Below are positions 1 through 64,000 of a stretch of DNA of 64,000 nucleotides, piece by piece. Both the position numbers and the translations under genes were made by a program. Source of the stretch: a virus; IMG/VR virus record IMGVR_UViG_3300046792_000213, positions 1 to 64,000 of that record; one strand, written 5' to 3'. Within the stretch, counting starts at the first letter, position 1, and every line of letters begins with the position of its first letter. The notes under the pieces are model-generated. The model searched no databases, was not told the DNA's origin, and was given only the letters and a program-made list of their open reading frames with translations.

Positions 1-153
1 GCTACCCACGGGCGGTCACCAGACCGCGTATCGGCGCACAGAACAAAGACATGACGGCGGAGCCCTTCGGTACAAAAGGAAAGATCAGAGGCCGATGGCC
101 AGATGCGCCGGAAGGCCGGGCGACGACAAGCCGCCCGGCCGTGAAGCCGGTCG

Positions 154-606
154 CTACGCGGTGACGGTCACGCCGTACTCGGCGCGCGCCGCGACGAGCT
201 GCGCCAGCACCTGCTCGCGCAGCCGGTCGAGGTGCGCCTGCACGCTGTCGAGCACCGCCAGATACTGCTCGGGGTCCAGCGGGCCCATCGGCTCGTCGCG
301 GGACGGCTCGAACAGCACGTGCGGCACGTTGCGGCACGGGTCCGTGCTGTACGGGTCGACCTGCACCCGGGCCGACAAGATCGCCATCGACTCGTCCATC
401 CCCGGGAACACCAGGGACACCTCGTCGGCACCGTGAATCAGGTCATCCAGCATGCCGCGCTGGTCGGTGAGGTGGCTGGACGTGCAGAATTTCGGACACG
501 TCTCAACGATCTGACCGGACGGGATGATCTCCCGCAGCCACGTCCGCGGACGGGGGGCGGCGGGCGGCGAGGGCTGGGCGACGGCGGGGGTCTGCGTTAC
601 AGTCAT
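154..606 (-). CDS. Hypothetical protein, DUF6907-like (actinobacterial mobile elements)
   Basis: 150 aa ORF, AAGGAG RBS, CPxxCxxxH motif typical of this family. Confidence 0.6.
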   Translation of the reverse strand: MTVTQTPAVAQPSPPAAPRPRTWLREIIPSGQIVETCPKFCTSSHLTDQRGMLDDLIHGADEVSLVFPGMDESMAILSARVQVDPYSTDPCRNVPHVLFEPSRDEPMGPLDPEQYLAVLDSVQAHLDRLREQVLAQLVAARAEYGVTVTA

Positions 607-717
607 GCTGAAGCTCCTTCGTTTTGCGATGGCGGACTTCCTGCCAGCGGTTGGCCCCGCTGGGACTTGCGGCGGCCGGGTGGTGGTACACCCGGCCGTT
701 GTGCTGTTCAGGGGGGC

Positions 718-1287
718 TCAGCCCAAACGGTCGTAGGCCCAGTTGTGGTAGAGCCGCCCGTCCGGGGCCACCATCGACGCGGGGATCGGCGGGTTCCAGT
801 CGACGAAAAGCCCGTGGCCCGATCTGAAGTCCAGCAGACCCTCCGCCTTCAACAGGCTCATGGCGTTGCCGACCGTGCGCGTACTGACGCCAGCCGCGGC
901 AGCGATCGCCTCGGCTGAGGGGATGCGCTGTTCCATGCGCCACCTGTCGGCGTCCATCTCGGCCCGCATGAGGTCGGCGACCTGCCCGGTCTTGTTCGAT
1001 CCACTGACGGGGCGCCAGTGGATCGGCATGGGGGCGTCGTCGTAGTTGTAGGTGCCGTTGTGACGGGGGTGCTCCGTCTGGATGGCGGCCTTCTCTGCTG
1101 CCAGCGCCTCCGGGCGACTGGGGTGCCACGTGATGTCGCGGCGGGTGACCTGGGAGATCCAGCGGGACCCGTTCATCCGGTGTTCTTCGAAGCGTAGTTT
1201 CGGGCGCTTGGAGACGCCGATGTAGAGCAGTCGGTCGTCGGCGTCGTAGAGGCGGTAGAGCGCGGTGCGCTCGGCGTTGGAGGGCAT
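718..1287 (-). CDS. GIY-YIG-like domain fused to GntR winged-helix
   Basis: N-term ALYRLYDADDRLLYIGVS..P..RF..H (GIY-YIG pattern); C-term RIPSAEAIAAAAGVSTRTVGNAMSLLKAEGLLDFRSGHGLFV (GntR HTH). ATG 1287 with GAAGGGA RBS; alternative start 1341. Confidence 0.7.
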   Translation of the reverse strand: MPSNAERTALYRLYDADDRLLYIGVSKRPKLRFEEHRMNGSRWISQVTRRDITWHPSRPEALAAEKAAIQTEHPRHNGTYNYDDAPMPIHWRPVSGSNKTGQVADLMRAEMDADRWRMEQRIPSAEAIAAAAGVSTRTVGNAMSLLKAEGLLDFRSGHGLFVDWNPPIPASMVAPDGRLYHNWAYDRLG

Positions 1288-1397
1288 AGGCGTCCCTTCG
1301 GCAGCACGGACTCGGCGCGCGTTTTGCGCGGTCCGTGTCACTCCCTGACCGTAGAGCTTAAAGCTCCATGTATCAAGCTAACGATGCGAAGAAGACG

Positions 1398-1422
1398 AAA
1401 ACCCCCGCCACTGGGGCGGGGG
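1398..1422 (-). terminator. Intrinsic terminator after gntR
   Basis: CCCCCGCC/GGCGGGGG stem followed by TTTT on the minus strand. Confidence 0.6.
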
Positions 1423-1439
1423 CTGTGGTGGTGCAGCGA

Positions 1440-2201
1440 TCAGGAAACGGGCAGGTGATAGCCCATCTTGTACAGGTGACTGGACTTCACAAGCACAGTC
1501 ACTTCGATGGGGCGTCGATCGTCGCTGTAAACGATCCGGAAGATCTCCAGGACGGGAGCGTCGCCGGGGATCTCCAGCAGCTCGTACTCCTCCGTCGTGG
1601 CCGATCGGGCGGCCACCTCGTCGACCTGCTCCCGCGGCGGGTATCCCAGCTCGGCAAGGAGAGTGGGTGAGCCGCCTCGAATCTTCCGCCGGTCAGTCAG
1701 CCGGGTGCCGCGCGCCAACTCGATTGGGTAATACGAGTGCGTCAGCTCGGCCGGCTCATCGTTCAGCAGCCCAAGTCGCGTTCTTAGGACCGCTGGAGCG
1801 CCCGCCTCGATCCCCAGGCCCCGGGCGACGCGCTTCGGGGTGGGCACCTCGCCAACCCGCAGGATCTCGTTGCTTCCTCGCTGGCCGCGTGTTGCCGCCT
1901 CCGTGGTCCACCGGTAGGGCTCCCCCGAATCAGACGGGTTCATGTAGGAGACGGGCGTGATCGTCTGGGTTGCTCGGTCGCGGACAAAGACGCCAGTTCC
2001 AGACCGTCCTTCGAGCAGTTGCTCCGCCTTCAAGATGTCCAGGGCGCGCTGGATTGTGACGTTGGACGCCTTGTGCGCCTTGATCAGATCGTCAGTCTTC
2101 GGGATCTGATCGCCAGGCTCCAGTTCGCCGCTCATGATCTGGGCGCGGATGATGTTCGCGATGCGCTGAGCCTTGGGGCGCTTGTCCTCGGTTCGTGCCA
2201 T
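1440..2201 (-). CDS. GntR/HutC-family regulator (KorSA/TraR-like), wHTH plus UTRA
   Basis: IANIIRAQIMSGELEPGDQIP...TIQRALDILKAEQLLEGRSGTGVFV, followed by a UTRA domain; divergent from the xis/tra genes as in pSAM2-type elements. Confidence 0.85.
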   Translation of the reverse strand: MARTEDKRPKAQRIANIIRAQIMSGELEPGDQIPKTDDLIKAHKASNVTIQRALDILKAEQLLEGRSGTGVFVRDRATQTITPVSYMNPSDSGEPYRWTTEAATRGQRGSNEILRVGEVPTPKRVARGLGIEAGAPAVLRTRLGLLNDEPAELTHSYYPIELARGTRLTDRRKIRGGSPTLLAELGYPPREQVDEVAARSATTEEYELLEIPGDAPVLEIFRIVYSDDRRPIEVTVLVKSSHLYKMGYHLPVS

Positions 2202-2758
2202 CAGTCGACTCTCATCTCGTAGCGCATGCGGTGCGGCCCTCGCGTGACCATCGTGGCCGCTTCGAACGGTGCGCCATCCCCGGAGGCGCTTGTGCGGAGC
2301 AGGCTGAACACGGGCTGGCCCTGCTCGATGCGGAGAGCCAACGCTTCGTCGTCTGAGGCGCCTCGTGCCTCTACGTCTTCAGTGACTCGCGCCGCGATGA
2401 AGCCCAACTTGGCGAGCAGTGTCGGTGCGCCACCCGGGATCTTTGCCTTCACAGCTAGCGCCGTTCCTGATGCCACCCGGGTTGGGTAGTAGGAATCGGC
2501 CAACTCGATCGGGGTGCCGTCGAGGGAGATGACTCGGCGGCGGACGATGACAGTTTCGTCCTCGCCCAGGTCGAGCGCTTGCCGGATTGCCACAGGTGGC
2601 GCAACCGGACCCACTTCCACGAGCTTCTGTGTTCCGCGGCCCGCGGTTTCCTTGGTCCAGGCGTCGGGCTCGCCGGGTTCCTGGGGGCGCAGGTACGGCA
2701 TCGAGCTACTGATCCAGCTGATGTCGCTGGTGGCGGGGTCGGGGCCGGTGGACTTCAT
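2201..2758 (-). CDS. Stand-alone UTRA-domain protein (no HTH)
   Basis: RRRVISLDGTPIELADSYYP...KIPGGAPTLLAKLG matches the UTRA of the adjacent GntR; stop/start overlap at 2201. Confidence 0.75.
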   Translation of the reverse strand: MKSTGPDPATSDISWISSSMPYLRPQEPGEPDAWTKETAGRGTQKLVEVGPVAPPVAIRQALDLGEDETVIVRRRVISLDGTPIELADSYYPTRVASGTALAVKAKIPGGAPTLLAKLGFIAARVTEDVEARGASDDEALALRIEQGQPVFSLLRTSASGDGAPFEAATMVTRGPHRMRYEMRVD

Positions 2759-2880
2759 CTTCCCAGCTTATTGCCTTGATGAGCATTTCCTAGTGGCGTG
2801 AAGCGGACACGCATGACCGCTAGTGCTTGCTGCTATCCGTATCAAGGTGTTAAGTTCGTTGGCAGACGCGAAGCCTGCGA

Positions 2881-3096
2881 TTGGAGCCAAACGTGCTGCG
2901 TGTGAAGGAGGTCGCCGACCGCCTGAGAGTGCACCCCGCAACGGTCTACCGGTGGATCGCCGACGGCCGCCTCCCCGCGGTCCGGTACGGCATACCGGTT
3001 GACCCCGACCAGCCCATCAAGGGCGGAGGCGGATCGATCCGCATCCCCGAAGAGGCGCTGGCCGCCGCTGACCTGGCGGCTCCGAAGGCCGCCTAA
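2881..3096 (+). CDS. Excisionase-family (HTH_17) DNA-binding protein
   Basis: LRVKEVADRLRVHPATVYRWIADGRLPAVR...IRIP. Confidence 0.8.
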   Translation: MEPNVLRVKEVADRLRVHPATVYRWIADGRLPAVRYGIPVDPDQPIKGGGGSIRIPEEALAAADLAAPKAA

Positions 3097-3183
3097 CCGA
3101 AAGTGCCCCAGCCGATGCGACTCAACCGCTCGGCCGGGGCTGACCACCCGAGATCGTCAAGTCTTTCCTGAGAGGAGTGTCCC

Positions 3184-3468
3184 GTGAGGTTTCCCGCGAT
3201 CACCGTCAAGCAGGCCGTGCGCAGGTGGGAGGAGCGCGCGAACCGTCCGTTGACGGCGGAGCAGTACGAGCAGGACGCGGAGTTGAATTTCCGTGAGGCG
3301 CGGCGCACGGGTAACCCGGTTTTCGAGGCGCATGCGCGGTTCGCGAAGTTGCATGCGGAGCGGACGCGGCGCGGTCTGGTGACGATCACTGACTTGCCGG
3401 CGGAGGTTTTGCGGCGGTGGGAGTTCGAGCGCGCTTCGGCGCTCTACGACGCTCACCTGCCCCGTTAG
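3184..3468 (+). CDS. Hypothetical protein
   Basis: 94 aa, GAGAGGAG RBS before GTG. Confidence 0.55.
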   Translation: MRFPAITVKQAVRRWEERANRPLTAEQYEQDAELNFREARRTGNPVFEAHARFAKLHAERTRRGLVTITDLPAEVLRRWEFERASALYDAHLPR

Positions 3469-3477
3469 TCCCGGGGT

Positions 3478-3507
3478 GCCGTCTCGGGGGTGCATCCCCG
3501 AGACGGC
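3478..3507. repeat. Perfect 12-bp inverted repeat (hairpin)
   Basis: GCCGTCTCGGGG-GTGCAT-CCCCGAGACGGC, intergenic. Confidence 0.7.
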
Positions 3508-3545
3508 GTTGGCCCGGATCACATCACTGAGAGAGGGATCGAACC

Positions 3546-3749
3546 ATGAGTAAGTCTATGTCGTCGGCCGATCGGGCCGCGCATGCCGCGGGTTCCCACG
3601 TCCGCTCGTTTCTGTCCGTTGCTGGGGAGGAGGCGTTGCGTCGGTCGTATGCGGCGACGCAGCGGATTCTGTCCGAGGAGTATGACGCCGCGCTCGTCGA
3701 GCGGGGTCTGGCTGAGTACCGCGCCTACGCCGACGGGGTGGCGGCGTGA
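3546..3749 (+). CDS. Hypothetical protein
   Basis: 67 aa, GAGAGGG RBS, coupled to the next gene. Confidence 0.55.
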   Translation: MSKSMSSADRAAHAAGSHVRSFLSVAGEEALRRSYAATQRILSEEYDAALVERGLAEYRAYADGVAA

Positions 3750-4276
3750 TGGACGCGACCGACATCGCCACGAAGTCCGCGAAGATTCTCGCCGACCGGT
3801 TCGACGCTGACCGTTTCTGGTTCGCCAGTAGCGGCCTGTTGGCCACGGGTGAGGAGATTGCCCAGCACCTGGAGTCTGTGCTCGCCCTGTTGGAGCGCGG
3901 GGGTTGGGTTCGGAGCTACGGCGCCAGCAGCGACGGCGAGGCGGTCGTTGTAGAGGACCTGGAGGAGACCGCGTCCACGGCGAGGATGGTCCGCCACTTG
4001 GTCAAGGTCGTGACGGCGGTTGTCAGGGATCTCTACGGTTCCGGCCCGTCGGAGCTGACCCTGTCTGAGGTCATGTGGCAGGGCGGGAACAGCGACCTCC
4101 AGTTCGCCGCTACGCGTTGTCTCGATCTGGTGCTCCAGGCCCAGCTTGGCGGCCCGTGGGCGTCCAGTATCAGCTGGTCTTCCCGCCCTGAGCGGACGTT
4201 TGACGAGGTTCGCGACCTGCTGCTGACCGGTGCGGTGTTCGCCCGCGAGCACGGGCCGGCGGGGGTGGCGGCGTGA
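3746..4276 (+). CDS. DUF6197-like protein
   Basis: LERGGW and W..RPERTFDEVRDLL motifs; coupled on both sides. Confidence 0.55.
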   Translation: MMDATDIATKSAKILADRFDADRFWFASSGLLATGEEIAQHLESVLALLERGGWVRSYGASSDGEAVVVEDLEETASTARMVRHLVKVVTAVVRDLYGSGPSELTLSEVMWQGGNSDLQFAATRCLDLVLQAQLGGPWASSISWSSRPERTFDEVRDLLLTGAVFAREHGPAGVAA

Positions 4277-4539
4277 GCGCCGACGCCGCGTGGCCCGAGG
4301 GCGTCATCGCCCGGTACGTGACGGTCGGCGGGGGGGCGGTGGATCTGTGCCATGAGCGTGTCCCCGGTGACAGTCGGGCGATGGGCACTGCTGCCGCTTG
4401 CGCTGGGTGTCCCGCTACCTGCTTCGAGCCGCATGCGGACTACGTCACTCGTTCCGGTGCTGACAATGCGGCCCGGGAGTGGGCGCAGTCCCACGCTGCC
4501 ACCTGCCGGGCCGTGCCGAAGCCGGGGGGTGCGTCGTGA
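4273..4539 (+). CDS. Small CxxC...HAxxC zinc-finger protein
   Basis: CAGC...AREWAQSHAATC. Confidence 0.6.
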   Translation: MSADAAWPEGVIARYVTVGGGAVDLCHERVPGDSRAMGTAAACAGCPATCFEPHADYVTRSGADNAAREWAQSHAATCRAVPKPGGAS

Positions 4540-4685
4540 GTGCGCTTACTCCTCCGGCGGATCAGGGCCTTGCTGCGGCGCAGTTGGCGGAGCAGGTCCG
4601 GCAGCACATGGAAGCCGCGAAGGCCGCTGCGGAGGCTGCTGAGGCGGCCCGCCAGCAGGCTGAGGCGCTGAGGGGGCAGCGGTGA
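4536..4685 (+). CDS. Small Ala-rich coiled-coil protein
   Basis: GTGA overlap with the upstream gene; 49 aa. Confidence 0.45.
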   Translation: MSALTPPADQGLAAAQLAEQVRQHMEAAKAAAEAAEAARQQAEALRGQR

Positions 4686-4953
4686 GTGCGAATCCGCACG
4701 AGCAGGAGCCGACTCCGCCCGAGTGGCCTACCCCTACGCCGGTCCGTGAAGAGGCCGACGAGGACCGCAGTACCAGCATCCCGCTCGACATCGTCTAACC
4801 GCTCCGAGCCCGGGCCGGCCAACACCAACCCCACGGCTGGCCGGCCCGGGCCACCCCAGCGGCTCAGGCCGACACCCCGGACAACTACCCCCACCGTCCC
4901 ACGGTCGGCCCGGAGATCGGCCAGCCACCCCACCCCGGAAGGAACCACCCGCC

Positions 4954-5028
4954 ATGCGCCTGCACGCGGCAGGGATTCTCCTGCCCATCCCCCTGATCGT
5001 CTTCGCCACTCTGCTTAGCCACCGCTGA
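4954..5028 (+). CDS. 24-aa hydrophobic micro-protein
   Basis: GGAAGGA RBS; MRLHAAGILLPIPLIVFATLLSHR. Confidence 0.35.
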   Translation: MRLHAAGILLPIPLIVFATLLSHR

Positions 5029-5116
5029 CCTGTAGCCCTGGCCGCCCGGACCCCGTGCCCGGACGGCCAGGAAATCACTCAGCAACCACCACCCGAACCC
5101 CTACCGAAAGGCAGTC

Positions 5117-5500
5117 ATGAGCATTTTCGATGCCCTGGGCAACGCCACATCCACCGCGTACCACGGCCACAAAGCGCAGAAGGAAGCGGCCCGGTTCGCG
5201 GCCAGTGTGAGGCCGGGCCACACCTACTACAGCGTCGCTACCATCCACGGGGGGCACCCCGGCCTGCCCGATCAGGTACTCCTGGAGTGGCGGTTCAGCA
5301 AGCCGGGCCGCTGGATCGGCCAGGGCGCCAAGGACGGGCACCTGACCGCCGCCGGGGCGTGGCTCGGCTACGGGCCGCTGCACGCCACCCGGCCCCCGGG
5401 TCTGATGACGCACAAGGAGCTCAGTCGCCGTCCGGGCTGCTACCCGGACGCCGAGTCGATTCCGTTCGGCGAGGTCCGACTCTCCCCGGCGGGTGTGTGA
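5117..5500 (+). CDS. Hypothetical protein
   Basis: 127 aa, GAAAGG RBS, high third-position GC. Confidence 0.6.
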   Translation: MSIFDALGNATSTAYHGHKAQKEAARFAASVRPGHTYYSVATIHGGHPGLPDQVLLEWRFSKPGRWIGQGAKDGHLTAAGAWLGYGPLHATRPPGLMTHKELSRRPGCYPDAESIPFGEVRLSPAGV

Positions 5501-5501
5501 C

Positions 5502-5738
5502 ATGGCGACGTCGACTGAGACGTTCCGCGGCGCCCGCACAGAGGGCGGGTGCGTTGTTGTCACCGTCACGGTGACTACCCGGTTGGGCTCGTCGTGGGGC
5601 ACCTGGGAGTGCGCTTGTGGCCGGTCGGGGGCGGACGGCACGAGCCGTACCCACTTCAGGTCGACGGTGGACACGGTCGTCCTCAAGCAGGCCGCGGGTG
5701 CGCACGTCGCGGTCTGCGACGGGACCGGGGAGGCGTGA
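5502..5738 (+). CDS. Small Cys/His zinc-finger-like protein
   Basis: WECACG...AGAHVAVC. Confidence 0.5.
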   Translation: MATSTETFRGARTEGGCVVVTVTVTTRLGSSWGTWECACGRSGADGTSRTHFRSTVDTVVLKQAAGAHVAVCDGTGEA

Positions 5739-6064
5739 TGGGCTGGACTATCAGTCACGGCGCCCCGAATCCCGGCGGACGGTTCGACGGGTACCACTCC
5801 CTTAGTTACGGGCGGGTTGGTGAGTGGCGGGACGCCCTGCTGTCGCTGGGCCTGTCGGGCCGGGACGCGGCGATCCTGAGGCCCCTGACTCAGCGCCGGA
5901 CCGACAGTTGGTTCGAGGTTGAGCCCCGGCGGGCGGCTGCGATTGCCGCCGTCCTGCGGCAGGTTGTGCATCGGATGCCGCGTGGGCAGCGGGAGATGAC
6001 GGAGACTCTGGCGGCTGCGGCTGAGCGGGCGTCGGCGGCTGGCGAGAAGTGGCGGTGGTCGTGA
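5738..6064 (+). CDS. Hypothetical protein
   Basis: TGATG coupling, GGGGAGG RBS; MGWTISHG...W.WS. Confidence 0.55.
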   Translation: MGWTISHGAPNPGGRFDGYHSLSYGRVGEWRDALLSLGLSGRDAAILRPLTQRRTDSWFEVEPRRAAAIAAVLRQVVHRMPRGQREMTETLAAAAERASAAGEKWRWS

Positions 6065-6633
6065 TGGCCGCCAGCATGGCCGTGTTCGAGGAGCTGCTGA
6101 CCGACGTCGGCCCGGACCTCGGCGACGAGGTGGAGGCGTGGCTGCACGACCCGGCCCGTACCGCGCACCGCCTGGTGTCCCTGCCGACGGCGGCCCTCGT
6201 CGAGCAGGCCCTTGGTGCGCAGCCGGCCGCCGAGGTCGCCGGCCCGGTTCTGCCGGGCGGGGCATGGCGGGTAATGCCCGACCGGCTACTCGCCTTGCAC
6301 CCGGGCCGGCGGCCGGAGCGCCTGGAGCGGCTGCGTATCCCCGTCGCCCAGCACCTGGAGCTGACCGCCCGGGTGCTGGAGGAGTGGGGGTGGGCTCAGC
6401 CCGGACGGCACAACCGCACGATCACTGGGGGCCGGTGCCCCCGCGGCGCCCAGTACGCGCTGTTCAGGCTCGGGTACGGCACGGAGCACACCCTCTACGA
6501 AGGCGCGCGCCGCATCCAGGGAGTCCTCGCCCAGCGCGGCGTGACCGCCCCGTACTGGGAGTGGAACGACTGGGCCACCACCACCCACGAGCAGGCCATA
6601 GCCGTCGTGCGCGCCGCGGCGGTGGTGACGTGA
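6064..6633 (+). CDS. DUF6197-like protein (paralogue of 3746..4276)
   Basis: LEEWGWAQ...GGRCPRGA...WND...THEQAIAVVRAA. Confidence 0.6.
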   Translation: MAASMAVFEELLTDVGPDLGDEVEAWLHDPARTAHRLVSLPTAALVEQALGAQPAAEVAGPVLPGGAWRVMPDRLLALHPGRRPERLERLRIPVAQHLELTARVLEEWGWAQPGRHNRTITGGRCPRGAQYALFRLGYGTEHTLYEGARRIQGVLAQRGVTAPYWEWNDWATTTHEQAIAVVRAAAVVT

Positions 6634-6908
6634 TGCCCACCGTGCTGATCGCCCGCCCGGCCCGGTCCTGGCGGCAGGTCCCGCTGGCTGCGCTGCTGCT
6701 GGCCGCACAGGTCGCGGTCGGGGTGATCGTCCTGGTCCTGCGGACGCTGCGGGCCGTGACCACGCTGACCATCGCCGCCACCGGCCACATCGAGCACCAG
6801 CTGGCGACCCGTACCGGCCGTCCCGCCCTGTCCGACACCGGCATCGCCGCACTCGCCGCCGCATTCGCCCACGAGTTCTACGCCGCCTACCACCAGCCCG
6901 CCCGATAG
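6633..6908 (+). CDS. Small membrane protein (possible spread function)
   Basis: Hydrophobic LAALLLAAQVAVGVIVLVL; TGATG coupling. Confidence 0.5.
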   Translation: MPTVLIARPARSWRQVPLAALLLAAQVAVGVIVLVLRTLRAVTTLTIAATGHIEHQLATRTGRPALSDTGIAALAAAFAHEFYAAYHQPAR

Positions 6909-6915
6909 GAACGCC

Positions 6916-7137
6916 ATGACCGCCGAAGACGCCCTCGCCGCGAACCACGACACCACGGAGACCCCCGAGTACCGGCGCCTGAACGCCGCCGTCGAGGCCG
7001 CCTACATCAACCCCAACCTGCCGGACCGGTACCGCGACCCCCGTGACCGCAAGGACGCCCACAAGCTGCGCTGCCGCTGCACCCCCTCGGAGCCCGACGC
7101 CGACGGCTACTGCCTCGCCTGCGGCTGCCAGATCTGA
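6916..7137 (+). CDS. Small Cys-rich protein
   Basis: EYRRLNAAV..A...LP; CRC...CLACGC. Confidence 0.5.
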   Translation: MTAEDALAANHDTTETPEYRRLNAAVEAAYINPNLPDRYRDPRDRKDAHKLRCRCTPSEPDADGYCLACGCQI

Positions 7138-7177
7138 CCCACCACCCGATCCGCTGACCTGCAAAGGAGATTCCACC

Positions 7178-8551
7178 GTGACCGGCCAGTCCACCAACGG
7201 GACCACCGTAAACGGCGCCATCCGGCCCCCGCGCGTGCCTGTGCTCGGGGACTGGCAGCCGATACGCCTCGGCGGCGTTCCCGCCATGATCACCGAGCCC
7301 GAGCCCGCCCCCGAGCCGATCGTCGAGCCCGTGACCGTCCCCTCCGACCCTGAGCCCCGCATCGACCACATCGCGCTCGCCGAAGCCGAGCGCATCCGGA
7401 CCCTTGCCGAGGCCGAGGCCGATGCAATCCGCGCCAAGGCAGTCGAGGAGGCCCGTAAGCAGCGCGTCATCAACGACCGTGCCGAGCGGAAAGCCGCCGA
7501 AGAGTCCGCAGCGTCTGCGGCCCGCATCGCCGAGAGCAACCGGCGCAAGACCGAGGCAGAGCGCACCACCGCCGACGCCGACAAGCAGGCCGCCGAGCAG
7601 CAGGCCGCCGAGCAGGCCGCCGCCGCCGAGATCAAGCACGCCGATGACAAATGGCGGCTCTACGCGATCTGGTTCGCGTTCGTCTGCGGCGTCGTCAGCC
7701 TGCCTGTGCAGATGTCGTTCTTCTGGAACCCGAAGGCGCCGTGGATGGCGGCGGCCCCGCTCATGCTCGAAGGCGCGGCGTGGGTCGTCCACCGCGGGGC
7801 TCGTGCGGCTGTCGCGAACCGGCGCCCGGTGTGGCACTACCGCACCATCGTGTGGCTCCTCGCGGTCCTGGCTGCCGGGGTGAACCTGTACCACGGACTT
7901 CACTCCTTCGATATCGGCACCGCGGTTGCGACGGCGTTCGCTTCGATTGCCGGCCCCGGGGTGTGGGACCTCCACGAGCACGGCCGCATCCGGAAGCGTG
8001 ACGGGGTCCTGACCCGTCGGGAGCGCAAAGTGCAGGAGCAGGCGGAGAAGGATGCCGCCGCCGAGAAGGCCGCGCGTGAGGCTTCCGCCCGGGCGGAGAA
8101 GGACGCCGCTGCGAAGGCCGCCGAGGAGGTCACGCAGAAGCTCGCCGCGGACCGCGGCGAGAGCTTCCCCGAGGTGTGGAAGCACGCCCTGAAACTGGCT
8201 GCCGCGCTCGGCGAAACCACCGTCACCGAGGCCGTCTGGCGTCGTGCCCACAAGGACGTCGAGGGCACCGACCCGGGCGACTCCGCGGAGGCTCAGCAAC
8301 TCCGCAACAAGGCCGCGCGGCGCATGCTCGATGCTCGCGCAGACGCCCCCGAAAAGAGCGTCTGGAAGGGCACAGAAACGGTCGTAAACGCACAGCGTGC
8401 AAACCAAATGCCCCGCACTCAGCGGGGGCCCGCACGGAAGCCCCCTGTGCGCCGTGTGGGTGACACCGAGCGGTACGTCGACGCGGCCCGCAAGCAGGCA
8501 TCCATCACCGCCAAGAACGCCACCGACACCACCCCGCGAGAGGACTTCTGA
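7178..8551 (+). CDS. Spd-like (DUF2637/SpdB2-type) multi-TM coiled-coil protein
   Basis: AAAGGAG RBS plus GTG; coiled coils flank about 4 hydrophobic helices; immediately upstream of traB. Confidence 0.65.
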   Translation: MTGQSTNGTTVNGAIRPPRVPVLGDWQPIRLGGVPAMITEPEPAPEPIVEPVTVPSDPEPRIDHIALAEAERIRTLAEAEADAIRAKAVEEARKQRVINDRAERKAAEESAASAARIAESNRRKTEAERTTADADKQAAEQQAAEQAAAAEIKHADDKWRLYAIWFAFVCGVVSLPVQMSFFWNPKAPWMAAAPLMLEGAAWVVHRGARAAVANRRPVWHYRTIVWLLAVLAAGVNLYHGLHSFDIGTAVATAFASIAGPGVWDLHEHGRIRKRDGVLTRRERKVQEQAEKDAAAEKAAREASARAEKDAAAKAAEEVTQKLAADRGESFPEVWKHALKLAAALGETTVTEAVWRRAHKDVEGTDPGDSAEAQQLRNKAARRMLDARADAPEKSVWKGTETVVNAQRANQMPRTQRGPARKPPVRRVGDTERYVDAARKQASITAKNATDTTPREDF

Positions 8552-8552
8552 G

Positions 8553-10595
8553 ATGGCTATCGACCACCTGCCCGACACGAGCGTCGAGGCCGTCGCCACC
8601 GTCCCGTCGGTGCCCGTGCAGAGCCCGTTCGTCGACCCCGACTACACCCCGGCCAAGCCCGCGCCGGCCCGCACCGGGTCCGCCGCCATGGTGGTCGCGA
8701 AGGCCACCGGGCGCGGCCTCGGAACCGGCACCCGCTGGGTCGTCACCGGGGTCGTACACAGTGCGCGTCAGTGGGTCGAGCTGTACCACGACGACTACCC
8801 CCAGATCGTCGCCCTCGCGGTTGCCGAACGGAAGGCCGTCAAGGACACCGCCGAGGCAGACGCGGCCAAGCTCGTCGTGAAGCAGTGGCGCCGCGAGCAC
8901 AAGCGGCACCGCCTCCAGCACCTCGGCCGGACCAGCCTCGGCACCCTCGCCACCGGCGGCACCCTCGCCATGGGCGGCCTCATCGTCGGCGGATGGCTCG
9001 ACCTGCTCCTCGCCGGTGTTGGCCTCGGCGCCACGGCATGGCACGGGCAGCGGGGCACGGGGTCTGCGGGAATCGAAGCCGAGCCCGAGCAGCAGGCGAT
9101 CGGCGCCGCCCTGCAGGGCGATGTCGTCAACGGCGGGGAGGCGCTTCTGGAGGCGTTCGCCGCCATCAAGGTCCCCGAGGGATCCCGTGTCGTGGCCCAC
9201 CAGCCCGGCCCGGACGACACGTCGGTCACCATCGTGAACCTGCCCGCGAACTTCACCGTCACCAGCCTCAAGGCCAAGACCGAGGAACTGGCGGGCGCCC
9301 TCGGCCGCGACGTCACCATGGTCGACATCCGCAAGGCCGGCCACGCCAACCAGGCCGCGGTCTGGCTGTCCAGCCGGGACCCTTTCGAGATTCCCCGCCC
9401 GTCACCGCTGCTCACCGGCAGCGCCGCCGTGGACGCCTGGCGGTACGGCATCGCCGTCGCGTGGAACAAGCGGGGCGAGCAGATTCTGCTGCCCATCACC
9501 AACTCGAACATCCTCATCGCCGGAATGACCCGCTCCGGCAAGGGCGTTGGGGCCGCCAACCTCACCGTCGGCGCCAGCCTCGACGTGCGCATCAACCTGC
9601 GGGTGGTGCCCGGCAAGATGAACGGCGAGTGGGACGCCTACGCCCGCGCCGGCGTCGCCAGCACTTACTTCAAGCCCGACCCGAAGCGACTCCTCGCCCT
9701 GCTGGAAGCCCTCAAGGCCGACAAGAACCGGCGCGAGGCCATCCTCGGCAAGCTCGGCAAGTCCAAGATGACCGCGGACACCATCGTCAAGCTCGGCGGC
9801 ATCGAACTCCTCATCATCGACGAACTGGCTACCTACACCCGGCCCGGCCGCCCGCTGCGTGACGAGATCCTCGAAGCCCTCATCGAACTGTCCGCGGTCG
9901 CTGCCGGGGCCGGCATCCTCATGGTGCTGATCACCCAGTACCCGGAGGCCGACGTCATCCCGCAGGCGTTGGCGATGAACTGCGGCACCCGGTGGGCTAT
10001 GCGCGTCGACAACGCGGGGCAGTCCAACGCGATCCTCGGCGGTGGCGCGTCCGGTTCCGGCCGGGACGCGTCCAAGTTCGACCCGCCCCGGCCGGGGCTC
10101 GGCTGGTTGGTCAACCCGTTCGCCAGCGTCACCGACCTCGCCCGGAGTTTCGACCTCGACGAGGACGACCGCGGCGAGATCACCCTGCTCCTGGAGCGGG
10201 CGGCACGACTCCGCGACAAGGCAGGCCGGCTGGTCGGCCAGTGGGACGACCCAATCGAGGCCACGTTGCAGCAGGAGACCGGCATGTCGTCGGCCGGCGG
10301 CGGGCCGGACCGCAACGGTGTCCCCGCCCGCCTCCTGCACCTGATGGACCCGCAGCAGGCCGCCGCCCACGAGGCGCTCACCGAGTGCGTCGAGGTCATG
10401 GACGCGTTCGGCCGGGACGCGCAGGTCGAGGAGGTGGCGGTGAAGCTGGGCATGCCGACGGAGCGGCTGAGTGAACTGCTGCGACTGGCCGGGGCCGGCT
10501 CCACCGTGAAGATCAACCACCCGGAGCGCGGGCGCGTGAACGGCTACCGCCGGGGCGACCTCACCGCGCTCCTCAACCGCGCCACAGCCGCCTGA
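8553..10595 (+). CDS. traB: TraB, FtsK/SpoIIIE-family conjugative dsDNA translocase
   Basis: N-terminal TM segment, Walker A AGMTRSGKG, Walker B LLIIDEL, ITQYP, C-terminal wHTH ending GYRRGDL. Confidence 0.85.
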   Translation: MAIDHLPDTSVEAVATVPSVPVQSPFVDPDYTPAKPAPARTGSAAMVVAKATGRGLGTGTRWVVTGVVHSARQWVELYHDDYPQIVALAVAERKAVKDTAEADAAKLVVKQWRREHKRHRLQHLGRTSLGTLATGGTLAMGGLIVGGWLDLLLAGVGLGATAWHGQRGTGSAGIEAEPEQQAIGAALQGDVVNGGEALLEAFAAIKVPEGSRVVAHQPGPDDTSVTIVNLPANFTVTSLKAKTEELAGALGRDVTMVDIRKAGHANQAAVWLSSRDPFEIPRPSPLLTGSAAVDAWRYGIAVAWNKRGEQILLPITNSNILIAGMTRSGKGVGAANLTVGASLDVRINLRVVPGKMNGEWDAYARAGVASTYFKPDPKRLLALLEALKADKNRREAILGKLGKSKMTADTIVKLGGIELLIIDELATYTRPGRPLRDEILEALIELSAVAAGAGILMVLITQYPEADVIPQALAMNCGTRWAMRVDNAGQSNAILGGGASGSGRDASKFDPPRPGLGWLVNPFASVTDLARSFDLDEDDRGEITLLLERAARLRDKAGRLVGQWDDPIEATLQQETGMSSAGGGPDRNGVPARLLHLMDPQQAAAHEALTECVEVMDAFGRDAQVEEVAVKLGMPTERLSELLRLAGAGSTVKINHPERGRVNGYRRGDLTALLNRATAA

Positions 10596-10599
10596 AACA

Positions 10600-10705
10600 C
10601 CCCGGACAGGGGGCGGACAGCCGCGCAAACCCGCAGGTCACGGCCCGGACACTCGGTCGGACGGCGGGCGGACGGCGACCGGACACGTCCGCCCCTCGTC
10701 CGGGT
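10600..10705 (+). repeat. Putative clt (cis-acting locus of transfer) repeat tract
   Basis: Six direct CGGAC cores at 10603, 10614, 10646, 10658, 10669, 10680 plus inverted GTCCG at 10687 and 10698, directly after the traB stop. Confidence 0.55.
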
Positions 10706-10832
10706 CCCGCCCGGGTGGCAAACCGGGGCGAACCCGACAGGCATCCGGGGCGCAAACCGGGATTAACAACGCACGGTAACACCGGGGTCAGACCGACCCC
10801 GGACCACCCCAACCAAGATCGGAAGGAATCCC

Positions 10833-11243
10833 ATGCCCACCCAACCACCCATGACCGCCGACGAAGTGTTCGACGGCTACGACTTCCGCACCAACGGAGG
10901 CCGGGAAGGCACGACCTTCTACTTCCGCGGCCACCTGACCGCCGAGGAGATCGCCGCCACGTACAGCCGCACCTACCCCAATCCCGAGGCCACCGGCTCG
11001 TACCGCATCGATGCCGCCAGTGGCCGCCACGCATGGCACGTCTTCACCCAGCACGAGGACGGCTGCTACCTGATCGCCGCCGCCGACGGTCCGTTCGACC
11101 TCGACCGCGACTACGACCTCTGCACCTGCAAGGCGGCACAGTCCCGCCAGAACGACGGGCGCGGCTACGAGTACCGGCACCCGCACCCCGCCACCAAGCG
11201 CACGCCGGGTGCCATCCCCGTCACCTGGGTCACCGCGGCCTGA
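10833..11243 (+). CDS. Hypothetical protein
   Basis: 136 aa, preceded by the shared leader. Confidence 0.65.
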   Translation: MPTQPPMTADEVFDGYDFRTNGGREGTTFYFRGHLTAEEIAATYSRTYPNPEATGSYRIDAASGRHAWHVFTQHEDGCYLIAAADGPFDLDRDYDLCTCKAAQSRQNDGRGYEYRHPHPATKRTPGAIPVTWVTAA

Positions 11244-11326
11244 CCGAGGCCACCGACCGCGTGCGCCACGGCTCCGCCGACTGACATCTGCCCCAGCCGA
11301 ACCCAACCAGGATCGAAAGGACTCCC

Positions 11327-11548
11327 ATGCCCTACGAGCAGTACGACAAGCCGACCACTCTTCGCGAGGCGGACCAGAACATCGCGTGCATCCAGCGCTG
11401 CCAGCGGGAACTCCGCGACCGGGGTCGCACCACTGACGCCGCCGGATGGGACAGCGAACTGATCGAGCAGCAGCAGGCACGCGAGGAGATCAAGCAGCAG
11501 GGCAACGCCGCCCTCTCCAAGATCTTCCGCAGCATCCACAGCAAGTGA
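11327..11548 (+). CDS. Hypothetical coiled-coil protein
   Basis: 73 aa, preceded by the shared leader. Confidence 0.6.
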   Translation: MPYEQYDKPTTLREADQNIACIQRCQRELRDRGRTTDAAGWDSELIEQQQAREEIKQQGNAALSKIFRSIHSK

Positions 11549-11659
11549 TCGGAGAAACCCCATGCCCAAGCAGACCTACATCATCACCGCCCTCCGGCAC
11601 GTAGGCGACTACTCGTACTGAACGCCGCAGCCCCACTCGGCAAGATCGAAAGGACCCCC

Positions 11660-11857
11660 ATGGCAGCCAAGATCGTGTCTACCGTCCCGAACAGGTCGGG
11701 AGCCCACGTCAACGTCATTGAGAAGAACGGCCCCAACAACCTCGGCTGGGAATGCACTGGCTGCAACACCAGCAACGTCGTCGGCGGCTACGACTTCCAG
11801 ATCACCCGGCAGGCCCAGGAGCACGCCAACACCTGCTCATTCCTCCCGAGGGGCTGA
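11660..11857 (+). CDS. Small CxxC...HAxxC zinc-finger protein
   Basis: WECTGC...AQEHANTC. Confidence 0.6.
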   Translation: MAAKIVSTVPNRSGAHVNVIEKNGPNNLGWECTGCNTSNVVGGYDFQITRQAQEHANTCSFLPRG

Positions 11858-11859
11858 TC

Positions 11860-12306
11860 GTGGCATCCCTCGCGATCATCTCGTTCGGCTACCTGCACGG
11901 GACCCCACCAGACGCCCACATCACGGTCGACCTGCGCACCCACTTCCGAGACCCGCACTTCGACCCGGCGCTGCGGGACATGACCGCCCACGATTGGGAG
12001 ATCCGCGACACCGTCCTCAATACCCCCGGTATTCGCGCCCTCGTCGACGCCACCGTCGCCATGATCCGCGCCTACCAGGCCGCCCCCAGCCCCGCCCCGC
12101 TCACGGTCGCCGTGGGCTGTGCAGGAGGTAGGCATCGCGCTGCGGCATTTGCCATGGAGGTCGGAGCCCGGACGAGTGCCACTGTCACCCACCGCGACCT
12201 GACCAAACCCGTCATCAACCATCGAACCGAAAGGACCCCTCATGCCCCTCGACCTCACCGGCAAAGCCTGGGGCCGCAAGGTCATCCCCAAGTTCACCGA
12301 CGCTGA
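11860..12306 (+). CDS. RapZ C-terminal-domain-like protein
   Basis: IISFGYLHG..P.AHITVDLR..FRDP and VAVGCAGGRHR...V.HRDL motifs. Confidence 0.75.
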   Translation: MASLAIISFGYLHGTPPDAHITVDLRTHFRDPHFDPALRDMTAHDWEIRDTVLNTPGIRALVDATVAMIRAYQAAPSPAPLTVAVGCAGGRHRAAAFAMEVGARTSATVTHRDLTKPVINHRTERTPHAPRPHRQSLGPQGHPQVHRR

Positions 12307-12445
12307 ACTCGCAGACGCCATCGAGACCTACGAGACCGCGCTAGCCGACCCCAACCTCGACCCGAACCCCGACGTGTACCGCGGCCTCATCCGCGAGTGG
12401 GAACAGCGCCACGGGCTCGCCGAAAAACCCCGGTACGAGATCTGA
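12242..12445 (+). CDS. Hypothetical protein
   Basis: 67 aa, GAAAGGA leader. Confidence 0.55.
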   Translation: MPLDLTGKAWGRKVIPKFTDAELADAIETYETALADPNLDPNPDVYRGLIREWEQRHGLAEKPRYEI

Positions 12446-12462
12446 CACCCGAAAGGAACCCC

Positions 12463-12663
12463 ATGCCCTACCGCCCCGGTGACCGTGTCACCATCACCAA
12501 CCCCCACCCCGAGAACGCGAAATGGCGTGGCCTGACCGGCACCGTAGTGGACGACGGCTCCAAGTCCGGCGGCCTCATCCCCGTCAAGGGCCTCGATGGT
12601 CGCATCAAGGAAGCCGTCGCCGGCTACCGCGGCTTCTACGCCGAGGAGCTGACCCGCGCATGA
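12463..12663 (+). CDS. Small KOW/SH3-like protein
   Basis: YRPGDRVTI...WRGLTGTVV. Confidence 0.55.
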   Translation: MPYRPGDRVTITNPHPENAKWRGLTGTVVDDGSKSGGLIPVKGLDGRIKEAVAGYRGFYAEELTRA

Positions 12664-13169
12664 CCACCAACAACACCCTTCCGGAGCCCACCGACCGGGA
12701 CCTGCTCGACCTCGTCACCATCCACACGCAGATCCGCCAGCAGCCGGCCAGCGCGGGCATATGGGTCCCGCCGATGCCCCCGTTCGAGAACCCCGCGCTC
12801 AATCGGCGGGTCCGTCGCCTCGCCGCGGACTACGTCGTCCTTCGGCTCTACCGGGCACACATCGACGCCTGGTGGGCCGAGCGGGACGAGGCCCGGGGCT
12901 ACGAGGAGATCAACGCCCGTATTCGGGAACGCAACGAGCAGATCATGGCCGCCGCGATGTGGGCGGCGCGCACCCGCGGCGGCGAGATCAAACCATTCCC
13001 CACGGAAGAAGCCGCGCGTCGCGCCGTCCACTCCAACAGCATCTACGGCACCGTGCTACGCCGCACACGGCCGGGTGGTCCTTGGATTGACGTCGTCTCA
13101 ATCCCCCTGGAAGAGATCACGGCAACATCCCGGATCCGCAGCGCCGCCGACGAACTCACGGGGGCCTGA
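12660..13169 (+). CDS. Hypothetical protein
   Basis: ATGA coupling, 169 aa. Confidence 0.55.
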   Translation: MTTNNTLPEPTDRDLLDLVTIHTQIRQQPASAGIWVPPMPPFENPALNRRVRRLAADYVVLRLYRAHIDAWWAERDEARGYEEINARIRERNEQIMAAAMWAARTRGGEIKPFPTEEAARRAVHSNSIYGTVLRRTRPGGPWIDVVSIPLEEITATSRIRSAADELTGA

Positions 13170-13171
13170 CC

Positions 13172-13369
13172 ATGGCATCCCGAACCGTCACCGACTCCGG
13201 CATGACCGACCAGCAGTGGGAAGCACAGAACTCCCGCCTCGGGCCGTCCGCCGCCGAGAAGCGCGGCCTGTGCTGGCAGTGCGCCGGCAAGAAAGTCCTC
13301 TACACGGCGTTCGGCGGCGTACAGCGCGAGGTCGACTGCGGCGAGTGCCGCGGCACCGGAAAGGCGTGA
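13172..13369 (+). CDS. Small DnaJ-type zinc-ribbon protein
   Basis: CWQCAG...CGECRGTG. Confidence 0.6.
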   Translation: MASRTVTDSGMTDQQWEAQNSRLGPSAAEKRGLCWQCAGKKVLYTAFGGVQREVDCGECRGTGKA

Positions 13370-13370
13370 G

Positions 13371-13655
13371 ATGAACCTGTCGTTCCCCACCCGGCTGGGC
13401 GAGAAAGTCATCGTCCGCTCAGGTCCGCTCGGGTCGCGCTGGTCATGCTCAGGCTGCAAGCAGACCGGCACTCCCCGCAAGGCCGACCTGGAAAAGGAAG
13501 CCGCCAGGCACGCTGCCGCCTGCCGATACCGCAAAGGTCAACTCGTCCCGGACCTGCGGGGCTGGGACTGCGCCCGCTGCAACTTCGGCAACCACCGCGC
13601 CGCCCCGACCTGCGCCGGATGCGGCGCCCACGCCCGCCTCGCCGCCATCTGGTGA
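13371..13655 (+). CDS. Double zinc-finger protein (CxxC..HAxxC plus RanBP2-type)
   Basis: WSCSGC...ARHAAAC then WDCARCNFGNHRAAPTCAGC. Confidence 0.6.
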   Translation: MNLSFPTRLGEKVIVRSGPLGSRWSCSGCKQTGTPRKADLEKEAARHAAACRYRKGQLVPDLRGWDCARCNFGNHRAAPTCAGCGAHARLAAIW

Positions 13656-13683
13656 CCAAGCACAACCAGAGAAGAGGCTGACC

Positions 13684-13941
13684 ATGTACCCGACCGGCAC
13701 CCACGTCACGATCCGCTCCGTCGACCACCTGCCCGGCAAGCACCGCAACCTCATCGGCCGGGAGGGCATAGTCGGCGATCACGAGAACGGCATGAACATC
13801 CTCACCGCCACCGGCTGGGTGATCGGCGGGCACTACGCCTTCCCCGACGACGCCCTCACCGTTACCGGGCGCGGCACCCCGCCCGCCATGCCGCGCCGGT
13901 ACCGGGTCCGCGGCTACTACGCGCCCGACCAGGAGTCCTGA
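13684..13941 (+). CDS. Small KOW/SH3-like protein
   Basis: YPTGTHVTI...LIGREGIV, resembles 12463..12663. Confidence 0.5.
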   Translation: MYPTGTHVTIRSVDHLPGKHRNLIGREGIVGDHENGMNILTATGWVIGGHYAFPDDALTVTGRGTPPAMPRRYRVRGYYAPDQES

Positions 13942-14144
13942 TGCCGATCACGATCCGCAAGTCCATCCGCATCCTGCCCGGAGTGAAGCTGAACTTCGGC
14001 CGCCGCTCGCGGTCGATCACGATCGGGCCGAAGTGGTTCAAGAAGACGTACTCGTCCACCGGCCGCACCACGACCTCCGCCGACCTTCCCGGCCCGTTCG
14101 GATGGCGCACCAGCACCCGCCGCACCCGGAACGAGAACCAGTAA
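13941..14144 (+). CDS. DUF4236-domain protein
   Basis: RKSIRILPGVKLNFGRRSRSITIG. Confidence 0.75.
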   Translation: MPITIRKSIRILPGVKLNFGRRSRSITIGPKWFKKTYSSTGRTTTSADLPGPFGWRTSTRRTRNENQ

Positions 14145-14212
14145 CCACTCCGCCGGCCAACCCACAAGCCCCGCCCAAAGCCACACCACCAACCGGCCCC
14201 GGACCCACGACA

Positions 14213-14244
14213 GCCGCCCCTGCCCGAGAAGGGCAGGGGCGGTT
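14213..14244 (+). terminator. Hairpin/terminator ending the tra-associated operon
   Basis: GCCGCCCCTGCCC-GAGAA-GGGCAGGGGCGGT. Confidence 0.55.
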
Positions 14245-14417
14245 CGCTTGCGTCAGGCGGGTGGCACGTCGAGCTCGTCGTTCGCGCAGCCGGCAGCGAC
14301 GCGACGATCATTCGCTTCATCATGGGACCTGCGCACCGAGTGCTCGGCAGCAACAGGGGCAGGCGCGACCGGCGTTCACTCGGCGGAGCGAACCAGGACG
14401 CACTACGCTCACCGGCC

Positions 14418-15017
14418 ATGTCCATCCACTGGTCCGACGGCACCAACGCCATCGCCGCCACAGCCAGCGCCGTCGCAGCCGTGGCCGCCTGGTTTGCCGC
14501 ACGCAGATCCAACACGACCGCCGAGACCGTGGCGCGAATCGAGCGCGACCGCTGGCACACCGAACTCACCCCGGAATTCGATGTCACCGCAACAGCCCTC
14601 GGGCCTGGCACCAACAAGGCGTCCCTGCACATCACGCTCAAGAAGCCAACCGGCCTGCCGGGGCTCACTAAAGGCATCCTCCGAATCCGGGACGACGGCT
14701 ACGTCCACCAGCCGCTCGGCTTCGTTACCCAGGAGATGATCGACGCCACCATCTACGGCCCGTACCGGTTCGAACCTGGCATCAGTGGCGCCAGCGCGGA
14801 CGGCCGTACCGTGACCAGCCGCCCAATCGGCCTTGGTGACTGGGACAAGTTCGCCCTTGAACGCACCCTGCCAGACCACGTGGACCAGGATGTCTGGCAC
14901 AGCACCTACGACAACGCCCTTATCAGGCTGTCCATCGAGTGCCACGCCGACGGCCACAAGCCCTGGCACGTCACTTACGAGATAGCCGTTGCTGATCCTG
15001 CCTCACCCCAGGCATGA
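14418..15017 (+). CDS. Moron-like protein with N-terminal membrane anchor
   Basis: AIAATASAVAAVAAWFAARRS followed by a soluble domain; bounded by hairpins. Confidence 0.55.
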   Translation: MSIHWSDGTNAIAATASAVAAVAAWFAARRSNTTAETVARIERDRWHTELTPEFDVTATALGPGTNKASLHITLKKPTGLPGLTKGILRIRDDGYVHQPLGFVTQEMIDATIYGPYRFEPGISGASADGRTVTSRPIGLGDWDKFALERTLPDHVDQDVWHSTYDNALIRLSIECHADGHKPWHVTYEIAVADPASPQA

Positions 15018-15019
15018 GG

Positions 15020-15056
15020 AAGCCGCCCCCACCCCGCGAAGGGTGAGGGCGGCTTC
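15020..15056. terminator. Terminator between the convergent tra and phage modules
   Basis: GAAGCCGCCC...GGGCGGCTTC inverted repeat. Confidence 0.6.
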
Positions 15057-15116
15057 GTGGTCAGGTGCGGCGGCGGTCAGGGAGTAGCGCCGGCGGCGTG
15101 GTCGGTGGGGGCGTCG

Positions 15117-15911
15117 TCAGGTGATGTTCTTCTGCCGCCACAGGTCGTCGATCAGGTCGAGGCCACGGGCGGTGGCGTAGGCCACCGGGTAGTTGATCCC
15201 CCGGTTCGTCTCCGCGAGCACCCTGAAGTGGCCGCCGTCCTGGAACGCCTTCCGCGGCAGGTTCCGCCCACCACCGTACTGCGAGGTCTGCTTGCGGAAG
15301 ATCTGGATCTCGACGAGCCAGTTCGTCATGGTGCGGACGTCGGTGCCGAGCATGTCGGCAGTCTCGGTCATGCCGATCAGCCCGTCGGCGTTCAGGAACT
15401 TGTCCCACTTCCCCGCCTTCGGGGCGGCGACCTCCAGCTCCTTCGCGAGCTGCTGTTCGCGCTCCAGGGCGGCGACGTACTGCTTGGCCATCTCCAACTC
15501 GGACATCGGCCGGCTCGTCGCGATCTCCGCTTTGCGGGTCTGGACGGTGAAGTACGACTGCGCTGCGGCGACGGCGGGCTTGTTGGGCTCGCCGTTCATG
15601 GCGACGAGGTACGCGGCCTGACGACTCAAGTGATAGTCGGCCCGGGGGGCGCCGCCAGTACCTTTTTCCTGACTCCGGGAAAAAGCCTGATCAGAGTAGG
15701 TGCCCGTGTTCTCGGCCGACCGGATGGCACGCTCGATGACCCGGAGGAAGTTCTCCCACTTGTCGTAGCCCATGACCGGCTGAAGGTCCCGAGCGGACCA
15801 GTACTCCTGGCCGTAGTCGTCTTCGCGGCGAAGGGCGTCGAAGGGACTGTTGTTCCCGCCGCCCCCGTCGTTGCCTACGGCTGCCAGCGAGATACCGTTG
15901 TTCTGTGCCAC
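15117..15911 (-). CDS. Phage antirepressor (Bro-N/DinD-like plus KilAC/ANT)
   Basis: YWSARDLQPVMGYDKWENF...DYHLSR.AAYLVAMNGEPNKP.VAAAQSYF; PKAGKWDKFLNADGLIGMTETADMLG; GTG with AGGAGG RBS. Confidence 0.85.
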   Translation of the reverse strand: MAQNNGISLAAVGNDGGGGNNSPFDALRREDDYGQEYWSARDLQPVMGYDKWENFLRVIERAIRSAENTGTYSDQAFSRSQEKGTGGAPRADYHLSRQAAYLVAMNGEPNKPAVAAAQSYFTVQTRKAEIATSRPMSELEMAKQYVAALEREQQLAKELEVAAPKAGKWDKFLNADGLIGMTETADMLGTDVRTMTNWLVEIQIFRKQTSQYGGGRNLPRKAFQDGGHFRVLAETNRGINYPVAYATARGLDLIDDLWRQKNIT

Positions 15912-16120
15912 GGAGCTGTGTCCTCCTGGTTCGTAGCCCTCCGCGGGACCCACTCCCGCGCGAGGGCGAACTTCGTTATGGGGCGGATCATCTGACGATC
16001 CGACAGCAATACGATACCGGCACTTCCGGACAAAGTGTGACCTCTGCGTGATCAAGGAAATATCAGCTATTCGGGACAGCGGTGCACCGGTCGTTGGTCG
16101 AATCAGACCGAGCATGCGAA

Positions 16121-16159
16121 AGCGCCCCCGCCCGGCCGTGAGGCCAAAGCGGGGGCGGT
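16121..16159 (-). terminator. Terminator after the lysis cassette
   Basis: CGCCCCCGC...GCGGGGGCG-CTTT on the minus strand. Confidence 0.55.
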
Positions 16160-16160
16160 G

Positions 16161-16814
16161 TCAGTTGCGGCGGCGGTCGGACAGCAGCGCGGGCTGCGTC
16201 GGTGTCGGCGATGGTGTCGGGTCGGGTGCCCCGTCCTGGCGGCACACCAGCGCATACGGGTCGTCGAGCGCGGGCTGCTGACTGTATCCGTCGGGGCAGG
16301 GCGAGCCGGGATCGCCTTTCTCGCCCTGCACGCCGGGCGCCCCGTCTTTCCCGTCCGCACCGTCCTTCCCGTCGACACCGTCGCGGCCGGCGGCGCCCGC
16401 CTGTCCGTCCGCGCCCGGAGTGCCCGCCGCACCGGGGAGCCCGGGCGCACCAGTCGCCCCCGGCTCGCCCTGCTGGCCCGGCACGCCAGGAACACCCTGC
16501 TCGCCCTGCGGCCCAGCGACTGGCACCGGCACCGCCGTGCGGTCCGGAAGATGAGGCACAGCCGAGGCCGGGTCCGGCGCGACCGGTGTCCCGCCGATCG
16601 CCTGAACCTGCGCCCGCAGAGCCCGCACGTCCCCAGTCAGGGTGGATACCGCCCCGCCCCGCAGGTCGGCCTCCGCGGCGGCGGCCTTGCGAGCGCCGAT
16701 CTCGTGATCGACTTTCGTCCAGATGATCAGGACGGCACCGCCAAGGGCGACGAGGACGCACGCGAGGAGCGCGCTGCGCCACCGGCGGGCGAGGGCTTGC
16801 TCCGCGCGGGTCAT
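16161..16814 (-). CDS. Membrane-anchored collagen-like protein (lysis-cassette accessory)
   Basis: One N-terminal TM helix, coiled coil, about 20 Gly-X-Y triplets, C-terminal CPDGY...C. Confidence 0.75.
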   Translation of the reverse strand: MTRAEQALARRWRSALLACVLVALGGAVLIIWTKVDHEIGARKAAAAEADLRGGAVSTLTGDVRALRAQVQAIGGTPVAPDPASAVPHLPDRTAVPVPVAGPQGEQGVPGVPGQQGEPGATGAPGLPGAAGTPGADGQAGAAGRDGVDGKDGADGKDGAPGVQGEKGDPGSPCPDGYSQQPALDDPYALVCRQDGAPDPTPSPTPTQPALLSDRRRN

Positions 16815-17077
16815 GGGTTCCCTCCGAGTTGGATGATGATCGCGCGCAGGCGGGTGATTTCAGCCTGGTCCGCGGCGCGCAGCGCGGACTGGTCAGCGAG
16901 GATGACGGCTTGGTCGGTGACCTTGCGGTCGAGGCGGTCCCGCTCTTCTTGGAGATCGCCGGTGAGGCTGGTGTAGCCCGTCAGAGCGGTCTCGCCCCTC
17001 TTCCCGAGGTACGCCACCGCCGCGCCGAGGACACCGCCGATGCCGACCAGCAGCGCCCCCAGGGCGGTGGCGTCCAA
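16811..17077 (-). CDS. Small TM plus coiled-coil protein (holin accessory)
   Basis: ALGALLVGIGGVLGAAVAYLG followed by a coiled coil. Confidence 0.6.
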   Translation of the reverse strand: MDATALGALLVGIGGVLGAAVAYLGKRGETALTGYTSLTGDLQEERDRLDRKVTDQAVILADQSALRAADQAEITRLRAIIIQLGGNP

Positions 17078-17087
17078 GGGGGCTCCT

Positions 17088-17441
17088 CTACGCGGCCAGA
17101 TCGACAGACCGACGGACCACCGGGGCGGTCACCTGTGTCCGGACGAACATGCCGACGATCGCTGCCGCCGCGGACATCACGACGGCCTGCTGATCCGCCG
17201 ACCAGTCCAGTCCGAACCCGACAGCGAGAGCGACGGCGGACTGCACGAGGCCGAGGACGGCGGCGCTGATGCCGTCGTGGACCATCACGGCGACGACGAC
17301 GCCGACGAAGGCAGCGGCCACCGCGTTGATGACCGACTGCTGGTCGGCGGACACGTCCAGGCCGAACGCGGTCAGCAGTTTCACGCCGACGGCAACGAGG
17401 GCGAGCCACAGTGCGGGCTCGCGACCGAAGATTCTGGGCAT
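17088..17441 (-). CDS. Holin
   Basis: MPRIFGREPALW..., about 4 TM segments, ends R.QVTAP; directly after endolysin. Confidence 0.75.
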   Translation of the reverse strand: MPRIFGREPALWLALVAVGVKLLTAFGLDVSADQQSVINAVAAAFVGVVVAVMVHDGISAAVLGLVQSAVALAVGFGLDWSADQQAVVMSAAAAIVGMFVRTQVTAPVVRRSVDLAA

Positions 17442-17443
17442 GG

Positions 17444-18301
17444 TCAGTCCTCCTTCAGCGCGTCGCCGAGTTGGTCGAGCGCGGCGTCTGCCCCGGCCTT
17501 GGCCGCGGCGGTGATCTCGGCAGCAGTCAGGCCGCCTCCGTGGGCCAGCGCGGCGACAGCCGCAGTGAGCGCGGCGGTCTGCGCCGTCAGGGACTTCACC
17601 GCGGCCAGCGCGGCGCCGGCCTTGAGATTCCCGTAGGCGATCCAGTCGCCCACCGTGGCGGTCTGGCCGCCCGGGCTGAGCGGATTGCCCTTCGGGACGG
17701 TGATCTTGTCGGTGAGCTGCACGTCGTCCTCCTCGTGCTGGGGTGTGGATGGTCCGGCCGCCCACGCACGGAGCTGGTCGCCGGTCAGCGGGCAGTAGTT
17801 GCGGTCGATACCGCCGGCTTCGCTGTACTGGTGGAACAGCCAGTCCGAGGTGATGCGCGGCTGGCCTTTGGGCGCGGACGGGTCGGCGATCCACAACCCG
17901 TCGGCGCAGAAGGAGGTGCTGTCGCGGTGCAGCCAGTAGTCCCGGTTGCAGTACAAGATCACCCGGTTGTGCGGTGCCTTGGCCTGCACGTACCGCAGCC
18001 ATGCGTCCTTCTCCTGATCGGAGACCCCGGGGTCCTCCCAGTCGAAGGCGAGGACGTCACCGGGCTTCGCACCCGCTTGCGCGAGGAAGTAGTCGGCCTG
18101 CGCCGTCATGCTCCCGGGCCGGGCGAAGTGGTAGTGCCCGACGACCAGACCGTCCGCGCGGGCCGTCGCCACCTGCGACGCGCGCCGCGGGTTGGTGAAG
18201 GTGGTGCCCTCGGTGGCCTTCACGAACGCGAAGCCCAGCCCCTTCGTGGACGGCCGCGACTTCTGGTAGCCCGCCCAGTCCTGGCCCTCGGCGCCCGTCA
18301 C
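17444..18301 (-). CDS. Endolysin, GH25 muramidase
   Basis: GQDWAGYQ, FAFVKATEG, GHYHF, LAFDWE, WLFHQYS, IDRN. Confidence 0.9.
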   Translation of the reverse strand: MTGAEGQDWAGYQKSRPSTKGLGFAFVKATEGTTFTNPRRASQVATARADGLVVGHYHFARPGSMTAQADYFLAQAGAKPGDVLAFDWEDPGVSDQEKDAWLRYVQAKAPHNRVILYCNRDYWLHRDSTSFCADGLWIADPSAPKGQPRITSDWLFHQYSEAGGIDRNYCPLTGDQLRAWAAGPSTPQHEEDDVQLTDKITVPKGNPLSPGGQTATVGDWIAYGNLKAGAALAAVKSLTAQTAALTAAVAALAHGGGLTAAEITAAAKAGADAALDQLGDALKED

Positions 18302-18424
18302 CGCGCGCTCCCCTCTCCGGCCAGCGCCCGGGCGTCCTCGATGAGTTCGACAGTCATTTGTCCTCCGGGCATGAGAAAACCCCGGCCGGAAGGGCGCGGA
18401 GCGAATGGTTCAGAGCGCTTGGGT

Positions 18425-18679
18425 TTAGATGAAGACGCCGTTCACGAGGTCGCCCTCGGACTGCGTTTCGTCGGTCTGGTGGCGTGTCACCCACGCCTCG
18501 GCCACGGTGCCCTCCGGCACAGGGAAGGTGAGGAAGAGATTCGCGAGAGCGATTGCGAGTTCATCGGTCATGCCGCACGCACTCGTGAAGACCGGATAGG
18601 CGGCCTCGTTCGCGCTGTTGTCGAGGCGGCGCAGGCCGAGGTTGAAGTTGTACGTCGTCGCGTTGACAGTTGTGGGCAC
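18425..18679 (-). CDS. Hypothetical tail-region protein
   Basis: 84 aa, AAGGAG RBS. Confidence 0.5.
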   Translation of the reverse strand: MPTTVNATTYNFNLGLRRLDNSANEAAYPVFTSACGMTDELAIALANLFLTFPVPEGTVAEAWVTRHQTDETQSEGDLVNGVFI

Positions 18680-18702
18680 CTGATCTCCTTAGGCGTGCTG
18701 AG

Positions 18703-19248
18703 TTACGCCGCGACCCATTCGACGGAGAATGAGGTCATCGCAGCACCGACCGAGCTTGTACTCAGTGGACCCCCGCTGTTCTGGAAGCCGAGGAGTGACA
18801 CGAAGTCCCCGACGACGAGACGCGCGTAGGTGGGGGTCGGGGCGACCGTTGTGGCGAATCCCGGCGCTGGGGCGATCAGCTGCTCGCTGCCGATGATTCC
18901 GGTGGTGGACCCGTTCAGGCCGACTGCGGCGCCGCGCGTGCCTGTGCCGGTGATGGGGTAGATGACGGCGCCGGTCATGAGGTAGATGCCGGCGACCTGG
19001 CAGGTGTAGCGGCTGGTGTTGGTGACGGTGGAGTGCCCGGCGTCGCTGTCGAAGACCTCGGTGTCCAGCGACAGGGCGGTGAAGGCGTTGTTGGGGATGG
19101 ACTGGGAGACCGTTGCGTAGGCCGAGAAGATCGGCTTGCCGGTCGTGAAGTCCCCAAGGGCCTTCATCGTGGCGTTGAACAGGGCTGCTGTGTCGTAGTT
19201 GCCTGGGGCCTCGGTGGGCATGACGGGCACGGTGCGGGGCACTGCCAC
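18703..19248 (-). CDS. Tail fibre/receptor-binding protein with C1q-like beta domain
   Basis: GGAGG RBS plus GTG; QSIPNNAFTALSLDTEVFD...RYTCQVAGIYL...LVVGDFVSL. Confidence 0.65.
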   Translation of the reverse strand: MAVPRTVPVMPTEAPGNYDTAALFNATMKALGDFTTGKPIFSAYATVSQSIPNNAFTALSLDTEVFDSDAGHSTVTNTSRYTCQVAGIYLMTGAVIYPITGTGTRGAAVGLNGSTTGIIGSEQLIAPAPGFATTVAPTPTYARLVVGDFVSLLGFQNSGGPLSTSSVGAAMTSFSVEWVAA

Positions 19249-19271
19249 CTCCGGGTGGGTGGGGCTGGGGG

Positions 19272-22200
19272 TCAGTACGCGAAGGCGGCTGCGTCGAACG
19301 CGGACACGGCGTCCCACGTGGTGGGGTCGGTGATGACCGCGGGTAGTGGTTCGCAGATCACGTCGCCGGCGGTGTGGGCTTTGCTGGTCGGTGCGGTGAG
19401 GGTGACAGTTGCGGTGGACCAACCGGGGCTGGTGGCGCCGACCGCGAGGATCGTGACGGTCTCGGCGTTGGCGGTGTTCTGCCCGAGTACCAGTTGCTGC
19501 CCGGGCCAGAGTTGCTGCGCCGCGAGGTTGGTGTTGTCCTGGCCGTGGTCGATGACGACACTGCCGACCCCGGATGCCACGGTGGCGTTGAGGGTGGTGT
19601 GGAACGCCGCAAAGATCTTGTAAGGGGTGATGTCCGCCGGAGAGCACTGCAGGGTGAGGACAGCCTCGTTCTTGTCGTCGAAGGACCAGGAGATGTTCTC
19701 GACGAACACATCCAACTGGGTAGCAGTCAGGCCCGGCGGGCGGCGCATCACCCGCACCCGGGTGCCGAGTTCCAGTCCGAGACACACGGGCCACAGTGCC
19801 GGGTTCGCCGACGGGTGCAACTGCAGGGCGGTGATGCGGTTGAGCGGCGCCTTGTACCGGGACAAGGCGTAGTCGGCGGCATCCTGGCATTCCAGGGCGC
19901 TGGAGGCGTTCACCGTCCGGGTGAGGGTCCGCGGGAAGTACGCGGCGATTGATGCGGCGTCGCGGGCGTTGAAGACCTGCCCGGTGCTGGCCTGGGTGAC
20001 CGCGACCTGGTTGCCGAGGTGGGTGGAGTCCCACACGGTTTTGACGTCCTCGTAGGGCAGCTCCCCCAGGTCCGCGCGCTCGCCGAACACATAGGCGGGT
20101 GTGAGCGCGTTGTAGCGGGCAGAGCGGGACCGGAAGGTGATGGTTCCGTCAGCGGCGACGAAGTGCGCCCCGTTCTCGGTCGTCACCACGTCCTGCAGGG
20201 CGCTGACGACATCCTGCCCATCGGTGGCCGCGGGCCCCATCGAGGTGGTGAGCCCGGCCTGCAGGCTGGTGGGGCCGGTGTATCCGGCGTAGCGGAGGAT
20301 GCGGGCGTAGCGGGCGTCGGTGGACTCCCCGGCCGCGGCGGACCGCCAGGCCGTGTACACGCCGGTGCAGTCCGTGGACGTCAGGCCCGTGGCGAGCTCC
20401 GCGACGTAGGACAGGTCACCCTTGAAGGTGTAGTTGGTGGCGTTTCCAAGGTCGGAGCGGACCGCGGCTCCGACCGCGTCGGAAACGATTCCCTGGGGGA
20501 AATAAGGGGTGTCGTGGCCGCCACTGGTGCTGCTGTCCACGTCGGTGTACGTGCCGTCTACGGACAGGAAAAGACGGGAGTGGGTGCCGCCGATGGCGTC
20601 CTGCCCGAAGAGCACCAGGTGCCAGTTGGAGTCGGCGACCGCCGTGGTGAGGCTGAGGTTGATGCCTCCGTTGAGGACACTGGCCATTTGCAGGTTGACG
20701 TGCCCGGCGGTGTCGATCCACAGGCGCAACTGCCCGCCGGGGTTGGCGCCGCCGTGCTGGTCCATGGCCGTCCACAGGTCGGCCTCGGCCGTCGGGGCGG
20801 GGCCGGTGTACCGGAACGCAATCATGCGGGTGAACGTGTTGCTGCTCGGGCCGAGAATGCCCGCCCCGCCCAGGTCCAGGAACGACGCTGCCGCGGCCGG
20901 CGCGTTCACCCCGGGGCTGGGCGTGGTGAGGGTGACGACCGTGCCCGCGGACCCGGTGTAGACGCCGGTCGGAGATGCTGCGGTGATCGCCGTGCCTGCG
21001 GTGAGGGTTCCGGCGCCCTGTTTTGACACCGCGATCGGCAGCGCGGGGAAAGCCCCCGTGGTGTCCGTGAAAGCGGTGGACCCATCAGGGTCGCCAAGGG
21101 TGTACAGGTACCGCGGGCTGCGGGAGTTGAGCTCCATGGTCAGCGGGCTCGACAGCGTCAACTGCGACAGCAGACTGAACGCGTCCGCCGCCGGAGGGCT
21201 GACGGTGCCGTAGGTGCCGGACATCGACCACTGCGACTGCCAGTCCTCGGTGAACCCGGCGTACCAGGGGTACCAGGCCCCGGGCATCACCCATGCGGAC
21301 GCGGTCATGCCCGTCTCCTGCTGCCACCCGTCGGTCTGGATCAAGCAGTTCGCGGCGGCCGTTCCCGCGACCGCAACGCCGACGTCGATGCCGTAGACGC
21401 CCGCGGGTGCGGTGCCCGACACCGTCAGCGTCGACCACCCGGCCGTCGTCGACCCGGTCAAGGTGACCGTACTGCCGTAGATGTAACTGGTGGGCATGGG
21501 CGATGACGCGTCGTACCAGCCAAGAGCCGGCTTCACTTGCAGGGTCGTCGAGGCGGTGACGTCCCGGACGTGGATCTGCGCCGTGTACGGCTGCCCGGGG
21601 AGAACCGCAACCTGCGGGGAGTGCGCGATCCGCTGCCCCACCACGGTACCAATGGGCACCGTGAACTGGGTAACCCGCCCGCCCGCCCACGCGGACGCCG
21701 ACGCGACGACGCTGCCGCCAGTGATGTCGGTGTCCGTGTGCAGGTCCAGAGTGATCGACGGAGTGATCGTGCCCACGCTGACACCGGTGGCGTCACCGCC
21801 GGCCGCGACCCCTCGGGAGAGCAAGTTGACGGTGGGCGGCCACTGCCCACGGATCCTGAACGGCTGGAACGGCTGCACGTGCCCCGCGACCGGCGACGTG
21901 GTCGAGGTGGGGTCCAGGTACCCGTCGGGGTTGCCGAGGGTCACCTGCTCCTCGCCGGCCCGGACCTGGTCCAGTTCATACTGGCGGCCCCGGCCCACGG
22001 TGGTTGTGCCTTGGGTGCGCTGACTGACGTCCACGTATACGCCACGGGGGATGCTGCCGCCGTTGGCCCCCCACCACAGTCCGGCCCCGTATTCGGCCCG
22101 TGGCCAGTTCGGGTTGTACTGGCCGCCGCTGCGGGTGTTGACGTGTGCGATGACGGTGGTGTTCCCGGCGACCTCGGTCACGGATGCTTGGGATTCGAAG

Positions 22201-22697
22201 CGCAGCGTGACCTGCGTGGCGTCCCATGTGTACGCCATGGTGCTGAGGTTGGTCCAGTTCAGGCCGTCTGGGGAGGTGTCGGCATACCAGGTACTGGCGG
22301 CCTCGCGTAGGCGCCACCAGCGGTGGGCGTGCGGGTCGTAGGCGGGCAGGGTGACCGTGGTGGTGGCGCCGCCGGACACCTGGACCTGCTTGAAGACCCC
22401 GGACTCGACCCTGAGTGTCATGGCGTTGTTGGCGTCGAGCCTCACTCTCATGATCGATTTGGTACCGCCGTTGCCGTTGGCCGCCACGCCCACCTGTGCG
22501 TACACGCTGCTGCCCGTTGCGTCGTACACCGCGGTCGTTCCGAAGGTGCTGATTCCGCCGCTGGTAGTGGGTACCGCGAGCATGACCTGGTCGTTGACGG
22601 TGTCGAGAGTCGCCGCACCGACGGTGATGGTCGACCACAGGGCCGTATTGATCGCGCCCGCGGTGAAACTGTCGGTGAGCGTGGAGAGCTTCGGCAC
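19272..22697 (-). CDS. Large minor tail (tail-tip/hub) protein with lectin/LamG-like domains
   Basis: 1141 aa after the tape measure; RGRQYELDQVRAG, DSNWHLV, DGTITFRSRSAR. Confidence 0.8.
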   Translation of the reverse strand: MPKLSTLTDSFTAGAINTALWSTITVGAATLDTVNDQVMLAVPTTSGGISTFGTTAVYDATGSSVYAQVGVAANGNGGTKSIMRVRLDANNAMTLRVESGVFKQVQVSGGATTTVTLPAYDPHAHRWWRLREAASTWYADTSPDGLNWTNLSTMAYTWDATQVTLRFESQASVTEVAGNTTVIAHVNTRSGGQYNPNWPRAEYGAGLWWGANGGSIPRGVYVDVSQRTQGTTTVGRGRQYELDQVRAGEEQVTLGNPDGYLDPTSTTSPVAGHVQPFQPFRIRGQWPPTVNLLSRGVAAGGDATGVSVGTITPSITLDLHTDTDITGGSVVASASAWAGGRVTQFTVPIGTVVGQRIAHSPQVAVLPGQPYTAQIHVRDVTASTTLQVKPALGWYDASSPMPTSYIYGSTVTLTGSTTAGWSTLTVSGTAPAGVYGIDVGVAVAGTAAANCLIQTDGWQQETGMTASAWVMPGAWYPWYAGFTEDWQSQWSMSGTYGTVSPPAADAFSLLSQLTLSSPLTMELNSRSPRYLYTLGDPDGSTAFTDTTGAFPALPIAVSKQGAGTLTAGTAITAASPTGVYTGSAGTVVTLTTPSPGVNAPAAAASFLDLGGAGILGPSSNTFTRMIAFRYTGPAPTAEADLWTAMDQHGGANPGGQLRLWIDTAGHVNLQMASVLNGGINLSLTTAVADSNWHLVLFGQDAIGGTHSRLFLSVDGTYTDVDSSTSGGHDTPYFPQGIVSDAVGAAVRSDLGNATNYTFKGDLSYVAELATGLTSTDCTGVYTAWRSAAAGESTDARYARILRYAGYTGPTSLQAGLTTSMGPAATDGQDVVSALQDVVTTENGAHFVAADGTITFRSRSARYNALTPAYVFGERADLGELPYEDVKTVWDSTHLGNQVAVTQASTGQVFNARDAASIAAYFPRTLTRTVNASSALECQDAADYALSRYKAPLNRITALQLHPSANPALWPVCLGLELGTRVRVMRRPPGLTATQLDVFVENISWSFDDKNEAVLTLQCSPADITPYKIFAAFHTTLNATVASGVGSVVIDHGQDNTNLAAQQLWPGQQLVLGQNTANAETVTILAVGATSPGWSTATVTLTAPTSKAHTAGDVICEPLPAVITDPTTWDAVSAFDAAAFAY

Positions 22698-22705
22698 GGT
22701 GCCCC

Positions 22706-25700
22706 TTATCGCTTGTAGGCCGGGTACGTTGTCGAGTTGCGGCGTGCCCGGTTGAGGTAGCCCTGCTCGACGATGTCCACGAGGGTCCGTTCGCTGACCA
22801 CGGACCCCTGGACGGTGTAGTGGTTGTGGACGACCGTGGGACCGCCGGCCATGCCGCCCCCGGCGAGAGCGGCGCCCTGCTGGACGGCCATGGCCATTCC
22901 CTGAGCGGCGACGACGGCGTGTTTCGTGGATCGGTTGATGCCGACCGCCATGCCTTGTGCGGTGTAGTCACCGAGCTGCGCCATGACTGCAGACGGGGAC
23001 CGGATACCGAGCGCTTTCTTGATCGCCGCCTGCATGGACTTGGCGATCTTCAGCATCTGCGCCTCGATCGCCTTCTCCTGCGACTGCAGCCCCTGCACGA
23101 GGCCCTGTGCAGACTTGATGCCCGCCCCGTACATCGCGTCGGCAACCGCACTGCCCGTGGCGTTCGCGGAGGACTGCATGCCCTTCTGCAGGTTGTTCAG
23201 CTCGGTGATCGTGCCCTTCGACGCGCCCATCAGAGCGGCAGTAGTCGCACCACCCTGGTCCACACCGGACGCGGCGATCTGCGCGATCAGATCCGACCGA
23301 AGCCCGGCCTTTTGCAGGGCACGCAACTGCGCGGCGAACTGGCTCGCTTTCGCGGCCTGGTCGCGCATGTTGTTCACGACGTCCTGCGAGGTCAGAGCGA
23401 ACCCTGCCTGCGGGGCGGTCGTGATGATCGACGCGTTCTGCATGATCCCGGACGCGATCGAGTCCCGCTCCGACGCCCACGACTTCAGCAACGCCGCGAG
23501 CTTCGACTGGGCCGCTTTCAGCTTGCCCGCGACCGAATCCCGGTCGGCGGCCAGTTTGAGAAGCGCCGCGTTGTCCTTCGCGACGGCCTTCTGCAGGCCC
23601 TTGTGGCTGCTGCCGAAGTCCGTGTAGAGCATGCTCGCGATGCGCTTCGTCGCGGCCTTCACACTGGCCGTGGACCCGGTAAGGCCCTGCACAAGCCCGG
23701 TCATCACGTAGGCACCAAGCGCCTTGAACTTCTTCGAAGGCGAGGCAATGCCCAGCTCGTCGGAGAACGCCGCGGTGGCCGCCTTCGCCATGGCAATAGC
23801 AGCGGCCATCACGTCCGGCTGGCCCCCGGCGATCCCTCGGGCCACGCCGGCGGCGACGTTCGAGCCGGCGCCGACCGCCGCCTGTCCCCAGGAAACCGAG
23901 CCGCCGAGGATGCCCACGGTCTCCGTGGCGATCTGCCGGGAGCGGGCGTTGCGCGTGTGAGGGATATACGACTCGTCGGGCCCCTCGCCCCACAGGATGT
24001 TGGAGCCGCCCTTGGCCATCATCGCCGGGCGGCCGAAGCCACCCTCAGCCATGCGCCGGACGCCACCGGAGACCACGGCGCCTGTGGCGTACCTGCCGCC
24101 GCCGGGCACCGCCACACCCGACCCGGACGCGATGCCCTTGTACACGACGTTGACGTGCACGGTTTTCCCGGACACCGACGCGATGGCCCGCTTCGCTGCG
24201 GCAATCTTGTTCTGCAGGTCAACGATGTCGCCACGGATGGACGTCTGCTTCGACGCCGGGGTGTTCCCCAGGTCGGCCTTGGCCTTCTTCAGCTTCGCCT
24301 GAAGGTCAGACAGGTCACCCTTGAGGAAGGCGGTCTTGTCGGGAGCCTTCAGGATCTGATCGGAGAGCTTCTTCGCCTGGTCCCGCGTGAGGCCCATGGC
24401 GTCCGCGGCGCTGATCAGCTTGGCGCGGCCCTGCTCGTAGATCCCCGACACTGTGGACCACGACTTGCCCTGATCCCGGGCGGCAGCAGCGTCCGCGTCC
24501 GCGGCGGCAGCCAGATCCGCCAGAGGCTTGTACGCGTCCCGCGCCGCCTGGGAGTTCAGGTCGATCTGCCCGTGCACCATTTTCAGTGCACTGTGGTGGC
24601 CCTTGATGGCCGCGGTGGTGTCATCAATCGCCTGCTGGAAATCAGCCTCCGCGGACAGGCCAGCCCGGTTCACGTCATTCAAAGCCTGGATGGACTGGCG
24701 CAATCCGTCGGCGGACTGCTTCTGTGCGTCGAGGTCCCTCTGCACGGACTGCGCCTGCTGCCCGAACATGCCCATCGAGTCGGCAACAAGATCCTGCTCG
24801 AACTTGGCGTCGGCCAGAGCGCTTTTGTAGCCGTCGAGGCGGTCTGTCAGTTCCTTGGTGGGCTGCCCCGACTTCTTGACCTCGGCGGACAGCTTCGACA
24901 CAGCGGCGGCGGCCAGGTCCGCCTTCCCGCCCTGCACCAACTGGGCCAGGGCGTCGTCGACTGCGTCGATGTCCTTCTTGGCGTCGTTCCACGAATTCGA
25001 CTTCTTGTGCCCAAGGGTGAAGATCGAATTCATAGTGTCGTTGAAGTGGTCCATCTTGGACCCGCCACCGTTGAGGCGGTCGATGGCGCTGTTCAGCTTG
25101 TCGAAGTCGCCACCGAAGGCCACGGCCGCCTCGCCGGAGACCTTCCCGGTGTGGCCCAGTTCGCCCAGGGATGTGGTCAGCTTGTCGACGTCCGGGGCTT
25201 TCTTGCCCGAGGACATCAGCGAGTTCACGACCAGTACGAGCGCGCCGATCGCAGCAACAGCGCCGCCGATCTTTGCCCCGGTCGACAGCGACCCAATAGC
25301 CGCCCGCACGCCGGCGACACCACCACCAGCAGTGGTGGATGCGACCCGCAGTGCGGTCAGTCGAGTGGACAGAGCCGTAATAGAGCCCGCCACGGTGGTG
25401 ATCCCGGCAGAGGTCAGCTTGATCAGCTTAAGCGCGGTGTAGGCCTGCAAGGTGCGGGCGATGAACGACACGGGCAGCGAGGCGACCAGGGCGGCCGTGG
25501 CGTTGACCAAGGACAGGACGCCCGGCCCCGCCTCAGCAGCACCCTTGAAGACCTGCATCACGGCCCTCGCGATGTTCTCCAGAGTCTTCCGGACCGCCGG
25601 CCCCTGATGCTCCGCGTACTTCATGAAGTCCGCGACCGGACCGTTGGCCTTCCCCTCAGACAGGACGCGGCTGAAGTGGATGACGTCATCCACGCCTCGC

Positions 25701-26977
25701 TTGAGCGCCCCGTCCGCGAAGGTCGTGAAGCGCTTCATCATTGCGTCGAAACCCGGCGTACTGACCGCCCCACCGGCCACAGTGATCAGCCGGTCCAACT
25801 CTGTGGAGGTGCCCTTAACCAACGGGTTGAGCTTCGGCAGGATCGCCTCGACAACCGCAATGGACTTCTCGACCGGGGCCATGGTGAAGCGGGCCAGGTC
25901 GTCGGACCACGACTTGAACGACGTCCGGAGTTCCATGTAGCCCACGGCGGCGCGCCGGGTCGCCGGCGGCAGCGCCGTAAGGGACTGCAGCGCCTGGTCC
26001 TGCGCCTGTGCGGCCTGCTTCGACGCTGGCCCGTACTTGGTGACCGCTTCGGTGTACTTCGTCTGTGCATCCGCCGCGTCGCCCAACTGCTTGATCTGCG
26101 GGACAACGGCAAGGCCGAACGCGCCGACGGCAACCGCCGCGGACCCCAAGGACGCGGCAAGGTGCAGCGCCGTCTGGGTGAGAACAGCCGCCACCGGCGC
26201 GAGTGCGGGCGCAAGGGACAGAAGCGTCCCCAAGGTGGCGCCCCCGCCGACGCCACCAGAGCCGCCGCCGCCGCCGATGACGACGGTGCGGATCGTGGCG
26301 GTGCGGTCCCGCGCAAGGTGGGCGAGACGCGCCTCAGTGGCGACCTGCGACGACTGATGTGTGGTCGGGCGGATCCAGACGTCGATCCGCTTGCCCAACT
26401 CCATCAGGACAGTGGCGACGCGGCGCTGCGCCACCTGATCCATCTTGGGCTTGATCTTGACCTCGACTGCGTTCGCCTCAAGGTCCGCGCGTACCGTATC
26501 CGCCTGCACCGAGTCGAGCTTGAGCTGTACCGACAGCTTCGCCGCAGGGCTGTCCTTAACCTTCTCCTTCAGCGCCGCGAGCGTGCCGTCTTTCAACCGC
26601 AGAGCGGTGTCCAGCTTCGCCGCGGAACTGTCCTTAATTTCCTGCCGCAGATCAGCGAGGGCACCAGCCTTGAGCGTGGTGGCGACCTCAAGCTTCGCGG
26701 CAGAGGATTCCTTGACCTTGGTGCGGAGGTCGGCCAGGGTGCCGGTCTTGAGGCGAAGTACGACGTCGAACTTCGCAGCCTTGCTGTCTTTGATCTTCTC
26801 TCGAAGAGCTGCGAGCGTGCCGTCCTTTAGCGTTGTGTCGACTTCCAGGGTGGCCTTGGTCTTGCCGACCTCGGTCGCCCAGGTCTTGACCTTCTCCTTA
26901 GACTCTCGGAGGGCCGTGACGAGACTGCTGTGGTCGCCTTCGAGCTTGGCGACGATGGGGGGCAGGTAGTCGGCCAC
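22706..26977 (-). CDS. Tape measure protein
   Basis: 1423 aa Ala-rich helical protein, two LGIxSPS motifs, position in the tail operon. Confidence 0.9.
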   Translation of the reverse strand: MADYLPPIVAKLEGDHSSLVTALRESKEKVKTWATEVGKTKATLEVDTTLKDGTLAALREKIKDSKAAKFDVVLRLKTGTLADLRTKVKESSAAKLEVATTLKAGALADLRQEIKDSSAAKLDTALRLKDGTLAALKEKVKDSPAAKLSVQLKLDSVQADTVRADLEANAVEVKIKPKMDQVAQRRVATVLMELGKRIDVWIRPTTHQSSQVATEARLAHLARDRTATIRTVVIGGGGGSGGVGGGATLGTLLSLAPALAPVAAVLTQTALHLAASLGSAAVAVGAFGLAVVPQIKQLGDAADAQTKYTEAVTKYGPASKQAAQAQDQALQSLTALPPATRRAAVGYMELRTSFKSWSDDLARFTMAPVEKSIAVVEAILPKLNPLVKGTSTELDRLITVAGGAVSTPGFDAMMKRFTTFADGALKRGVDDVIHFSRVLSEGKANGPVADFMKYAEHQGPAVRKTLENIARAVMQVFKGAAEAGPGVLSLVNATAALVASLPVSFIARTLQAYTALKLIKLTSAGITTVAGSITALSTRLTALRVASTTAGGGVAGVRAAIGSLSTGAKIGGAVAAIGALVLVVNSLMSSGKKAPDVDKLTTSLGELGHTGKVSGEAAVAFGGDFDKLNSAIDRLNGGGSKMDHFNDTMNSIFTLGHKKSNSWNDAKKDIDAVDDALAQLVQGGKADLAAAAVSKLSAEVKKSGQPTKELTDRLDGYKSALADAKFEQDLVADSMGMFGQQAQSVQRDLDAQKQSADGLRQSIQALNDVNRAGLSAEADFQQAIDDTTAAIKGHHSALKMVHGQIDLNSQAARDAYKPLADLAAAADADAAAARDQGKSWSTVSGIYEQGRAKLISAADAMGLTRDQAKKLSDQILKAPDKTAFLKGDLSDLQAKLKKAKADLGNTPASKQTSIRGDIVDLQNKIAAAKRAIASVSGKTVHVNVVYKGIASGSGVAVPGGGRYATGAVVSGGVRRMAEGGFGRPAMMAKGGSNILWGEGPDESYIPHTRNARSRQIATETVGILGGSVSWGQAAVGAGSNVAAGVARGIAGGQPDVMAAAIAMAKAATAAFSDELGIASPSKKFKALGAYVMTGLVQGLTGSTASVKAATKRIASMLYTDFGSSHKGLQKAVAKDNAALLKLAADRDSVAGKLKAAQSKLAALLKSWASERDSIASGIMQNASIITTAPQAGFALTSQDVVNNMRDQAAKASQFAAQLRALQKAGLRSDLIAQIAASGVDQGGATTAALMGASKGTITELNNLQKGMQSSANATGSAVADAMYGAGIKSAQGLVQGLQSQEKAIEAQMLKIAKSMQAAIKKALGIRSPSAVMAQLGDYTAQGMAVGINRSTKHAVVAAQGMAMAVQQGAALAGGGMAGGPTVVHNHYTVQGSVVSERTLVDIVEQGYLNRARRNSTTYPAYKR

Positions 26978-27009
26978 AGCGGCACCCCCTCAAGTGGTCT
27001 GGTCGGGGG

Positions 27010-27450
27010 TTACATGGCTCGGCTCCACGCCTCGACGTACAGGCGCCGCAGGTCATCGCGGGCATCCCGCACGGTGGGCGCCAGGTAGGGGCGCGGCGGC
27101 AGGGTTACTGAGTGGTTGCGGCCAGCGCGCCCGCCGAGTTCCTGAATCCGGGAGTACACGGCGGTCGGCCCCAGCCGCCCGCTGAAACCGGTGCCGGTGG
27201 GGATCGGGCCGGTGGGGGTCAGCGACCCGCGGAGGTGCCCGCTGATCCGCGCCGGGGGCTCACCCGGTGGCGACGGAGTCGGGGTGCGGGGCGGGTGGTA
27301 GTAGCGGGACAGCCTGCTGTGCGCCCGCCGCTGCAGCAGGGTCAGCCCGTCCTTGGTGGCCCGGCGGGTCGCGGACATGATCCGCTGCTCCAGGGCATCA
27401 ATGGCGGCGGCGAAGTCGTCCACGCCGTCCACGTTGACGGTGACGTCCAC
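27010..27450 (-). CDS. HK97-gp10-like tail completion protein
   Basis: SPPGEPPARISGHLRGS...YSRIQELGG...PPRPYLAP. Confidence 0.7.
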   Translation of the reverse strand: MDVTVNVDGVDDFAAAIDALEQRIMSATRRATKDGLTLLQRRAHSRLSRYYHPPRTPTPSPPGEPPARISGHLRGSLTPTGPIPTGTGFSGRLGPTAVYSRIQELGGRAGRNHSVTLPPRPYLAPTVRDARDDLRRLYVEAWSRAM

Positions 27451-27453
27451 GGG

Positions 27454-27724
27454 TCACCTCCCGCCGGCGGCGGCCTGTCGCTCCGCTTCTTCCTGTGCTC
27501 GCAGGCGCAGGGTGACCTTGGCCGCATCCACGGCGCTGGCGTACCCGGGCAGGCGCATCATGACCCACACCGGCTGCTCGTCCACCTGGTTGGGTGTCCA
27601 CCCGTACCGTTCGGCGAACCACCCGTACCGCCACGCCACCGTCTCAAACAGGGTCTCCGGGTGGTCACCGGGGATCGGGCGGCCTTCAAGGACGGCTAGG
27701 ACGCGGCGGCGCCCCCAGTAGGGG
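27454..27724 (-). CDS. Tail assembly chaperone GT extension (via predicted -1 frameshift)
   Basis: Open -1 frame overlapping the chaperone 3' end; RYGWTPNQVDEQP motif. Confidence 0.6.
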
Positions 27725-28067
27725 ACGCCGGGTCCGCCTGTGCTGCGGCGAGTGCCGCCGCATCCTCAGGCTCCGGATCCGACGGAAACAGCAGGTCTTC
27801 GGCAGGTTCGACAAGCTTCTTCAGCGCCTGGTAGTCGCGAATCTCCATCAGCCGCAGCGACTCCGGGGCCTTCAACGGGACCGGCAGCGGCAGCGACCAG
27901 TTCAGGACGAGGACGCCGATGAGGGCATTCCTCATCTGACGGATCATCGCGCCGCCCTCTCCGGTCATGGCGTCCTGGATGTCCATCTGGTCGCCGGCGC
28001 GGAGCTCGGTGGGGTCGCGGAGCTCGACCCACGAGTCCGGAGAGGCGAGTGCGTGGCGCTGAGCCAT
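27696..28067 (-). CDS. Tail assembly chaperone G
   Basis: After the major tail gene; VLNWSL, ends DPASPT. Confidence 0.7.
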   Translation of the reverse strand: MAQRHALASPDSWVELRDPTELRAGDQMDIQDAMTGEGGAMIRQMRNALIGVLVLNWSLPLPVPLKAPESLRLMEIRDYQALKKLVEPAEDLLFPSDPEPEDAAALAAAQADPASPTGGAAAS

Positions 28068-28144
28068 GGTGGTGCCTTTCGTTGTGGAAGCTGGTGCTGC
28101 CCCCGGGCTTCCACATCCGGGGGCAGCAGTCGGTGGGGTGGGGA

Positions 28145-29395
28145 TCAGAAACTGCCGGGGGCGGCGGCGCAGGTCACGGAGACTTTGACCGGGGACATGC
28201 CGCCGGATCCGCCCGCGTTGGTGGTGTTGAAGACTGCTTCGAAGCTGTCCTGGTAGCCGACGGCAGCCTTGGACGTGTCGGGGGCCGCGGCAGTGAATGC
28301 GGCGACCTGGACATCGAGCTGGATGGTGATCGCAGCGTTCCCCGCGAGGCCGTTGGAGGCGAGGATCTGCACCTGCGGCTGGGTGTTGTTCAGCATGTAC
28401 AACAGCGCGGACTCATCGGAGACGGCGCCGAAGTTGAGCTTGCCGTTCACGCTGAGGCCGCCGCGCTGGATGATGTACGGGGTCTGCACGCCGGTCGCAG
28501 TGAAGATCGGCGTCAGCTCACGGACGATGTCCACTTCGCCGTCGGTGACGGTGTTGACGAGGGTGCCGCCCGCAGCGGGGCCGCCGATGCCGATTTTCGT
28601 CCGCCACGACGCGACGGGCAGGACCGTGGTCGGGTTCGGGGTCGGGGCCGCACCGGCGGGCACCGACGGCCAGGACGTGCCCTGACCGTCCCAGGTGAGC
28701 AACTCGCTCTCTGCGTTGAACTTGAAGTTCATCCCGCCCAGGCAGAACCCCGGGTACTGGCGAGCACCCACGGTCGCTGTCGGCCCGAGGGAGTGCGTCA
28801 GGGTGTGCGACGGGGGCTGCCCGCCACCACTGTTGAGCAGGGACCACGTGTAGGTGAACAGGCCGGCGCCGACGACCGGAACCACGGTCTGTGATGCGGC
28901 GTGCCCGAACAGCAGGCCACCCGCCGGGGACGTGATGGGGATCGTGTACGGGCCCGACCCGGACGGGGTACCCGTGGTGACGACCTCCGCCGTCGCACCG
29001 GTACCGATCTGGATGACCGTCGCCGCGGGGATCGTCGCGGTCGCGGAGATGCTTGTCGCCCCCGCGACGGCCAACGCCGCCAGGGTCGTTGACCCGGATC
29101 CGGTCGGGGTGCCGGTCACCGCGAGGTCACCGAGGAGGTTCCGCAGCCAGAAACCCAGGGTGTCCCCGTACACGGGGCCGCCGAGGGAGATGTCGGCGGT
29201 GGCGACGCCCTGAATCTGCGCGAAGCTGTCGGTTCCCATCGACCCGCGCCACGACTGGTCCTTGAGATAGGTCGGCTTGTCGGTCGGGCTGAACGTCGTC
29301 AGCAGCTGCGTGGCGGTCATCGCCACCGGCGTGCCCTGCGCGGTCTCGCTGGCGATGCCGACGAACTGCTTTGTGGATGCGTAGGTGGCGACCAC
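28145..29395 (-). CDS. Major tail (tube) protein
   Basis: FVGIASETAQGTP N-terminus, GGAGGAG RBS, upstream of the chaperones. Confidence 0.8.
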   Translation of the reverse strand: MVATYASTKQFVGIASETAQGTPVAMTATQLLTTFSPTDKPTYLKDQSWRGSMGTDSFAQIQGVATADISLGGPVYGDTLGFWLRNLLGDLAVTGTPTGSGSTTLAALAVAGATSISATATIPAATVIQIGTGATAEVVTTGTPSGSGPYTIPITSPAGGLLFGHAASQTVVPVVGAGLFTYTWSLLNSGGGQPPSHTLTHSLGPTATVGARQYPGFCLGGMNFKFNAESELLTWDGQGTSWPSVPAGAAPTPNPTTVLPVASWRTKIGIGGPAAGGTLVNTVTDGEVDIVRELTPIFTATGVQTPYIIQRGGLSVNGKLNFGAVSDESALLYMLNNTQPQVQILASNGLAGNAAITIQLDVQVAAFTAAAPDTSKAAVGYQDSFEAVFNTTNAGGSGGMSPVKVSVTCAAAPGSF

Positions 29396-29397
29396 GG

Positions 29398-29718
29398 TCA
29401 CTCCTCCGAGGCGGGCGGAGCGTTGTCCGCGATCTGGTTGGGCTTCTTCTTGGTGGGCGACCACCGGCCGTCATCCGGGGCGGAGAACGGCCAGTCGAAG
29501 ACCGTTGCCGAGTTGTCCTCGTCCGCCGGGCGGGCCGTGAGCGGCACTTCGAGGTAGTGGGTGGCTATCGGCCCGGTGAACTCGTAGACCCCCGCAGGCT
29601 GGCGCCCGGCCGGGACCTCGGTGGCTGGCGCGTCCGACGCCGGAGCGGGGGGCTCGGTGGTGGTCTTGGGCGCCGGCGTGGGGTCCGGCTTCGGCTCGTC
29701 CTTGGCGGTCGCAGGCAT
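29398..29718 (-). CDS. Hypothetical Pro-rich virion-region protein
   Basis: 106 aa, coupled to the major tail gene. Confidence 0.55.
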   Translation of the reverse strand: MPATAKDEPKPDPTPAPKTTTEPPAPASDAPATEVPAGRQPAGVYEFTGPIATHYLEVPLTARPADEDNSATVFDWPFSAPDDGRWSPTKKKPNQIADNAPPASEE

Positions 29719-29757
29719 GCGGAACTCCAGTCCGGCAGGGTAATTGGGGGCGGCGGG

Positions 29758-30288
29758 TCAGGCCTGGACGATCTCCAGGGCCGTGAACGACATCAATGCG
29801 AACGACTTGGTCAGGCCTGCCTTGGTCTCGGGCTGCCCGTACTCCACGTCGATGGAGCCCCGGCCGCCGTCTACTGCCTCACCGGCCTCGAAGCAGGCGT
29901 TGCCGAGGGTGCGGTCAGCCCGCATGTGCTCGACAAGGGCGTCACGCAGGGCGTACACGTCGTCCTGCGCGTCCTCGGCGTGCGGCGTCCGGGACCGGAT
30001 GTACACGGCGAACTCGACGTCGTAGCGGACGTTCTTCTGGCCGCCGTGCTCGCCAGCCAGGGCAAAGCGCTGCTCAGACTGGCTGGGGATCCACACGACG
30101 ATCTGGCAGCCGGTGCGGGCGCCGTCGCCCTGGCCGTGGAAGTAGTCGGCCATCTTGTCGTCTGCCGCCCACGCCCGCCGCACCACGCCCACACCGGGAA
30201 GAGGCGACGACCGGTAGGTGCGGGTGTCGGGGTCGTAGGCGCCACCGAAGTAGGCGCAGATCCCGTCGAGGACCGTCCGGATGCTCAT
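29758..30288 (-). CDS. Probable tail terminator
   Basis: Position, and RADRTLG motif. Confidence 0.6.
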   Translation of the reverse strand: MSIRTVLDGICAYFGGAYDPDTRTYRSSPLPGVGVVRRAWAADDKMADYFHGQGDGARTGCQIVVWIPSQSEQRFALAGEHGGQKNVRYDVEFAVYIRSRTPHAEDAQDDVYALRDALVEHMRADRTLGNACFEAGEAVDGGRGSIDVEYGQPETKAGLTKSFALMSFTALEIVQA

Positions 30289-31166
30289 CGCACCCGCCCG
30301 TAGGACGCCAGGGTGCGGGCCGCAGCGGCGATCAGGCCAGTGCCGTTGCGGGGGTCGCTCTTGCGGGTGTCGGACCCGAGGGCGGTGTTGGGGAACTCGT
30401 CCTCGGCGGAGCTATCTGGCCGCATCAGGGTGGCGGTGACTTTCTGCACGATCGCGTTGCGGGCGTCAGCGGGCAGGCTGGAGAAGTCGTGCCCGACCTC
30501 GTGGGCGTTGACCGTTGGTGCGGCCAGCAGGACAGCGGTAGGCGCAAGCGGCACGGTCGAGTCGGGCGGCACCCACAGCGGGGACACAGTGACGGTCTCC
30601 TCCGCACCAGGTTCCCAGATTCGGTACTCCCCACCCGGGACGATGCCCGTCGGGTCGGCGACCGTCAGGGAGATGACGCCCGCAAGAGAATCGTCGGCCA
30701 GGACAGTGGCGACGAACCCCGCCGTGATGCTGGCCAGCACGAACACCTCACCGGACAGGGGCAACCCGAACTGCAACGACCCCGACCAGGCGGCGTTCTG
30801 GCCACCGATGGGCAGCACGATGTTCGTGTCGTTCTCCACCCACGCCCCACTGCCCGGCACGGTAGTGAGGACGGTTGAGGCGAGCCCGTAGCCGACGCTG
30901 TTCACGGCGATCACTGGGCCGTGGTCGGCGTGCCACTTGAGGTTCCCCGACCGGTCCACCACGGCCCGGCACCGCTGGATTCGGACGTGCGCACCGAGGG
31001 GCTGGTCGCACTCGTTGTCAGCCCATGCAGACGCCTCCAGCAGGAGCGTGGTGAGGGCGGCCGTCTGGTCGGCTGGGTCCGGGTTGCCGACGCGCAGCCC
31101 GTCGGTGTCCAGGTAGGTGGGGTGTGCTCGGAATGCCGCGGCGGACACGTAGGGCGTGGTGGGCAC
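30285..31166 (-). CDS. Head-to-tail adaptor with inserted domain
   Basis: PYVSAAAF...LLLEASAWADNEC...LPAD..NAI...LASYGR. Confidence 0.7.
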   Translation of the reverse strand: MPTTPYVSAAAFRAHPTYLDTDGLRVGNPDPADQTAALTTLLLEASAWADNECDQPLGAHVRIQRCRAVVDRSGNLKWHADHGPVIAVNSVGYGLASTVLTTVPGSGAWVENDTNIVLPIGGQNAAWSGSLQFGLPLSGEVFVLASITAGFVATVLADDSLAGVISLTVADPTGIVPGGEYRIWEPGAEETVTVSPLWVPPDSTVPLAPTAVLLAAPTVNAHEVGHDFSSLPADARNAIVQKVTATLMRPDSSAEDEFPNTALGSDTRKSDPRNGTGLIAAAARTLASYGRVR

Positions 31167-31191
31167 GACCGCTCACCCCCGTTCGTCTCGG

Positions 31192-31488
31192 TCAGGTGTC
31201 GCGGATCCAGGTGCCGTGCTCGCAGCCGTGCGAGAAGGCGCCGTCCGCCCACCCGTTGGGGAAGCAGATCGGGCAGGGCTGCTCGACTTCCTGGAGGTCG
31301 CTCTTCGTCGGCTTGTCGTCCGGCGGGGAGGCTTCGGCCGGCGGATCGACAGGGGCGGGAGTAGTGGCACCCGCGTCGGCATCGGCTGGCGGGACGGTCT
31401 CGGTCGGTAGGGTCTCGTCGCCCTGCTGCTCAGCCGCCGGGGCGTCAGGGGTGGGCGGCTTCGGTTCGGCGCGCTTGCGCGGGGGCAT
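31192..31488 (-). CDS. Hypothetical protein with C-terminal Zn motif
   Basis: CPICFP...GCEHG. Confidence 0.55.
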   Translation of the reverse strand: MPPRKRAEPKPPTPDAPAAEQQGDETLPTETVPPADADAGATTPAPVDPPAEASPPDDKPTKSDLQEVEQPCPICFPNGWADGAFSHGCEHGTWIRDT

Positions 31489-31492
31489 GTTC

Positions 31493-31759
31493 CTACTCCT
31501 TCTCGCAGGCGCCGCCGCAGCGGCCACACGTCTTGACGTAGGCGGCGAATCCGCAGTCCGTGCAGCGGTAGCCGCCGCGGGTGCGCCCGCCGAGATTGGC
31601 GGGGAACGCCCCGTACTCGCGGAGGGCACGTTCGTGCTGCGGGTTGGTGACGGTGACGGTGCCGTCACGTCCGGCGGTGTACGCGGTTTTGGTGCCGGTC
31701 TGGGCGCCGAGGATGTCGATGCCGCGGACGGCTCCGTCGGGCAGGCAGAGGCGGGTCAC
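31493..31759 (-). CDS. Small zinc-ribbon protein
   Basis: CTDCGF...CGRCG. Confidence 0.6.
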   Translation of the reverse strand: MTRLCLPDGAVRGIDILGAQTGTKTAYTAGRDGTVTVTNPQHERALREYGAFPANLGGRTRGGYRCTDCGFAAYVKTCGRCGGACEKE

Positions 31760-31832
31760 GGGGTCCTCCGGTGGGGGTGGTGAGGGTTGGTCCTGCGACC
31801 CCGCACCCTCGGGCGGGGCCGCAGGAGGTGGG

Positions 31833-33554
31833 TCAGCCTGCCTTGATGCCGGTGATCGCGGCGTTCCAGGCAGGTGCGTAGCACAGCAGCGCCCCGAACC
31901 AGTAGCTGGAGGACTCGAAGCTGAACTGGTTGACGGGCCAGTCGATTCCCATGAGGTCCTGGACGTTGAAGACGCTCCAGATGTCGCTGACCTGGGAGTC
32001 CGGGATGGGCAGGCTGTCAGAGAGGATCACCGAGCTGCCCTGCGGCATCCAGGGGTGGACCTCGACGGCGACACCCTTGCCGGTGACCTCGTTGATGATC
32101 GTGTTCACGACGTCGCCGATGGTCACACCGGTCAACTGGTCCTGCGCGATCGTCATCCGGTAGTTGCTGGACGAGTTCGTCTTGAGGGCGTCGGACAGCT
32201 GCTTCCGGTCCGCGCCGTTCAGCAGGGTCCGGTCCGGGTCGGCCTTGACCGCGTTGTAGAGGGCGACGAACGCGTTCTGCCACTCCACGCCCGGGTTGGT
32301 GTTGCTGAGAGCACCGTTGATGCGACTGACGTAACCCGAGTCCGGGCCGGTGCAGATCGGCAGGATGCCGTCGTACCCGGCCGCGTAGGCGGAGGTGTCG
32401 CCGGTGACCGTCGATGCGGCGACACCCGACGTCGGCAGGGCACCCGTGATGGTGAACGTGTTGTAGCCAGACTTGCCGGCGTACCAGCGCGAAGCGTCGC
32501 CGGGGTCGGAGGCGCCGGTGGACACGTACACGCGCATGCCAGTCGCGCCTGCGGGAAGGACAGCGGTGACGTCCACGACCTGCCCGTTGGCGACCGCGAC
32601 GGTCACGGCGGAGGTCAGAACGGACTGGCCGAAGTCGCCCGCATCCGAGGTGACCTTGATGTACAGGCTGGTGGTGGCACCGGAGATGCCCACCTCGGAC
32701 CCGGCGGCGGACCGGGCGGTGCCCGCGAGGCCGGTCGGGGCGGCGAGGGCGCCGATGAATCCGTTGCCGGACGTGCCGCGGCCCATGAGGAGCATGCGCT
32801 CCTCCAGCAGCATGCTGGAGTACATGAGGCTGGTGCGGGACAGCTGCCGGATGTCCTGGTAGCCCTGACCGGCGTACTGCGCGGACCACGTCACCGCGTC
32901 GCTGACGCTGAACTGGCTGTAGGAGACGTTCTTGTCGTACCCGGCGTAGCTGATCTTCGGGCCGCGGGCGTAGTACAGGGCGTTGGACGCGCCGCCCGGG
33001 GCGAAGTTCGTCTGGGTGCTGTCGACGATGCCCGGGTGGATGTTGCCGACCCCGCCGGTGCCGGTGCCCGTGAAGCCGCTGATGACCTTGAAGCGGTGGG
33101 ACAGGCCGATGCCCTTCTTCCGCGGGATGCGGTTCCGCAGCGGCGTCGGCCGCGGTGTGAGCATCTTCGCGGGGGCTTCCAGGTCGAACGCGACCAGGCC
33201 GCTGGAGAGCGGGCTGGTGGTGGAGATGTCCTTGACGAGGTCCGGCTGCTGCGACTTCAAGTCGGTCAGCGCCGCGGTCACGGACGCCAGGGCCTCCGCG
33301 GACAGGCCCTTGACGATGTCGGGCCGGTCCAGGGCCTTGGTGAGGGCACCGTAGGCGGTGTTCGGGGCCTGGTCGAAGCTGATGCCGCGGCCCTCGGTGA
33401 AGGCCTCCACGACGTCCTGCGGCCCGAGGACCCGGGACGGGGCGTTGTCGACGGCGTCCATGAGCGCGTCGAAGCGGGTGGAGACCTCGGCCTTGGACAG
33501 GCTCGGGGCTTCCGGTGCGTCACCGAACAGTACGTCGGCGCGGGGCAGAGCCAT
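31833..33554 (-). CDS. Major capsid protein with internal Ig/FN3-like insertion
   Basis: DLEAPAKMLTPRPTPLRNRIPR, EERMLLMG, VEVHPWMPQG; follows the protease/scaffold gene. Confidence 0.8.
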   Translation of the reverse strand: MALPRADVLFGDAPEAPSLSKAEVSTRFDALMDAVDNAPSRVLGPQDVVEAFTEGRGISFDQAPNTAYGALTKALDRPDIVKGLSAEALASVTAALTDLKSQQPDLVKDISTTSPLSSGLVAFDLEAPAKMLTPRPTPLRNRIPRKKGIGLSHRFKVISGFTGTGTGGVGNIHPGIVDSTQTNFAPGGASNALYYARGPKISYAGYDKNVSYSQFSVSDAVTWSAQYAGQGYQDIRQLSRTSLMYSSMLLEERMLLMGRGTSGNGFIGALAAPTGLAGTARSAAGSEVGISGATTSLYIKVTSDAGDFGQSVLTSAVTVAVANGQVVDVTAVLPAGATGMRVYVSTGASDPGDASRWYAGKSGYNTFTITGALPTSGVAASTVTGDTSAYAAGYDGILPICTGPDSGYVSRINGALSNTNPGVEWQNAFVALYNAVKADPDRTLLNGADRKQLSDALKTNSSSNYRMTIAQDQLTGVTIGDVVNTIINEVTGKGVAVEVHPWMPQGSSVILSDSLPIPDSQVSDIWSVFNVQDLMGIDWPVNQFSFESSSYWFGALLCYAPAWNAAITGIKAG

Positions 33555-33618
33555 GATGGCCCCTTTCATGCGAAAGACCCCACAGCGGGGGTCGGAGTTG
33601 GCGGAGGGGTGTGCAGGC

Positions 33619-35424
33619 TCAGGCGTCGGCCTTGGTCAGGAGCGCCTGTGCGCGCTCCAGGTAGCCGTCACGCAGGTCACGGTCGGAGACCTGATCGGCC
33701 TTGACCTTGAGGGCTGCGGCTTCCTGTCGCAGGCGGTCGGCGTCGCCGCCGCGTGCAATTGCCTGCTGTGCAGAGGTGCGAGTGAGCACGGGTCCGCCCG
33801 GGGTGGGCATGGCCCGGAACTCCTCGATGGCCTGCTCCGCCTTCGTCAACTTCGCCGCGAGCGCGGTCTCGCGCTCCTGTGCGGCTTCCGTGACCTCTGC
33901 GACTGCGGCCTTGACGAGTTCGGCCACATCGGCCTTCGTCACTGCGTCGGCGGGCGGCTCGCTGGCTGCGGGCTCGTCCTCCTTGGGGGTCTCTCCGGGC
34001 TCCTCCGGCTCACCCTGGGTGGGCTGCTCGGGGGTCTCCGGGGTCTGGAGGGTGGACTCGACGGCCGACTCCGCGGGTTCTGCGGCGGGCTCGTCCGGAG
34101 TCTCTGGGGTTTCGGGGGTGTCGGTCTTGGTGATGTCGGGCTGGTCGGAGAGGCCCATGTCGGCGTCTCCGTCGCCGTTCTGTTCGCGCTCTTCGCGGTT
34201 CTTGAACCAGGTGAGGGAGCGGACGGCGTCGAGGAGGAGGCTGATGTCGATGGCCTCGTTGAGGTTGCCCTGGGCGAGGGATTCCGCTTCGGCGATGATG
34301 AGGCGGGCGATGACCGCGATGGCGCTCTGGGCGTCGGCGATGTCCTCGGCCTCGCTGTCATCGGCCTTGGCGAGGGCTGGGGCGACGGCGCGCGCGTCGC
34401 GAAGGACCTCCTCGGCCTTCGCTACAGTCTCCGCATCCACGGCGACGTCGGGCTCGTCGGCCTTTGCAGCTTCCTTGAGGGATCCGTCGGGGTTCCAGTT
34501 GTCGGGCACCATGGCCTCCAGTCCGAGGGCCTTCGCCCGCTTGATGACGTGTGCGCGGATCTTGTCGTGGCCAGTGCCGCCGCGGCCCACGGCCTTGATG
34601 GCCTTTCGCAGGTCGGCCTTCGTGCTGATCGGGTAGCTGCCGTCAGGCATTGCGGCGCCCGAGGTGGCGGCCTTCTTCCGGCCAGCCGCTGACAGGTCCG
34701 CTTTGCCAACCTCGCCACGGAGGTCTTGCTCCGACATCACGGCGCCCTGGACCACGACGTTAACTGTGACCTGCGGCGCGGCATCGTCCGTCTTGGTGGC
34801 CTCCGCGGTCACGGTGGCGCCGCCTGAGGCGAGAGCGGCGAGGGCTTCCTTCACGGGGGCGGCGAGGCGGTCGTACAGCTCGGGGAGCAGCCCGAACGCC
34901 TCGGCGTCGGACTTCTCCGTGACGTGAGCGTCGGGGACGACCTCCAGGTCGCCGCCGATTCCGTCGGCCTTGGCGATCTCGAAGAGAGTGGTGGGGTTGC
35001 AGGGCCGGTCAACGACGGAGACCTCAATGATGTCCCCGCCGACGATCTCGCCACCCGGGGCGTCGGCCTTCCCCAGGGTGACCTTCGGGTTCTTGATGCC
35101 CACGGAAAAGCCCTTGAGGACGCCGTGCTCGCACTTCAGAACCGCAACCGGGTCGACGATTCGGGCGGCCAGCATGTGCATGTCGCCGTCCGCCTTGGAC
35201 AGTCCGACGCCGACGCCCACCGCACGCTTGCCGTCGTGCTGCTCGCGGACGTTGCCACCCTGGTTGAACCAGGCGGGCATGGCCTGGTCCAGCCACTGTG
35301 CGTTCAGGCGCTGCTGATCTCGGTCCAGGTCCGGTGATGCGGCCGGCCCGTACACGAGCAGGGTGCCGTCATCGTCCTTTTCCATCTTCGTGATGGGCGC
35401 CCACGCATATGTGGTCTCAGGCAT
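33619..35424 (-). CDS. Prohead protease fused to scaffold
   Basis: DLDRDQQ, NVREQH, LKGFSVG, EVSVVDRPCNP; acidic/coiled-coil C-terminus. Confidence 0.8.
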   Translation of the reverse strand: MPETTYAWAPITKMEKDDDGTLLVYGPAASPDLDRDQQRLNAQWLDQAMPAWFNQGGNVREQHDGKRAVGVGVGLSKADGDMHMLAARIVDPVAVLKCEHGVLKGFSVGIKNPKVTLGKADAPGGEIVGGDIIEVSVVDRPCNPTTLFEIAKADGIGGDLEVVPDAHVTEKSDAEAFGLLPELYDRLAAPVKEALAALASGGATVTAEATKTDDAAPQVTVNVVVQGAVMSEQDLRGEVGKADLSAAGRKKAATSGAAMPDGSYPISTKADLRKAIKAVGRGGTGHDKIRAHVIKRAKALGLEAMVPDNWNPDGSLKEAAKADEPDVAVDAETVAKAEEVLRDARAVAPALAKADDSEAEDIADAQSAIAVIARLIIAEAESLAQGNLNEAIDISLLLDAVRSLTWFKNREEREQNGDGDADMGLSDQPDITKTDTPETPETPDEPAAEPAESAVESTLQTPETPEQPTQGEPEEPGETPKEDEPAASEPPADAVTKADVAELVKAAVAEVTEAAQERETALAAKLTKAEQAIEEFRAMPTPGGPVLTRTSAQQAIARGGDADRLRQEAAALKVKADQVSDRDLRDGYLERAQALLTKADA

Positions 35425-35469
35425 GAATTCCTCCTCGCCCGGTGCGCGGGCGCGCTGTAGTGAAGACGG

Positions 35470-38103
35470 TCAGGCGGGCATCGGGTAGCACCGGCAGTTG
35501 GGATGCGCCGGCGGGGCATCGGACCCGTCCGGCCACGCGTCGCCGATGGCGCGGGCTCCAGCAGTTGCGTTGGCGGTGCAGACCGGGCAGGCATCGGGCT
35601 CAGCCACCCACCGCCACTCCGTGATCCCCGCGGCGGTGTACTCCTGGCGGGCGGCCTCACTGGTTGCCCGGGTGAGTTCGGTGAGGGCGACTCGGCGTGC
35701 CCATGCGTCGTCCGTCAGGGCGTCACGCAGTAGGTCGGCGAGTTCCTCGCGGCCAAGGCCCCGGCGCTTTGCGTCGGCCAGGATGCGTGCGAACGTCTGC
35801 AGGCGCCTGTCTGCGATGGGGGGTATGCGGGTCTTGCTGTCGTCGAGGAACGCGGCGAGAGCGTCGGCCATGACCGTGGTGAGCCGTTGCCGGGTGGTGG
35901 CGTCGTCTCCGATGGTCCAGTTGAACTCAGCCCTGGTGCCGGTGGTAACCGCATGTGCGGAAATCGCACCGATGACCCAACCCTCGGACCAAATCCCGGC
36001 GAGCACCGCCGCAAGAGGTGCGGTGAGGCTGACCCCTTGGGCCACGAGGAACGCCACAGCCACAGCCAAGGCGGCGTCGGGGTCGCCCTCCTGTGGTGGC
36101 ACTACCGCTTCCTGTGCGATCCACCGTTCGGCCAGTTGATCAGCGTCAACGGTCGAGGCGACGTCGCTACTGAGGCGGTCGGCCCACAGGGTGGCGGTGT
36201 CCTGGTCGCGGTCCCATCCGGGCCAGGCGACCGCATCACCTTTTGGGTCAGCGCTCACCCCGTCGGGCGGGGCGAAGACCACGTGTTGATCGTTCAGGCC
36301 CGTCGGTGCATCGGCCTTGGTAACGGTCTGGAACTGGAAAGGCCGCTTCGGTGCTGGGTTCTTGCGTGCCCAGCGGCGGTAGGAGGCGAGTTCGGTTTTG
36401 ACCTGCTCGGCCCGGTCGTCGTCCTCCTCTGGGTCCTTGGTGTTCGTGTCCGGGCCGTGGGGGGCGTCGAGGACACCGTCGGCGTCCGTGTCGGCCTGTG
36501 GCGGCCCAACGATCGGCCCCACCACTTCCCCGGCCGGGGCCAGGTCTGATGCTCCCGCGAGGAACACCAGGCCGCGTGCTGTACGCACCACAGGCATGTC
36601 CGCTTCGGGAAAGTCGAACCTTGGGAGACCCATGCGGTCGCGGTCTTCGTTGTAGGTCATCCGGCCGGCCTCAACGCGGGCTGCGGCGACCTCATCGGCC
36701 GCGGCGGCGTCTTCCTCTTCGAGACCGAGGAAGCGGATCTCCAGCTCGGACGGCATGCCAAGGTGCTTGCGGGAGATGTCCGTGAGGAGCTGCTGCAACC
36801 AGCGCAGTGTGGGCAGCGTGCCCTTGCGCTGCTGCACGTCGGCTTGGCCCTCGTGCCACCCGCTGCTGCCGAGGCCGCCCTGCTCGGTGAACCCGAGTTC
36901 GGCGATGGTCACGTCGAAGTGGGCGGCCATGAGCTTGACCAGGAACAGGTCGTACTCGGGCTTGTACCGTTCGGCGACGTCCTGCTCGGTGTTGATGTCG
37001 AAGCCGGGCGGCAGGACCCGCATCCGGTGCCGGGCCGCGGTGCCACCGGAGTAGGTGTCGTTGAGGTTCGTCTCGTACTCAAGGACCTGCGACGGGGTCC
37101 ACCCGGTCTGCCCATTCTGGGTGATCCATCCGGCGGGCAGGGTGCCCTCGGTGTACTCGTCACGGATCCATTTGCGGCGGCGCAGCCACACGTCGACGTC
37201 TTCGAGGGCCTGCTCGACGGCGGAGTACCCGTAGGGGGTGTGGGCGCGGACGTTGCGCCGCTTGTAGACGAGCCGGTCGGAGCGGTACCCGTTGAGGACG
37301 TTCCCGTCGGCGTCGGTGTCCGCGATGAACTCCCCGCGGGGGAAGCCCCACAGGATCTGCTGGAATGCCGGATTCGGGGGCGCCGGCCGGCCGCCGCGGT
37401 GATCCCGCAGCGGCTTGATGGTGGACCCGTCGAGGATCTCCAGGGCGTACAGGTCCCCGCCGTAGGTCAGCCGCGGGTAAATCGCAACCGCGTCGAGCAC
37501 CAGGTGCTCTTCGAGGAGCTTCGAGCACCAGTCGCCGAAGGACTCGTCCTGCCCGGGGTCGGGCTGCTCCCAGAAGCGGGTGCACCGGGCGATGTCCGGT
37601 GACAGGCGCTCGCGTAGGGCGCCCTCCACCTCGGAGCGGGGCTTGCCCGTGGTGTGCTGGGCCGCCTCCACGGCCTGCTTGGTGATGGTGACTGCCCAGT
37701 CCAGGCCGGCCACCTCCGCTTTGCGGATCTCAATGCAGCGGCGGGGCAGCCCGCCGGCGTCGGCAGCGTCCCGCAGGACCTTCCACGGCACCAACCGGTC
37801 GCCAGTCAGTCCGATGTTGCTGGTGACTGGGTATTCGTTGAAGCGGGGCTCGGGGCGGCCGGTGTCCGGGCGGGGCGGGTCGATCGCCGCCGGGAACAGG
37901 GGCACGCCCGGCCCGAAGGCGACCTGCGGGTCGGTGCGGGGCAGCGGTACAGACACGCCGGTGACCTGTTGGCCGCCGCGGGCCGAAGCGTTGGCGATCG
38001 AGGCGACCTGCTCTGCGGTGAACGTCGCAACGGGCGTCGTCGCCGGGCTGATCGCCTTCGTGATCTCGGGGATGCGCCGGAACAGGTCACGCCAGCGAGC
38101 CAC
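35470..38103 (-). CDS. Portal protein fused to MuF/gpF minor-head domain
   Basis: LDGSTIKP, YGYSAVE, TYNEDRDRMGL (portal); TELTRA...W.W...DACPVC...PPAHPNCRC (MuF). Confidence 0.85.
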   Translation of the reverse strand: MARWRDLFRRIPEITKAISPATTPVATFTAEQVASIANASARGGQQVTGVSVPLPRTDPQVAFGPGVPLFPAAIDPPRPDTGRPEPRFNEYPVTSNIGLTGDRLVPWKVLRDAADAGGLPRRCIEIRKAEVAGLDWAVTITKQAVEAAQHTTGKPRSEVEGALRERLSPDIARCTRFWEQPDPGQDESFGDWCSKLLEEHLVLDAVAIYPRLTYGGDLYALEILDGSTIKPLRDHRGGRPAPPNPAFQQILWGFPRGEFIADTDADGNVLNGYRSDRLVYKRRNVRAHTPYGYSAVEQALEDVDVWLRRRKWIRDEYTEGTLPAGWITQNGQTGWTPSQVLEYETNLNDTYSGGTAARHRMRVLPPGFDINTEQDVAERYKPEYDLFLVKLMAAHFDVTIAELGFTEQGGLGSSGWHEGQADVQQRKGTLPTLRWLQQLLTDISRKHLGMPSELEIRFLGLEEEDAAAADEVAAARVEAGRMTYNEDRDRMGLPRFDFPEADMPVVRTARGLVFLAGASDLAPAGEVVGPIVGPPQADTDADGVLDAPHGPDTNTKDPEEDDDRAEQVKTELASYRRWARKNPAPKRPFQFQTVTKADAPTGLNDQHVVFAPPDGVSADPKGDAVAWPGWDRDQDTATLWADRLSSDVASTVDADQLAERWIAQEAVVPPQEGDPDAALAVAVAFLVAQGVSLTAPLAAVLAGIWSEGWVIGAISAHAVTTGTRAEFNWTIGDDATTRQRLTTVMADALAAFLDDSKTRIPPIADRRLQTFARILADAKRRGLGREELADLLRDALTDDAWARRVALTELTRATSEAARQEYTAAGITEWRWVAEPDACPVCTANATAGARAIGDAWPDGSDAPPAHPNCRCYPMPA

Positions 38104-38123
38104 GGTGCACCCCCGGTCCGTTG

Positions 38124-39590
38124 TCAGGCGGCAGTGCCACCGGCTTCACGCATCTGCCGCAACCAGTCCATGGCCTGCGCCGCAGAGCCCTGGTTGATCA
38201 GGAGGCGGGCGAGGGCTTGACTGGTGCCGTCGACCTGGTCGTCGTGCGCGCCGTTCGGAAACGAGGAGTGCTCGACGATGAAGTCGTCAACCCAGGGCGC
38301 CATCGATGGCTCCGGCAGGAACACGTTCCCAGCCTCCTGGAACGGGGACACCGCCGAGGCTCGCGCGTACTTCGACCCTTCGGGGTTGATGGGGATCATG
38401 CCGGGGACAGTCGACCGCAACTGCGCGATCACCGCGGATCCGTTGGCTTTGTCCTCGACCAGTTTCGCGTTGGCCTGCGGCCACTTCGCCGACAGGGCCT
38501 GCAGCGCCCGGCAGGTGGCAGGAAAGTCGAGGCGGTCACGGATCTGGTCGAGGAGGTACACCTCGGCGCCGAACCGCGCCCAGACCTGGCCGACAACGAA
38601 GTCGCTTCCCTTGGTGTCCTTGAACGCCATGTCCCAGGACTGGATGACCTCGTCCGCGCCGTGTATCCAGCGCGTTCCGTCTTCCCGCACAGCCCACTTC
38701 GGCGCCGGGTACCAGCGCCACTTCGACCGTTTGAACAGGCCACCTTCGGCAGGCGCGGGACGCCCTTGGTAGAGGCTCGCCCAGGTCGCGGCCCCGACGT
38801 CTCGTTTAGTGTCTTCCCAGTCCTTTGGGCTGCGCCCGCGGGCCGAGGTGAGGTATTCACCTGGGGCACGCCCGAGCGGGTCGCTCTGGTCTTCGGCTTG
38901 GGCGGGAACGTTGATGTACCGCCAGTCGCCGGCCGACGGCCCGGACAGGAGCCGGCCGGACAGGTCGTCTTCGTGCCACCGGGTCTGCACGACGACCACG
39001 ACCGCGTCGGGAGCAAGGCGGGTACGGGCGGTGTCCGTCCAGAAGTCCCAGCAGGCTTGCCGGTACGTCGGCGAGTCGGCTTCTTTGCGGCCCTTGAGGG
39101 GGTCGTCGATGATCAGGACATCGACGGGGCGCCCGGTGAGCGCGCCGCCAATGCCGACGGAGTAGACGCCGCCGAGTGCGTCCATGAGCTGCCATTCGTG
39201 GGCAGCTGAGGTGTCGTGCCGGACGGTCAGGCCGAGTTCGGGGTGGACGGCGATGTCGTTGCGGATTGCCCGGCCCCAGCGCCTGGCGACTCCGAGTTCG
39301 TAGGAGACGATCGCGATCCGCAGGTCCGGGTTCCTGGTGAGCAGCCAGGTGGGGAACCGGCGGGAAGTCCGCTCGGACTTCCCTTCCTGTGGCGGCATGG
39401 AGAAGATCAGGCGCTTGCAGCGCCCCTCTGCGACGTCCACGAGGTTGTCGTCAAGGAGTTGCAGGGCTGCGGTCTGGCGGGTCCGCGGGTCGGCGTGCTG
39501 GGCCAACTCTCCCGGTGAGCTGAATTTGCCAGTGCCGGGTTCTTCGATCTGATCCGCAGCTCCGTCGAGGTAGTCCGTCACGGCTGCCAC
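38124..39590 (-). CDS. Terminase large subunit
   Basis: SMPPQEGKS, LIIDDP, QTRWHEDDL, SWDMAFK, VEDKANG, FPNGAHDDQVD. Confidence 0.95.
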   Translation of the reverse strand: MAAVTDYLDGAADQIEEPGTGKFSSPGELAQHADPRTRQTAALQLLDDNLVDVAEGRCKRLIFSMPPQEGKSERTSRRFPTWLLTRNPDLRIAIVSYELGVARRWGRAIRNDIAVHPELGLTVRHDTSAAHEWQLMDALGGVYSVGIGGALTGRPVDVLIIDDPLKGRKEADSPTYRQACWDFWTDTARTRLAPDAVVVVVQTRWHEDDLSGRLLSGPSAGDWRYINVPAQAEDQSDPLGRAPGEYLTSARGRSPKDWEDTKRDVGAATWASLYQGRPAPAEGGLFKRSKWRWYPAPKWAVREDGTRWIHGADEVIQSWDMAFKDTKGSDFVVGQVWARFGAEVYLLDQIRDRLDFPATCRALQALSAKWPQANAKLVEDKANGSAVIAQLRSTVPGMIPINPEGSKYARASAVSPFQEAGNVFLPEPSMAPWVDDFIVEHSSFPNGAHDDQVDGTSQALARLLINQGSAAQAMDWLRQMREAGGTAA

Positions 39591-39592
39591 CT

Positions 39593-40348
39593 CTAGTCGG
39601 ACGACGTCCTGAGCCTCTGTGCGGCGATTCGGCGGGCCTCTACGGGGTCGCCGCCGCCGCCGATGAAGTAGGCGATGACGTCGTTGACGGCCGCCACGAC
39701 TCGGGTCATCTTGTCTTCTTCGATCTTCGCCAGGCGTTCGTCGATGCCGAGTTTGGCGTATGCGAGGAGCCTGTCGCCGACGCGTCCGAGGGCGCGCTCA
39801 TAGACGACGATCTCGGAGCGGAGCTGCTCGGCACCGCGGGCGTCGGTGTAGCGGATGTCGTCCGCCCCGAGGTCTTTGACGAGGGTGGCGAGAATGTCCT
39901 TGAACAGGACTTCCTCGCCAATGTGCTGCGACAGCGCCGTGAGCGGGTTGTCGACAGGCACGATGTCGAACAGGGTGGCGAGCTGACGGGCCTTCTTCTC
40001 GATCTTGGCTTCTGCCACGCGTCGCTCACCTGCCGCTCTCGTGATCGGGTTGGATCCGCCGTGCCGCCAGCAGACAGTCAGGCCTTTCATCGCCCAGAGT
40101 TTGCAGGGCCGGGTGAGGTGCCCGTCGGCGTCTTGGGCTTTGCCCTGGCAGCGACGGTCCTCGGGTGGGGTCTGTGAGGGGATGTTCTTCCGGTCGGGCG
40201 AGTGGGACTGGCAGACGTCCCGGCCCTTCATCGTCCACTGCGGGCACCGGTACGGGGGTCCCGCGTAGTGGTGCCCGTCGACCATGGCCTTGCAGCGCCG
40301 CTCTGGGGGCGGGTCCCCGGCCTTGTCCTGCGGGTGGTCGCGCGCCAT
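39593..40348 (-). CDS. Probable terminase small subunit with two Cys/His repeats
   Basis: RRC...C..W.MKG..VC..H twice (second ends HGG); directly upstream of the large subunit. Confidence 0.6.
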   Translation of the reverse strand: MARDHPQDKAGDPPPERRCKAMVDGHHYAGPPYRCPQWTMKGRDVCQSHSPDRKNIPSQTPPEDRRCQGKAQDADGHLTRPCKLWAMKGLTVCWRHGGSNPITRAAGERRVAEAKIEKKARQLATLFDIVPVDNPLTALSQHIGEEVLFKDILATLVKDLGADDIRYTDARGAEQLRSEIVVYERALGRVGDRLLAYAKLGIDERLAKIEEDKMTRVVAAVNDVIAYFIGGGGDPVEARRIAAQRLRTSSD

Positions 40349-40364
40349 GACCCTCCCTGCGGAG

Positions 40365-40766
40365 TTACCAGCCCTCGGGTAGCTGCGCGGGCTCGTCACC
40401 GGGGTCGGACTGCGGGGGCTGTTCGGGGGTGCAGTCGCAGCCGGGCAGGTCGCTGGTGGCGGGGGCCGTGCAGGACCCTTGGTGGACGAGGGACGCGGCG
40501 TCCAGGGTGATCGCGTGATGGAGGCAGCCGTGGACGGCGCGCGTGTAGTCGGCGCAGTCGGGCAGCGGCCCGAACTCGGGGAGCGGCTTGTCGTGGTCGG
40601 CGAGGAGCAGCACCTGGTCCCGGCGGTCCCGCTCGATCTGCTGAGCGGCAGCGATTTCATCGCCGGTGAGGCGCCGCTGCCAGTGCACAACCGCAGTGTC
40701 ACCGCACAGGCCGCACGTAGGGCCCGCGAGGGCAATGGGTGCGGGCTCAATGTCGGGCTCGATCAT
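40365..40766 (-). CDS. Cys-rich hypothetical protein
   Basis: CGLCG...W.RRLT; coupled position. Confidence 0.55.
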   Translation of the reverse strand: MIEPDIEPAPIALAGPTCGLCGDTAVVHWQRRLTGDEIAAAQQIERDRRDQVLLLADHDKPLPEFGPLPDCADYTRAVHGCLHHAITLDAASLVHQGSCTAPATSDLPGCDCTPEQPPQSDPGDEPAQLPEGW

Positions 40767-40872
40767 GTGACTCCCCTGTCGGTGCGCTTGGGCGGCGTGA
40801 ACGAACGCTGGGGGGCGCAGCGAGGCCCAGCGGAACCACGGCGGCGAGGTAACGGAGCAGCTCAACCACGGG

Positions 40873-41064
40873 CTACGCCTCCTCTGTGAGTTCGGTGTCG
40901 GAGGTGGCGGTGAACCCGATGGGGGGCTTGGCCAGCGTTGCGGGTGTGGCGTCGAGGAGGCGCCGCGCGGTCGCTTCGGCCTCGGCGAGCTTCTTCCGGC
41001 CGCTGCCCTTGATGCGGACGAAGACCTGCTTGTCACCGGACACGATGGTGATCCGCACCCTCAC
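40873..41064 (-). CDS. Small hypothetical protein
   Basis: GAGGAG RBS; ends PPIGF. Confidence 0.45.
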   Translation of the reverse strand: MRVRITIVSGDKQVFVRIKGSGRKKLAEAEATARRLLDATPATLAKPPIGFTATSDTELTEEA

Positions 41065-41104
41065 TCCTCACGATCACGCCTACCGACAACCGGGGCCCGG
41101 CGCT

Positions 41105-41407
41105 TCATCCGCCTCCGCCCGTACCGCCGCTTCTGCCGGGCGCCGGGGTGGTTACGCTCGGCAACGACGACGACGGAGCAGCGGTGCTGCAGGCCGCGGG
41201 GTTGAAGACCGAGCACTCCGTCGGCGTGGCGGTGGGAGGGGGTGTGGTCGGGGGCGGCAGCGTCGGGTGCGTCGGCGGGGGTGTCGTCGGAGGGCGCGTG
41301 GGCGTGACCGTGATCGGCACTGGTCCCGGCTTGTCGTGGGCGCACGCGGCAAGACCGCCAAGCGCCAGGACCGCGACAGCAGCAGCAGTGAGAGCGCGCA
41401 GGCGCAT
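41105..41407 (-). CDS. Pro/Thr-rich lipoprotein
   Basis: Signal peptide with lipobox LAAC. Confidence 0.6.
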   Translation of the reverse strand: MRLRALTAAAVAVLALGGLAACAHDKPGPVPITVTPTRPPTTPPPTHPTLPPPTTPPPTATPTECSVFNPAACSTAAPSSSLPSVTTPAPGRSGGTGGGG

Positions 41408-41433
41408 GGGACTCCCCTGGGAGTAGAGGGATT

Positions 41434-41508
41434 TGGAATGCCCGGCAGGATTCGAACCCACGTCACCCGGGTTGGAGCCGGGTGTTCTCGCCGCTGAACT
41501 ACGGACAC
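41434..41508 (-). tRNA. tRNA-Trp(CCA)
   Basis: GTGTCCG/CGGGCAT acceptor, CCCGG-CTCCAAC-CCGGG anticodon arm, GGTTCGAATCC, encoded CCA. Confidence 0.85.
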
Positions 41509-41561
41509 AAGCAGGCCGCCGGCCCGCGGGGCGAAGTTCCGCGACTCGCCGGCGACCGCCC

Positions 41562-41651
41562 GAGGATGCTCTACCTACCTGAGCTACCAGCCAGACCGTG
41601 CACGATCCTGTTGTGGCCGGGCGGGACTTGAACCCGCGACCTTCCCCTTCG
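41562..41651 (-). ncRNA. Circularly permuted tRNA-like RNA (YrlA-like topology)
   Basis: 3' half (GGGGA-AGGTC-GCGGG TTCAAGT CCCGC-CCGGCCA) precedes 5' half (TGGCTGG-TA-GCTC AGGTAGGTA GAGC-A-TCCTC); all four stems pair. Confidence 0.75.
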
Positions 41652-41726
41652 TGGCAGCGACAGGATTTGAACCTGCGACCTCCGGGTTATGAGCCCGGCG
41701 AGCTGACCGACCTGCTCCACGCTGCT
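41652..41726 (-). tRNA. tRNA-Met(CAT), initiator type
   Basis: CGGG-CTCATAA-CCCG (three G-C pairs), 1:72 mismatch, GGTTCAAATCC; CCA not encoded. Confidence 0.85.
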
Positions 41727-41819
41727 TCGTTCAGGCTAGGCGCCTGCTGGCCGCCGGTGCGACCGGGTTTTGCCCCGCTGCCGGGCGCGGTGTCCGTGGG
41801 CCGGCTGGGCAGCGGGTGA

Positions 41820-42086
41820 TTAGGGGTGGCGATCGAACAGGTGCCAGACGAGGCCGTGAGGGGCGAGTGCGGTCCCCCGGTAGTGGAGAGCCGAGTCGTC
41901 GGGGAGCGGCTGGCCCGTCCCAAAGACTCGGAAGGCGCAGGTGGCCCCGGCGCTGCCGTCGCTGAATGCCCACAGCTCAACCGTGTCCGAACGTCTGGCC
42001 GCGATGTGGAGCACGTCACCCGACAGGGAAATGGTGTGCCACTGGTCATCGACGGGGATCTCGTACCGGTGGATGGCGAGCGGCAT
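41820..42086 (-). CDS. Conserved phage protein (DUF7352-like)
   Basis: IHRYEIP...FRVFGTGQPLP...YRGT...LVWHLF; GGAGG RBS. Confidence 0.65.
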   Translation of the reverse strand: MPLAIHRYEIPVDDQWHTISLSGDVLHIAARRSDTVELWAFSDGSAGATCAFRVFGTGQPLPDDSALHYRGTALAPHGLVWHLFDRHP

Positions 42087-42208
42087 ATCGGCGTCCTCCG
42101 CGGTGGGTGGGCGCGGCCCGAGCCCGTCAGGTCGGGCCGCGCGGCAGGGTCGCCTTCTGGCATCGCCTGCGGACCGCAACCCGGGGGGGTGGGTGCGGCG
42201 ATCGGGGG

Positions 42209-42433
42209 TCAGGCCGCGGCGTAGGTGCGGCGTGCGCGCTCGCGGGTCGCCTTCTCGGCACGGATCACATCGATGGCGAGGAAGAGAGGGCCGCCACGCC
42301 AGTCACGCCCGGCCTCGGTGAGAACCCCGCGGTACTTCCAGTTGCGGACCACGTTCGGCTTCACGCCCGCCGCTTCGGCGGCCTGGGCGACTGTCCAGTG
42401 GGTCGTCTGCAAGTCAACGTCGAGGTCGATCAC
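42209..42433 (-). CDS. MerR-like HTH protein (candidate late regulator)
   Basis: TVAQAAEAAGVKPNVVRNWKYRG. Confidence 0.7.
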   Translation of the reverse strand: MIDLDVDLQTTHWTVAQAAEAAGVKPNVVRNWKYRGVLTEAGRDWRGGPLFLAIDVIRAEKATRERARRTYAAA

Positions 42434-42463
42434 GGCAACGCACCCCCGCGGCCTGGGTAAACG

Positions 42464-42493
42464 AAAAGGCCCCGCGTATTTGGCGGGGCCTTC
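42464..42493 (-). terminator. Intrinsic terminator
   Basis: AAGGCCCCGC...GCGGGGCCTTTT on the minus strand. Confidence 0.6.
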
Positions 42494-42547
42494 CGGAAGC
42501 GTGCATGGTTCTCCGTGGGACAGGATCATGCATGATGCGGTGCCTCG

Positions 42548-43360
42548 TCAAGCTGCGGCGATAATCGACGCATTCAGCGCCTTGACATACGCGTCGTACT
42601 CGGGGCGGGTGATGATCCGGCGGCAGTCCGGGTCGCGGCATTCGATGTACGGCTCATCGTTGACCAACCGCAGCTCACGAGACTCCACCAGGTACGGGCC
42701 GTGGCAGCGCGGGCACGGTGCAAGACGGCGCACTTCCCGCTGCTCGTCCTGCTTCGTGAAGTACAGGCAGGTGCGGTACCAGCCACTCACCTGCCCGCCG
42801 GGGTTGGCGTTGTCGCGCCCCCAGGGTTCCCATGCAGCGGGGTGATGTTGCATCACCCAGTCCCAATGGGCGCTGAGCGTTTGGACGCTGGCGTTGAGCC
42901 AGTGGCTTTCCCGGCCGGTCGCGGGGAGTCCGTGGTTGGTGCGGTAGTCCGACCAGAGGGCGGCGACAGCTTCGGCTGGGCGTGCGCCGGCGGCGCTTCT
43001 GGGCCCGACGGATATGCCGCGTAGTTCGAGGACGTCGGCCCGCAGTTCTGTCATCTCCCCGACGATGCGGTCGACGAGGAGCCGGGATGCCTGGCCGGGC
43101 CATGTGGCGACGGTGACACGGCCGATGGTTCCGGTGGCCTTGGCGGGCGTGCCTGTCACGGCTTCACTGAGGACTGCGACGATGAGCGCGGGTATGGCGG
43201 CGAGTTGTTCGCGGGTGCGGTCGACGCAGCCGTGGCACTGGGTCGGCTGGCCCCAGGCGGGCTGGATGGCGTGCTCGACGCCGGTTACGGTCTGGGCTTC
43301 TTCGGCTTTGCGCCAGGCGGTGTTGCACGGGCCGGGGCAGGCGGCGGGGGCGTTTTGCAT
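42548..43360 (-). CDS. Zinc-finger protein at the early/late boundary (candidate late activator)
   Basis: CPGPC...CHGC and CPRC...CRDPDC. Confidence 0.55.
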   Translation of the reverse strand: MQNAPAACPGPCNTAWRKAEEAQTVTGVEHAIQPAWGQPTQCHGCVDRTREQLAAIPALIVAVLSEAVTGTPAKATGTIGRVTVATWPGQASRLLVDRIVGEMTELRADVLELRGISVGPRSAAGARPAEAVAALWSDYRTNHGLPATGRESHWLNASVQTLSAHWDWVMQHHPAAWEPWGRDNANPGGQVSGWYRTCLYFTKQDEQREVRRLAPCPRCHGPYLVESRELRLVNDEPYIECRDPDCRRIITRPEYDAYVKALNASIIAAA

Positions 43361-43426
43361 GACGGGCTCCCAGGTGTGCGGGTACGCCCACATTCTGCGG
43401 CATGCGCCCGACAGCGCCCCGCGGTG

Positions 43427-43624
43427 TCAGCGGGGGTGCGGTTCACCGTCCGCCTTGCCGGGCCAGTCGTGGCCTACGGGTTCGGCGCACCAGCACCGGT
43501 AGCCGAGGCTGAGCACCCTGCCGATGCCCCCGCGTTCACGGTCGGCGTTCGGGCCGTGGCGGTACTTCGCGCGGATGGATGCCTCTACGGCCTTGAGTGC
43601 TGCGTCACGTCGAAGGATCGGCAT
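43427..43624 (-). CDS. Small hypothetical protein
   Basis: GGAGGAGG RBS; CWC...H. Confidence 0.45.
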   Translation of the reverse strand: MPILRRDAALKAVEASIRAKYRHGPNADRERGGIGRVLSLGYRCWCAEPVGHDWPGKADGEPHPR

Positions 43625-43961
43625 CGGCCACCTCCTCCGAGGTATCGACCGGCTCATCGGCAATGATCACGCGCACTTGCTGGCCTTCGAACCGGCCAAT
43701 GATCTCGATCAAGTCGTGGTCGCCAACTTTGAGAACGTCAGGGTCCATGGGCGTGTATTCGCTATAGCCCCAACCGACGTCTACGGACAGGTCGCCCGTG
43801 TAGCGCTCGTCCATGATGGCGACAGTCACGGGCTTGCTGAACCCAGCTTCGCTGATCGCGCTGACCAAGTCGACGTCGCCGAACCAGACCGCGCCACGAA
43901 GCCCGTCAGCGCTCCGCCACCGGTCGCCTGTGGTCACCAGCCCGGTCAGGTTGATCCTCAC
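43605..43961 (-). CDS. Hypothetical protein
   Basis: GTGA coupling, GAGGAG RBS. Confidence 0.5.
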   Translation of the reverse strand: MRINLTGLVTTGDRWRSADGLRGAVWFGDVDLVSAISEAGFSKPVTVAIMDERYTGDLSVDVGWGYSEYTPMDPDVLKVGDHDLIEIIGRFEGQQVRVIIADEPVDTSEEVADADPST

Positions 43962-44461
43962 GCGGTCGTCTCCTCTGTCCAACCCCAGCCCTCCGCGAGG
44001 AGGCGGATGCGCCGTTCGACGCGGTTGTCGCGCCCGCAGTCGCAGGGCTTGCCGCGTTCACTGTCGTTGCAGCTTTCACCGCCGTCGTGTTCCTCGGTGC
44101 CGGCGCGGCAGGTGTACCAGCAGTCGTCGTCATTGACCAGGTGGCGCTCGGCGAGCAGGTCGGCCAGCAGTTCCCGGTCGGCGGCGATGCGGCGGAGGAC
44201 GGCGGCCGGGTCGTGGCGCGCCATGTGCGGGATCAGGCCCCACTGGAGTTCGGCCTCCAGGAAGATGCCATCCTTGCCGATCTCCGCGCGCAGATTGCCG
44301 CGAGGACGGGACACGCCGTCACTCTCCCCCGAGGCCGCCGGGTACGGACCGCGAGCCTCCCGGACGCCGCACCGGGCGTAGTCGACGTCCCGAGCGGCCT
44401 CGGCTTCGGCCTGCGCCGCGTCCAGGGTGGCGTGCAGGAACACCAGCGGGTCGGGGGTCAC
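43958..44461 (-). CDS. DUF6221-family protein
   Basis: HMARHDPAAVLRRIAADR...IRLLAEGWGW. Confidence 0.65.
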   Translation of the reverse strand: MTPDPLVFLHATLDAAQAEAEAARDVDYARCGVREARGPYPAASGESDGVSRPRGNLRAEIGKDGIFLEAELQWGLIPHMARHDPAAVLRRIAADRELLADLLAERHLVNDDDCWYTCRAGTEEHDGGESCNDSERGKPCDCGRDNRVERRIRLLAEGWGWTEETTA

Positions 44462-44889
44462 GGCCGCCACTCCTCGCGGTAGTCGGGGTGGTCGGCGTAG
44501 GGCAGCGCCAGCACCTGCGTTGCGACGTAGAGACCCGCGATCAATCCGTTGATGCCTTCGTCGTTCTCGTCCCGGCCGGGCGCCGATTCCTGCTCCTCGT
44601 ACCGCCTGATGATCCGCCGCTTCGCTTCGACCTCGGCCAACACCCGCGCCGGGTCGGCGAATCGGACGATGTGCTCGGCGTTGATCAGGTTCTGGCGATC
44701 GCTGGGCTCTCCGGTCGTGGCCACTCGTGCGGCTTCCGTGCCGAAGACCGCTTCCTCGGTGCGGCCCGACGCGGTGGCGTGATGTCTGGCCGTCGGCGTG
44801 TTCCGCCACGGCCCAGGCGTCGTCTCTCGCGCTACCGCCTCGTCCACGTCGAGCCGCGCCCGCAGGAATGCGATCAGGTCGGCAGTCAC
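44458..44889 (-). CDS. DUF6221-family protein
   Basis: LIAFLRARLD..E...DPARVLAEVEAKRRII...LALPYADHPDYREEWRP. Confidence 0.8.
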   Translation of the reverse strand: MTADLIAFLRARLDVDEAVARETTPGPWRNTPTARHHATASGRTEEAVFGTEAARVATTGEPSDRQNLINAEHIVRFADPARVLAEVEAKRRIIRRYEEQESAPGRDENDEGINGLIAGLYVATQVLALPYADHPDYREEWRP

Positions 44890-45353
44890 CACGACTCCCT
44901 CTCCGATTTGAGCGCGGCCCGGAGCATCCCGGGCGTTACGACGATCCTGTTGGCGAGGGCTTCCACGTCCTGCCTGAGCGCCCATAGCTGCGCGCTCTTC
45001 GCGTACAGCTCCGTCCGCAGGTCCCGCTCTTCCTCGTGCCACAGCATGTGCATGGCCCGGTCGGCGGCGTTCGCCACGGCCACCGGGTCGCTGGTGTCGG
45101 CGTCGAGGGTCGCCTTCCACAGGCGGTCCATGGTGTCGTCACCAATCCCGGCAGTGACCACGTCGTTCACGGGCCGCCAACTGATCCACCACCCGGAGAA
45201 CTGCATGGCATGGCCGGTCTTGGGGTCGGGGTACCACACCTCGATCTCGCCGCGCGGCCAGCCGCCGGGGGCGTACTCGATCTCCCAGCCCAAGGCCTCC
45301 AGACGCTCCAACAGAGCAGTGACGAAATTAAGGTGCGCCTCGTCGTCCGTCAT
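44886..45353 (-). CDS. Hypothetical protein
   Basis: Coupled ORF, 155 aa. Confidence 0.5.
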   Translation of the reverse strand: MTDDEAHLNFVTALLERLEALGWEIEYAPGGWPRGEIEVWYPDPKTGHAMQFSGWWISWRPVNDVVTAGIGDDTMDRLWKATLDADTSDPVAVANAADRAMHMLWHEEERDLRTELYAKSAQLWALRQDVEALANRIVVTPGMLRAALKSERESW

Positions 45354-45634
45354 GCGGTCCTTCCGAACTTCCACGGCTTACGAGCCAGCCCTTGCAGGAA
45401 CTCTTCGTGTGCGGCGGCGAGGGCGCCTTCATCGAAGATGAGCATCTGCCCCGGCAGGCAAGCGGGGTTGGCGCGCACCGTGATGATGTCGGCCGCACCA
45501 GCCTGATCGACGGCGGCGCGGATCCGGTGGACTTCCTGCGGCTCGCAGTGGATCGTCCGCTTCGACTCCTCGCGGACCACGTCCAGGAAGGTCAGCTCGG
45601 TGACGAGCCGGTCCCAGGTCAACGGCTCGGTCAC
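45350..45634 (-). CDS. Hypothetical protein
   Basis: Coupled ORF (VTEPLTWDRL...). Confidence 0.5.
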   Translation of the reverse strand: MTEPLTWDRLVTELTFLDVVREESKRTIHCEPQEVHRIRAAVDQAGAADIITVRANPACLPGQMLIFDEGALAAAHEEFLQGLARKPWKFGRTA

Positions 45635-45969
45635 GGATGATCGCCGCCGAACAGCCCCGCGAACTGGTGGCCCGGGTCGAACTCGCCGATCACCGCATCC
45701 TGCATCTGCTGCAACCGCACCTGAAAGTCGGCCATCCGCCCGAGGGCCGCGTCCGGGTCCGGCGCGCCGTACACGAGGGTGTTCACGACCCGGCGAATCG
45801 CAACCCGGTCCAGACCCTCGCGGCACAGCGCCGATTCGAGAAGCGCGAAGGACCGCCGCATCCACTCCAGATGCGCCACGAACAGCGGGTCGCCCATCAG
45901 TGCCGCACGGGCCACGGGATGCCGGGCCACGTACTCATCCAGCACCGCATCACTGTCGTACTCGGTCAT
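45631..45969 (-). CDS. Hypothetical protein
   Basis: Coupled ORF (MTEYDSDAV...). Confidence 0.5.
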   Translation of the reverse strand: MTEYDSDAVLDEYVARHPVARAALMGDPLFVAHLEWMRRSFALLESALCREGLDRVAIRRVVNTLVYGAPDPDAALGRMADFQVRLQQMQDAVIGEFDPGHQFAGLFGGDHP

Positions 45970-46352
45970 GCCGATGCCTTCCGCATGGTGACCCACTGCG
46001 ACTCGAATCTGGACAACGCCTCCCGTGTCTGGCCGTCGAGTTGTCCGGCGGCGAGCAGCAGGGTGAGAAACACGGCTCCGATGGTCTCGGCGTTGGCGCT
46101 ACTGCCTTCCTCTGCGAGCCAGCAGTCCGTCCAGCCGTCCATCGTGTTGTCGCCGCCTTTGTAGCCCTGGTAGGTGGTACCCCGGGCGGAACGGGCGTCG
46201 GCGAGCATGGCGCCGACTGTGACATTCGCGGCCGGCTCGAAGGCGAGGTCCATGTAGTCGCCGCGGTAGGAGTGCGGGTTGGAGAAGCCGAGCGGCAGCA
46301 CCAGGGCGGGGTCTGCGGCTTCGAGCGCCACAATCAGCTCGTCGAGGGTCAT
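45966..46352 (-). CDS. Conserved phage hypothetical protein
   Basis: MTLDELI..LE...PHSYRGDY.DLAFEP...GYKGG. Confidence 0.6.
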   Translation of the reverse strand: MTLDELIVALEAADPALVLPLGFSNPHSYRGDYMDLAFEPAANVTVGAMLADARSARGTTYQGYKGGDNTMDGWTDCWLAEEGSSANAETIGAVFLTLLLAAGQLDGQTREALSRFESQWVTMRKASA

Positions 46353-46392
46353 GCCGTCATTGTGCGCCCGGCGCCCGACAGGGCTGCGCCTG

Positions 46393-46842
46393 TCAGCAGC
46401 CCGCGCCGACGGCCACCTGCACGTGCTTCAACCGCTTCGCCGGCTCGGTGTCCGCGTCGTAACCGGGGTTGTCGCTGGCCCACGCCGCCTCGGTGCAGTA
46501 CCCGGCACCGGTTGGGGACGTTGAGGCGAGCGTTCGGAACGTATCCCGACAGTCGGCGCCCCCCTCGCTGCCGAGTACCTGCGCGGAGTCCGGGATCCCA
46601 GGGACCCGGTACCAAACGTCCACGTCCCGGATGGGGTCGCAACTCTTCGGCGACTTCGACGGGCGCGGCTTGGCGGACTTCGACTTCGCAGCCGGCTTGG
46701 GAGTCGGGGTCGCACTGACCGTAGGGGCGGTCGCAGTTACGGCGGGTGCGCTACTGGCCGTTCCTTTGCTTCCCTCGCAGGCGGTGAGCGTGAGCCCGGC
46801 GGCGAGTAACACGGCGGTAGCAGCAGCGGTGCGGATGTACAC
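46393..46842 (-). CDS. Lipoprotein with 4-Cys C-terminal domain
   Basis: Lipobox LTAC, Pro/Lys linker. Confidence 0.65.
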   Translation of the reverse strand: MYIRTAAATAVLLAAGLTLTACEGSKGTASSAPAVTATAPTVSATPTPKPAAKSKSAKPRPSKSPKSCDPIRDVDVWYRVPGIPDSAQVLGSEGGADCRDTFRTLASTSPTGAGYCTEAAWASDNPGYDADTEPAKRLKHVQVAVGAGC

Positions 46843-46955
46843 GAACGCCCCCTTTTGGCGATGTGACGGGCATCCTGTCACGCCCGGGGCCACCGGAGGG
46901 ACGGTTTCTGTGGGTTCGCCTGCGCCCGACGTCGTCCGCCCGGCATCCTGCGGTT

Positions 46956-47141
46956 ATGGCGGTGACTTACGCGGTGATCGGCCAGTCGGAGGCCGAAGTG
47001 AAGACGGCCCTCGCCCGGCTCTGCGATCTGTTCGGGCTGGAGTCTCTAGGCGCATCCCGACTGCCAGGACAGGAGCGGTGGCTTGGTCGGGCTGCGCCGC
47101 CAGCTGTCAGGCTCCCGCGTTCGCCTCGTCGGTCTGCATGA
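46956..47141 (+). CDS. Small hypothetical protein
   Basis: MAVTYAVIG..E.E...AL..LC...W.GRA. Confidence 0.4.
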   Translation: MAVTYAVIGQSEAEVKTALARLCDLFGLESLGASRLPGQERWLGRAAPPAVRLPRSPRRSA

Positions 47142-47589
47142 CCATCTGCAGCGCACTGACCCCCACGACGACAGCGAGGGCATCCTTCGGGCACGGAGAT
47201 CCGTCAATGTCGGCGTTCGGGTCGCCGGGGCATGAGTCCTTCGTGTATGTGTCGGCGTCACCCACAAGCTCGGTGATCTTCGTGATGGTCGGCGAGTACT
47301 GATCGGCGCCCCCGGCCACGCCGATCGCGTCGGTGATCTGCGTGAACAGGCCAACGCTGTCGGCGATGGCCTTCGCGCAGCCGCTGCTCCCGGAATCGGT
47401 GGAACAGTCCTTCATCCCATCCCCGCCTGCGAGGGCTTTCAGTTTGGGCACCCACGTCGTGGACAGTTTCGCTGCGGCTGCCGCGGTAGCGGGCTTCGCG
47501 GACGCGTCGTGGCTACTGCCGGATGAGCAGGCGGCGAGCAGGAACGCGGCGGCGACTGCTACTGCCGCGGTGGTTGTGCGGGTGCTCAC
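47107..47589 (-). CDS. Lipoprotein with 4-Cys helical domain
   Basis: Lipobox LAAC, AGGGGG RBS. Confidence 0.65.
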   Translation of the reverse strand: MSTRTTTAAVAVAAAFLLAACSSGSSHDASAKPATAAAAAKLSTTWVPKLKALAGGDGMKDCSTDSGSSGCAKAIADSVGLFTQITDAIGVAGGADQYSPTITKITELVGDADTYTKDSCPGDPNADIDGSPCPKDALAVVVGVSALQMVMQTDEANAGA

Positions 47590-47669
47590 GGGATCCCCCT
47601 GGTGTGGTCAGTGGGGATGAGCGTGGCAGGTCCCGCGTGGCCGGGCTGACGGTGTGACGATTCCGTGAC

Positions 47670-48605
47670 TCAACCGGCCCGCTTCCCGCCCCCGCCACCG
47701 CGCTTGGTCGTGGTCTTCTTCCCTGCGGTCTTCTTGGCCGGTGCCTTCTTCTTTCCGGTGGCTTTGCGGTCGCCCATGTGGTGGACGTCGGCGTGATCGC
47801 CGGTTTCGCGCCGGTCCCGTGCTTGGTCGGCGGCGGCTTTGAGTGCGGCCATGAGGTCGAGCGGGCCGCCCTCCTCCTTGCCCTTTGCGGGCTCGGCGGC
47901 CTTCGGTGGGGCGTGATCCTCGGCCTTGGCCTCGATGAGGGCTGTGACGGCTGCGGCGTAGTCGTCGTGCATTTGGGCGAGGTCGATGTCGCCCACCACC
48001 CCGATGTAGTCGAGGGCGGCCTGGATCTCATCCTCGGTGAGGTCCACGTCCGTGCGGGGTCGAGCGTCATCAGCGGACCGCAGCTCGTCCGGCCAGTGCA
48101 GGCGCTGCAGCACCAGCACCTCACCCTGAGCGTGGATCACAGCCAGGGTCTCCCCCGTACCACGGAACGCCATCTTGCCAACGGCGCCCTTCCCCGCCCG
48201 GGCCAGGGCTTCACGCATCAGCACGTAGGGCTTGTTCGCCGCCGAGCTCTGGGCCGCCAGGAAATACGGGGTTCCGAACTGCTCCCCCGGGATCGCGCCG
48301 AGGTCCACGAAGCCGCTGATCTCCACCGTCTTCGCCGTGGGCAGAGGCAGGTCGTCCAGCTCCTGATCCGAGATCGGCACCAGGGTCCCGTCGGGAGCCT
48401 CGTAGGCCCGGCCGATCTCGTCCATGCCCAGCGGCTGCGTGTGATCGTCCATCTCCAGCTCGCACACCCGCCGGTTCCGCACCCGGCCGTGGTCCTCCAG
48501 GTGGATCTGCCGGAACCCGACCTTGTGGGAGTGGACGGCCGGCTCAACCCTGACAGGGATCGCGACCAGGCCGAAGGTCAAGGTTCCACTCCAGATGGCG
48601 GGCAT
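47670..48605 (-). CDS. ku: Ku DNA end-binding (NHEJ) protein
   Basis: AIWSGTLTFGLVAIPV, FRQIH, KPYVLMREAL, LHWPDELR, DLMAALKA, basic tail. Confidence 0.92.
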   Translation of the reverse strand: MPAIWSGTLTFGLVAIPVRVEPAVHSHKVGFRQIHLEDHGRVRNRRVCELEMDDHTQPLGMDEIGRAYEAPDGTLVPISDQELDDLPLPTAKTVEISGFVDLGAIPGEQFGTPYFLAAQSSAANKPYVLMREALARAGKGAVGKMAFRGTGETLAVIHAQGEVLVLQRLHWPDELRSADDARPRTDVDLTEDEIQAALDYIGVVGDIDLAQMHDDYAAAVTALIEAKAEDHAPPKAAEPAKGKEEGGPLDLMAALKAAADQARDRRETGDHADVHHMGDRKATGKKKAPAKKTAGKKTTTKRGGGGGKRAG

Positions 48606-48736
48606 GGCGCGTCCTTCCCGTGGCGGACCCCCGGTGGCCACGCTACGGACCGCCCTCACGGCGCGCCGGACGGGTACGCCCAATCGGGTGCTGCATCGTT
48701 AGTCCGGCAACCCACCGTGGCAAGGAAAGGTCGACC

Positions 48737-49024
48737 ATGAAGCCGAGGTTGACACTGGAGGAACACCAAGACCTGGGGCTGTCCCTCGCTTGCGTCAGGG
48801 ACGAACTGGAGAAGCGGACCGCCCAGCTCGCCGACGCATACCCGCGTTCAGGACCAGAAGCGGTGCCGGGCAAGTTGCTCATTGATGCCCTGCGCTTGTT
48901 GGAGTCCGCACGATGCGAACTCGACCACATGATGTTCCGCGAGCACTGGGACGACGGAACCCCAGCGGTCTACTACCCGGACGATGACCAGCGGGCGACC
49001 TGGCGGCCAATCAGGCGGCGATGA
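48737..49024 (+). CDS. Hypothetical protein
   Basis: GGAAAGG RBS; 95 aa helical. Confidence 0.5.
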   Translation: MKPRLTLEEHQDLGLSLACVRDELEKRTAQLADAYPRSGPEAVPGKLLIDALRLLESARCELDHMMFREHWDDGTPAVYYPDDDQRATWRPIRRR

Positions 49025-49146
49025 GGCTATCCGAGGCAAGCAAGCAGCGGCTCGCTCCGGGTCGGCGAGCCGCGTGTGGCTACCCTGGCGCGCAGGCGCC
49101 CTCCCACTAGTCCTGGGAGGGCGCCTGCATCGGTCAACGGCTCAGT

Positions 49147-49707
49147 TCACTCGCGTACTCGAGCTGTCGCGTCCCGCAGGATGGCGACCTTCGTGCCGCT
49201 ACTGATCGCGGTCACGTGGGTTCCGCCCTTGAGGGTGGACTCCCAGAGCTCGTCGACGATCCGCCGAATCGCTTCCTCGTCCGGGATGTCGGGGTTCGCC
49301 TCAAGTTCAGCGAGGACAGTCATGAACTCGGGGACCTGACGGAGAGCCTGGAACCAGTCGCTGACGTCCTCGATCTCCTTGCTTCCGCGTTCGGGACGCT
49401 CGGCGATCCAGCGCGCCATCTCGCTCGAGTCTGGCCAGTCCGGGGAGTCCCTATGGCACGGCGCACACAAAAGGATGACGTTCGACGCATTGTCCGAGCC
49501 GCCACGACTCGAGGGCACGACATGGGCACGCTCGAGCGTGGCCCGCTCCCAACTCGCCCGAGGCGTCGCCTTCGCCCAGCGCTCCGAGTGCCAGCCGCAG
49601 GCGAAGCAGCACGGCTCCTTCAAGTCCTCGAGCATCGGCGCGAACGCGTTGCGGTCAGGGCTCGAGGCCCAGTGCTGTGCGAGCTGCCACTTGTCAGGAA
49701 CTGTCAT
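49147..49707 (-). CDS. HNH endonuclease
   Basis: CFACG...LERAHVVPSSRGGSDNASNVILLCAPCH. Confidence 0.8.
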   Translation of the reverse strand: MTVPDKWQLAQHWASSPDRNAFAPMLEDLKEPCCFACGWHSERWAKATPRASWERATLERAHVVPSSRGGSDNASNVILLCAPCHRDSPDWPDSSEMARWIAERPERGSKEIEDVSDWFQALRQVPEFMTVLAELEANPDIPDEEAIRRIVDELWESTLKGGTHVTAISSGTKVAILRDATARVRE

Positions 49708-49991
49708 GCCTGCCTCATCTCGTCGCGCGTTTGAACCGCGACCGGGGAGCCCCACCAGTTCTCGCCGAAGATTTCTACCAGCCGGTCGGCCACCTTGATG
49801 AGGCCCTTCTCGCGTAGTTGCTCGTCGGCGATCTCCGGGGCTTTCAGGTACTCAGCGATCCAGACGTCAAAGAGCACCGTCAGTTTGGCAGCCAACCAGT
49901 CCGTCGAGTCCGTGTCGTTGGCCTCGAGCAGGCGAGGGTCGATGTCCATGCGTACTCCGCTTCGAGTGGCAACTGCGGGCGGGACGGTCAC
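49704..49991 (-). CDS. Hypothetical protein
   Basis: Coupled between recombinase and HNH; may start at ATG 49949. Confidence 0.5.
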   Translation of the reverse strand: MTVPPAVATRSGVRMDIDPRLLEANDTDSTDWLAAKLTVLFDVWIAEYLKAPEIADEQLREKGLIKVADRLVEIFGENWWGSPVAVQTRDEMRQA

Positions 49992-51043
49992 AGTCCGATC
50001 CCTCTCATCGGGTTCTCCTCGTGGGCGTCGACCGCGCGGATGTACTCGAGCACCTGCGGCGAGCCTTCAGCCCAGCGACCCTGAGCTCGGATGGCCGAGA
50101 TGGGCGCGCGCTTCTTGTACGCCTCGGCAGCCCCGCCGGCACGGAAGCCGTGGGCGGTGTAGACGAGGTTGTCTTTCGGGAGGACCCGGGTAGCGCGTCG
50201 CTGGACCATCTCGTTGATGGCGTCCCCGGACATGGTGTCGCCCGTGATCACGTCCCATCGGTTGATGGAGCGGAGGAGTCGCCCCGTGGTGATGCCGCGC
50301 TCGAGCAGCGCTTGGCGGTAGGCGCGGACGACGCGGATGGGGTCGGTGTCGTTGTGGATCCCTCGAGGGACGACGACTTCCTCTCCGGCGCCTTCCTGGT
50401 CGGTCTTGGAGGTCCGGATGAGGATGGTGAGGTCGCCTTCGTCGTCTTCGACGATGTCCTCGATGTGGAGCCCTGCGAGTTCGGAGCGGCGGGCCATCAT
50501 GGCGAAGCCGAGGATGAAGATGGTGCGGTCACGGAGGCCGGACAGCGTCTCGAGGTCGCAGTCCTCGATCAGCAGGCGCAGTTTGACCAGGCCGATGGCG
50601 GGCGCCTTGCGTTTCCGGGTGCCGCTTTCGGCGCGCTTCTTCCGGTAGCCCTTGAGGACGCGTCGGGCTTCACCGGTCTCGGGCTGGTGTGGATGGCCGG
50701 CCACCTTGTGGGCGGAGCGGATGACGGCAATGGCTTGCTCGATGCTCGAGGGCGCCAGTGGGCGGCCGGTGCTCGAGGGGGTGGTCGTGAGGTGGGTGAC
50801 GTACTCCCACAGGGTTCTGGCGGTTGCCGGGAGGGGGACGCGTCCTCGATCGGCGCACCACTTGGTGAAGGTGTCCCACTGGCGGCTGTATGCGCGCTGG
50901 GTGTTGTCGGGGATTGATTCCTCGAGGGCGCGAAGCGCTTCGTCGGAGACGTAGTGGTCTCGCTCGGTGTGGACGGCCGCTGGGACCGGTGCTCGCGGGG
51001 CTGGGAGATGGGGTCCGACGGAGGACTCGAGGGGTTCGCTCAT
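49988..51043 (-). CDS. Cre-like tyrosine recombinase/resolvase
   Basis: NTQRAY...W..F..WC; catalytic RRSEL, SKTDQ, HGFR.G, GRW, Y in VLEYIR; no arm-binding domain. Confidence 0.88.
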   Translation of the reverse strand: MSEPLESSVGPHLPAPRAPVPAAVHTERDHYVSDEALRALEESIPDNTQRAYSRQWDTFTKWCADRGRVPLPATARTLWEYVTHLTTTPSSTGRPLAPSSIEQAIAVIRSAHKVAGHPHQPETGEARRVLKGYRKKRAESGTRKRKAPAIGLVKLRLLIEDCDLETLSGLRDRTIFILGFAMMARRSELAGLHIEDIVEDDEGDLTILIRTSKTDQEGAGEEVVVPRGIHNDTDPIRVVRAYRQALLERGITTGRLLRSINRWDVITGDTMSGDAINEMVQRRATRVLPKDNLVYTAHGFRAGGAAEAYKKRAPISAIRAQGRWAEGSPQVLEYIRAVDAHEENPMRGIGL

Positions 51044-51050
51044 CCCCCAA

Positions 51051-51086
51051 TCTTACCGCCGATAAGGCAAGTTATCCGGGGTTAGA
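51051..51086. promoter_or_regulatory. lox/dif-like recombination site
   Basis: TCTTACCGCCGATAA-GGCAAG-TTATCCGGGGTTAGA, 12/15 inverted arms with 6-bp spacer, 7 bp from the recombinase start. Confidence 0.65.
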
Positions 51087-51117
51087 GTCAACTCGAAAGA
51101 TGCGAGCGCTCAAGTCA

Positions 51118-51339
51118 CTACGCCCCGAACAGCCCGTCCTGCTCGACCTCAAACCGCCCGGGCCCGCGCACCAGGACGTCGGCCCCGAGCTTGTGCGCGC
51201 ACCCCTCACCGAGTCCGCGAAGCCTCGCGTCCCGCGACTCCAACGGCCGGTGACACATCCCGCACCGGACGACGCGACGCCCCGCCGCCAGCACCTCGTC
51301 GTCGGTGGCGAGGCCAGGCAGCGGGGCGTCAGGGGTCAT
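51118..51339 (-). CDS. DUF6011-family protein
   Basis: CGMCHRPL...ARLRGLGEGC. Confidence 0.7.
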   Translation of the reverse strand: MTPDAPLPGLATDDEVLAAGRRVVRCGMCHRPLESRDARLRGLGEGCAHKLGADVLVRGPGRFEVEQDGLFGA

Positions 51340-51348
51340 GCGGGGAGG

Positions 51349-51786
51349 CTACCGGCGGGGGGGCTGGTCCGTTGTGGCCGCGATCGGTCCCGGGGTCTCG
51401 CGGTGGCAGTCGCAGGCGCATTCGGCCATGTCCTGCTTGCGGGTGATCCGGCAGGCGGTGTGCTGGCGCCGTTCCCAGTCTGCGAGCACGGCCATGGACG
51501 GCAGGTGGGTCTGTGCCGCGCGGTCGAGGGCGAGTGCGGTCTCGCAGGCGGTGGACACGTAGGGCCGCATATGCGGGGCGATCATCAGCCGCAGATGCTC
51601 GGGCAGGGCGTCGCGGTCGGACCCGGGCGGGGGCGGCACGTAGTCGGGCTGGGTGATCGCGATCCGCAGTCGCATGCTGTCGCCGAACTCGGCTTGCACG
51701 TGGTCGGCGATGCCCTGCGCCCACGACTGCGCGTCCCCGGCGTTGGGTGCGGTGATGTGGATGGTCAGGGCGACGGTAGTGGTCAT
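51349..51786 (-). CDS. Hypothetical protein
   Basis: YVSTAC...CRITRK...CACDCH; coupled. Confidence 0.5.
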   Translation of the reverse strand: MTTTVALTIHITAPNAGDAQSWAQGIADHVQAEFGDSMRLRIAITQPDYVPPPPGSDRDALPEHLRLMIAPHMRPYVSTACETALALDRAAQTHLPSMAVLADWERRQHTACRITRKQDMAECACDCHRETPGPIAATTDQPPRR

Positions 51787-52232
51787 TTGGCACCCCCTGA
51801 GGCGACGGCCGCAGCGACGATGATCCACCCTTTGTGCCAGGCCTGGTCCATGAGGTAGCCGGCACCTGGGTCTCGTTCGAGCCATCCGGCGTGTCCGGTG
51901 TTTGCAGCGAGGCGGACGATTCCGCGGGGGTGCTTGTCTCGCCAGCGGCCGCCTTGCCGGTCGGCGATGTAGTGGGTGGCGGCGGAGATGGCGAGTGCTG
52001 CTGCTGCGCAGCCGGGGGTGAGGCGGAGTCCGAGGAGGCGTTGCCCGGCCAGGAGGGTGGCGGCTTGGGTGGCGGTGTAGGTGGCGACGTGCTTGGCGCA
52101 GGCTCGGGCGCCTTCCGGGCCAGGCTTCCCCTTCACGGTGGCTTGTGAATCGACTTGCACCCAGTGGTCGGCGACCTCGTGGGATGCGGTGAGGAGGGCG
52201 TAGGTGGCGGCGAATCGGGCGGTGGTGGTCAC
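51783..52232 (-). CDS. DUF3307-like membrane protein
   Basis: HEVADHWVQ...HVATY...THYIADR...DQAWH. Confidence 0.7.
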   Translation of the reverse strand: MTTTARFAATYALLTASHEVADHWVQVDSQATVKGKPGPEGARACAKHVATYTATQAATLLAGQRLLGLRLTPGCAAAALAISAATHYIADRQGGRWRDKHPRGIVRLAANTGHAGWLERDPGAGYLMDQAWHKGWIIVAAAVASGGAK

Positions 52233-52398
52233 TGGTTCCTCCGTGCGTCTCGCCGGGCCTGCCGTCTGGTCGCCCGGTTGGGTGTGGGCGGGTCGTCCCA
52301 CCCGTAGGGGCTGCCGCCGCGGTCGTCGGGCACGACCACCTCGTAGCGGCGGAGTTCGGTTTCCCAGTGGGCGCCGACGGTCCCGGCGCGCTCGGTGG

Positions 52399-52623
52399 TC
52401 ACGGCTGCTCCTCTTCGGCGCGGCGGGCCACGGCTTCGGCGTCCGCGATGGCGCAGGGCTTGCAGACGTCGGTGACGCCGCCTTCGACGGCGTTCAGGTC
52501 GTCCACGGTGAAGTAGCCGAAGCAGAACTGGCGCATGACCCTGCCGTCGGTGAGACGGGTCAAGAGGGTCCGGGTGTGCCCGTCCCCGTAGTCGACGGTC
52601 AGGAAGTCGACCGGCTCAGGCAT
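52399..52623 (-). CDS. Small hypothetical protein
   Basis: GGAGG RBS; CKPC. Confidence 0.45.
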   Translation of the reverse strand: MPEPVDFLTVDYGDGHTRTLLTRLTDGRVMRQFCFGYFTVDDLNAVEGGVTDVCKPCAIADAEAVARRAEEEQP

Positions 52624-53011
52624 GGGGTGCCTCCAGCTTGGCGACGTGGTCGGCGGCACCCTCGAAGAGGTGGGCGAGTTGGATGGCCGTGTGGTCGTCG
52701 GCCCACACTCCGATGATCTGGTGTGCGTGCCGGACGGCCTCGGAGAAGGACCCCGCTGTCCATGCCGGGGTCGGGAGTCCACCGGCCTCGGCTGCGGGGT
52801 CGATAAGACTGGCCACCACGATGAGGGCGACGCCTTCGGCAAGAGCGTGCTCGGGCGTTATGGCGGCGATGAAGCTGTTGAAGTCGACGGATCCATAGAC
52901 GGCGCGACGCAGCGCCAGGTACGGCCCCTCGTCGACGTACCAAGCCGCTTCGGTCAGCGCCTTGGAGACGGTGGGCGCGATAGGTAGGGCGGCGAGTTCG
53001 GTCACAGACAT
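52616..53011 (-). CDS. Hypothetical protein
   Basis: GAAAGGA RBS, 131 aa. Confidence 0.5.
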   Translation of the reverse strand: MSVTELAALPIAPTVSKALTEAAWYVDEGPYLALRRAVYGSVDFNSFIAAITPEHALAEGVALIVVASLIDPAAEAGGLPTPAWTAGSFSEAVRHAHQIIGVWADDHTAIQLAHLFEGAADHVAKLEAPHA

Positions 53012-53092
53012 GCTCACAGCGGGTCCTTTCTGGGTGCCCGGCCGGGTAGGGCCGGGCACCGTGAGGTGGGGGTCAGTGGGTGGGGGGCTGGT

Positions 53093-53377
53093 TCATCCGT
53101 GCAGGCGCCAGGCCGAGTAGGGCTCTGGTAGCGGTTCCTTGCCGCGCCCGGAGTCGAAGGGGCGGCGAAGGGTCCATTGGTGGCCGCAGTTGCCGCAGAC
53201 GGCTCGGACTCGGACCGGGTCGCCGTGGCGCAGCTCGAAGTGCTGAACGGCCGGGTGGACGGTTCCGTCCGGGTCGACGGCGGCTTGCCCCCAGTCGAGG
53301 TAGCCGTCGATGTCCTCGGCGAGACTGACCGGGCTGCCGCACTTGGTACACGGGAGCGGGCGGGGCTCGGTGGTCAC
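53093..53377 (-). CDS. Zinc-ribbon protein
   Basis: CTKCG...CGNCGHQW. Confidence 0.55.
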   Translation of the reverse strand: MTTEPRPLPCTKCGSPVSLAEDIDGYLDWGQAAVDPDGTVHPAVQHFELRHGDPVRVRAVCGNCGHQWTLRRPFDSGRGKEPLPEPYSAWRLHG

Positions 53378-53799
53378 GGTCCCTCCTTGGCGTTTGCGCC
53401 CATGTCGGTGGTGGTGGCCGCGAACTCCGCGGCGAGCGACGGGTGCGTGAACCGGATCGGCTTGCCCAGCTCCCGGGCGTAGGCGATCTCGCTGCGGGTG
53501 GAGTCCCCCGCGTAGTCGCCGACGACCAGCACCTCGTCGGCCAGCCGGATCTTCGCCCGGTGCAGCTCGTCCAGGTCCACCTTCACGGCGGCGGCGTCCG
53601 CGTAGCCGGCCCCGGGGCGCTTCATGTCAACGTCCGGGCGGACGACGATCCGCCCGTTCAGGGTCTCGGCCCATGCGGCGTCGGCCATCTCCTGCCAGAA
53701 ACGGGTGGACCCGCAGATCACGGTGATGCGGGGGATCGACAGGCGGCGCTTCGCGTCGGCGAGCTTCTCTTCCGGGCTGAGCAGTTCGGGGTACGACAT
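53374..53799 (-). CDS. Nucleoside 2-deoxyribosyltransferase-like protein
   Basis: ITVICGSTRF...KIRLADEVLVV..YAGDSTRSEIAYARELGKPI. Confidence 0.65.
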   Translation of the reverse strand: MSYPELLSPEEKLADAKRRLSIPRITVICGSTRFWQEMADAAWAETLNGRIVVRPDVDMKRPGAGYADAAAVKVDLDELHRAKIRLADEVLVVGDYAGDSTRSEIAYARELGKPIRFTHPSLAAEFAATTTDMGANAKEGP

Positions 53800-54086
53800 C
53801 AGGACTCCTTCGGGGTGGTGGTGATGCGGGCCGGGCAGAACGTGGCGCCGATGCCGTCGGCGAGGCTGAGCCACATGAACTCGCCCTGGGTGCGGTCCCG
53901 GTTGGTGCGGAACAGGCAGTCGGCGTACTCGGGGTGGCCCATTTCGGTGAGGACCGGTGTCAGGTACGGGATGGCGTACTCGGCAACCGTGCGGTGGAAG
54001 ACGTTCCGGTCGTCGGCGTCCAGCGTCAGCGGCGGCACCGGGTGGGTGTCACCGACCTTGCCGAACTCAATGCGGTAGGTGGTCAC
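53799..54086 (-). CDS. Hypothetical protein
   Basis: AAGGAG RBS; YRIEFG. Confidence 0.5.
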   Translation of the reverse strand: MTTYRIEFGKVGDTHPVPPLTLDADDRNVFHRTVAEYAIPYLTPVLTEMGHPEYADCLFRTNRDRTQGEFMWLSLADGIGATFCPARITTTPKES

Positions 54087-54163
54087 GGGTGCTCCTTGGT
54101 GGTCGGGTACGGTCCGGGGTGGCACCCCCGCCTGTTACGAGCAGGCGGGGGTGTCGTGCGGGG

Positions 54164-54532
54164 TCATGCGGCGGCGGGTTCGTTGTCGTCTTCGTCGTCG
54201 GGCTGCGGGTGGTCGAACGCGCGTCCTTGGTCGTCCGGGTGGAGCGTCCGGTAGCAGGCGGCGCAGAGTTGGTCGTCGATGAAGCGCCAGGTAAAGCCGT
54301 GACGGGCGTCGGCGTTCGGGGCATACGGGAAGGTGTGCTGTCCGCAGCGGGTGATGGTTGGTGTACCGAGTAGGCCGGCGAGGGCCTGACCGCTGCCGTC
54401 CATCGGGATGGCCTCGTCCGGCTCGACCGTTGGGCCGGGGTCGGGGGGAAGTACCAGCAGGTGCACGGTGCCTGTGCCGATCGTCCGGATGAACCGAATG
54501 TCAGCGCCTGCGGGAAGTCGTTCGGCCATCAC
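54164..54532 (-). CDS. Hypothetical protein
   Basis: H...CG...CAAC; coupled. Confidence 0.45.
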   Translation of the reverse strand: MMAERLPAGADIRFIRTIGTGTVHLLVLPPDPGPTVEPDEAIPMDGSGQALAGLLGTPTITRCGQHTFPYAPNADARHGFTWRFIDDQLCAACYRTLHPDDQGRAFDHPQPDDEDDNEPAAA

Positions 54533-54789
54533 GCGCCCCTATTGACGGCGAGCCAGTCCCTGCCGGCCGGGGTGACTTTGACGGGCGTGTCGGGGCCGCC
54601 GTCCCCGACGTCGATGAGTCCCTGGTTGTCGAGTGGCCAGAAGGTGCGGCCGTTGAAGACGTGGTTGGTGTGCGGGTGCTGGTAGCGGGCTCGGGGCTGG
54701 AGCTTGAAGACCACGCCGTCGCCGGCGTCGTGGTCGGCGATCTGGCGGAGGAGCTTGATGGCGGTCGGGGTGAGGTTGATCTCGGTCAT
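54529..54789 (-). CDS. Small winged-helix-like protein
   Basis: LDNQGLI...VKVTPAGRDWL. Confidence 0.5.
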   Translation of the reverse strand: MTEINLTPTAIKLLRQIADHDAGDGVVFKLQPRARYQHPHTNHVFNGRTFWPLDNQGLIDVGDGGPDTPVKVTPAGRDWLAVNRGA

Positions 54790-54946
54790 TTCGGGTCTCC
54801 GTTCGGGTTGTCGGTTGATCGGATGGGCTGTGCGCCTCGCTGCCGCTCTCCCGTGTCGGGCTCCGGTTCCCCGCCGGACCCCTGCGAGGCGGCGAGAGGG
54901 CCCGTCAGGCGCGTTCTCGGGCCTGTTCCGGTGAACCCGTCCGGCC

Positions 54947-55252
54947 TCACCGCGCACCACCCGGGGCGGCAGGGGTGCCGTCGGCGTTCCGCACCAGCCG
55001 GTAGCCGGTCCGGCGCGTCGGGTCGTCGTGGAGCAGGCGGGCGGCGATCTGGCGGCGGCGGTCCAGGAACTCCCGCCCGTCGCGGCTGCGGTGAACCGTG
55101 GCGACGAGCACCTTGCTGTCCTCGAACAGCCCCGGGTGGAGCACGCGGATGCGGATGTAGTGCTCGCCGGACTTGGAGCGCGAGGGCGCGCACGCCACGT
55201 ACTCCTGATCGAGCTCCACGGCGGGTTCGGGCGGCTCGGGCGGCTTGTTCAC
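54947..55252 (-). CDS. Hypothetical protein
   Basis: GGAGG RBS plus GTG. Confidence 0.4.
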   Translation of the reverse strand: MNKPPEPPEPAVELDQEYVACAPSRSKSGEHYIRIRVLHPGLFEDSKVLVATVHRSRDGREFLDRRRQIAARLLHDDPTRRTGYRLVRNADGTPAAPGGAR

Positions 55253-55321
55253 TGGTTCCTCCGGGTTGAGGTCGGACGGTTGCTGGCGGCGATCCGTGCA
55301 GGTCACCGGGTTAGGCGGGGG

Positions 55322-56245
55322 TCAGGCGGCGGGGTTCGGGTTCCCGAAGTCGAGGTGGGTTTGACCGAGGCGGTTCCGCAGCGCCAGGTCGTGACACGCC
55401 GGGTCGAGGTCGACTCCGACGTACTTCCGGTCGAGCCGGAGCGCCGCAGCCCCAGTGGTGCCCGAGCCGGAGAACGGGTCCAGAACCACGCCGCCAGGCT
55501 TGCAGCCAGCCTTGATGCAGCGCTCCGGCACATCAATCGGAAAGGTGGCGAAGTGCTCGACCCTCCCGGACTTGTTGGGCCGGTTCGCCAGCGACCAGAC
55601 GTCACCCGGGTTCCGCCCCATGGGGTGCGACCGGACGTGCGCGCCACCGAGGGCGTCCAGTCCGTCCTGCTTGCCGTTGGTCCACGGCTTGGCTTCCCGA
55701 TACAGGCCTTGTGCTGCTGGTGCTGCCGCGCGCTGCTGGTACTTAGCGGTGAACTCGCTGATCGGCTCACGGATCGGGTCAAGGTCGAACAGGTACCGTT
55801 CCGACTTGGCCAGCAGGATCACGTGCTCGTAGCGGCTGGACAGTCGGTCTTTGTGCGGCTCCGGCATGGCGTTGGTCTGGTGCCAGATCACGTCGTTCCT
55901 GACGATCCAGCCGTCGTCTTGGAGGGCGATGGCAACCCGGCTTGGGATGAGCTGGAGCTGTTTGCTTGATCCGTAGCTGTCGCCGAGGTTGATCCAGCAG
56001 GTGCCGTCGATGGCGAGGACCCGGCGTGCCTCGTGGAAGACGGCGGTCATGGTGGCCACGTACTCAGCGCGAGTGGCCTCCCACCCGTATTGGCCTTGGA
56101 TGCCGTAGTCGCGCTGCTTCCAGTAGGGCGGGCTGGTGACGATGCAGTCGACCGACGACTCCGGCATCGAGCGCAGGACGTCGAGGGTGTCGCCGAGGAG
56201 CAGCGTCACCTGATCGTCGCGGTAGTGCTCGGTGGGCGCGGTCAC
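55322..56245 (-). CDS. Orphan DNA methyltransferase, beta class (N4-C/N6-A)
   Basis: DCIVTSPPY before HFATFP and VLDPFSGSGTT. Confidence 0.9.
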   Translation of the reverse strand: MTAPTEHYRDDQVTLLLGDTLDVLRSMPESSVDCIVTSPPYWKQRDYGIQGQYGWEATRAEYVATMTAVFHEARRVLAIDGTCWINLGDSYGSSKQLQLIPSRVAIALQDDGWIVRNDVIWHQTNAMPEPHKDRLSSRYEHVILLAKSERYLFDLDPIREPISEFTAKYQQRAAAPAAQGLYREAKPWTNGKQDGLDALGGAHVRSHPMGRNPGDVWSLANRPNKSGRVEHFATFPIDVPERCIKAGCKPGGVVLDPFSGSGTTGAAALRLDRKYVGVDLDPACHDLALRNRLGQTHLDFGNPNPAA

Positions 56246-56409
56246 TGCTGGCCTCGGTTCGGGTAGGCGCGGGTGAACCATTTGCAGCCGGTGCACAGCC
56301 AGGCCGGGGCGCTGGTGCAGCCGTCGCTGTACGCGGGGTCGTAATCGAAGGTGTGGCTGCCGCATTCGGGGCAGGTGTCGGGCCGGTCGTCCGGCGCGGG
56401 GGCGCTCAC
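56242..56409 (-). CDS. Small zinc-ribbon protein
   Basis: CPECGS...CTGC; coupled. Confidence 0.45.
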   Translation of the reverse strand: MSAPAPDDRPDTCPECGSHTFDYDPAYSDGCTSAPAWLCTGCKWFTRAYPNRGQQ

Positions 56410-56612
56410 TGCCCGGCCTTGACCGCGGCGCGGAGGCGCTTGAACAGGTCGGCGGCCTCCTGCGGGTAGTGGTCTTCGCCGTCGTCCTCGCTGCACTCGA
56501 TGCCTTTGTGCAGGTCGTAGTCGAGGAGGGCGAGGTACTTGCGGAGGGCGGTCTCCACCTGCTGGGCCGTCACGGTCACGGTCTCGGGGGTCGGTTCGGG
56601 CTGGGCGGTCAC
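56406..56612 (-). CDS. Hypothetical protein
   Basis: GGAAGGA RBS. Confidence 0.5.
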   Translation of the reverse strand: MTAQPEPTPETVTVTAQQVETALRKYLALLDYDLHKGIECSEDDGEDHYPQEAADLFKRLRAAVKAGQ

Positions 56613-56814
56613 GGCGGGTCCTTCCGGTTCGGGTGCGGTGCGGGGGTCAGGCGGCGGTTTCGTCGGCGGCGGGCTGGTCGTAGGCGGTGGGCGCCCGGCG
56701 CTTCACGTCGAGGCAGACCGGGCAGTCGTCTTCGCCCTCGATGGGGACTTGGAGGGCGGCTCGGATGCGGGCGGCAAGGGTGTCGTCGTCGTTGCTCACG
56801 GCGTGCTCCTTCGG

Positions 56815-57078
56815 TCAGGCGGCGAGTGCGGCGGCGAGCGCGGCCCGGTTGGCGGCGGCCCGGTGGGGGCTGATGGGCTGCCGGTCCGGCTTGTATTCGC
56901 CGACACGGCCAGTGGGGTGGGCTTCGGCGTAGAGCCGGCTGAGGGCATCGGCGGCGGGAAGCCGCAGCGCACGCCGGGTGTTGGCGACGGTGGACCGATC
57001 GCAACCGAGGCGTTTCGCGATGCTCGCGTTCGTGTGGCCGGCGCGGATCAGGTCGGCTATGTCGGCACGGATCTTCAC
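56815..57078 (-). CDS. HTH protein
   Basis: GHTNASIAKRLGCDRSTVANTR. Confidence 0.65.
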   Translation of the reverse strand: MKIRADIADLIRAGHTNASIAKRLGCDRSTVANTRRALRLPAADALSRLYAEAHPTGRVGEYKPDRQPISPHRAAANRAALAAALAA

Positions 57079-57374
57079 GCTGCGGTCTCCTTCGCTTCGG
57101 TGAGGCGTTCGGGGTGGACGTGGCCGCCGTGGATTGCGTAGCCCGCGAGGTGGCAGGGCTGGCCGGGGGCGACCTGGCACGTAGGGCAGACGGCCGTGGC
57201 GCGCGCCCACGCTGTGATGCGGGACGGGTGCGGCTGGGGCATCAGGCGGCGCTTCGAGACGGTGGTGCAGGGGCGCCGCTCGCCGGCCCCGCAGTGAGGG
57301 CAGGCAACGGAACGGGCCGGGTGCTGCGGGGCGCGCAGCAGGTGGCGGATCGTGTCGGGCATTTCAGCGCCCAT
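57075..57374 (-). CDS. Tandem zinc-finger protein
   Basis: CPHCGA...C...HPSR and CPTC...C...HPER. Confidence 0.65.
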   Translation of the reverse strand: MGAEMPDTIRHLLRAPQHPARSVACPHCGAGERRPCTTVSKRRLMPQPHPSRITAWARATAVCPTCQVAPGQPCHLAGYAIHGGHVHPERLTEAKETAA

Positions 57375-58015
57375 CAGGACTCCTCGGTGTCGTCGGCGGT
57401 GGCGGGCTTGGGTGGAAGGGCGGCGAGGGCGGCGGCGGATGCGGCTTTGCGGCGCGCTATCTCGTCGGCTTCGCCGGTGGGGGCAGCGCCGTTCGCGGTG
57501 TCGATGCGGGACGGGTGGAACAGTGCGAGGCGGCGTCCGCCGTAGGAGCGGCAGGCGTGCAGGGGTTTGGCGTGGCAGTGCGGGCAGGCCACCCCGAGGG
57601 GGCCGCGGACGTTGCCGTCCTTGTCGGGCACGTGCTGGCCGACTCCGGACAGGAGCGCTTTCATGTCGCGGGGCTTGAGTTCCAGGCCGTCGGCGGCGCG
57701 GGTCCGCTGGTTTCGGACTGCGGCGAGGTACGCCTGCACGTCGTCGGGGTCGGCGTCTGGGACGGCGGCGGGGAGGCCTGGGCCTTGGATGTCGCGGGCG
57801 TTGTCGCCGCGGCGCTGCCGAATAACGCCGATGATCTCGGCGGGGCTGACGAACGGCTGACGGCGTGCCATCTCGGCGGCGGCGGAGCGGCATTCGAGGA
57901 GGGTGTAGTCGCCGAGGACGTCGTGCCAGGCGTCGGGGGTGTACTCGTCGAACTTCTGCTGGGGGCACAGTGCCCGGACGTACCGGGCGAGCATCACGGT
58001 CTCGTCGGGGCTCAT
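57374..58015 (-). CDS. Helicase loader/inhibitor-like protein with zinc finger
   Basis: Follows the initiator; DAWHDVLGDY...FVSPAEI; CPHC...HPSR. Confidence 0.6.
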   Translation of the reverse strand: MSPDETVMLARYVRALCPQQKFDEYTPDAWHDVLGDYTLLECRSAAAEMARRQPFVSPAEIIGVIRQRRGDNARDIQGPGLPAAVPDADPDDVQAYLAAVRNQRTRAADGLELKPRDMKALLSGVGQHVPDKDGNVRGPLGVACPHCHAKPLHACRSYGGRRLALFHPSRIDTANGAAPTGEADEIARRKAASAAALAALPPKPATADDTEES

Positions 58016-58992
58016 CCTGCGGTTCCTTCCTGCTGCATGCGGGCTTGGGCGCGCTGCATTGCGCGACCGAAGAGGTCGTCGGTCTCCTGCTGCTGGCGGT
58101 TGGTTGCCTGACGGAGCGGTACGACTTCGCCGTTGGAGTCGGCTGGGGTGTCGGCGAGGGATTCCCATCGGCCGATCCATGCGGTGACGCTGTCGGGTTC
58201 GCCTCGTCGCTCTGCGGCGAGGCTGGCGGAGCGGACCATGACGGGGATGCCGAGGCGGTCGACCTGGATGCGGATGCGCTCCCAGTCGGTGAACTTCTTG
58301 ATGTCCCATGCGACGGCGCCGAGGCCGGCTTCGGCGAGGGCGGTTCGGAGCGGCTGGAGTGCGTTGGGAACGCCGCCGGTTGCCGCCGGGTTGCTGCTGC
58401 TAGCAGCAGTTCTTCCGTAGGAAGAACTGGTAGGGGACGGGGCAGGGGACGGGGTGCCGTTATTAACGGCGTTACGAATCTCGCCGACCTGGGGTGATGC
58501 GTTTTTTGCGGGGGTGTCTTTTTTCGAGTTCGTGTCGTCTTCGTGTCGCGTTGCTGTCGCGTTCGTGTCGCTGGAGGGCTCCGAAGCGTGGTCCGTAACG
58601 CCGTTACGCATGGCGTCACGCACCGCCTTCTCCGCGGCAGCCTTCGCTTCCTTCTCGGCCTTCTTCCGGTCGCGCCACGCCTGCTGCCGGGCTGCGTTCG
58701 CCTCCCGTTCGGCCTGGACCTTGGCGCGGTCCGGGTTGTACTCCAGGAAGTCGTGGATGACCCAGCCGCCGGCGACCCGGTCCCACAGTTGCCTGTCTTC
58801 CAGTTCCTTGGCGGCCGTCTTGGCACCGCGGACGTGGGCGATGACGCGCAGCTCTGATTCGAGGATCTTGCCCTCGGTCAGATTCTCCGAGGCCCAGCAC
58901 AGCGCGGAGACGTGCAGCCGGAAGGCGCGGTCGGACAGCAGCGCCACCTTGCGGTGCGATGGAAAGCGGTCATCCAGGCGGACCCAGGGCAT
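58012..58992 (-). CDS. Phage replication initiator (replisome organiser)
   Basis: MPWVRLDDRFPSHRKV...GWVIHDFLEYNP...RQQAWR. Confidence 0.75.
   Translation of the reverse strand: MPWVRLDDRFPSHRKVALLSDRAFRLHVSALCWASENLTEGKILESELRVIAHVRGAKTAAKELEDRQLWDRVAGGWVIHDFLEYNPDRAKVQAEREANAARQQAWRDRKKAEKEAKAAAEKAVRDAMRNGVTDHASEPSSDTNATATRHEDDTNSKKDTPAKNASPQVGEIRNAVNNGTPSPAPSPTSSSYGRTAASSSNPAATGGVPNALQPLRTALAEAGLGAVAWDIKKFTDWERIRIQVDRLGIPVMVRSASLAAERRGEPDSVTAWIGRWESLADTPADSNGEVVPLRQATNRQQQETDDLFGRAMQRAQARMQQEGTAG
58455..58622. repeat. Putative replication origin (iterons plus T-tracts) inside the initiator gene
   Basis: Four tandem 11-mers 58528-58571, T6 tracts at 58502 and 58519, flanking TAACG/CGTTA palindromes. 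Confidence 0.55.
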
Positions 58993-59194
58993 CGGTTTCT
59001 TCCTTCGGAGGTGCTGGTCAGTGGGTCTTGGGCATGCGGAACCAGGCCTCTCAGGGCGGCTTCACTGATTGCTGCTGCGCCGCCTTGGCGTGTCTCCAGA
59101 CTACCTCAAGGTGCCCGTGCACCCGAGGGGCTTTCGAGGGGCACTTCGTAACGGCGGGGTGCCCAGCCGGTGCACGGTCAGCTACGCTGGCGGT

Positions 59195-59413
59195 ATGACG
59201 ACGAAGGGGACCCCTGGCCGTGTGATCCGCGTGGATGACGAGACCTGGGCGGCATACGGCGAGGCGTGCAAGGCCAAGGGGCTCGCGCGCGCTGCTGACC
59301 TGCGCGTCTACATCAACAAGGAGATCGCCGCGTACCGCCGTCGCACACGCGACGAGGCGGCGCACTGGAACGCCGGCGCAACCGAGCCGTATTCGCCGAC
59401 CTCCGACGACTGA
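59195..59413 (+). CDS. Ribbon-helix-helix (CopG-like) protein
   Basis: TPGRVIRVDDETWAAY...LRVYI; divergent from the initiator. Confidence 0.65.
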   Translation: MTTKGTPGRVIRVDDETWAAYGEACKAKGLARAADLRVYINKEIAAYRRRTRDEAAHWNAGATEPYSPTSDD

Positions 59414-59437
59414 CACGTCCCCCTCCTTCCTTCCCCT

Positions 59438-59460
59438 GGCCCCGCTTCGGCGGGGCTTTG
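59438..59460 (+). terminator. Intrinsic terminator after the RHH gene
   Basis: GCCCCGC-TTCG-GCGGGGC-TTT. Confidence 0.7.
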
Positions 59461-59639
59461 TGCTGTGCGGTGATCTTTGGTTCTGCGGTTGCGGCTTGGA
59501 ACCCTGTGCTGGCCCCCACTTCGCCCCGTTTGGTTTCCGCTGGTGGCGGGCTTGCGTGGTGCTGGAAGTGGGGTGAAGTGGGGTCGGCTGGGGCTTGACG
59601 CCAGCCCGGGCCGGGTGGTCAGCCCCGGGCCGGCGGGTG

Positions 59640-59951
59640 TCAGGTGGTGGTGGGCTGGCGTTCGGCGTCGATCCACGGCTGCGGGTCGAGGCCCAGGCCC
59701 TGAGCGGCCTCGCAGGGGTCTTCGGCGAGTTCGGGCATCTCGCCTTCGTCGGCGAGCATCTGCGCGAAGGCTTCGACGCCTTCGGGGTCGAGTTCGGCGA
59801 GGCGGACGAGGAGCTTGTGGGCGGCGTGCGCGGCGGCCGATCCGCTGGCGAGGGCCCACATGTCGCTGGGGTTGTCGGCTTTGCCGCAGCGGATGCCGAG
59901 GCGGATCGTGGTTTCGAGGGCGAAGCCGTGGAAGTCGTTGACGGCGCTCAT
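59640..59951 (-). CDS. Hypothetical protein
   Basis: AAGGA RBS, 103 aa. Confidence 0.5.
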   Translation of the reverse strand: MSAVNDFHGFALETTIRLGIRCGKADNPSDMWALASGSAAAHAAHKLLVRLAELDPEGVEAFAQMLADEGEMPELAEDPCEAAQGLGLDPQPWIDAERQPTTT

Positions 59952-60020
59952 GTCGTGTCCTTGTGTCGTGGGATGGTGGTTGCGGGGCGTGGCTACTACG
60001 GGTGGCCACGCCCCGTGGTC

Positions 60021-60434
60021 TCAGGTGGTGGTGACGGCGAGTTGCTGCTCGACGGCGGCGAGGACGTCGGCCGGCGGGGTCCAGAACTTCTGGAGCCCCT
60101 TGCAGGGCACCGGCTCGGGCAGGGCGATGACGTCGGCGAGGTCCCAGTGGTAGGCGAGGGGCAAGCCCCACAGTGCGCAGCACAGGGGTCCGGTGACGTT
60201 GGCCAGGTGGTGGCCGGTGATGGTGGCGGCGGCGAGGATTACGCCGCGCTGGTCGGGCCAGTCACCGCGGCAGAGGACGGCGCGCCGGTCGGCAGCCTTG
60301 CCAGCGTGGAGGAGGATCCGCTGCCCAATCAGGGCGACCGGGGGCCTCCAGGTGCGGTTCTCGGTGCGCTTCGGCTTGTCGCCGGGCTGCACGATCGCGT
60401 CGATCCACGGCTGCTGGATCGTCAGGGCCTTCAC
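60021..60434 (-). CDS. ASCH-domain protein
   Basis: KALTIQQPW...KRTENRTW...LLHAGK...PVPCKGLQKFW. Confidence 0.85.
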   Translation of the reverse strand: MKALTIQQPWIDAIVQPGDKPKRTENRTWRPPVALIGQRILLHAGKAADRRAVLCRGDWPDQRGVILAAATITGHHLANVTGPLCCALWGLPLAYHWDLADVIALPEPVPCKGLQKFWTPPADVLAAVEQQLAVTTT

Positions 60435-61462
60435 GCCGCGGCCTCCTTCTCGCCGGCGAGCTTCTTGAGGTGGGTCTCGTACTCGTCGGCCCACTGCTGC
60501 GGGTTGTGGCCGTGGCGCATGGCTTCGTCCCAGGCCCATTCGCCGATCTCGCCGGACTCCAGTTCCTCGTTGGTGCTGTCGAGGACGTTGCGCAGCAGGG
60601 TCGGGTCGGCCTTGGCGAGCGCTTCGGTGAGCCGGTAGGCGAGCCACGCTCGGCCGCCGGCGAGCGCGTAGGCGGCGAGGGCGGCGTGGTCGTTGGTGCT
60701 GGCCCTGAACAGGTCGCTGGTGGAGCGCAGTACCTGCTTGAGGAGGTCTTCGCGGTGCTGCCCGATGGCGTTGTCGCGCTCGTCGAGTTCGGTCGGCTCC
60801 CAGGTACTGAGGGTGTCGTCCATTTCGACCTTGTTGCCGTCGCCGAGGCTGTCGGCCCATTCGTCGTGGCGGCTGGCGGGGGATTCTTCGTCGGCGATGC
60901 GGCGGGGCATCTGGAGGCCGACGAAGTGGGGCGCGGTGATGAGCAGCGGCTTGTCGAACGCGGACTGCCAGGCGCAGACCTCGTGTCCGGCGGCTTCCCA
61001 GCGGGCGAGGAGCTTGGAGGTCAGACCGGTCCAGGGGGCTTCGCTCGGGGTGTTCTCCTTCGCGGTGCGGATGAGACCGCGCCAGTCGGGGAAGTCGCCG
61101 GCGTACACGGGGACGGTGAGGGTGCTGCACTGACCGGTGAGGGTGAGCGTGTTCCCGGTGGGGCTGAGGCTGGGGGTGAGGGTGATGGCTCGGTCGGCGT
61201 CCTGGGCGGTGAGCCAAGCGGTGACAGTGCCGAGCTGGTTGTCGAGGCTGGAGGCGTTGATGGTGAGCGCCCACGGGTCGCGGTTGTCGGTCTTGGTGCG
61301 GGCGACGGCGAGGGTGTAGCGGTCGGTGGCGGCGGCGTGGAGGTGGCGGCCGTCGTCGTCGAGGCGGACGCCCTGGATCGGGGCGTAGCCCATGTCGCGG
61401 CCGATGTGGGGGTCGACCTTCCGGAGGAGGCTGGAGAGCTGGTAGGCGGTCAGGGTGGTCAC
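60431..61462 (-). CDS. DNA polymerase III beta-clamp-like protein with helical C-terminal extension
   Basis: IQGVRL...AAATDRYTLA...GDFPDWRGLI...FVGLQMP. Confidence 0.7.
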   Translation of the reverse strand: MTTLTAYQLSSLLRKVDPHIGRDMGYAPIQGVRLDDDGRHLHAAATDRYTLAVARTKTDNRDPWALTINASSLDNQLGTVTAWLTAQDADRAITLTPSLSPTGNTLTLTGQCSTLTVPVYAGDFPDWRGLIRTAKENTPSEAPWTGLTSKLLARWEAAGHEVCAWQSAFDKPLLITAPHFVGLQMPRRIADEESPASRHDEWADSLGDGNKVEMDDTLSTWEPTELDERDNAIGQHREDLLKQVLRSTSDLFRASTNDHAALAAYALAGGRAWLAYRLTEALAKADPTLLRNVLDSTNEELESGEIGEWAWDEAMRHGHNPQQWADEYETHLKKLAGEKEAAA

Positions 61463-61650
61463 TGGATCTCCTTGATGATCGGTTCGGGTGCTTCGGGTCG
61501 GCTGGCGAGTGCGGCGGGCGTGTGCTGGACGCAGCGCCAGCCGGCGGCGTAGAGGCGGGCTTCGGCGCCGCAGACGGGGTGGCCTGTGTCGCAGTTGCCG
61601 GGGATGACTGGCGGCATGGCGGGGCGCACGGGCCGGGGCTCGGCGTTCAT
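61459..61650 (-). CDS. Small Cys/His protein
   Basis: C...C...ARLYAAGWRCVQHTP. Confidence 0.55.
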   Translation of the reverse strand: MNAEPRPVRPAMPPVIPGNCDTGHPVCGAEARLYAAGWRCVQHTPAALASRPEAPEPIIKEIQ

Positions 61651-61901
61651 GTGGCGTCCCGGGCGGGTGCGGGTTCGACGCTGGCGGGGTTGATGTAGCC
61701 GTAGCGGATGCCGAGGGCGACGGCATGCGCCCGGTCGTTGGCGCCGATGGCCCTGTAGATGACCTGCAGGTGGCAGTTGATGGCGTTGCCGGTGTGGCCA
61801 TACCGGGCGCCGATCTGGGCGTTGGTGTGGCCGTTCGCGGCGAGGTTGAGGATCTTGATCCGCCACTCGGTCATGGCGTGGCTGAGGGTGGGGGCGCTCA
61901 T
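61647..61901 (-). CDS. LuxR-type HTH protein
   Basis: ILNLAANGHTNAQIG...IYRAIGANDRAHAVA. Confidence 0.8.
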   Translation of the reverse strand: MSAPTLSHAMTEWRIKILNLAANGHTNAQIGARYGHTGNAINCHLQVIYRAIGANDRAHAVALGIRYGYINPASVEPAPARDAT

Positions 61902-62704
61902 GCTGCGGCCTCCGCTTTCCTTGTGGCGGCGGCACGGAATTTGTTGATGCGCTCCGCGACGTCCTTCACCGGCAGTCCGACCTGATTGGCGATGGTGTGG
62001 GCTGACAGGCCGAATCCGGCGAGGTGCGCGATCTCTTTGCTGCGGAGTTCGTCGCGCTTGGGGCTGGGCGGCTGGTACCCGAGGCCGTCGGTGTCTGGCT
62101 GGGCGTCGGGGTCGTCGATGTTGTCCCAGGCGAGGGGGCCGTACCAGCCGCGGGCGATGGCCATGCCGCGGGCGGTCGGCGAGTCCCCGGCCTTGGTGAT
62201 CCACTGCGGGTACAGTGCTGCGACTTTCCGGGCAACGTCCTTGGCGACTTTCTGTCGCTGGCCTGCGGCGATGGGCCGGATGGCGGCGCGTGAAATGCCG
62301 ATGGCGTCGGCGATGGCGTACTGGGGGTGGCCGATGACGTTGAGGGCGCGGATGCGTCGGATCGTGCCTGTGGGGTCAGTCCAGTAGCCGTGGTGTTCGG
62401 TGTCGTCGGTGGGTTGGAAGGCGAGGATGGCCTCTGCGGTCTCGCGGAAGGCTTCGGTGTGGGTGCCGCTGGCAAGGCGGCCGATGGTGTAGGTGGAGAC
62501 GCCGGTGGCGGCTGCGAGGCTGGTCTGTGTCCAGTCGGCGGCGAGCAGTTCGCGGATGCGAGCGGCGGCGGGTGCGCCGTCGATGCGGCGTCGCCCTTCG
62601 TGGTGGCGGCGGAGGTCGTATTCCTTGCAGTAGCGGAGGTGCTTGTCGCGGCAGGCGGGGTGGTCGCAGCCGCGGAGGTAGCAGGCACGGGACGGGGCGC
62701 TCAT
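61898..62704 (-). CDS. Multi-HTH phage DNA-binding protein
   Basis: Y..GC..PAC; two XRE-like HTH; PLAWDNIDDP. Confidence 0.7.
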   Translation of the reverse strand: MSAPSRACYLRGCDHPACRDKHLRYCKEYDLRRHHEGRRRIDGAPAAARIRELLAADWTQTSLAAATGVSTYTIGRLASGTHTEAFRETAEAILAFQPTDDTEHHGYWTDPTGTIRRIRALNVIGHPQYAIADAIGISRAAIRPIAAGQRQKVAKDVARKVAALYPQWITKAGDSPTARGMAIARGWYGPLAWDNIDDPDAQPDTDGLGYQPPSPKRDELRSKEIAHLAGFGLSAHTIANQVGLPVKDVAERINKFRAAATRKAEAAA

Positions 62705-63030
62705 GCTGCGGCCTCCGCTCGCTGGTCGGCAGGGATGCCGATCCACTGGTGGACGAGGGAGCTGTGGACGCCGGGCCGGCTGCTCTTGCCGGTCTCGCAG
62801 TAGGCCTCGATGAGGCCGTCCTTCTTCAGCAGGCCGGGGAGAAGGCCCCACTGGGATTGCGACTTGGGAGGATCGGGAAGCCCGGCCTTCGTGGCTATCT
62901 GGCTGATGGTGAATGGCTGGCCGGTGTTGGCGGCGGCGACGTAGGCGGGCCACACGGCTTTGACCCATTCCTCGTAGTCGTCCACGCGGCCGGGGAGGGT
63001 GGGCATGCCGGGCAGCGGCGTGGCGGTCAT
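62701..63030 (-). CDS. Hypothetical winged-helix-like protein
   Basis: WG.L...L.KDGLI...SSRP..HSS.VHQW. Confidence 0.55.
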   Translation of the reverse strand: MTATPLPGMPTLPGRVDDYEEWVKAVWPAYVAAANTGQPFTISQIATKAGLPDPPKSQSQWGLLPGLLKKDGLIEAYCETGKSSRPGVHSSLVHQWIGIPADQRAEAAA

Positions 63031-63287
63031 GACGCGGCTCCGTTCTTGCGGCGGGCGTTGCGGCGTTTCATCGCGCGGCGCTCGTCCTCGCTGAGGCCAC
63101 CCCAGACACCGGCGTCCTGTCCGGTGTTGAGGGCCCACTGGAGGCAAAAGACCCTGACCGAACACATCCGGCACTCCCTCTTCGCTTCTTCGACCTGGAG
63201 GAGTGCCGGGCCGGTCTCGCCAACGGGGAACCAAAGGTCAGGCGTTTCGCTGTCCCTGCATCGCGCCTGCATGCGCCAGTCGCTCAT
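63027..63287 (-). CDS. whiB: WhiB-family transcription factor
   Basis: WRMQARC...DLWFP...AKRECRMCSVRVFC...GVWGGLSEDER. Confidence 0.92.
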   Translation of the reverse strand: MSDWRMQARCRDSETPDLWFPVGETGPALLQVEEAKRECRMCSVRVFCLQWALNTGQDAGVWGGLSEDERRAMKRRNARRKNGAAS

Positions 63288-63895
63288 GCCGCCATCCCCT
63301 TCACTCGCCGGGCTTCCTTGGAGTCCAGGTGGTTGCAAATGCGCGATATGGCGGAGGAGTCGATGCCGTACCAAGCGCCGAGTTCCGTCTGCGGGACGCC
63401 CAGTGCGTAGAGGGCGCGGACGTCCTCGCGCTCCTCTTCGGTGAGTTTCACCGGCTTCGGCACGTCGTCGGCGCCGACGAGGCCCTTGTCGATGGCCCTC
63501 TGCACCGCCTGGTGCGCGCTCTCCCGGCCGCTGTACTTCAAGGTCTCCGCGATCTCGGCATACGACAGTCCGGACGAGCGGAGGATCGCCGCTGCCTTGT
63601 GGCGGTCGTCCTTGCCGAGTCGCCGCCACGTGCGCGCGGCATGCTCAACATTGGTCACTGCGTCCAGGTGGTCCGGGTTGATGCAGATGGTGTTCTGGCA
63701 GGTGTGGTCGATCTCGTGGTTCAGGGGGATCGGGCCCTTGTGGTACTCGAAAGAGGCGCGGTGGGCCCATAGGGTGCGCTGCCCCCTGGGCCGAGAGTCG
63801 TCGTAGACGCGCCCGTATCCGTTGCTGTCGGCGTAGCCCTGCCACTCCCAGCAGGAAGTGACCGGGTCCACGACATAGCGGCTCAGGTCGGTCAT
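63284..63895 (-). CDS. HNH endonuclease with C-terminal HTH (homing type)
   Basis: CWEWQG...GYG...AHR...IDHTCQNTICINPDHL. Confidence 0.85.
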   Translation of the reverse strand: MTDLSRYVVDPVTSCWEWQGYADSNGYGRVYDDSRPRGQRTLWAHRASFEYHKGPIPLNHEIDHTCQNTICINPDHLDAVTNVEHAARTWRRLGKDDRHKAAAILRSSGLSYAEIAETLKYSGRESAHQAVQRAIDKGLVGADDVPKPVKLTEEEREDVRALYALGVPQTELGAWYGIDSSAISRICNHLDSKEARRVKGMAA

Positions 63896-64000
63896 GCCGT
63901 CCACCGCCTCGTGGGGATGCCCGCGGCTTCGGCCATGTCGGCGCAGCTGCTCGCACCGTGGGAGGGGTGCGGGTCGGTGCGGCGGCAACGGGGCGACGTG

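Follow-up and report, generated by a model that had tools for sequence, protein, structure and literature searches.

The window, that is, the whole 64-kb stretch of DNA analysed here, is the first part of a 76.4-kb virus contig and comprises a kor/SpdB2-like/TraB/clt-like cassette at 0.15-15.0 kb, mostly on the plus strand, and a virion and lysis module at 15.1-41 kb on the minus strand. The remaining 12 kb beyond the window carry a tyrosine integrase of 445 aa (contig 74,859-76,196) along with a repressor-like gene. The features of the window are:

154-606, minus: g001, DUF6907 protein (Pfam E 1.3e-17)
718-1287, minus: g002, GIY-YIG and GntR-HTH fusion of the kor block (Pfam)
1440-2201, minus: g003, GntR/UTRA repressor, KorSA/TraR-like (Pfam UTRA 2.5e-22, GntR 6.8e-14)
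2201-2758, minus: UTRA-only protein in the same operon as g003 (Pfam UTRA 9.1e-19)
2881-3096, plus: g004, HTH_17 protein (Pfam 5.7e-14)
3746-6633, plus: small cassette genes, including two DUF6197 paralogs at 3746-4276 and 6049-6633 (Pfam)
7178-8551, plus: g011, SpdB2-like membrane protein and putative TraB partner (two predicted TM segments; lead-level support)
8553-10595, plus: TraB, FtsK/SpoIIIE-type dsDNA translocase (profile and motifs)
10596-10850, no strand: clt-like repeat region (CGGACA x4, GGGCGGAC x3, GCAAACC x3, inverted repeats)
10851-15017, plus: small genes following traB, spd-like only in position, with DUF4236 at 13941-14144
15021-15057, no strand: GC-rich hairpin between the convergent cassette and phage late genes (sequence)
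15117-15911, minus: antirepressor, Bro-N and KilAC (Pfam)
16811-18301, minus: lysis cassette of a 1-TM protein, the 3-TM holin-like g025 and a GH25 endolysin
18703-31166, minus: tail genes, including tape measure (22706-26977) and minor tail (28145-29401) (PHROGs)
31833-33569, minus: probable major capsid protein (phrog_13692)
33619-39506, minus: protease/scaffold, portal-MuF fusion and large terminase (PHROGs)
41434-41726, minus: tRNA-Trp and tRNA-Met (ARAGORN)
47670-48581, minus: Ku homolog (Pfam 3.9e-34)
49988-51043, minus: g059, Xer/Cre-like tyrosine recombinase, the second recombinase of the contig
57374-58992, minus: phage replication initiator g075 and zinc-finger protein g074 (phrog_2447 at 5e-25; Pfam)
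60431-61462, minus: sliding-clamp-like protein

Central to the cassette is traB, for which the single-sequence match to Pfam FtsK is weak (E 2e-3, below the cut-off), whereas a six-sequence profile aligned with the FtsK motor 2IUU at E 4e-12 over Walker A, Walker B and the ATQRP region, in agreement with the assignment made in the initial annotation. Walker A reads GMTRSGKG with an invariant K330 and ends in GKG, not GK[ST]; Walker B (D423-E424) is likewise invariant, and a TQYP motif lies at 461-464. Furthermore, Kyte-Doolittle hydropathy predicts a TM segment at 138-158, the C-terminus is conserved (RVNGY), and residues 616-646 give a weak HTH match (E 4.6e-5). The gene g011, which precedes TraB at 22 of the 35 loci, did not match Pfam DUF2637, but tblastn recovered DUF2637 proteins of Streptomyces plasmids (E 4e-5) and an Atlas look-alike is labelled "putative SpdB2" (score 0.86). 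The earlier designation of spd-like elements thus holds for g011 as a lead, and for the other genes downstream of traB only by their position.

Equally characteristic is the 255-bp stretch after traB (10,596-10,850), whose repeat units include CCCGGACA and GGGCGGAC and which contains 3 of the contig's 10 copies of GGGCGGAC and 3/5 of its copies of GCAAACC. Since these repeats are enriched here and CCCGGAC(A) recurs in 3-7 copies within 300 bp after traB in most relatives, the clt-like element is retained as a candidate. Further downstream, homologs of g017, g019, g020 and g021 also occur near TraB in relatives. Of the convergent terminator that had been placed at about 15,040, the GC-rich hairpin between convergent genes stands, but a T-tract terminator scan at 15,021-15,057 found nothing.

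On the regulatory side, the korSA-like gene proposed earlier corresponds to g003, which is 73% identical to its counterpart in the complete provirus G016 and 30% to pZL12.80, and a Kor-type GntR repressor is retained with TraB in 8 loci. Homologs of g002 adjoin Kor in 7 TraB loci, those of g001 lie near TraB in two relatives (G006 and L100), and g008, one of the small cassette genes, is 79% identical in the relative G012. The HTH_17 protein g004 had been read as xis-like; the gene is real, but the excisionase role was dropped because in G016 it accompanies the kor and tra genes far from any att, and it is more likely a cassette regulator. In runs X2-X4, just short pieces of cassette genes were seen, at 90-95% identity.

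The virion gene set described initially is present, with TerL (E 4e-100), portal-MuF (E 4e-85), protease, tape measure, minor tail and GH25 lysin, the capsid being recognized by partial fold match only. Pfam and PDB sequence searches with the capsid and tail ORFs gave no match; a low-confidence capsid model has partial HK97-type fold matches (SU10, SPO1), the capsid gene is 85% identical in G006, and the tail genes are 57-79% identical in G001, G003 and G006. The terminase, portal, capsid, tail, lysis and lysogeny-module genes by which a temperate member of the Caudoviricetes is recognized are all assigned, the capsid and repressor weakly. In addition, the holin-like g025 has a pZL12 counterpart at 71% identity. 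When 40 kb were compared with phages and plasmids by megablast, no match was returned. An RHH gene, previously placed divergent from the initiator, had no family match at E<=0.05. The Cre-like resolvase with a lox-like site is upheld as far as g059 is a genuine tyrosine recombinase, with 85% identity in G012, 35% in CP042280.1 and 32% to pZL12.36c, but the lox-like site amounts to two imperfect inverted repeats, both within coding region, and is not supported.

The lysogeny module of the phage itself includes the integrase. Together with the repressor-like gene, the integrase gene is divergent from the early genes, a trio kept in about 44 relatives, and isolate provirus records end 2-190 bp past the integrase. 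The earlier statement that no integrase was present accordingly applies to the window and the 15-kb junction, but not to the contig. On continuous contigs, relatives of the integrase are followed by a 6-9 kb cargo interval and then by lysis genes, and the cassette here occupies this variable interval between attP/int and the lysis genes.

The contig is 94% complete according to CheckV and of 'linear' topology class in IMG/VR. No terminal direct or inverted repeats were found, an ORF across a direct circular join from contig end to start stops after 5 codons, and a minus-strand gene is cut by the right end. A core shared by the two ends was sought and came out at chance level, a search for tRNA fragments at them found none, and exact scans of the end sequences in genome and metagenome contig collections gave no match.

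These data bear on the reading originally proposed, a conjugative phage-plasmid that would persist extrachromosomally like pZL12 and use g059 as a Cre-like dimer resolvase. Among the closest known systems is the Streptomyces plasmid-phage pZL12/phage ZL12 (GQ919031.1; Zhong et al. 2010, J Bacteriol 192:3747, cited in PMC3583192 and PMC7157519), of which pSLE1 is a relative (PMC4487206). In both elements, tailed-phage genes share one replicon with a GntR regulator and a tra gene of FtsK type, and the g059-type recombinase, at 32%, is common to them and favours an extrachromosomal life. So does CP042280.1 (Streptomyces sp. WAC08241), an unannotated circular plasmid of 92.6 kb that IMG/VR lists as a virus: this true relative of pZL12 is itself a phage-plasmid, with a pZL12-type backbone and plasmid lifestyle, and bears this TraB type (52-63%, its reading frame split in the record) and a g059-like recombinase. 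Clear host genes are, moreover, not evident on the contig. However, pZL12 and this element have just 7 distant homologs in common, their TraB similarity is undetectable and their virion modules are unrelated; the pZL12 prophage is a circular plasmid that encodes ParAB, whereas six-frame family searches of the present contig, in which positive controls were detected, found neither ParA nor ParB, and Prim-Pol was not found either. The checks for circularity and for parA/B that the initial annotation had suggested both came out negative, terminal repeats being absent and the ends failing to join in frame. With the lineage's own integrase and repressor-like gene on the contig, a relative integrated between an att pair (G012) and a provirus class for 8 of the 10 TraB-bearing records tested, the phage-plasmid reading is improbable, and the element looks integrative.

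We therefore read the contig as the near-complete genome of a temperate, integrating, siphovirus-like Streptomyces phage with a plasmid/AICE-type transfer cassette of its own, at a probability of roughly 0.72. A competing explanation holds that two elements are involved, either an AICE or its remnant in tandem with a prophage at one att site, the AICE integrase and Rep lying left of the contig start, or an assembly chimera. The cassette does lie at the left edge, where the contig starts; att cores in this group are as short as 9 bp, so that a hidden core at about 15 kb is conceivable; and the kor block (610-2,863) has a depth of about 4.2 as against about 11 elsewhere. Across 15 kb, by contrast, where a depth check had been proposed, coverage is even (9.3-12.6 for the cassette, 10.8 for the phage genes), and an independent assembly of the source soil metagenome supplies a 12.8-kb Logan contig that matches from 13,954 to past 20,000 with zero mismatches. 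Neither an integrase nor a Rep or host gene is present at the 15-kb junction, 1-15 kb as a whole contains no integrase, and the ORFs there have no Rep family match, RepSA and RepAM not being among the models searched by name. No relevant internal att-like repeat of at least 14 nt and no repeat pair flanking the cassette was found. The initial annotation, which had reported no AICE replication gene, host gene or att-like repeat here, is borne out on these points.

Relatives also argue against two elements. G012 is a 78.6-kb relative of the same layout in a Streptomyces chromosome, contained between 9-bp att repeats (TCACGATCA); this single att pair encloses int, Kor, TraB (69%), the lysis and tail genes in convergent orientation, the g059 recombinase and the early genes, and the empty site was seen in four related genomes. 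G016, a complete provirus, carries g004 (69%) and TraB (58%) with its Kor between early and late genes, and two further complete proviruses (L083, L089) have the same cassette internally. Considering also the int, cargo interval and lysis gene order on continuous contigs, a pair of elements or a chimera is very improbable, slightly more so than a phage-plasmid. That the TraB cassette and the virion genes form one element, and are neither chance neighbours nor a chimera, is supported by the bridged junction, the G012 island and the complete proviruses, and this part of the original proposal holds.

TraB relatives occur in 35 IMG/VR virus records, in several of which the cassette lies elsewhere in the genome. 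TerL of the g041 type was found in none of ten TraB-bearing records because other terminases are used there. FtsK-type genes also occur in the virion-module relatives G006 and G001. Among 50,697 records of cultured phages, this TraB was not found.

Compared with the tra-spd regions of pSVH1 and pIJ101 (TraR/KorA, SpdB2, TraB, clt; PMC4447253), the cassette likewise pairs a GntR repressor with an FtsK-like TraB whose gene is immediately preceded by one for a membrane protein and adjoined by short direct repeats, and its GCAAAC units recall the pIJ101 clt (PMC3583192). It differs in residing within a 76-kb phage genome, in a divergent TraB with a Pfam match below the cut-off and a GKG Walker A, and in a likeness of g011 to SpdB2 at lead level. 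AICEs such as pSAM2, SLP1 and pMEA300 (PMC2440964, PMC3218068) are 9-24 kb in size, flanked by att and devoid of virion genes, whereas this element measures 76 kb, encodes a full virion set, yielded no gene of the RepSA, RepAM or Prim-Pol type, carries its integrase as part of the phage lysogeny module and shows no att pair around the cassette.

Judged from its gene content, the element may, in addition, be transmitted from hypha to hypha in particle-free form. Once the phage genome had excised and replicated, TraB hexamers would attach to the repeats adjoining traB and drive the double-stranded DNA through hyphal walls and cross-walls, a process that g011 and the small proteins could assist and that the Kor repressors would otherwise hold silent, and the outcome would be capsid-free spread beside virions. 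The combination of virion and tra genes has a known functional precedent in pZL12. To our knowledge, pZL12 is the sole element shown to combine both routes, and TraB transfer has never been demonstrated for an integrated phage of this type.

A phage-borne cassette could, alternatively, serve purposes other than cell-to-cell transmission, namely movement of the infecting or induced genome from one compartment to another within a single mycelium, or a Kil-Kor addiction or exclusion module, or it could be decaying cargo. traB-traR pairs behave as Kil-Kor systems, and spreading within the mycelium is driven by TraB and the Spd proteins (PMC4447253). The cassette, moreover, shifts position among relatives and is accessory, since TraB was not detected in the closest virion-module relatives (G002-G005), genomes that are only 53-76% complete. 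However, TraB is intact, its catalytic motifs, its partner and the repeats are conserved, and conjugal transfer of pZL12 requires a tra gene and two neighbouring genes (PMC3583192). Such a non-transmission role is therefore unlikely, though less so than either of the other two alternatives.

Returning to transmission by an integrating phage, it is possible, at somewhat less than even odds, that integrating Streptomyces prophages of several lineages are widespread 'conjugative prophages', in which TraB, an SpdB2-like partner and clt would, after excision, move the whole genome between hyphae without capsids or lysis, perhaps mobilising host DNA in the manner of AICEs. Should the cassette be functional, a second, particle-free route of spread, independent of receptors and lysis, would be open to temperate Streptomyces phages; the boundary between prophage and AICE would be blurred, with a bearing on gene flow, including that of biosynthetic clusters, in soil actinomycetes. 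The prophage of Streptomyces sp. NPDC020983, which occupies about 88.9-167.5 kb of contig NZ_JBIRRA010000015.1 and has a defined att pair, offers a cultured system. What the present contig adds to this group is not a new principle but one further member and one arrangement, in which the cassette is placed with attP/int on one side and the lysis genes on the other.

The 64,000 bases of the window are the start of a single 76,393-base contig from a soil metagenome, stored as a virus record, classed as linear in IMG/VR, estimated to be 94% complete (CheckV), and carrying 103 genes according to GC3-based gene calling. G+C content stays at 66-72% along its whole length, neither terminal direct nor inverted repeats were found, and no close DNA relative was present among 50,697 phage and 72,556 plasmid records. 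The longest repeat is a 26-nt exact direct repeat (61891-61916 and 62694-62719), whose copies lie at two consecutive gene junctions, g082/g081 and g081/g080. The organization is as follows.

0.15-15.0 kb, left part of the transfer cassette, minus strand: DUF6907 protein, GIY-YIG/GntR fusion, GntR/UTRA repressor, UTRA-only protein
0.15-15.0 kb, remainder of the cassette, plus strand, divergent from the preceding genes: HTH_17 protein, two DUF6197 paralogs, g011, TraB, about 10 small genes
15,021-15,057: GC-rich hairpin between cassette and phage genes
Right of the hairpin, minus strand: antirepressor, holin-like protein, GH25 lysin, tail genes (including a 1,423-aa tape measure), probable capsid protein, protease, portal-MuF fusion, TerL
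Farther right in the window: two tRNAs, Ku, HNH nucleases, g059 (Xer/Cre-like recombinase), N6 methylase, phage replication initiator, clamp-like protein
Contig beyond the window: exonuclease, AAA_24, PDDEXK protein, PAPS-reductase-like protein, third DUF6197, anti-repressor-like protein, g102 (weak-HTH gene)
Contig 74,859-76,196, beyond the window: tyrosine integrase, 445 aa

The phage part thus spans 15.1-76.2 kb; its capsid assignment, based on a conserved PHROG and partial HK97-type fold matches to a poor model, is probable.

The proposal that cassette and virion genes form one element is supported by the source run, whose Logan contigs tile 610-20,000 without mismatch; one of 12.8 kb spans the 15-kb junction, with depths of 9.3-12.6 on the cassette side versus 10.8 on the phage side, so the join is no artefact of one assembler. 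The kor block (610-2,863) reaches a depth of only about 4.2, versus 9-13 (about 11) over 2.85-20 kb, and the change in depth comes at 2,852-2,863, within the region of the divergent promoter. A false join could be suspected here; however, because the kor/HTH_17 arrangement is also kept in G016, a complete isolate provirus, and in L101, population heterogeneity, perhaps involving two variants, may more likely explain the low depth.

As to lifestyle, early genes, g102 and the integrase form a trio kept in about 44 relatives, and isolate provirus records stop 2-190 bp past the integrase, which together indicate that the integrase is the phage's own and that attP lies just downstream. In relatives on continuous contigs, the integrase is followed by 6-9 kb of cargo and then by the lysis genes, an interval occupied by the cassette in the present contig. 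No ParA, ParB or Prim-Pol was found on the contig. Nor does the contig close on itself: the final 100 bases make up the 3' end of a gene on the minus strand, direct joining to position 1 yields a stop after five codons, and the two ends have no common core. The reading as a conjugative phage-plasmid in the initial annotation is therefore unsupported. The terminal frame (contig 76294-76393, L001:16294-16393 on the right-hand piece, minus strand) is high in GC3, truncated by the contig end and convergent with the integrase, from which it is separated by a hairpin at about 76,243-76,280; it may represent host flank or missing phage sequence. As for the "Cre-like resolvase with a lox-like site", the Xer/Cre-like recombinase is present as g059. 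It has homologs both on pZL12 (pZL12.36c) and on plasmid CP042280.1 and may act as a resolvase, but a search for a lox-like site gave none.

An integrated counterpart occurs in Streptomyces sp. NPDC020983 (NZ_JBIRRA010000015.1) as a low-GC island with the gene order of the contig: integrase-like gene, GntR/UTRA, TraB (69% identical) accompanied by homologs of g007, g008, g017 and g020, convergent lysis and tail genes, and early genes that include a homolog of g059 (85%). In four related genomes, TetR, two small genes and hemerythrin are adjacent, forming the empty site; against these, homology stops at 88,914 and restarts at 167,501-504, and the 9-bp core TCACGATCA occurs at both junctions (88,906-88,914 and 167,495-167,503; pieces L069 and L073), which identifies a single 78.6-kb insertion. 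This TraB prophage interrupts the hemerythrin gene within its first ~12 codons, and its edge integrase, h012, gave no Pfam match. Adjoining the site is h010 (L069:6267-6431), a 54-aa gene that most of 63 Streptomyces genomes match at several positions with ~80% DNA identity; it is perhaps a small ribosomal-protein paralog present in multiple copies.

In G016, the cassette lies between early and late genes (Kor 73%, HTH_17 69%, TraB 58%), while in L083, L089, G006 and G001 cassettes are immediately upstream of packaging genes. TraB relatives occur in 35 IMG/VR records, and eight of the ten TraB-bearing records tested are proviruses, mostly 85-100% complete. Altogether, the cassette is a recurrent yet accessory phage module of shifting position.

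The transfer function of the cassette is wholly inferred. TraB (680 aa) matches Pfam FtsK below the cut-off as a single sequence; a six-member alignment displays an invariant Walker A lysine, the Walker B residues DE and the motif TQ(Y)P, and used as a profile it hits the FtsK motor domain (E 4e-12). Relatives are found on 51 plasmids (48 from Streptomyces) and on none of the 50,697 phage records. In 22 of 35 related loci, g011 (457 aa, two TM) precedes TraB; its likeness to SpdB2/DUF2637 is weak, and its architecture resembles that published for SpdB2 (PMC4447253). The 255 bp behind traB contain CGGACA four times, GGGCGGAC three times (of ten on the contig) and GCAAACC three times (of five), and most relatives have CCCGGAC(A) 3-7 times at the same site. 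TraB binds clt sites built of 8-bp repeats (PMC4447253), and pIJ101 clt contains GC/AAAC repeats (PMC3583192); the repeats fit both as a candidate clt.

Among known systems, pZL12 (GQ919031.1) is a circular Streptomyces plasmid-prophage that encodes ParAB and carries a tra gene of the FtsK type, and its transfer requires the tra gene and two neighbouring genes (PMC3583192). It has seven distant proteins in common with the contig, whereas TraB similarity is undetectable. Virion-bearing AICEs are not described in the AICE surveys and reviews examined, nor are integrated TraB prophages in the open-access papers searched. The circular Streptomyces record CP042280.1 (L066/L067; 92.6 kb), an unannotated "plasmid", is a phage-plasmid similar to pZL12, with which many of its proteins share 45-80% identity; it has the window's TraB type, in a frame split at ~39,140.

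Further observations concern the gene content. Three DUF6197 paralogs are present, at 3746-4276 and 6049-6633 in the cassette and at contig 71806-72243 (L001:11806-12243) among the phage early genes. The early genes also include two HNH endonucleases, a YspA/SLOG-family protein and a PAPS-reductase-like protein (49147-49707, 63284-63904, L001:3892-4320 and L001:9242-10189), together with the Ku homolog (47670-48581, minus strand, Pfam E 3.9e-34), whose counterparts in the relatives L140, L152 and L153 come after the integrase.

What the first reader, a model, noticed from the sequence alone, without database searches (positions are those of the whole stretch)
41509..41651. Circularly permuted, anticodon-less tRNA-like RNA nested between tRNA-fMet and tRNA-Trp
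Seen (minus strand, 5' to 3'): 4 nt (CGAA) after the fMet discriminator comes a tRNA 3' half, GGGGA/AGGTC/GCGGG-TTCAAGT-CCCGC/CCGGCCA (41647-41614). A 20-nt linker follows, CAACAG plus hairpin GATCG-TGCA-CGGTC. Then comes a tRNA 5' half, TGGCTGG/TA/GCTC-AGGTAGGTA-GAGC/A/TCCTC (41593-41562). The halves pair into a 7-bp acceptor stem and a 5-bp anticodon stem with U8, A14, G18G19 and the T-loop consensus intact. The acceptor end is closed by the linker and the anticodon loop is absent. A roughly 53-nt GC hairpin then runs exactly up to tRNA-Trp +1. Known: this T-arm, closed acceptor, D-arm topology is that of bacterial YrlA Y RNAs, normally encoded beside Ro60/Rsr; permuted tRNA genes are described from some algae and an archaeon. 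No Ro60/TROVE ORF is in this window. Inference: processing of the flanking tRNAs would release it. It may be an orphan tRNA mimic (a decoy for anticodon nucleases or T/D-elbow binders, or a hijacker of host Rsr) or a two-piece tRNA.
Basis: partly seen in the sequence, partly recalled or inferred. Interest (0 to 1): 0.9.

Follow-up and report, generated by a model that had tools for sequence, protein, structure and literature searches.

The report
Ro60-less tRNA-mimic RNA in phage
Between two tRNA genes of a soil Streptomyces-type phage lies a conserved gene for a small RNA shaped like a tRNA written in rotated order: a relative of the bacterial YrlA "Y RNAs" that has lost their Ro60-binding handle, carries a different conserved hairpin, and occurs only in genomes with no Ro60 gene.

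Summary
On the minus strand, tRNA-fMet (41726-41652) is followed by CGAA, a rotated tRNA-like core (41647-41562), a GC hairpin (41561-41509), then tRNA-Trp (41508-41434).

[quoted passage not shown] A profile of 12 actinobacterial and phage YrlAs hits it at E=8e-12. It forms all 21 family pairs, 15 of which covary.

It is not a canonical YrlA. The terminal Ro60 handle is absent, and the 76-kb phage record has no TROVE, DUF2828 or Rsr homologue.

I found three further distinct orthologues, four loci in all: two Streptomycetaceae prophages and two IMG/VR contigs with the same sequence. All sit after the same upstream gene. All start 2-4 nt after a tRNA or tRNA-like 3' end, and all carry the same 3' hairpin. 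Across the four distinct sequences, 13 of 42 pairs show compensatory changes.

Both lysogen genomes lack TROVE and DUF2828, so use of host Ro60 is unlikely. A near-identical phage lacks the whole ~360-nt cassette.

Verdict: a real, conserved, apparently Ro60-independent variant of a known tRNA mimic. Its partner and function are unknown.

This scan has noted YrlA-like mimics in phage tRNA clusters on other DNA, and flagged this same stretch in an overlapping window.

The parts
41652..41726 (-). tRNA-Met(CAT) with initiator features and no encoded CCA. Its 3' processing would create the 5' end of the mimic.
   Evidence: ARAGORN and Rfam tRNA, 60.4 bits; sequence read.
41648..41651 (-). Spacer CGAA between the tRNA discriminator and the mimic. 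The equivalent spacers in the orthologues are UA, UA and CGCA.
   Evidence: alignment A6.
41562..41647 (-). Rotated tRNA-like core. In order: anticodon-stem 3' strand, variable loop, T arm, acceptor 3' strand, closing linker, acceptor 5' strand, D arm, anticodon-stem 5' strand. There is no anticodon loop.
41594..41613 (-). Linker that closes the 7-bp acceptor stem: CAACAG plus a 5-bp hairpin with a TGCA loop. The hairpin is kept with different stem letters in the G145 prophage (GCAG/CTGC).
   Evidence: 4 of 5 pairs have double changes.
41509..41561 (-). Conserved 3' hairpin. Lower stem 41557-41548 with 41523-41514; GAG bulge 41547-45; upper stem 41544-39 with 41529-24; loop AACUUCGCC 41538-30. 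It starts directly after the anticodon-like stem and ends at tRNA-Trp +1.
   Evidence: 3 double and 3 one-sided changes; the loop is near-invariant in 4 lineages.
41434..41508 (-). tRNA-Trp(CCA) with encoded CCA. RNase P cleavage at its +1 would create the 3' end of the mimic.
   Evidence: ARAGORN and Rfam tRNA, 59 bits.
41410..41768 (-). The whole RNA cassette, present or absent as one block. A phage whose neighbouring gene is 94% identical has about 25 nt here instead. Boundaries are approximate.
41820..42086 (-). Upstream neighbour, a DUF7352 protein of 88 aa, followed by a GC hairpin. It is not part of the RNA and serves only as an anchor for synteny.

Best explanation
It is a real gene for a roughly 143-nt non-coding RNA of a temperate, Streptomyces-type phage.

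Shown:
- Its core is a homologue of the tRNA-like 'effector' domain of YrlA Y RNAs. It keeps the YrlA-specific T-stem and D-stem letters and all tRNA tertiary positions.
- It lacks the terminal stem (handle) through which YrlA binds Ro60/Rsr.
- It carries instead a conserved, covarying 3' hairpin that begins directly after the anticodon-like stem.
- It belongs to a small family of four distinct sequences at the same syntenic place in related (pro)phages. Every member starts 2-4 nt after a tRNA or tRNA-like 3' end. Two sequences, including this one, end at the +1 of another tRNA.
- None of the records has a Ro60 gene, and neither of the two whole host genomes does.

Inferred:
- The RNA is co-transcribed with the tRNAs and cut out by the tRNA 3' endonuclease (RNase Z type) and RNase P.
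- The hairpin stacks on the anticodon-like stem, giving the same L-shape-plus-rod outline as YrlA but with the chain ends in another place.
- RNase P may also nick the 7-bp acceptor stem, as it does in Mycobacterium smegmatis YrlA.
- The RNA works without Ro60 as a stable tRNA-shaped ligand. The elbow (T and D stems) would engage whatever factor YrlA engages, and the hairpin loop would serve as a second binding site. The effect would be to titrate or recruit a tRNA-recognising host factor during infection or lysogeny.
For: Homology and structure:
- Profile hit at E=8e-12.
- Alignment with 12 canonical YrlAs gives 94% of cells paired, 15 of 21 pairs with double changes, 0 of 500 shuffles as high, and slid controls at 33-47%.
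- The T arm is identical and the acceptor stem nearly identical to a phage YrlA that lies beside rsr.

Family:
- BLAST of the element against 401 Streptomycetaceae genomes gives two full-length hits, 77-79% identical, hairpin included.
- A covariance model of the three sequences separates them (151-172 bits) from canonical YrlAs (53 bits or less, core only).
- A pattern from the hairpin finds two more viral contigs at 84 bits.
- The four-sequence alignment gives 95% of cells paired, 13 of 42 pairs with double changes, 0 of 500 shuffles as high, and slid controls at 32-46%.

Synteny: homologues of the 281-aa upstream protein (40-57% aa identity) precede every member. The RNA, at 77-79% nt identity in the two prophages, is better kept than its protein neighbours.

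Position relative to tRNAs.

No Ro60:
- No TROVE, Rsr homologue or DUF2828 in the phage record.
- No TROVE at E up to 1 and no DUF2828 in either lysogen genome.
- No TROVE in the two viral contigs.

No canonical handle: a model of 21 actinobacterial Y RNA hairpins finds nothing at these elements.

Against: - There is no expression or end-mapping data. No RNA run holding the stretch was listed.
- The family has only four distinct sequences. The last alignment was fitted to the model's structure, which inflates pairing.
- The viral records are 56-94% complete, so a partner gene could lie off-contig.
- A very divergent Ro60-like protein would escape the Pfam models.
- The closest phage lacks the cassette, so it is dispensable.
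- In the G112 prophage the hairpin is followed by a U-rich run and could simply be a terminator.
- The proposed ligand or decoy role is inference only. No partner has been identified.
Confidence: 0.6

Rival explanations
1. It is still a Y RNA that works with a Ro60/Rsr protein supplied in trans by the host, by another prophage, or by an undetected divergent Ro60-like gene. The 3' hairpin would be a re-wired Ro60 docking site.
For: - The core is homologous to YrlA.
- Terminase-related phages carry rsr-YrlA cassettes.
- 81 of 151 sampled Streptomycetaceae genomes have TROVE.
- By eye, the hairpin's 5' strand (CCGGUGAGUCGCGGAUCUUC in the orthologues) resembles the canonical handle CCGGUGCGAAGGCCGCGGCUACUUC.
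- Two 'TROVE-less' phages with other YrlA-like RNAs turned out to have DUF2828 Ro60-like genes.
Against: - Both lysogen genomes lack TROVE (E up to 1) and DUF2828. The phage record lacks both as well.
- A covariance model of canonical handles and a profile of their 5' strand give no significant hit on any of the four hairpins.
- The GNCGAA-type stretch is missing.
Confidence: 0.12
2. It is a cis-acting piece of the tRNA operon with no job of its own. It could be a tRNA-shaped processing or punctuation signal plus a terminator or stabiliser hairpin that shapes maturation of the neighbouring tRNAs or insulates the downstream late genes.
For: - It is always inside or at the end of a tRNA array.
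- In G112 the hairpin is followed by ACUUUCUU and then a gene.
- The cassette is gained or lost as one block together with its tRNAs.
Against: - Keeping the YrlA-specific D and T stem letters, every tertiary position, and a near-invariant 9-nt loop plus GAG bulge across lineages whose neighbouring proteins are only 40-57% identical is more than a spacer needs.
- In the window and in L353 a tRNA follows directly, so the hairpin cannot be an efficient terminator there.
Confidence: 0.15
3. It is wreckage of ordinary tRNA genes: two neighbouring or duplicated tRNAs that each lost a half. Alternatively, it is a false YrlA hit of the tandem-tRNA kind.
For: - Chen et al. warn that tandem tRNAs mimic YrlA in searches.
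- Many Rfam hits of about 42 bits in TROVE-less Streptomyces genomes look like this.
- One hit of my own model (L345) is a tandem pair of identical tRNAs.
Against: - All 12 acceptor and anticodon-stem pairs form.
- Neither the missing 5' half nor the missing 3' half is present.
- The same truncation points recur in four lineages, with compensatory changes between the two 'halves'.
- Sequence is closer to YrlA than to tRNAs.
Confidence: 0.02
4. It is a split or permuted gene for a working, decoding tRNA.
For: The un-rotated sequence is a perfect class-I tRNA body.
Against: - No member has an anticodon loop or any sequence that could supply one.
- The anticodon-like stem continues straight into the hairpin.
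- No RtcB is encoded in the phage.
Confidence: 0.01

Closest known systems
YrlA (Y RNA-like A; Rfam RF02553; Chen et al. 2014, PMC4201824; structure in Wang et al. 2018, 10.1101/312249)
   Same: - Rotated tRNA topology with a closed acceptor stem.
- The same near-invariant T stem (GCGGG/CCCGC) and D arm (GGUAGCUCA...GGUAGAGC).
- All tRNA tertiary positions.
- A 7-bp acceptor stem, as in the M. smegmatis YrlA that RNase P cuts.
- Co-location with tRNA genes, as for D. radiodurans Yrn2-tRNA-Yrn1.
   Different: - There is no stem formed by the 5' and 3' ends.
- There is no GNCGAA-type or CCNGGUGCG...GAUCUCNGG handle.
- The ends sit at the anticodon-like stem.
- There is an extra conserved 3' hairpin.
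- There is no rsr within 4 kb, in the phage, or in the lysogen genomes.
YrlB-type hairpin Y RNAs and the arrays of 2-4 Y RNAs in actinobacterial rsr loci
   Same: The 3' hairpin is a bulged GC helix with a pyrimidine-rich loop, and it lies next to a tRNA-like module.
   Different: It fails a covariance model built from 21 such hairpins. It lacks their invariant ends.
Phage Ro60-Y RNA particles (mycobacteriophage Ro60/YrlA; Thermus phage phiLo Ro60 with Yrl1/2, PMC12135203)
   Same: Phage-encoded, Y-type RNAs thought to act on host RNA-handling enzymes such as PNPase.
   Different: Those phages encode the Ro60 protein. This lineage does not.
Permuted tRNA genes (Cyanidioschyzon merolae and other algae; one archaeon), from my own knowledge
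   Same: The 3' half is encoded before the 5' half.
   Different: Those genes yield complete tRNAs with an anticodon loop after circularisation. This element has no loop and no sign of such processing.
Other tRNA mimics (tmRNA tRNA-like domain, plant-virus TLS, mascRNA), from my own knowledge and 10.1101/312249
   Same: L-shaped mimicry that recruits tRNA-processing enzymes.
   Different: Those have native strand order and a free CCA-type 3' end. This one is rotated and its acceptor end is closed unless RNase P opens it.

Membership tests
YrlA (RF02553) | tRNA-like domain in rotated order (V, T arm, closed acceptor stem, D arm) with conserved T/D stem letters and covarying stems | tested here: met
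   All 21 pairs form. Family covariation is 15 of 21 pairs.
YrlA (RF02553) | Reaches Rfam's gathering score (69 bits) | tested here: not met
   40.6 bits on model positions 23-86 only. Caveat: the genuine actinobacterial YrlAs I examined (beside rsr in the checked cases) also score only 38-56 bits, so this cut-off is a poor test here.
YrlA (RF02553) | Long stem formed by the 5' and 3' termini, carrying the conserved Ro60/Rsr-binding motif | tested here: not met
   The 5' side is occupied by a tRNA 4 nt away. The handle model R1 finds nothing at the element in the window or in the orthologues. The 5'-handle profile is not significant.
YrlA (RF02553) | Encoded within about 4 kb of, and on the same strand as, a Ro60/Rsr (TROVE) gene | tested here: not met
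   There is no TROVE, Rsr homologue or DUF2828 in the 76-kb record. There is none in lysogen genomes G112 and G145. There is no TROVE in the L352/L353 records.
YrlA (RF02553) | Bound by Rsr in vivo; carries Psi55 and D modifications | not testable with these tools
   Needs immunoprecipitation and modification mapping.
tRNA (RF00005) | Cloverleaf in native order with a 7-nt anticodon loop | tested here: not met
   Not called by ARAGORN or Rfam tRNA in its native order. It is called only after in-silico un-rotation with a borrowed loop.
Permuted/split tRNA genes | The two halves together encode a complete tRNA, including the anticodon loop, plus processing motifs for re-joining | tested here: not met
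   No loop sequence in any of the four members. No RtcB in the phage.
YrlB-like hairpin Y RNA (for the 3' hairpin only) | Ends CCNGGUGCG... and ...GAUCUCNGG, with an internal GG.U.CUUC motif | tested here: not met
   Model R1, built from 21 sequences, gives no hit on the hairpins. Only an eye-level resemblance of the 5' strand remains.

The most novel reading that the evidence does not exclude
This is the RNA half of an undescribed, Ro60-independent particle. The YrlA tRNA-like 'effector' module has been cut loose from the Ro60 handle and fused to a new conserved hairpin handle (GAG bulge plus A(U/A)CUUCGC(A/C) loop). It has been wired into tRNA operons so that RNase Z and RNase P make its ends. 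The hairpin would dock an unknown phage or host protein, while the tRNA-shaped end captures a tRNA-recognising enzyme or defence factor. That second target would be one acting on the elbow or acceptor end rather than on the anticodon.
Probability: 0.4. Interest if true: 0.75.

Novelty: new variant of a known kind. Interest (0 to 1): 0.6.

Why it matters
What the tRNA-like domain of bacterial Y RNAs does, and what it binds, has been open since 2014. The published catalogue only accepted candidates within 4 kb of Ro60, so it could not see Ro60-free versions.

This is a small, conserved family in which that domain survives, with covariation, in phages and lysogens that have no Ro60 at all. If it holds up, the domain has a function of its own. 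It would also be a minimal, genetically tractable version in Streptomyces prophages that can be used as bait to find the partner.

It also adds a case to the growing list of non-tRNA passengers in phage tRNA arrays. These are candidates for roles in the tRNA-centred arms race between phages and bacterial defences.

Tried and rejected
1. Exact or degenerate patterns for the element with its own T arm, acceptor and D arm found nothing window-like. Results were 0 hits in IMG/VR, only canonical YrlAs or tandem tRNAs, and two canonical YrlAs in JGI metagenomes.

2. BLAST against GenBank phages gave only tRNA pieces. The Nocardia phage NTR1 hit is an ordinary tRNA-Met.

3. Terminase-based relatives gave little. 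Most contigs stop short of the locus. The Streptomyces prophages L104 and L105 (about 75% identity) have no tRNA or YrlA near the terminase gene.

4. Sequencing runs: no RNA holder was listed. Contigs of a second and a third soil or rhizosphere run carry identical pieces with no variants, so they give no covariation.

5. I tested the idea that the tRNA-fMet 3' end supplies the missing 5' strand of a Ro60 helix. Only 3 bp are possible, so I rejected it on reading.

6. I tested the idea that the 3' hairpin is a circularly permuted Ro60-binding helix or a YrlB-like Y RNA. It is not supported by model R1 or by the 5'-handle profile. It is kept only as a minority rival.

7. I tested the idea that 'orphan' YrlA-like RNAs are common in complete TROVE-less phages. 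Of three such genomes, one has a clear DUF2828 Ro60-like gene and one a weak match. They are therefore not good orphans, and they keep a terminal stem, unlike this family.

8. The 12-nt repeat CCGGCGGCC(T/A)GC occurs upstream of both tRNAs. It is too short to interpret.

9. The 522-aa protein at 6983-8551 with no family was checked as a possible hidden Ro60. No Pfam, PHROG or Atlas lead was found.

10. A class-level sample of 150 actinobacterial genomes gave no window-type hit.

11. None of the 26 window ORFs and 9 ORFs of the record's 3' end scanned against Pfam matched such a family.

Full report
**What is in the sequence**

On the minus strand the region reads as follows:
- tRNA-Met(CAT) at 41726-41652
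- CGAA
- a tRNA 3' half at 41647-41614
- a 20-nt linker at 41613-41594
- a tRNA 5' half at 41593-41562
- a hairpin at 41561-41509
- tRNA-Trp at 41508-41434

The upstream tRNA has initiator features. The two halves pair into a 7-bp acceptor stem and a 5-bp anticodon-like stem, and the usual tRNA tertiary positions are intact.

The minimum-free-energy fold gives exactly this picture. Un-rotating the halves in silico with a borrowed anticodon loop yields a sequence that ARAGORN calls a normal tRNA.

**The setting**

The window is most of a 76.4-kb IMG/VR virus record, 94% complete and 69% GC. It encodes terminase, portal, tape measure, lysin, Ku, a DNA methylase and integrases.

The nearest terminases in named genomes are in Streptomyces prophages, at 75% identity.

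The RNA cassette lies between a DUF7352 gene and a lipoprotein gene, about 1.9 kb upstream of the terminase gene and on the same strand.

**What the core is**

- Rfam's YrlA model matches 41563-41645 at 40.6 bits, covering only model positions 23-86, which is the tRNA-like domain. That score is not diagnostic by itself. Tandem tRNAs reach it, as Chen et al. warned and as many hits in Streptomyces genomes show.
- Stronger evidence comes from comparison with genuine YrlAs that I collected beside TROVE genes in related phages, other phages and Streptomyces.
- A sequence profile of twelve of them hits the element at E=8e-12 in the whole window. The two flanking tRNAs reach only 14 and 12 bits.
- In a joint alignment the element forms all 21 stem pairs. 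The family shows 94% pairing, with 15 of 21 pairs carrying compensatory changes. No shuffle reached this, and slid controls give 33-47%.
- The T arm is identical, and the acceptor stem nearly so, to a YrlA beside rsr in a phage whose terminase is 76% identical.
- The description of YrlA as a circularly permuted tRNA with a closed acceptor stem is already in print (10.1101/312249).

**What it is not**

Canonical actinobacterial Y RNAs, whether tRNA-like or plain hairpins, begin CCNGGUGCG..., contain CGG.UACUUC, and end ...GAUCUCNGG. Their two ends pair to form the Ro60 handle.

The window element has a tRNA 4 nt upstream instead of a 5' arm. A covariance model of 21 such handles finds nothing here or in its orthologues.

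The whole virus record has no TROVE, no homologue of a phage Rsr, no DUF2828 Ro60-like domain and no RtcB. Scans of its larger unannotated proteins turned up nothing Ro60-like.

**Orthologues**

- A BLAST of the 143 nt against 401 Streptomycetaceae genomes returned two full-length matches, hairpin included. They are G145 at 79% identity and G112 at 77%.
- A model built from the three sequences scores them at 151-172 bits. Canonical YrlAs beside TROVE score 53 bits or less, and on the core only.
- A pattern from the hairpin then found two IMG/VR contigs with the same sequence, scoring 84 bits.
- In every case a homologue of the 281-aa upstream protein precedes the RNA, at 40-57% aa identity. 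These are therefore related (pro)phages with the RNA at one syntenic place.
- The RNA starts 2-4 nt after a tRNA: Gln in G112, Asn in L352/L353, fMet here. In G145 it follows a degenerate tRNA-like element instead.
- In the window and in L352/L353 a tRNA follows the hairpin directly.
- Over the four distinct sequences, 95% of cells pair and 13 of 42 pairs show double changes: 4 in the acceptor stem, 4 in the linker hairpin, 3 in the 3' hairpin. No shuffle reached this, and slid controls give 32-46%. This alignment is fitted to the model. The earlier MAFFT alignment of three sequences already showed 5 double changes.
- The hairpin's GAG bulge and its loop A(U/A)CUUCGC(A/C) are nearly invariant.

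**Ro60 independence**

The two lysogen genomes (7.3 and 8.5 Mb) have no TROVE hit even at E=1 and no DUF2828. The two viral contigs have no TROVE either. By contrast, 81 of 151 sampled Streptomycetaceae genomes do have TROVE. All partial YrlA hits I checked in those genomes lie within about 1.5 kb of it.

Two lysogens is a small number. By chance both would lack TROVE about one time in five. Together with the missing handle, though, it makes use of host Ro60 unlikely.

**Gain and loss**

One phage has a DUF7352 protein 94% identical to the window's and matching flanking DNA. It goes straight from the upstream hairpin to the lipoprotein gene's ribosome-binding site. The whole ~360-nt cassette, tRNAs included, is therefore an indel. 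Two more distant relatives with the same gene order also lack it. The RNA is thus accessory: conserved where present, dispensable for the phage as such.

**Mechanism**

Shown are the anatomy, the homology, the conservation and the absence of Ro60. The rest is inferred.
- Co-transcription with the tRNAs, and excision by the tRNA 3' endonuclease and RNase P, follow from the exact abutment to tRNA ends in four lineages.
- The hairpin begins with no spacer after the anticodon-like stem, so the two could stack. That would recreate the YrlA outline with the chain break moved.
- The YrlA-specific T and D stem letters are the site proposed for the unknown YrlA effector, and they are fully kept here. 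I therefore favour a trans-acting, tRNA-shaped ligand with a second binding site in the hairpin loop.
- With no anticodon loop it cannot be a decoy for anticodon nucleases. Targets that read the elbow or the acceptor end remain possible, but none is identified.

**Comparison and novelty**

The element works like, and descends from or shares ancestry with, YrlA. It fails three of YrlA's defining features: the handle, the Ro60 neighbourhood, and the terminal stem.

I found no paper describing Ro60-free YrlA-type RNAs among those searched. Chen et al. excluded them by design.

Earlier notes of this scan report YrlA-like mimics in phage tRNA clusters on other DNA, some with Ro60-like DUF2828 or DUF7873 partners. 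They mention that the idea of Ro-independent tRNA-like RNAs has been in print since 2016. I did not verify that paper.

I rate the element a new variant of a known kind.

Noticed in passing
L083:1489-1860, L158:405-648, L160:4586-5048, L162-L189 (Streptomyces and phage rsr loci): Actinobacterial rsr loci carry arrays of 2-4 Y RNAs. All share the ends CCNGGUGCG... and ...GAUCUCNGG but have interchangeable interiors: a full tRNA-like domain, a T arm only (for example L188:1360-1469 and L189:1641-1733), or a plain hairpin. None of those examined reaches Rfam's YrlA gathering score (best 56 bits), so Rfam under-detects them.
   Followed up: partly
L221, + coordinates about 1418-1527 (minus strand): A complete 43-kb phage with terminal repeats has no TROVE and no DUF2828. 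It carries a T arm, a closed 7-bp acceptor stem and a D arm, followed by what looks like a whole anticodon arm. Rfam YrlA scores it at 39 bits. It could be a YrlA-like RNA or a genuinely permuted tRNA gene.
   Followed up: no
L294:5852-6477 (-), 187-276 (-), 1809-1916 (-): A large phage tRNA array contains a ROOL RNA (323 bits), a partial OLE-like hit (53 bits) and a YrlA-like RNA (41 bits). The record is 67% complete and has no TROVE.
   Followed up: no
L269 about 12940 (+), with L310/L312; L202:4298-4358, with L311: Two complete jumbo or large phages without TROVE have YrlA-like RNAs inside their tRNA arrays. Elsewhere in each genome there is a DUF2828 gene, clear in one (43 bits) and weak in the other (17 bits). 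This is consistent with DUF2828 acting as an alternative Ro60-like partner.
   Followed up: partly
L345:184-326 (-): Two identical tRNA genes in tandem give a false 'permuted tRNA' signal. The acceptor 3' strand of copy 1 pairs with the 5' strand of copy 2. This is a trap for this kind of search.
   Followed up: yes
window 41511-41522 and 41746-41757: A 12-nt direct repeat, CCGGCGGCC(T/A)GC on the minus strand, lies shortly upstream of both tRNA genes. The copy before tRNA-Trp is the 3' strand of the conserved hairpin.
   Followed up: no
window 6983-10595 (+): A 522-aa protein with no known family sits next to an FtsK/SpoIIIE-like protein, an arrangement typical of Streptomyces conjugative elements. 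The left part of the record may belong to another mobile element or to the flank of the prophage. A second integrase lies at the far end of the record (L313:11860-13197).
   Followed up: partly
L351 about 10020-10090 (minus strand; G145 prophage): Directly upstream of the G145 orthologue lies a short tRNA-like element with acceptor strands GTGCTGC/GCAGCAC and a T arm. ARAGORN does not call it. It may be a minimal tRNA-shaped processing signal.
   Followed up: no
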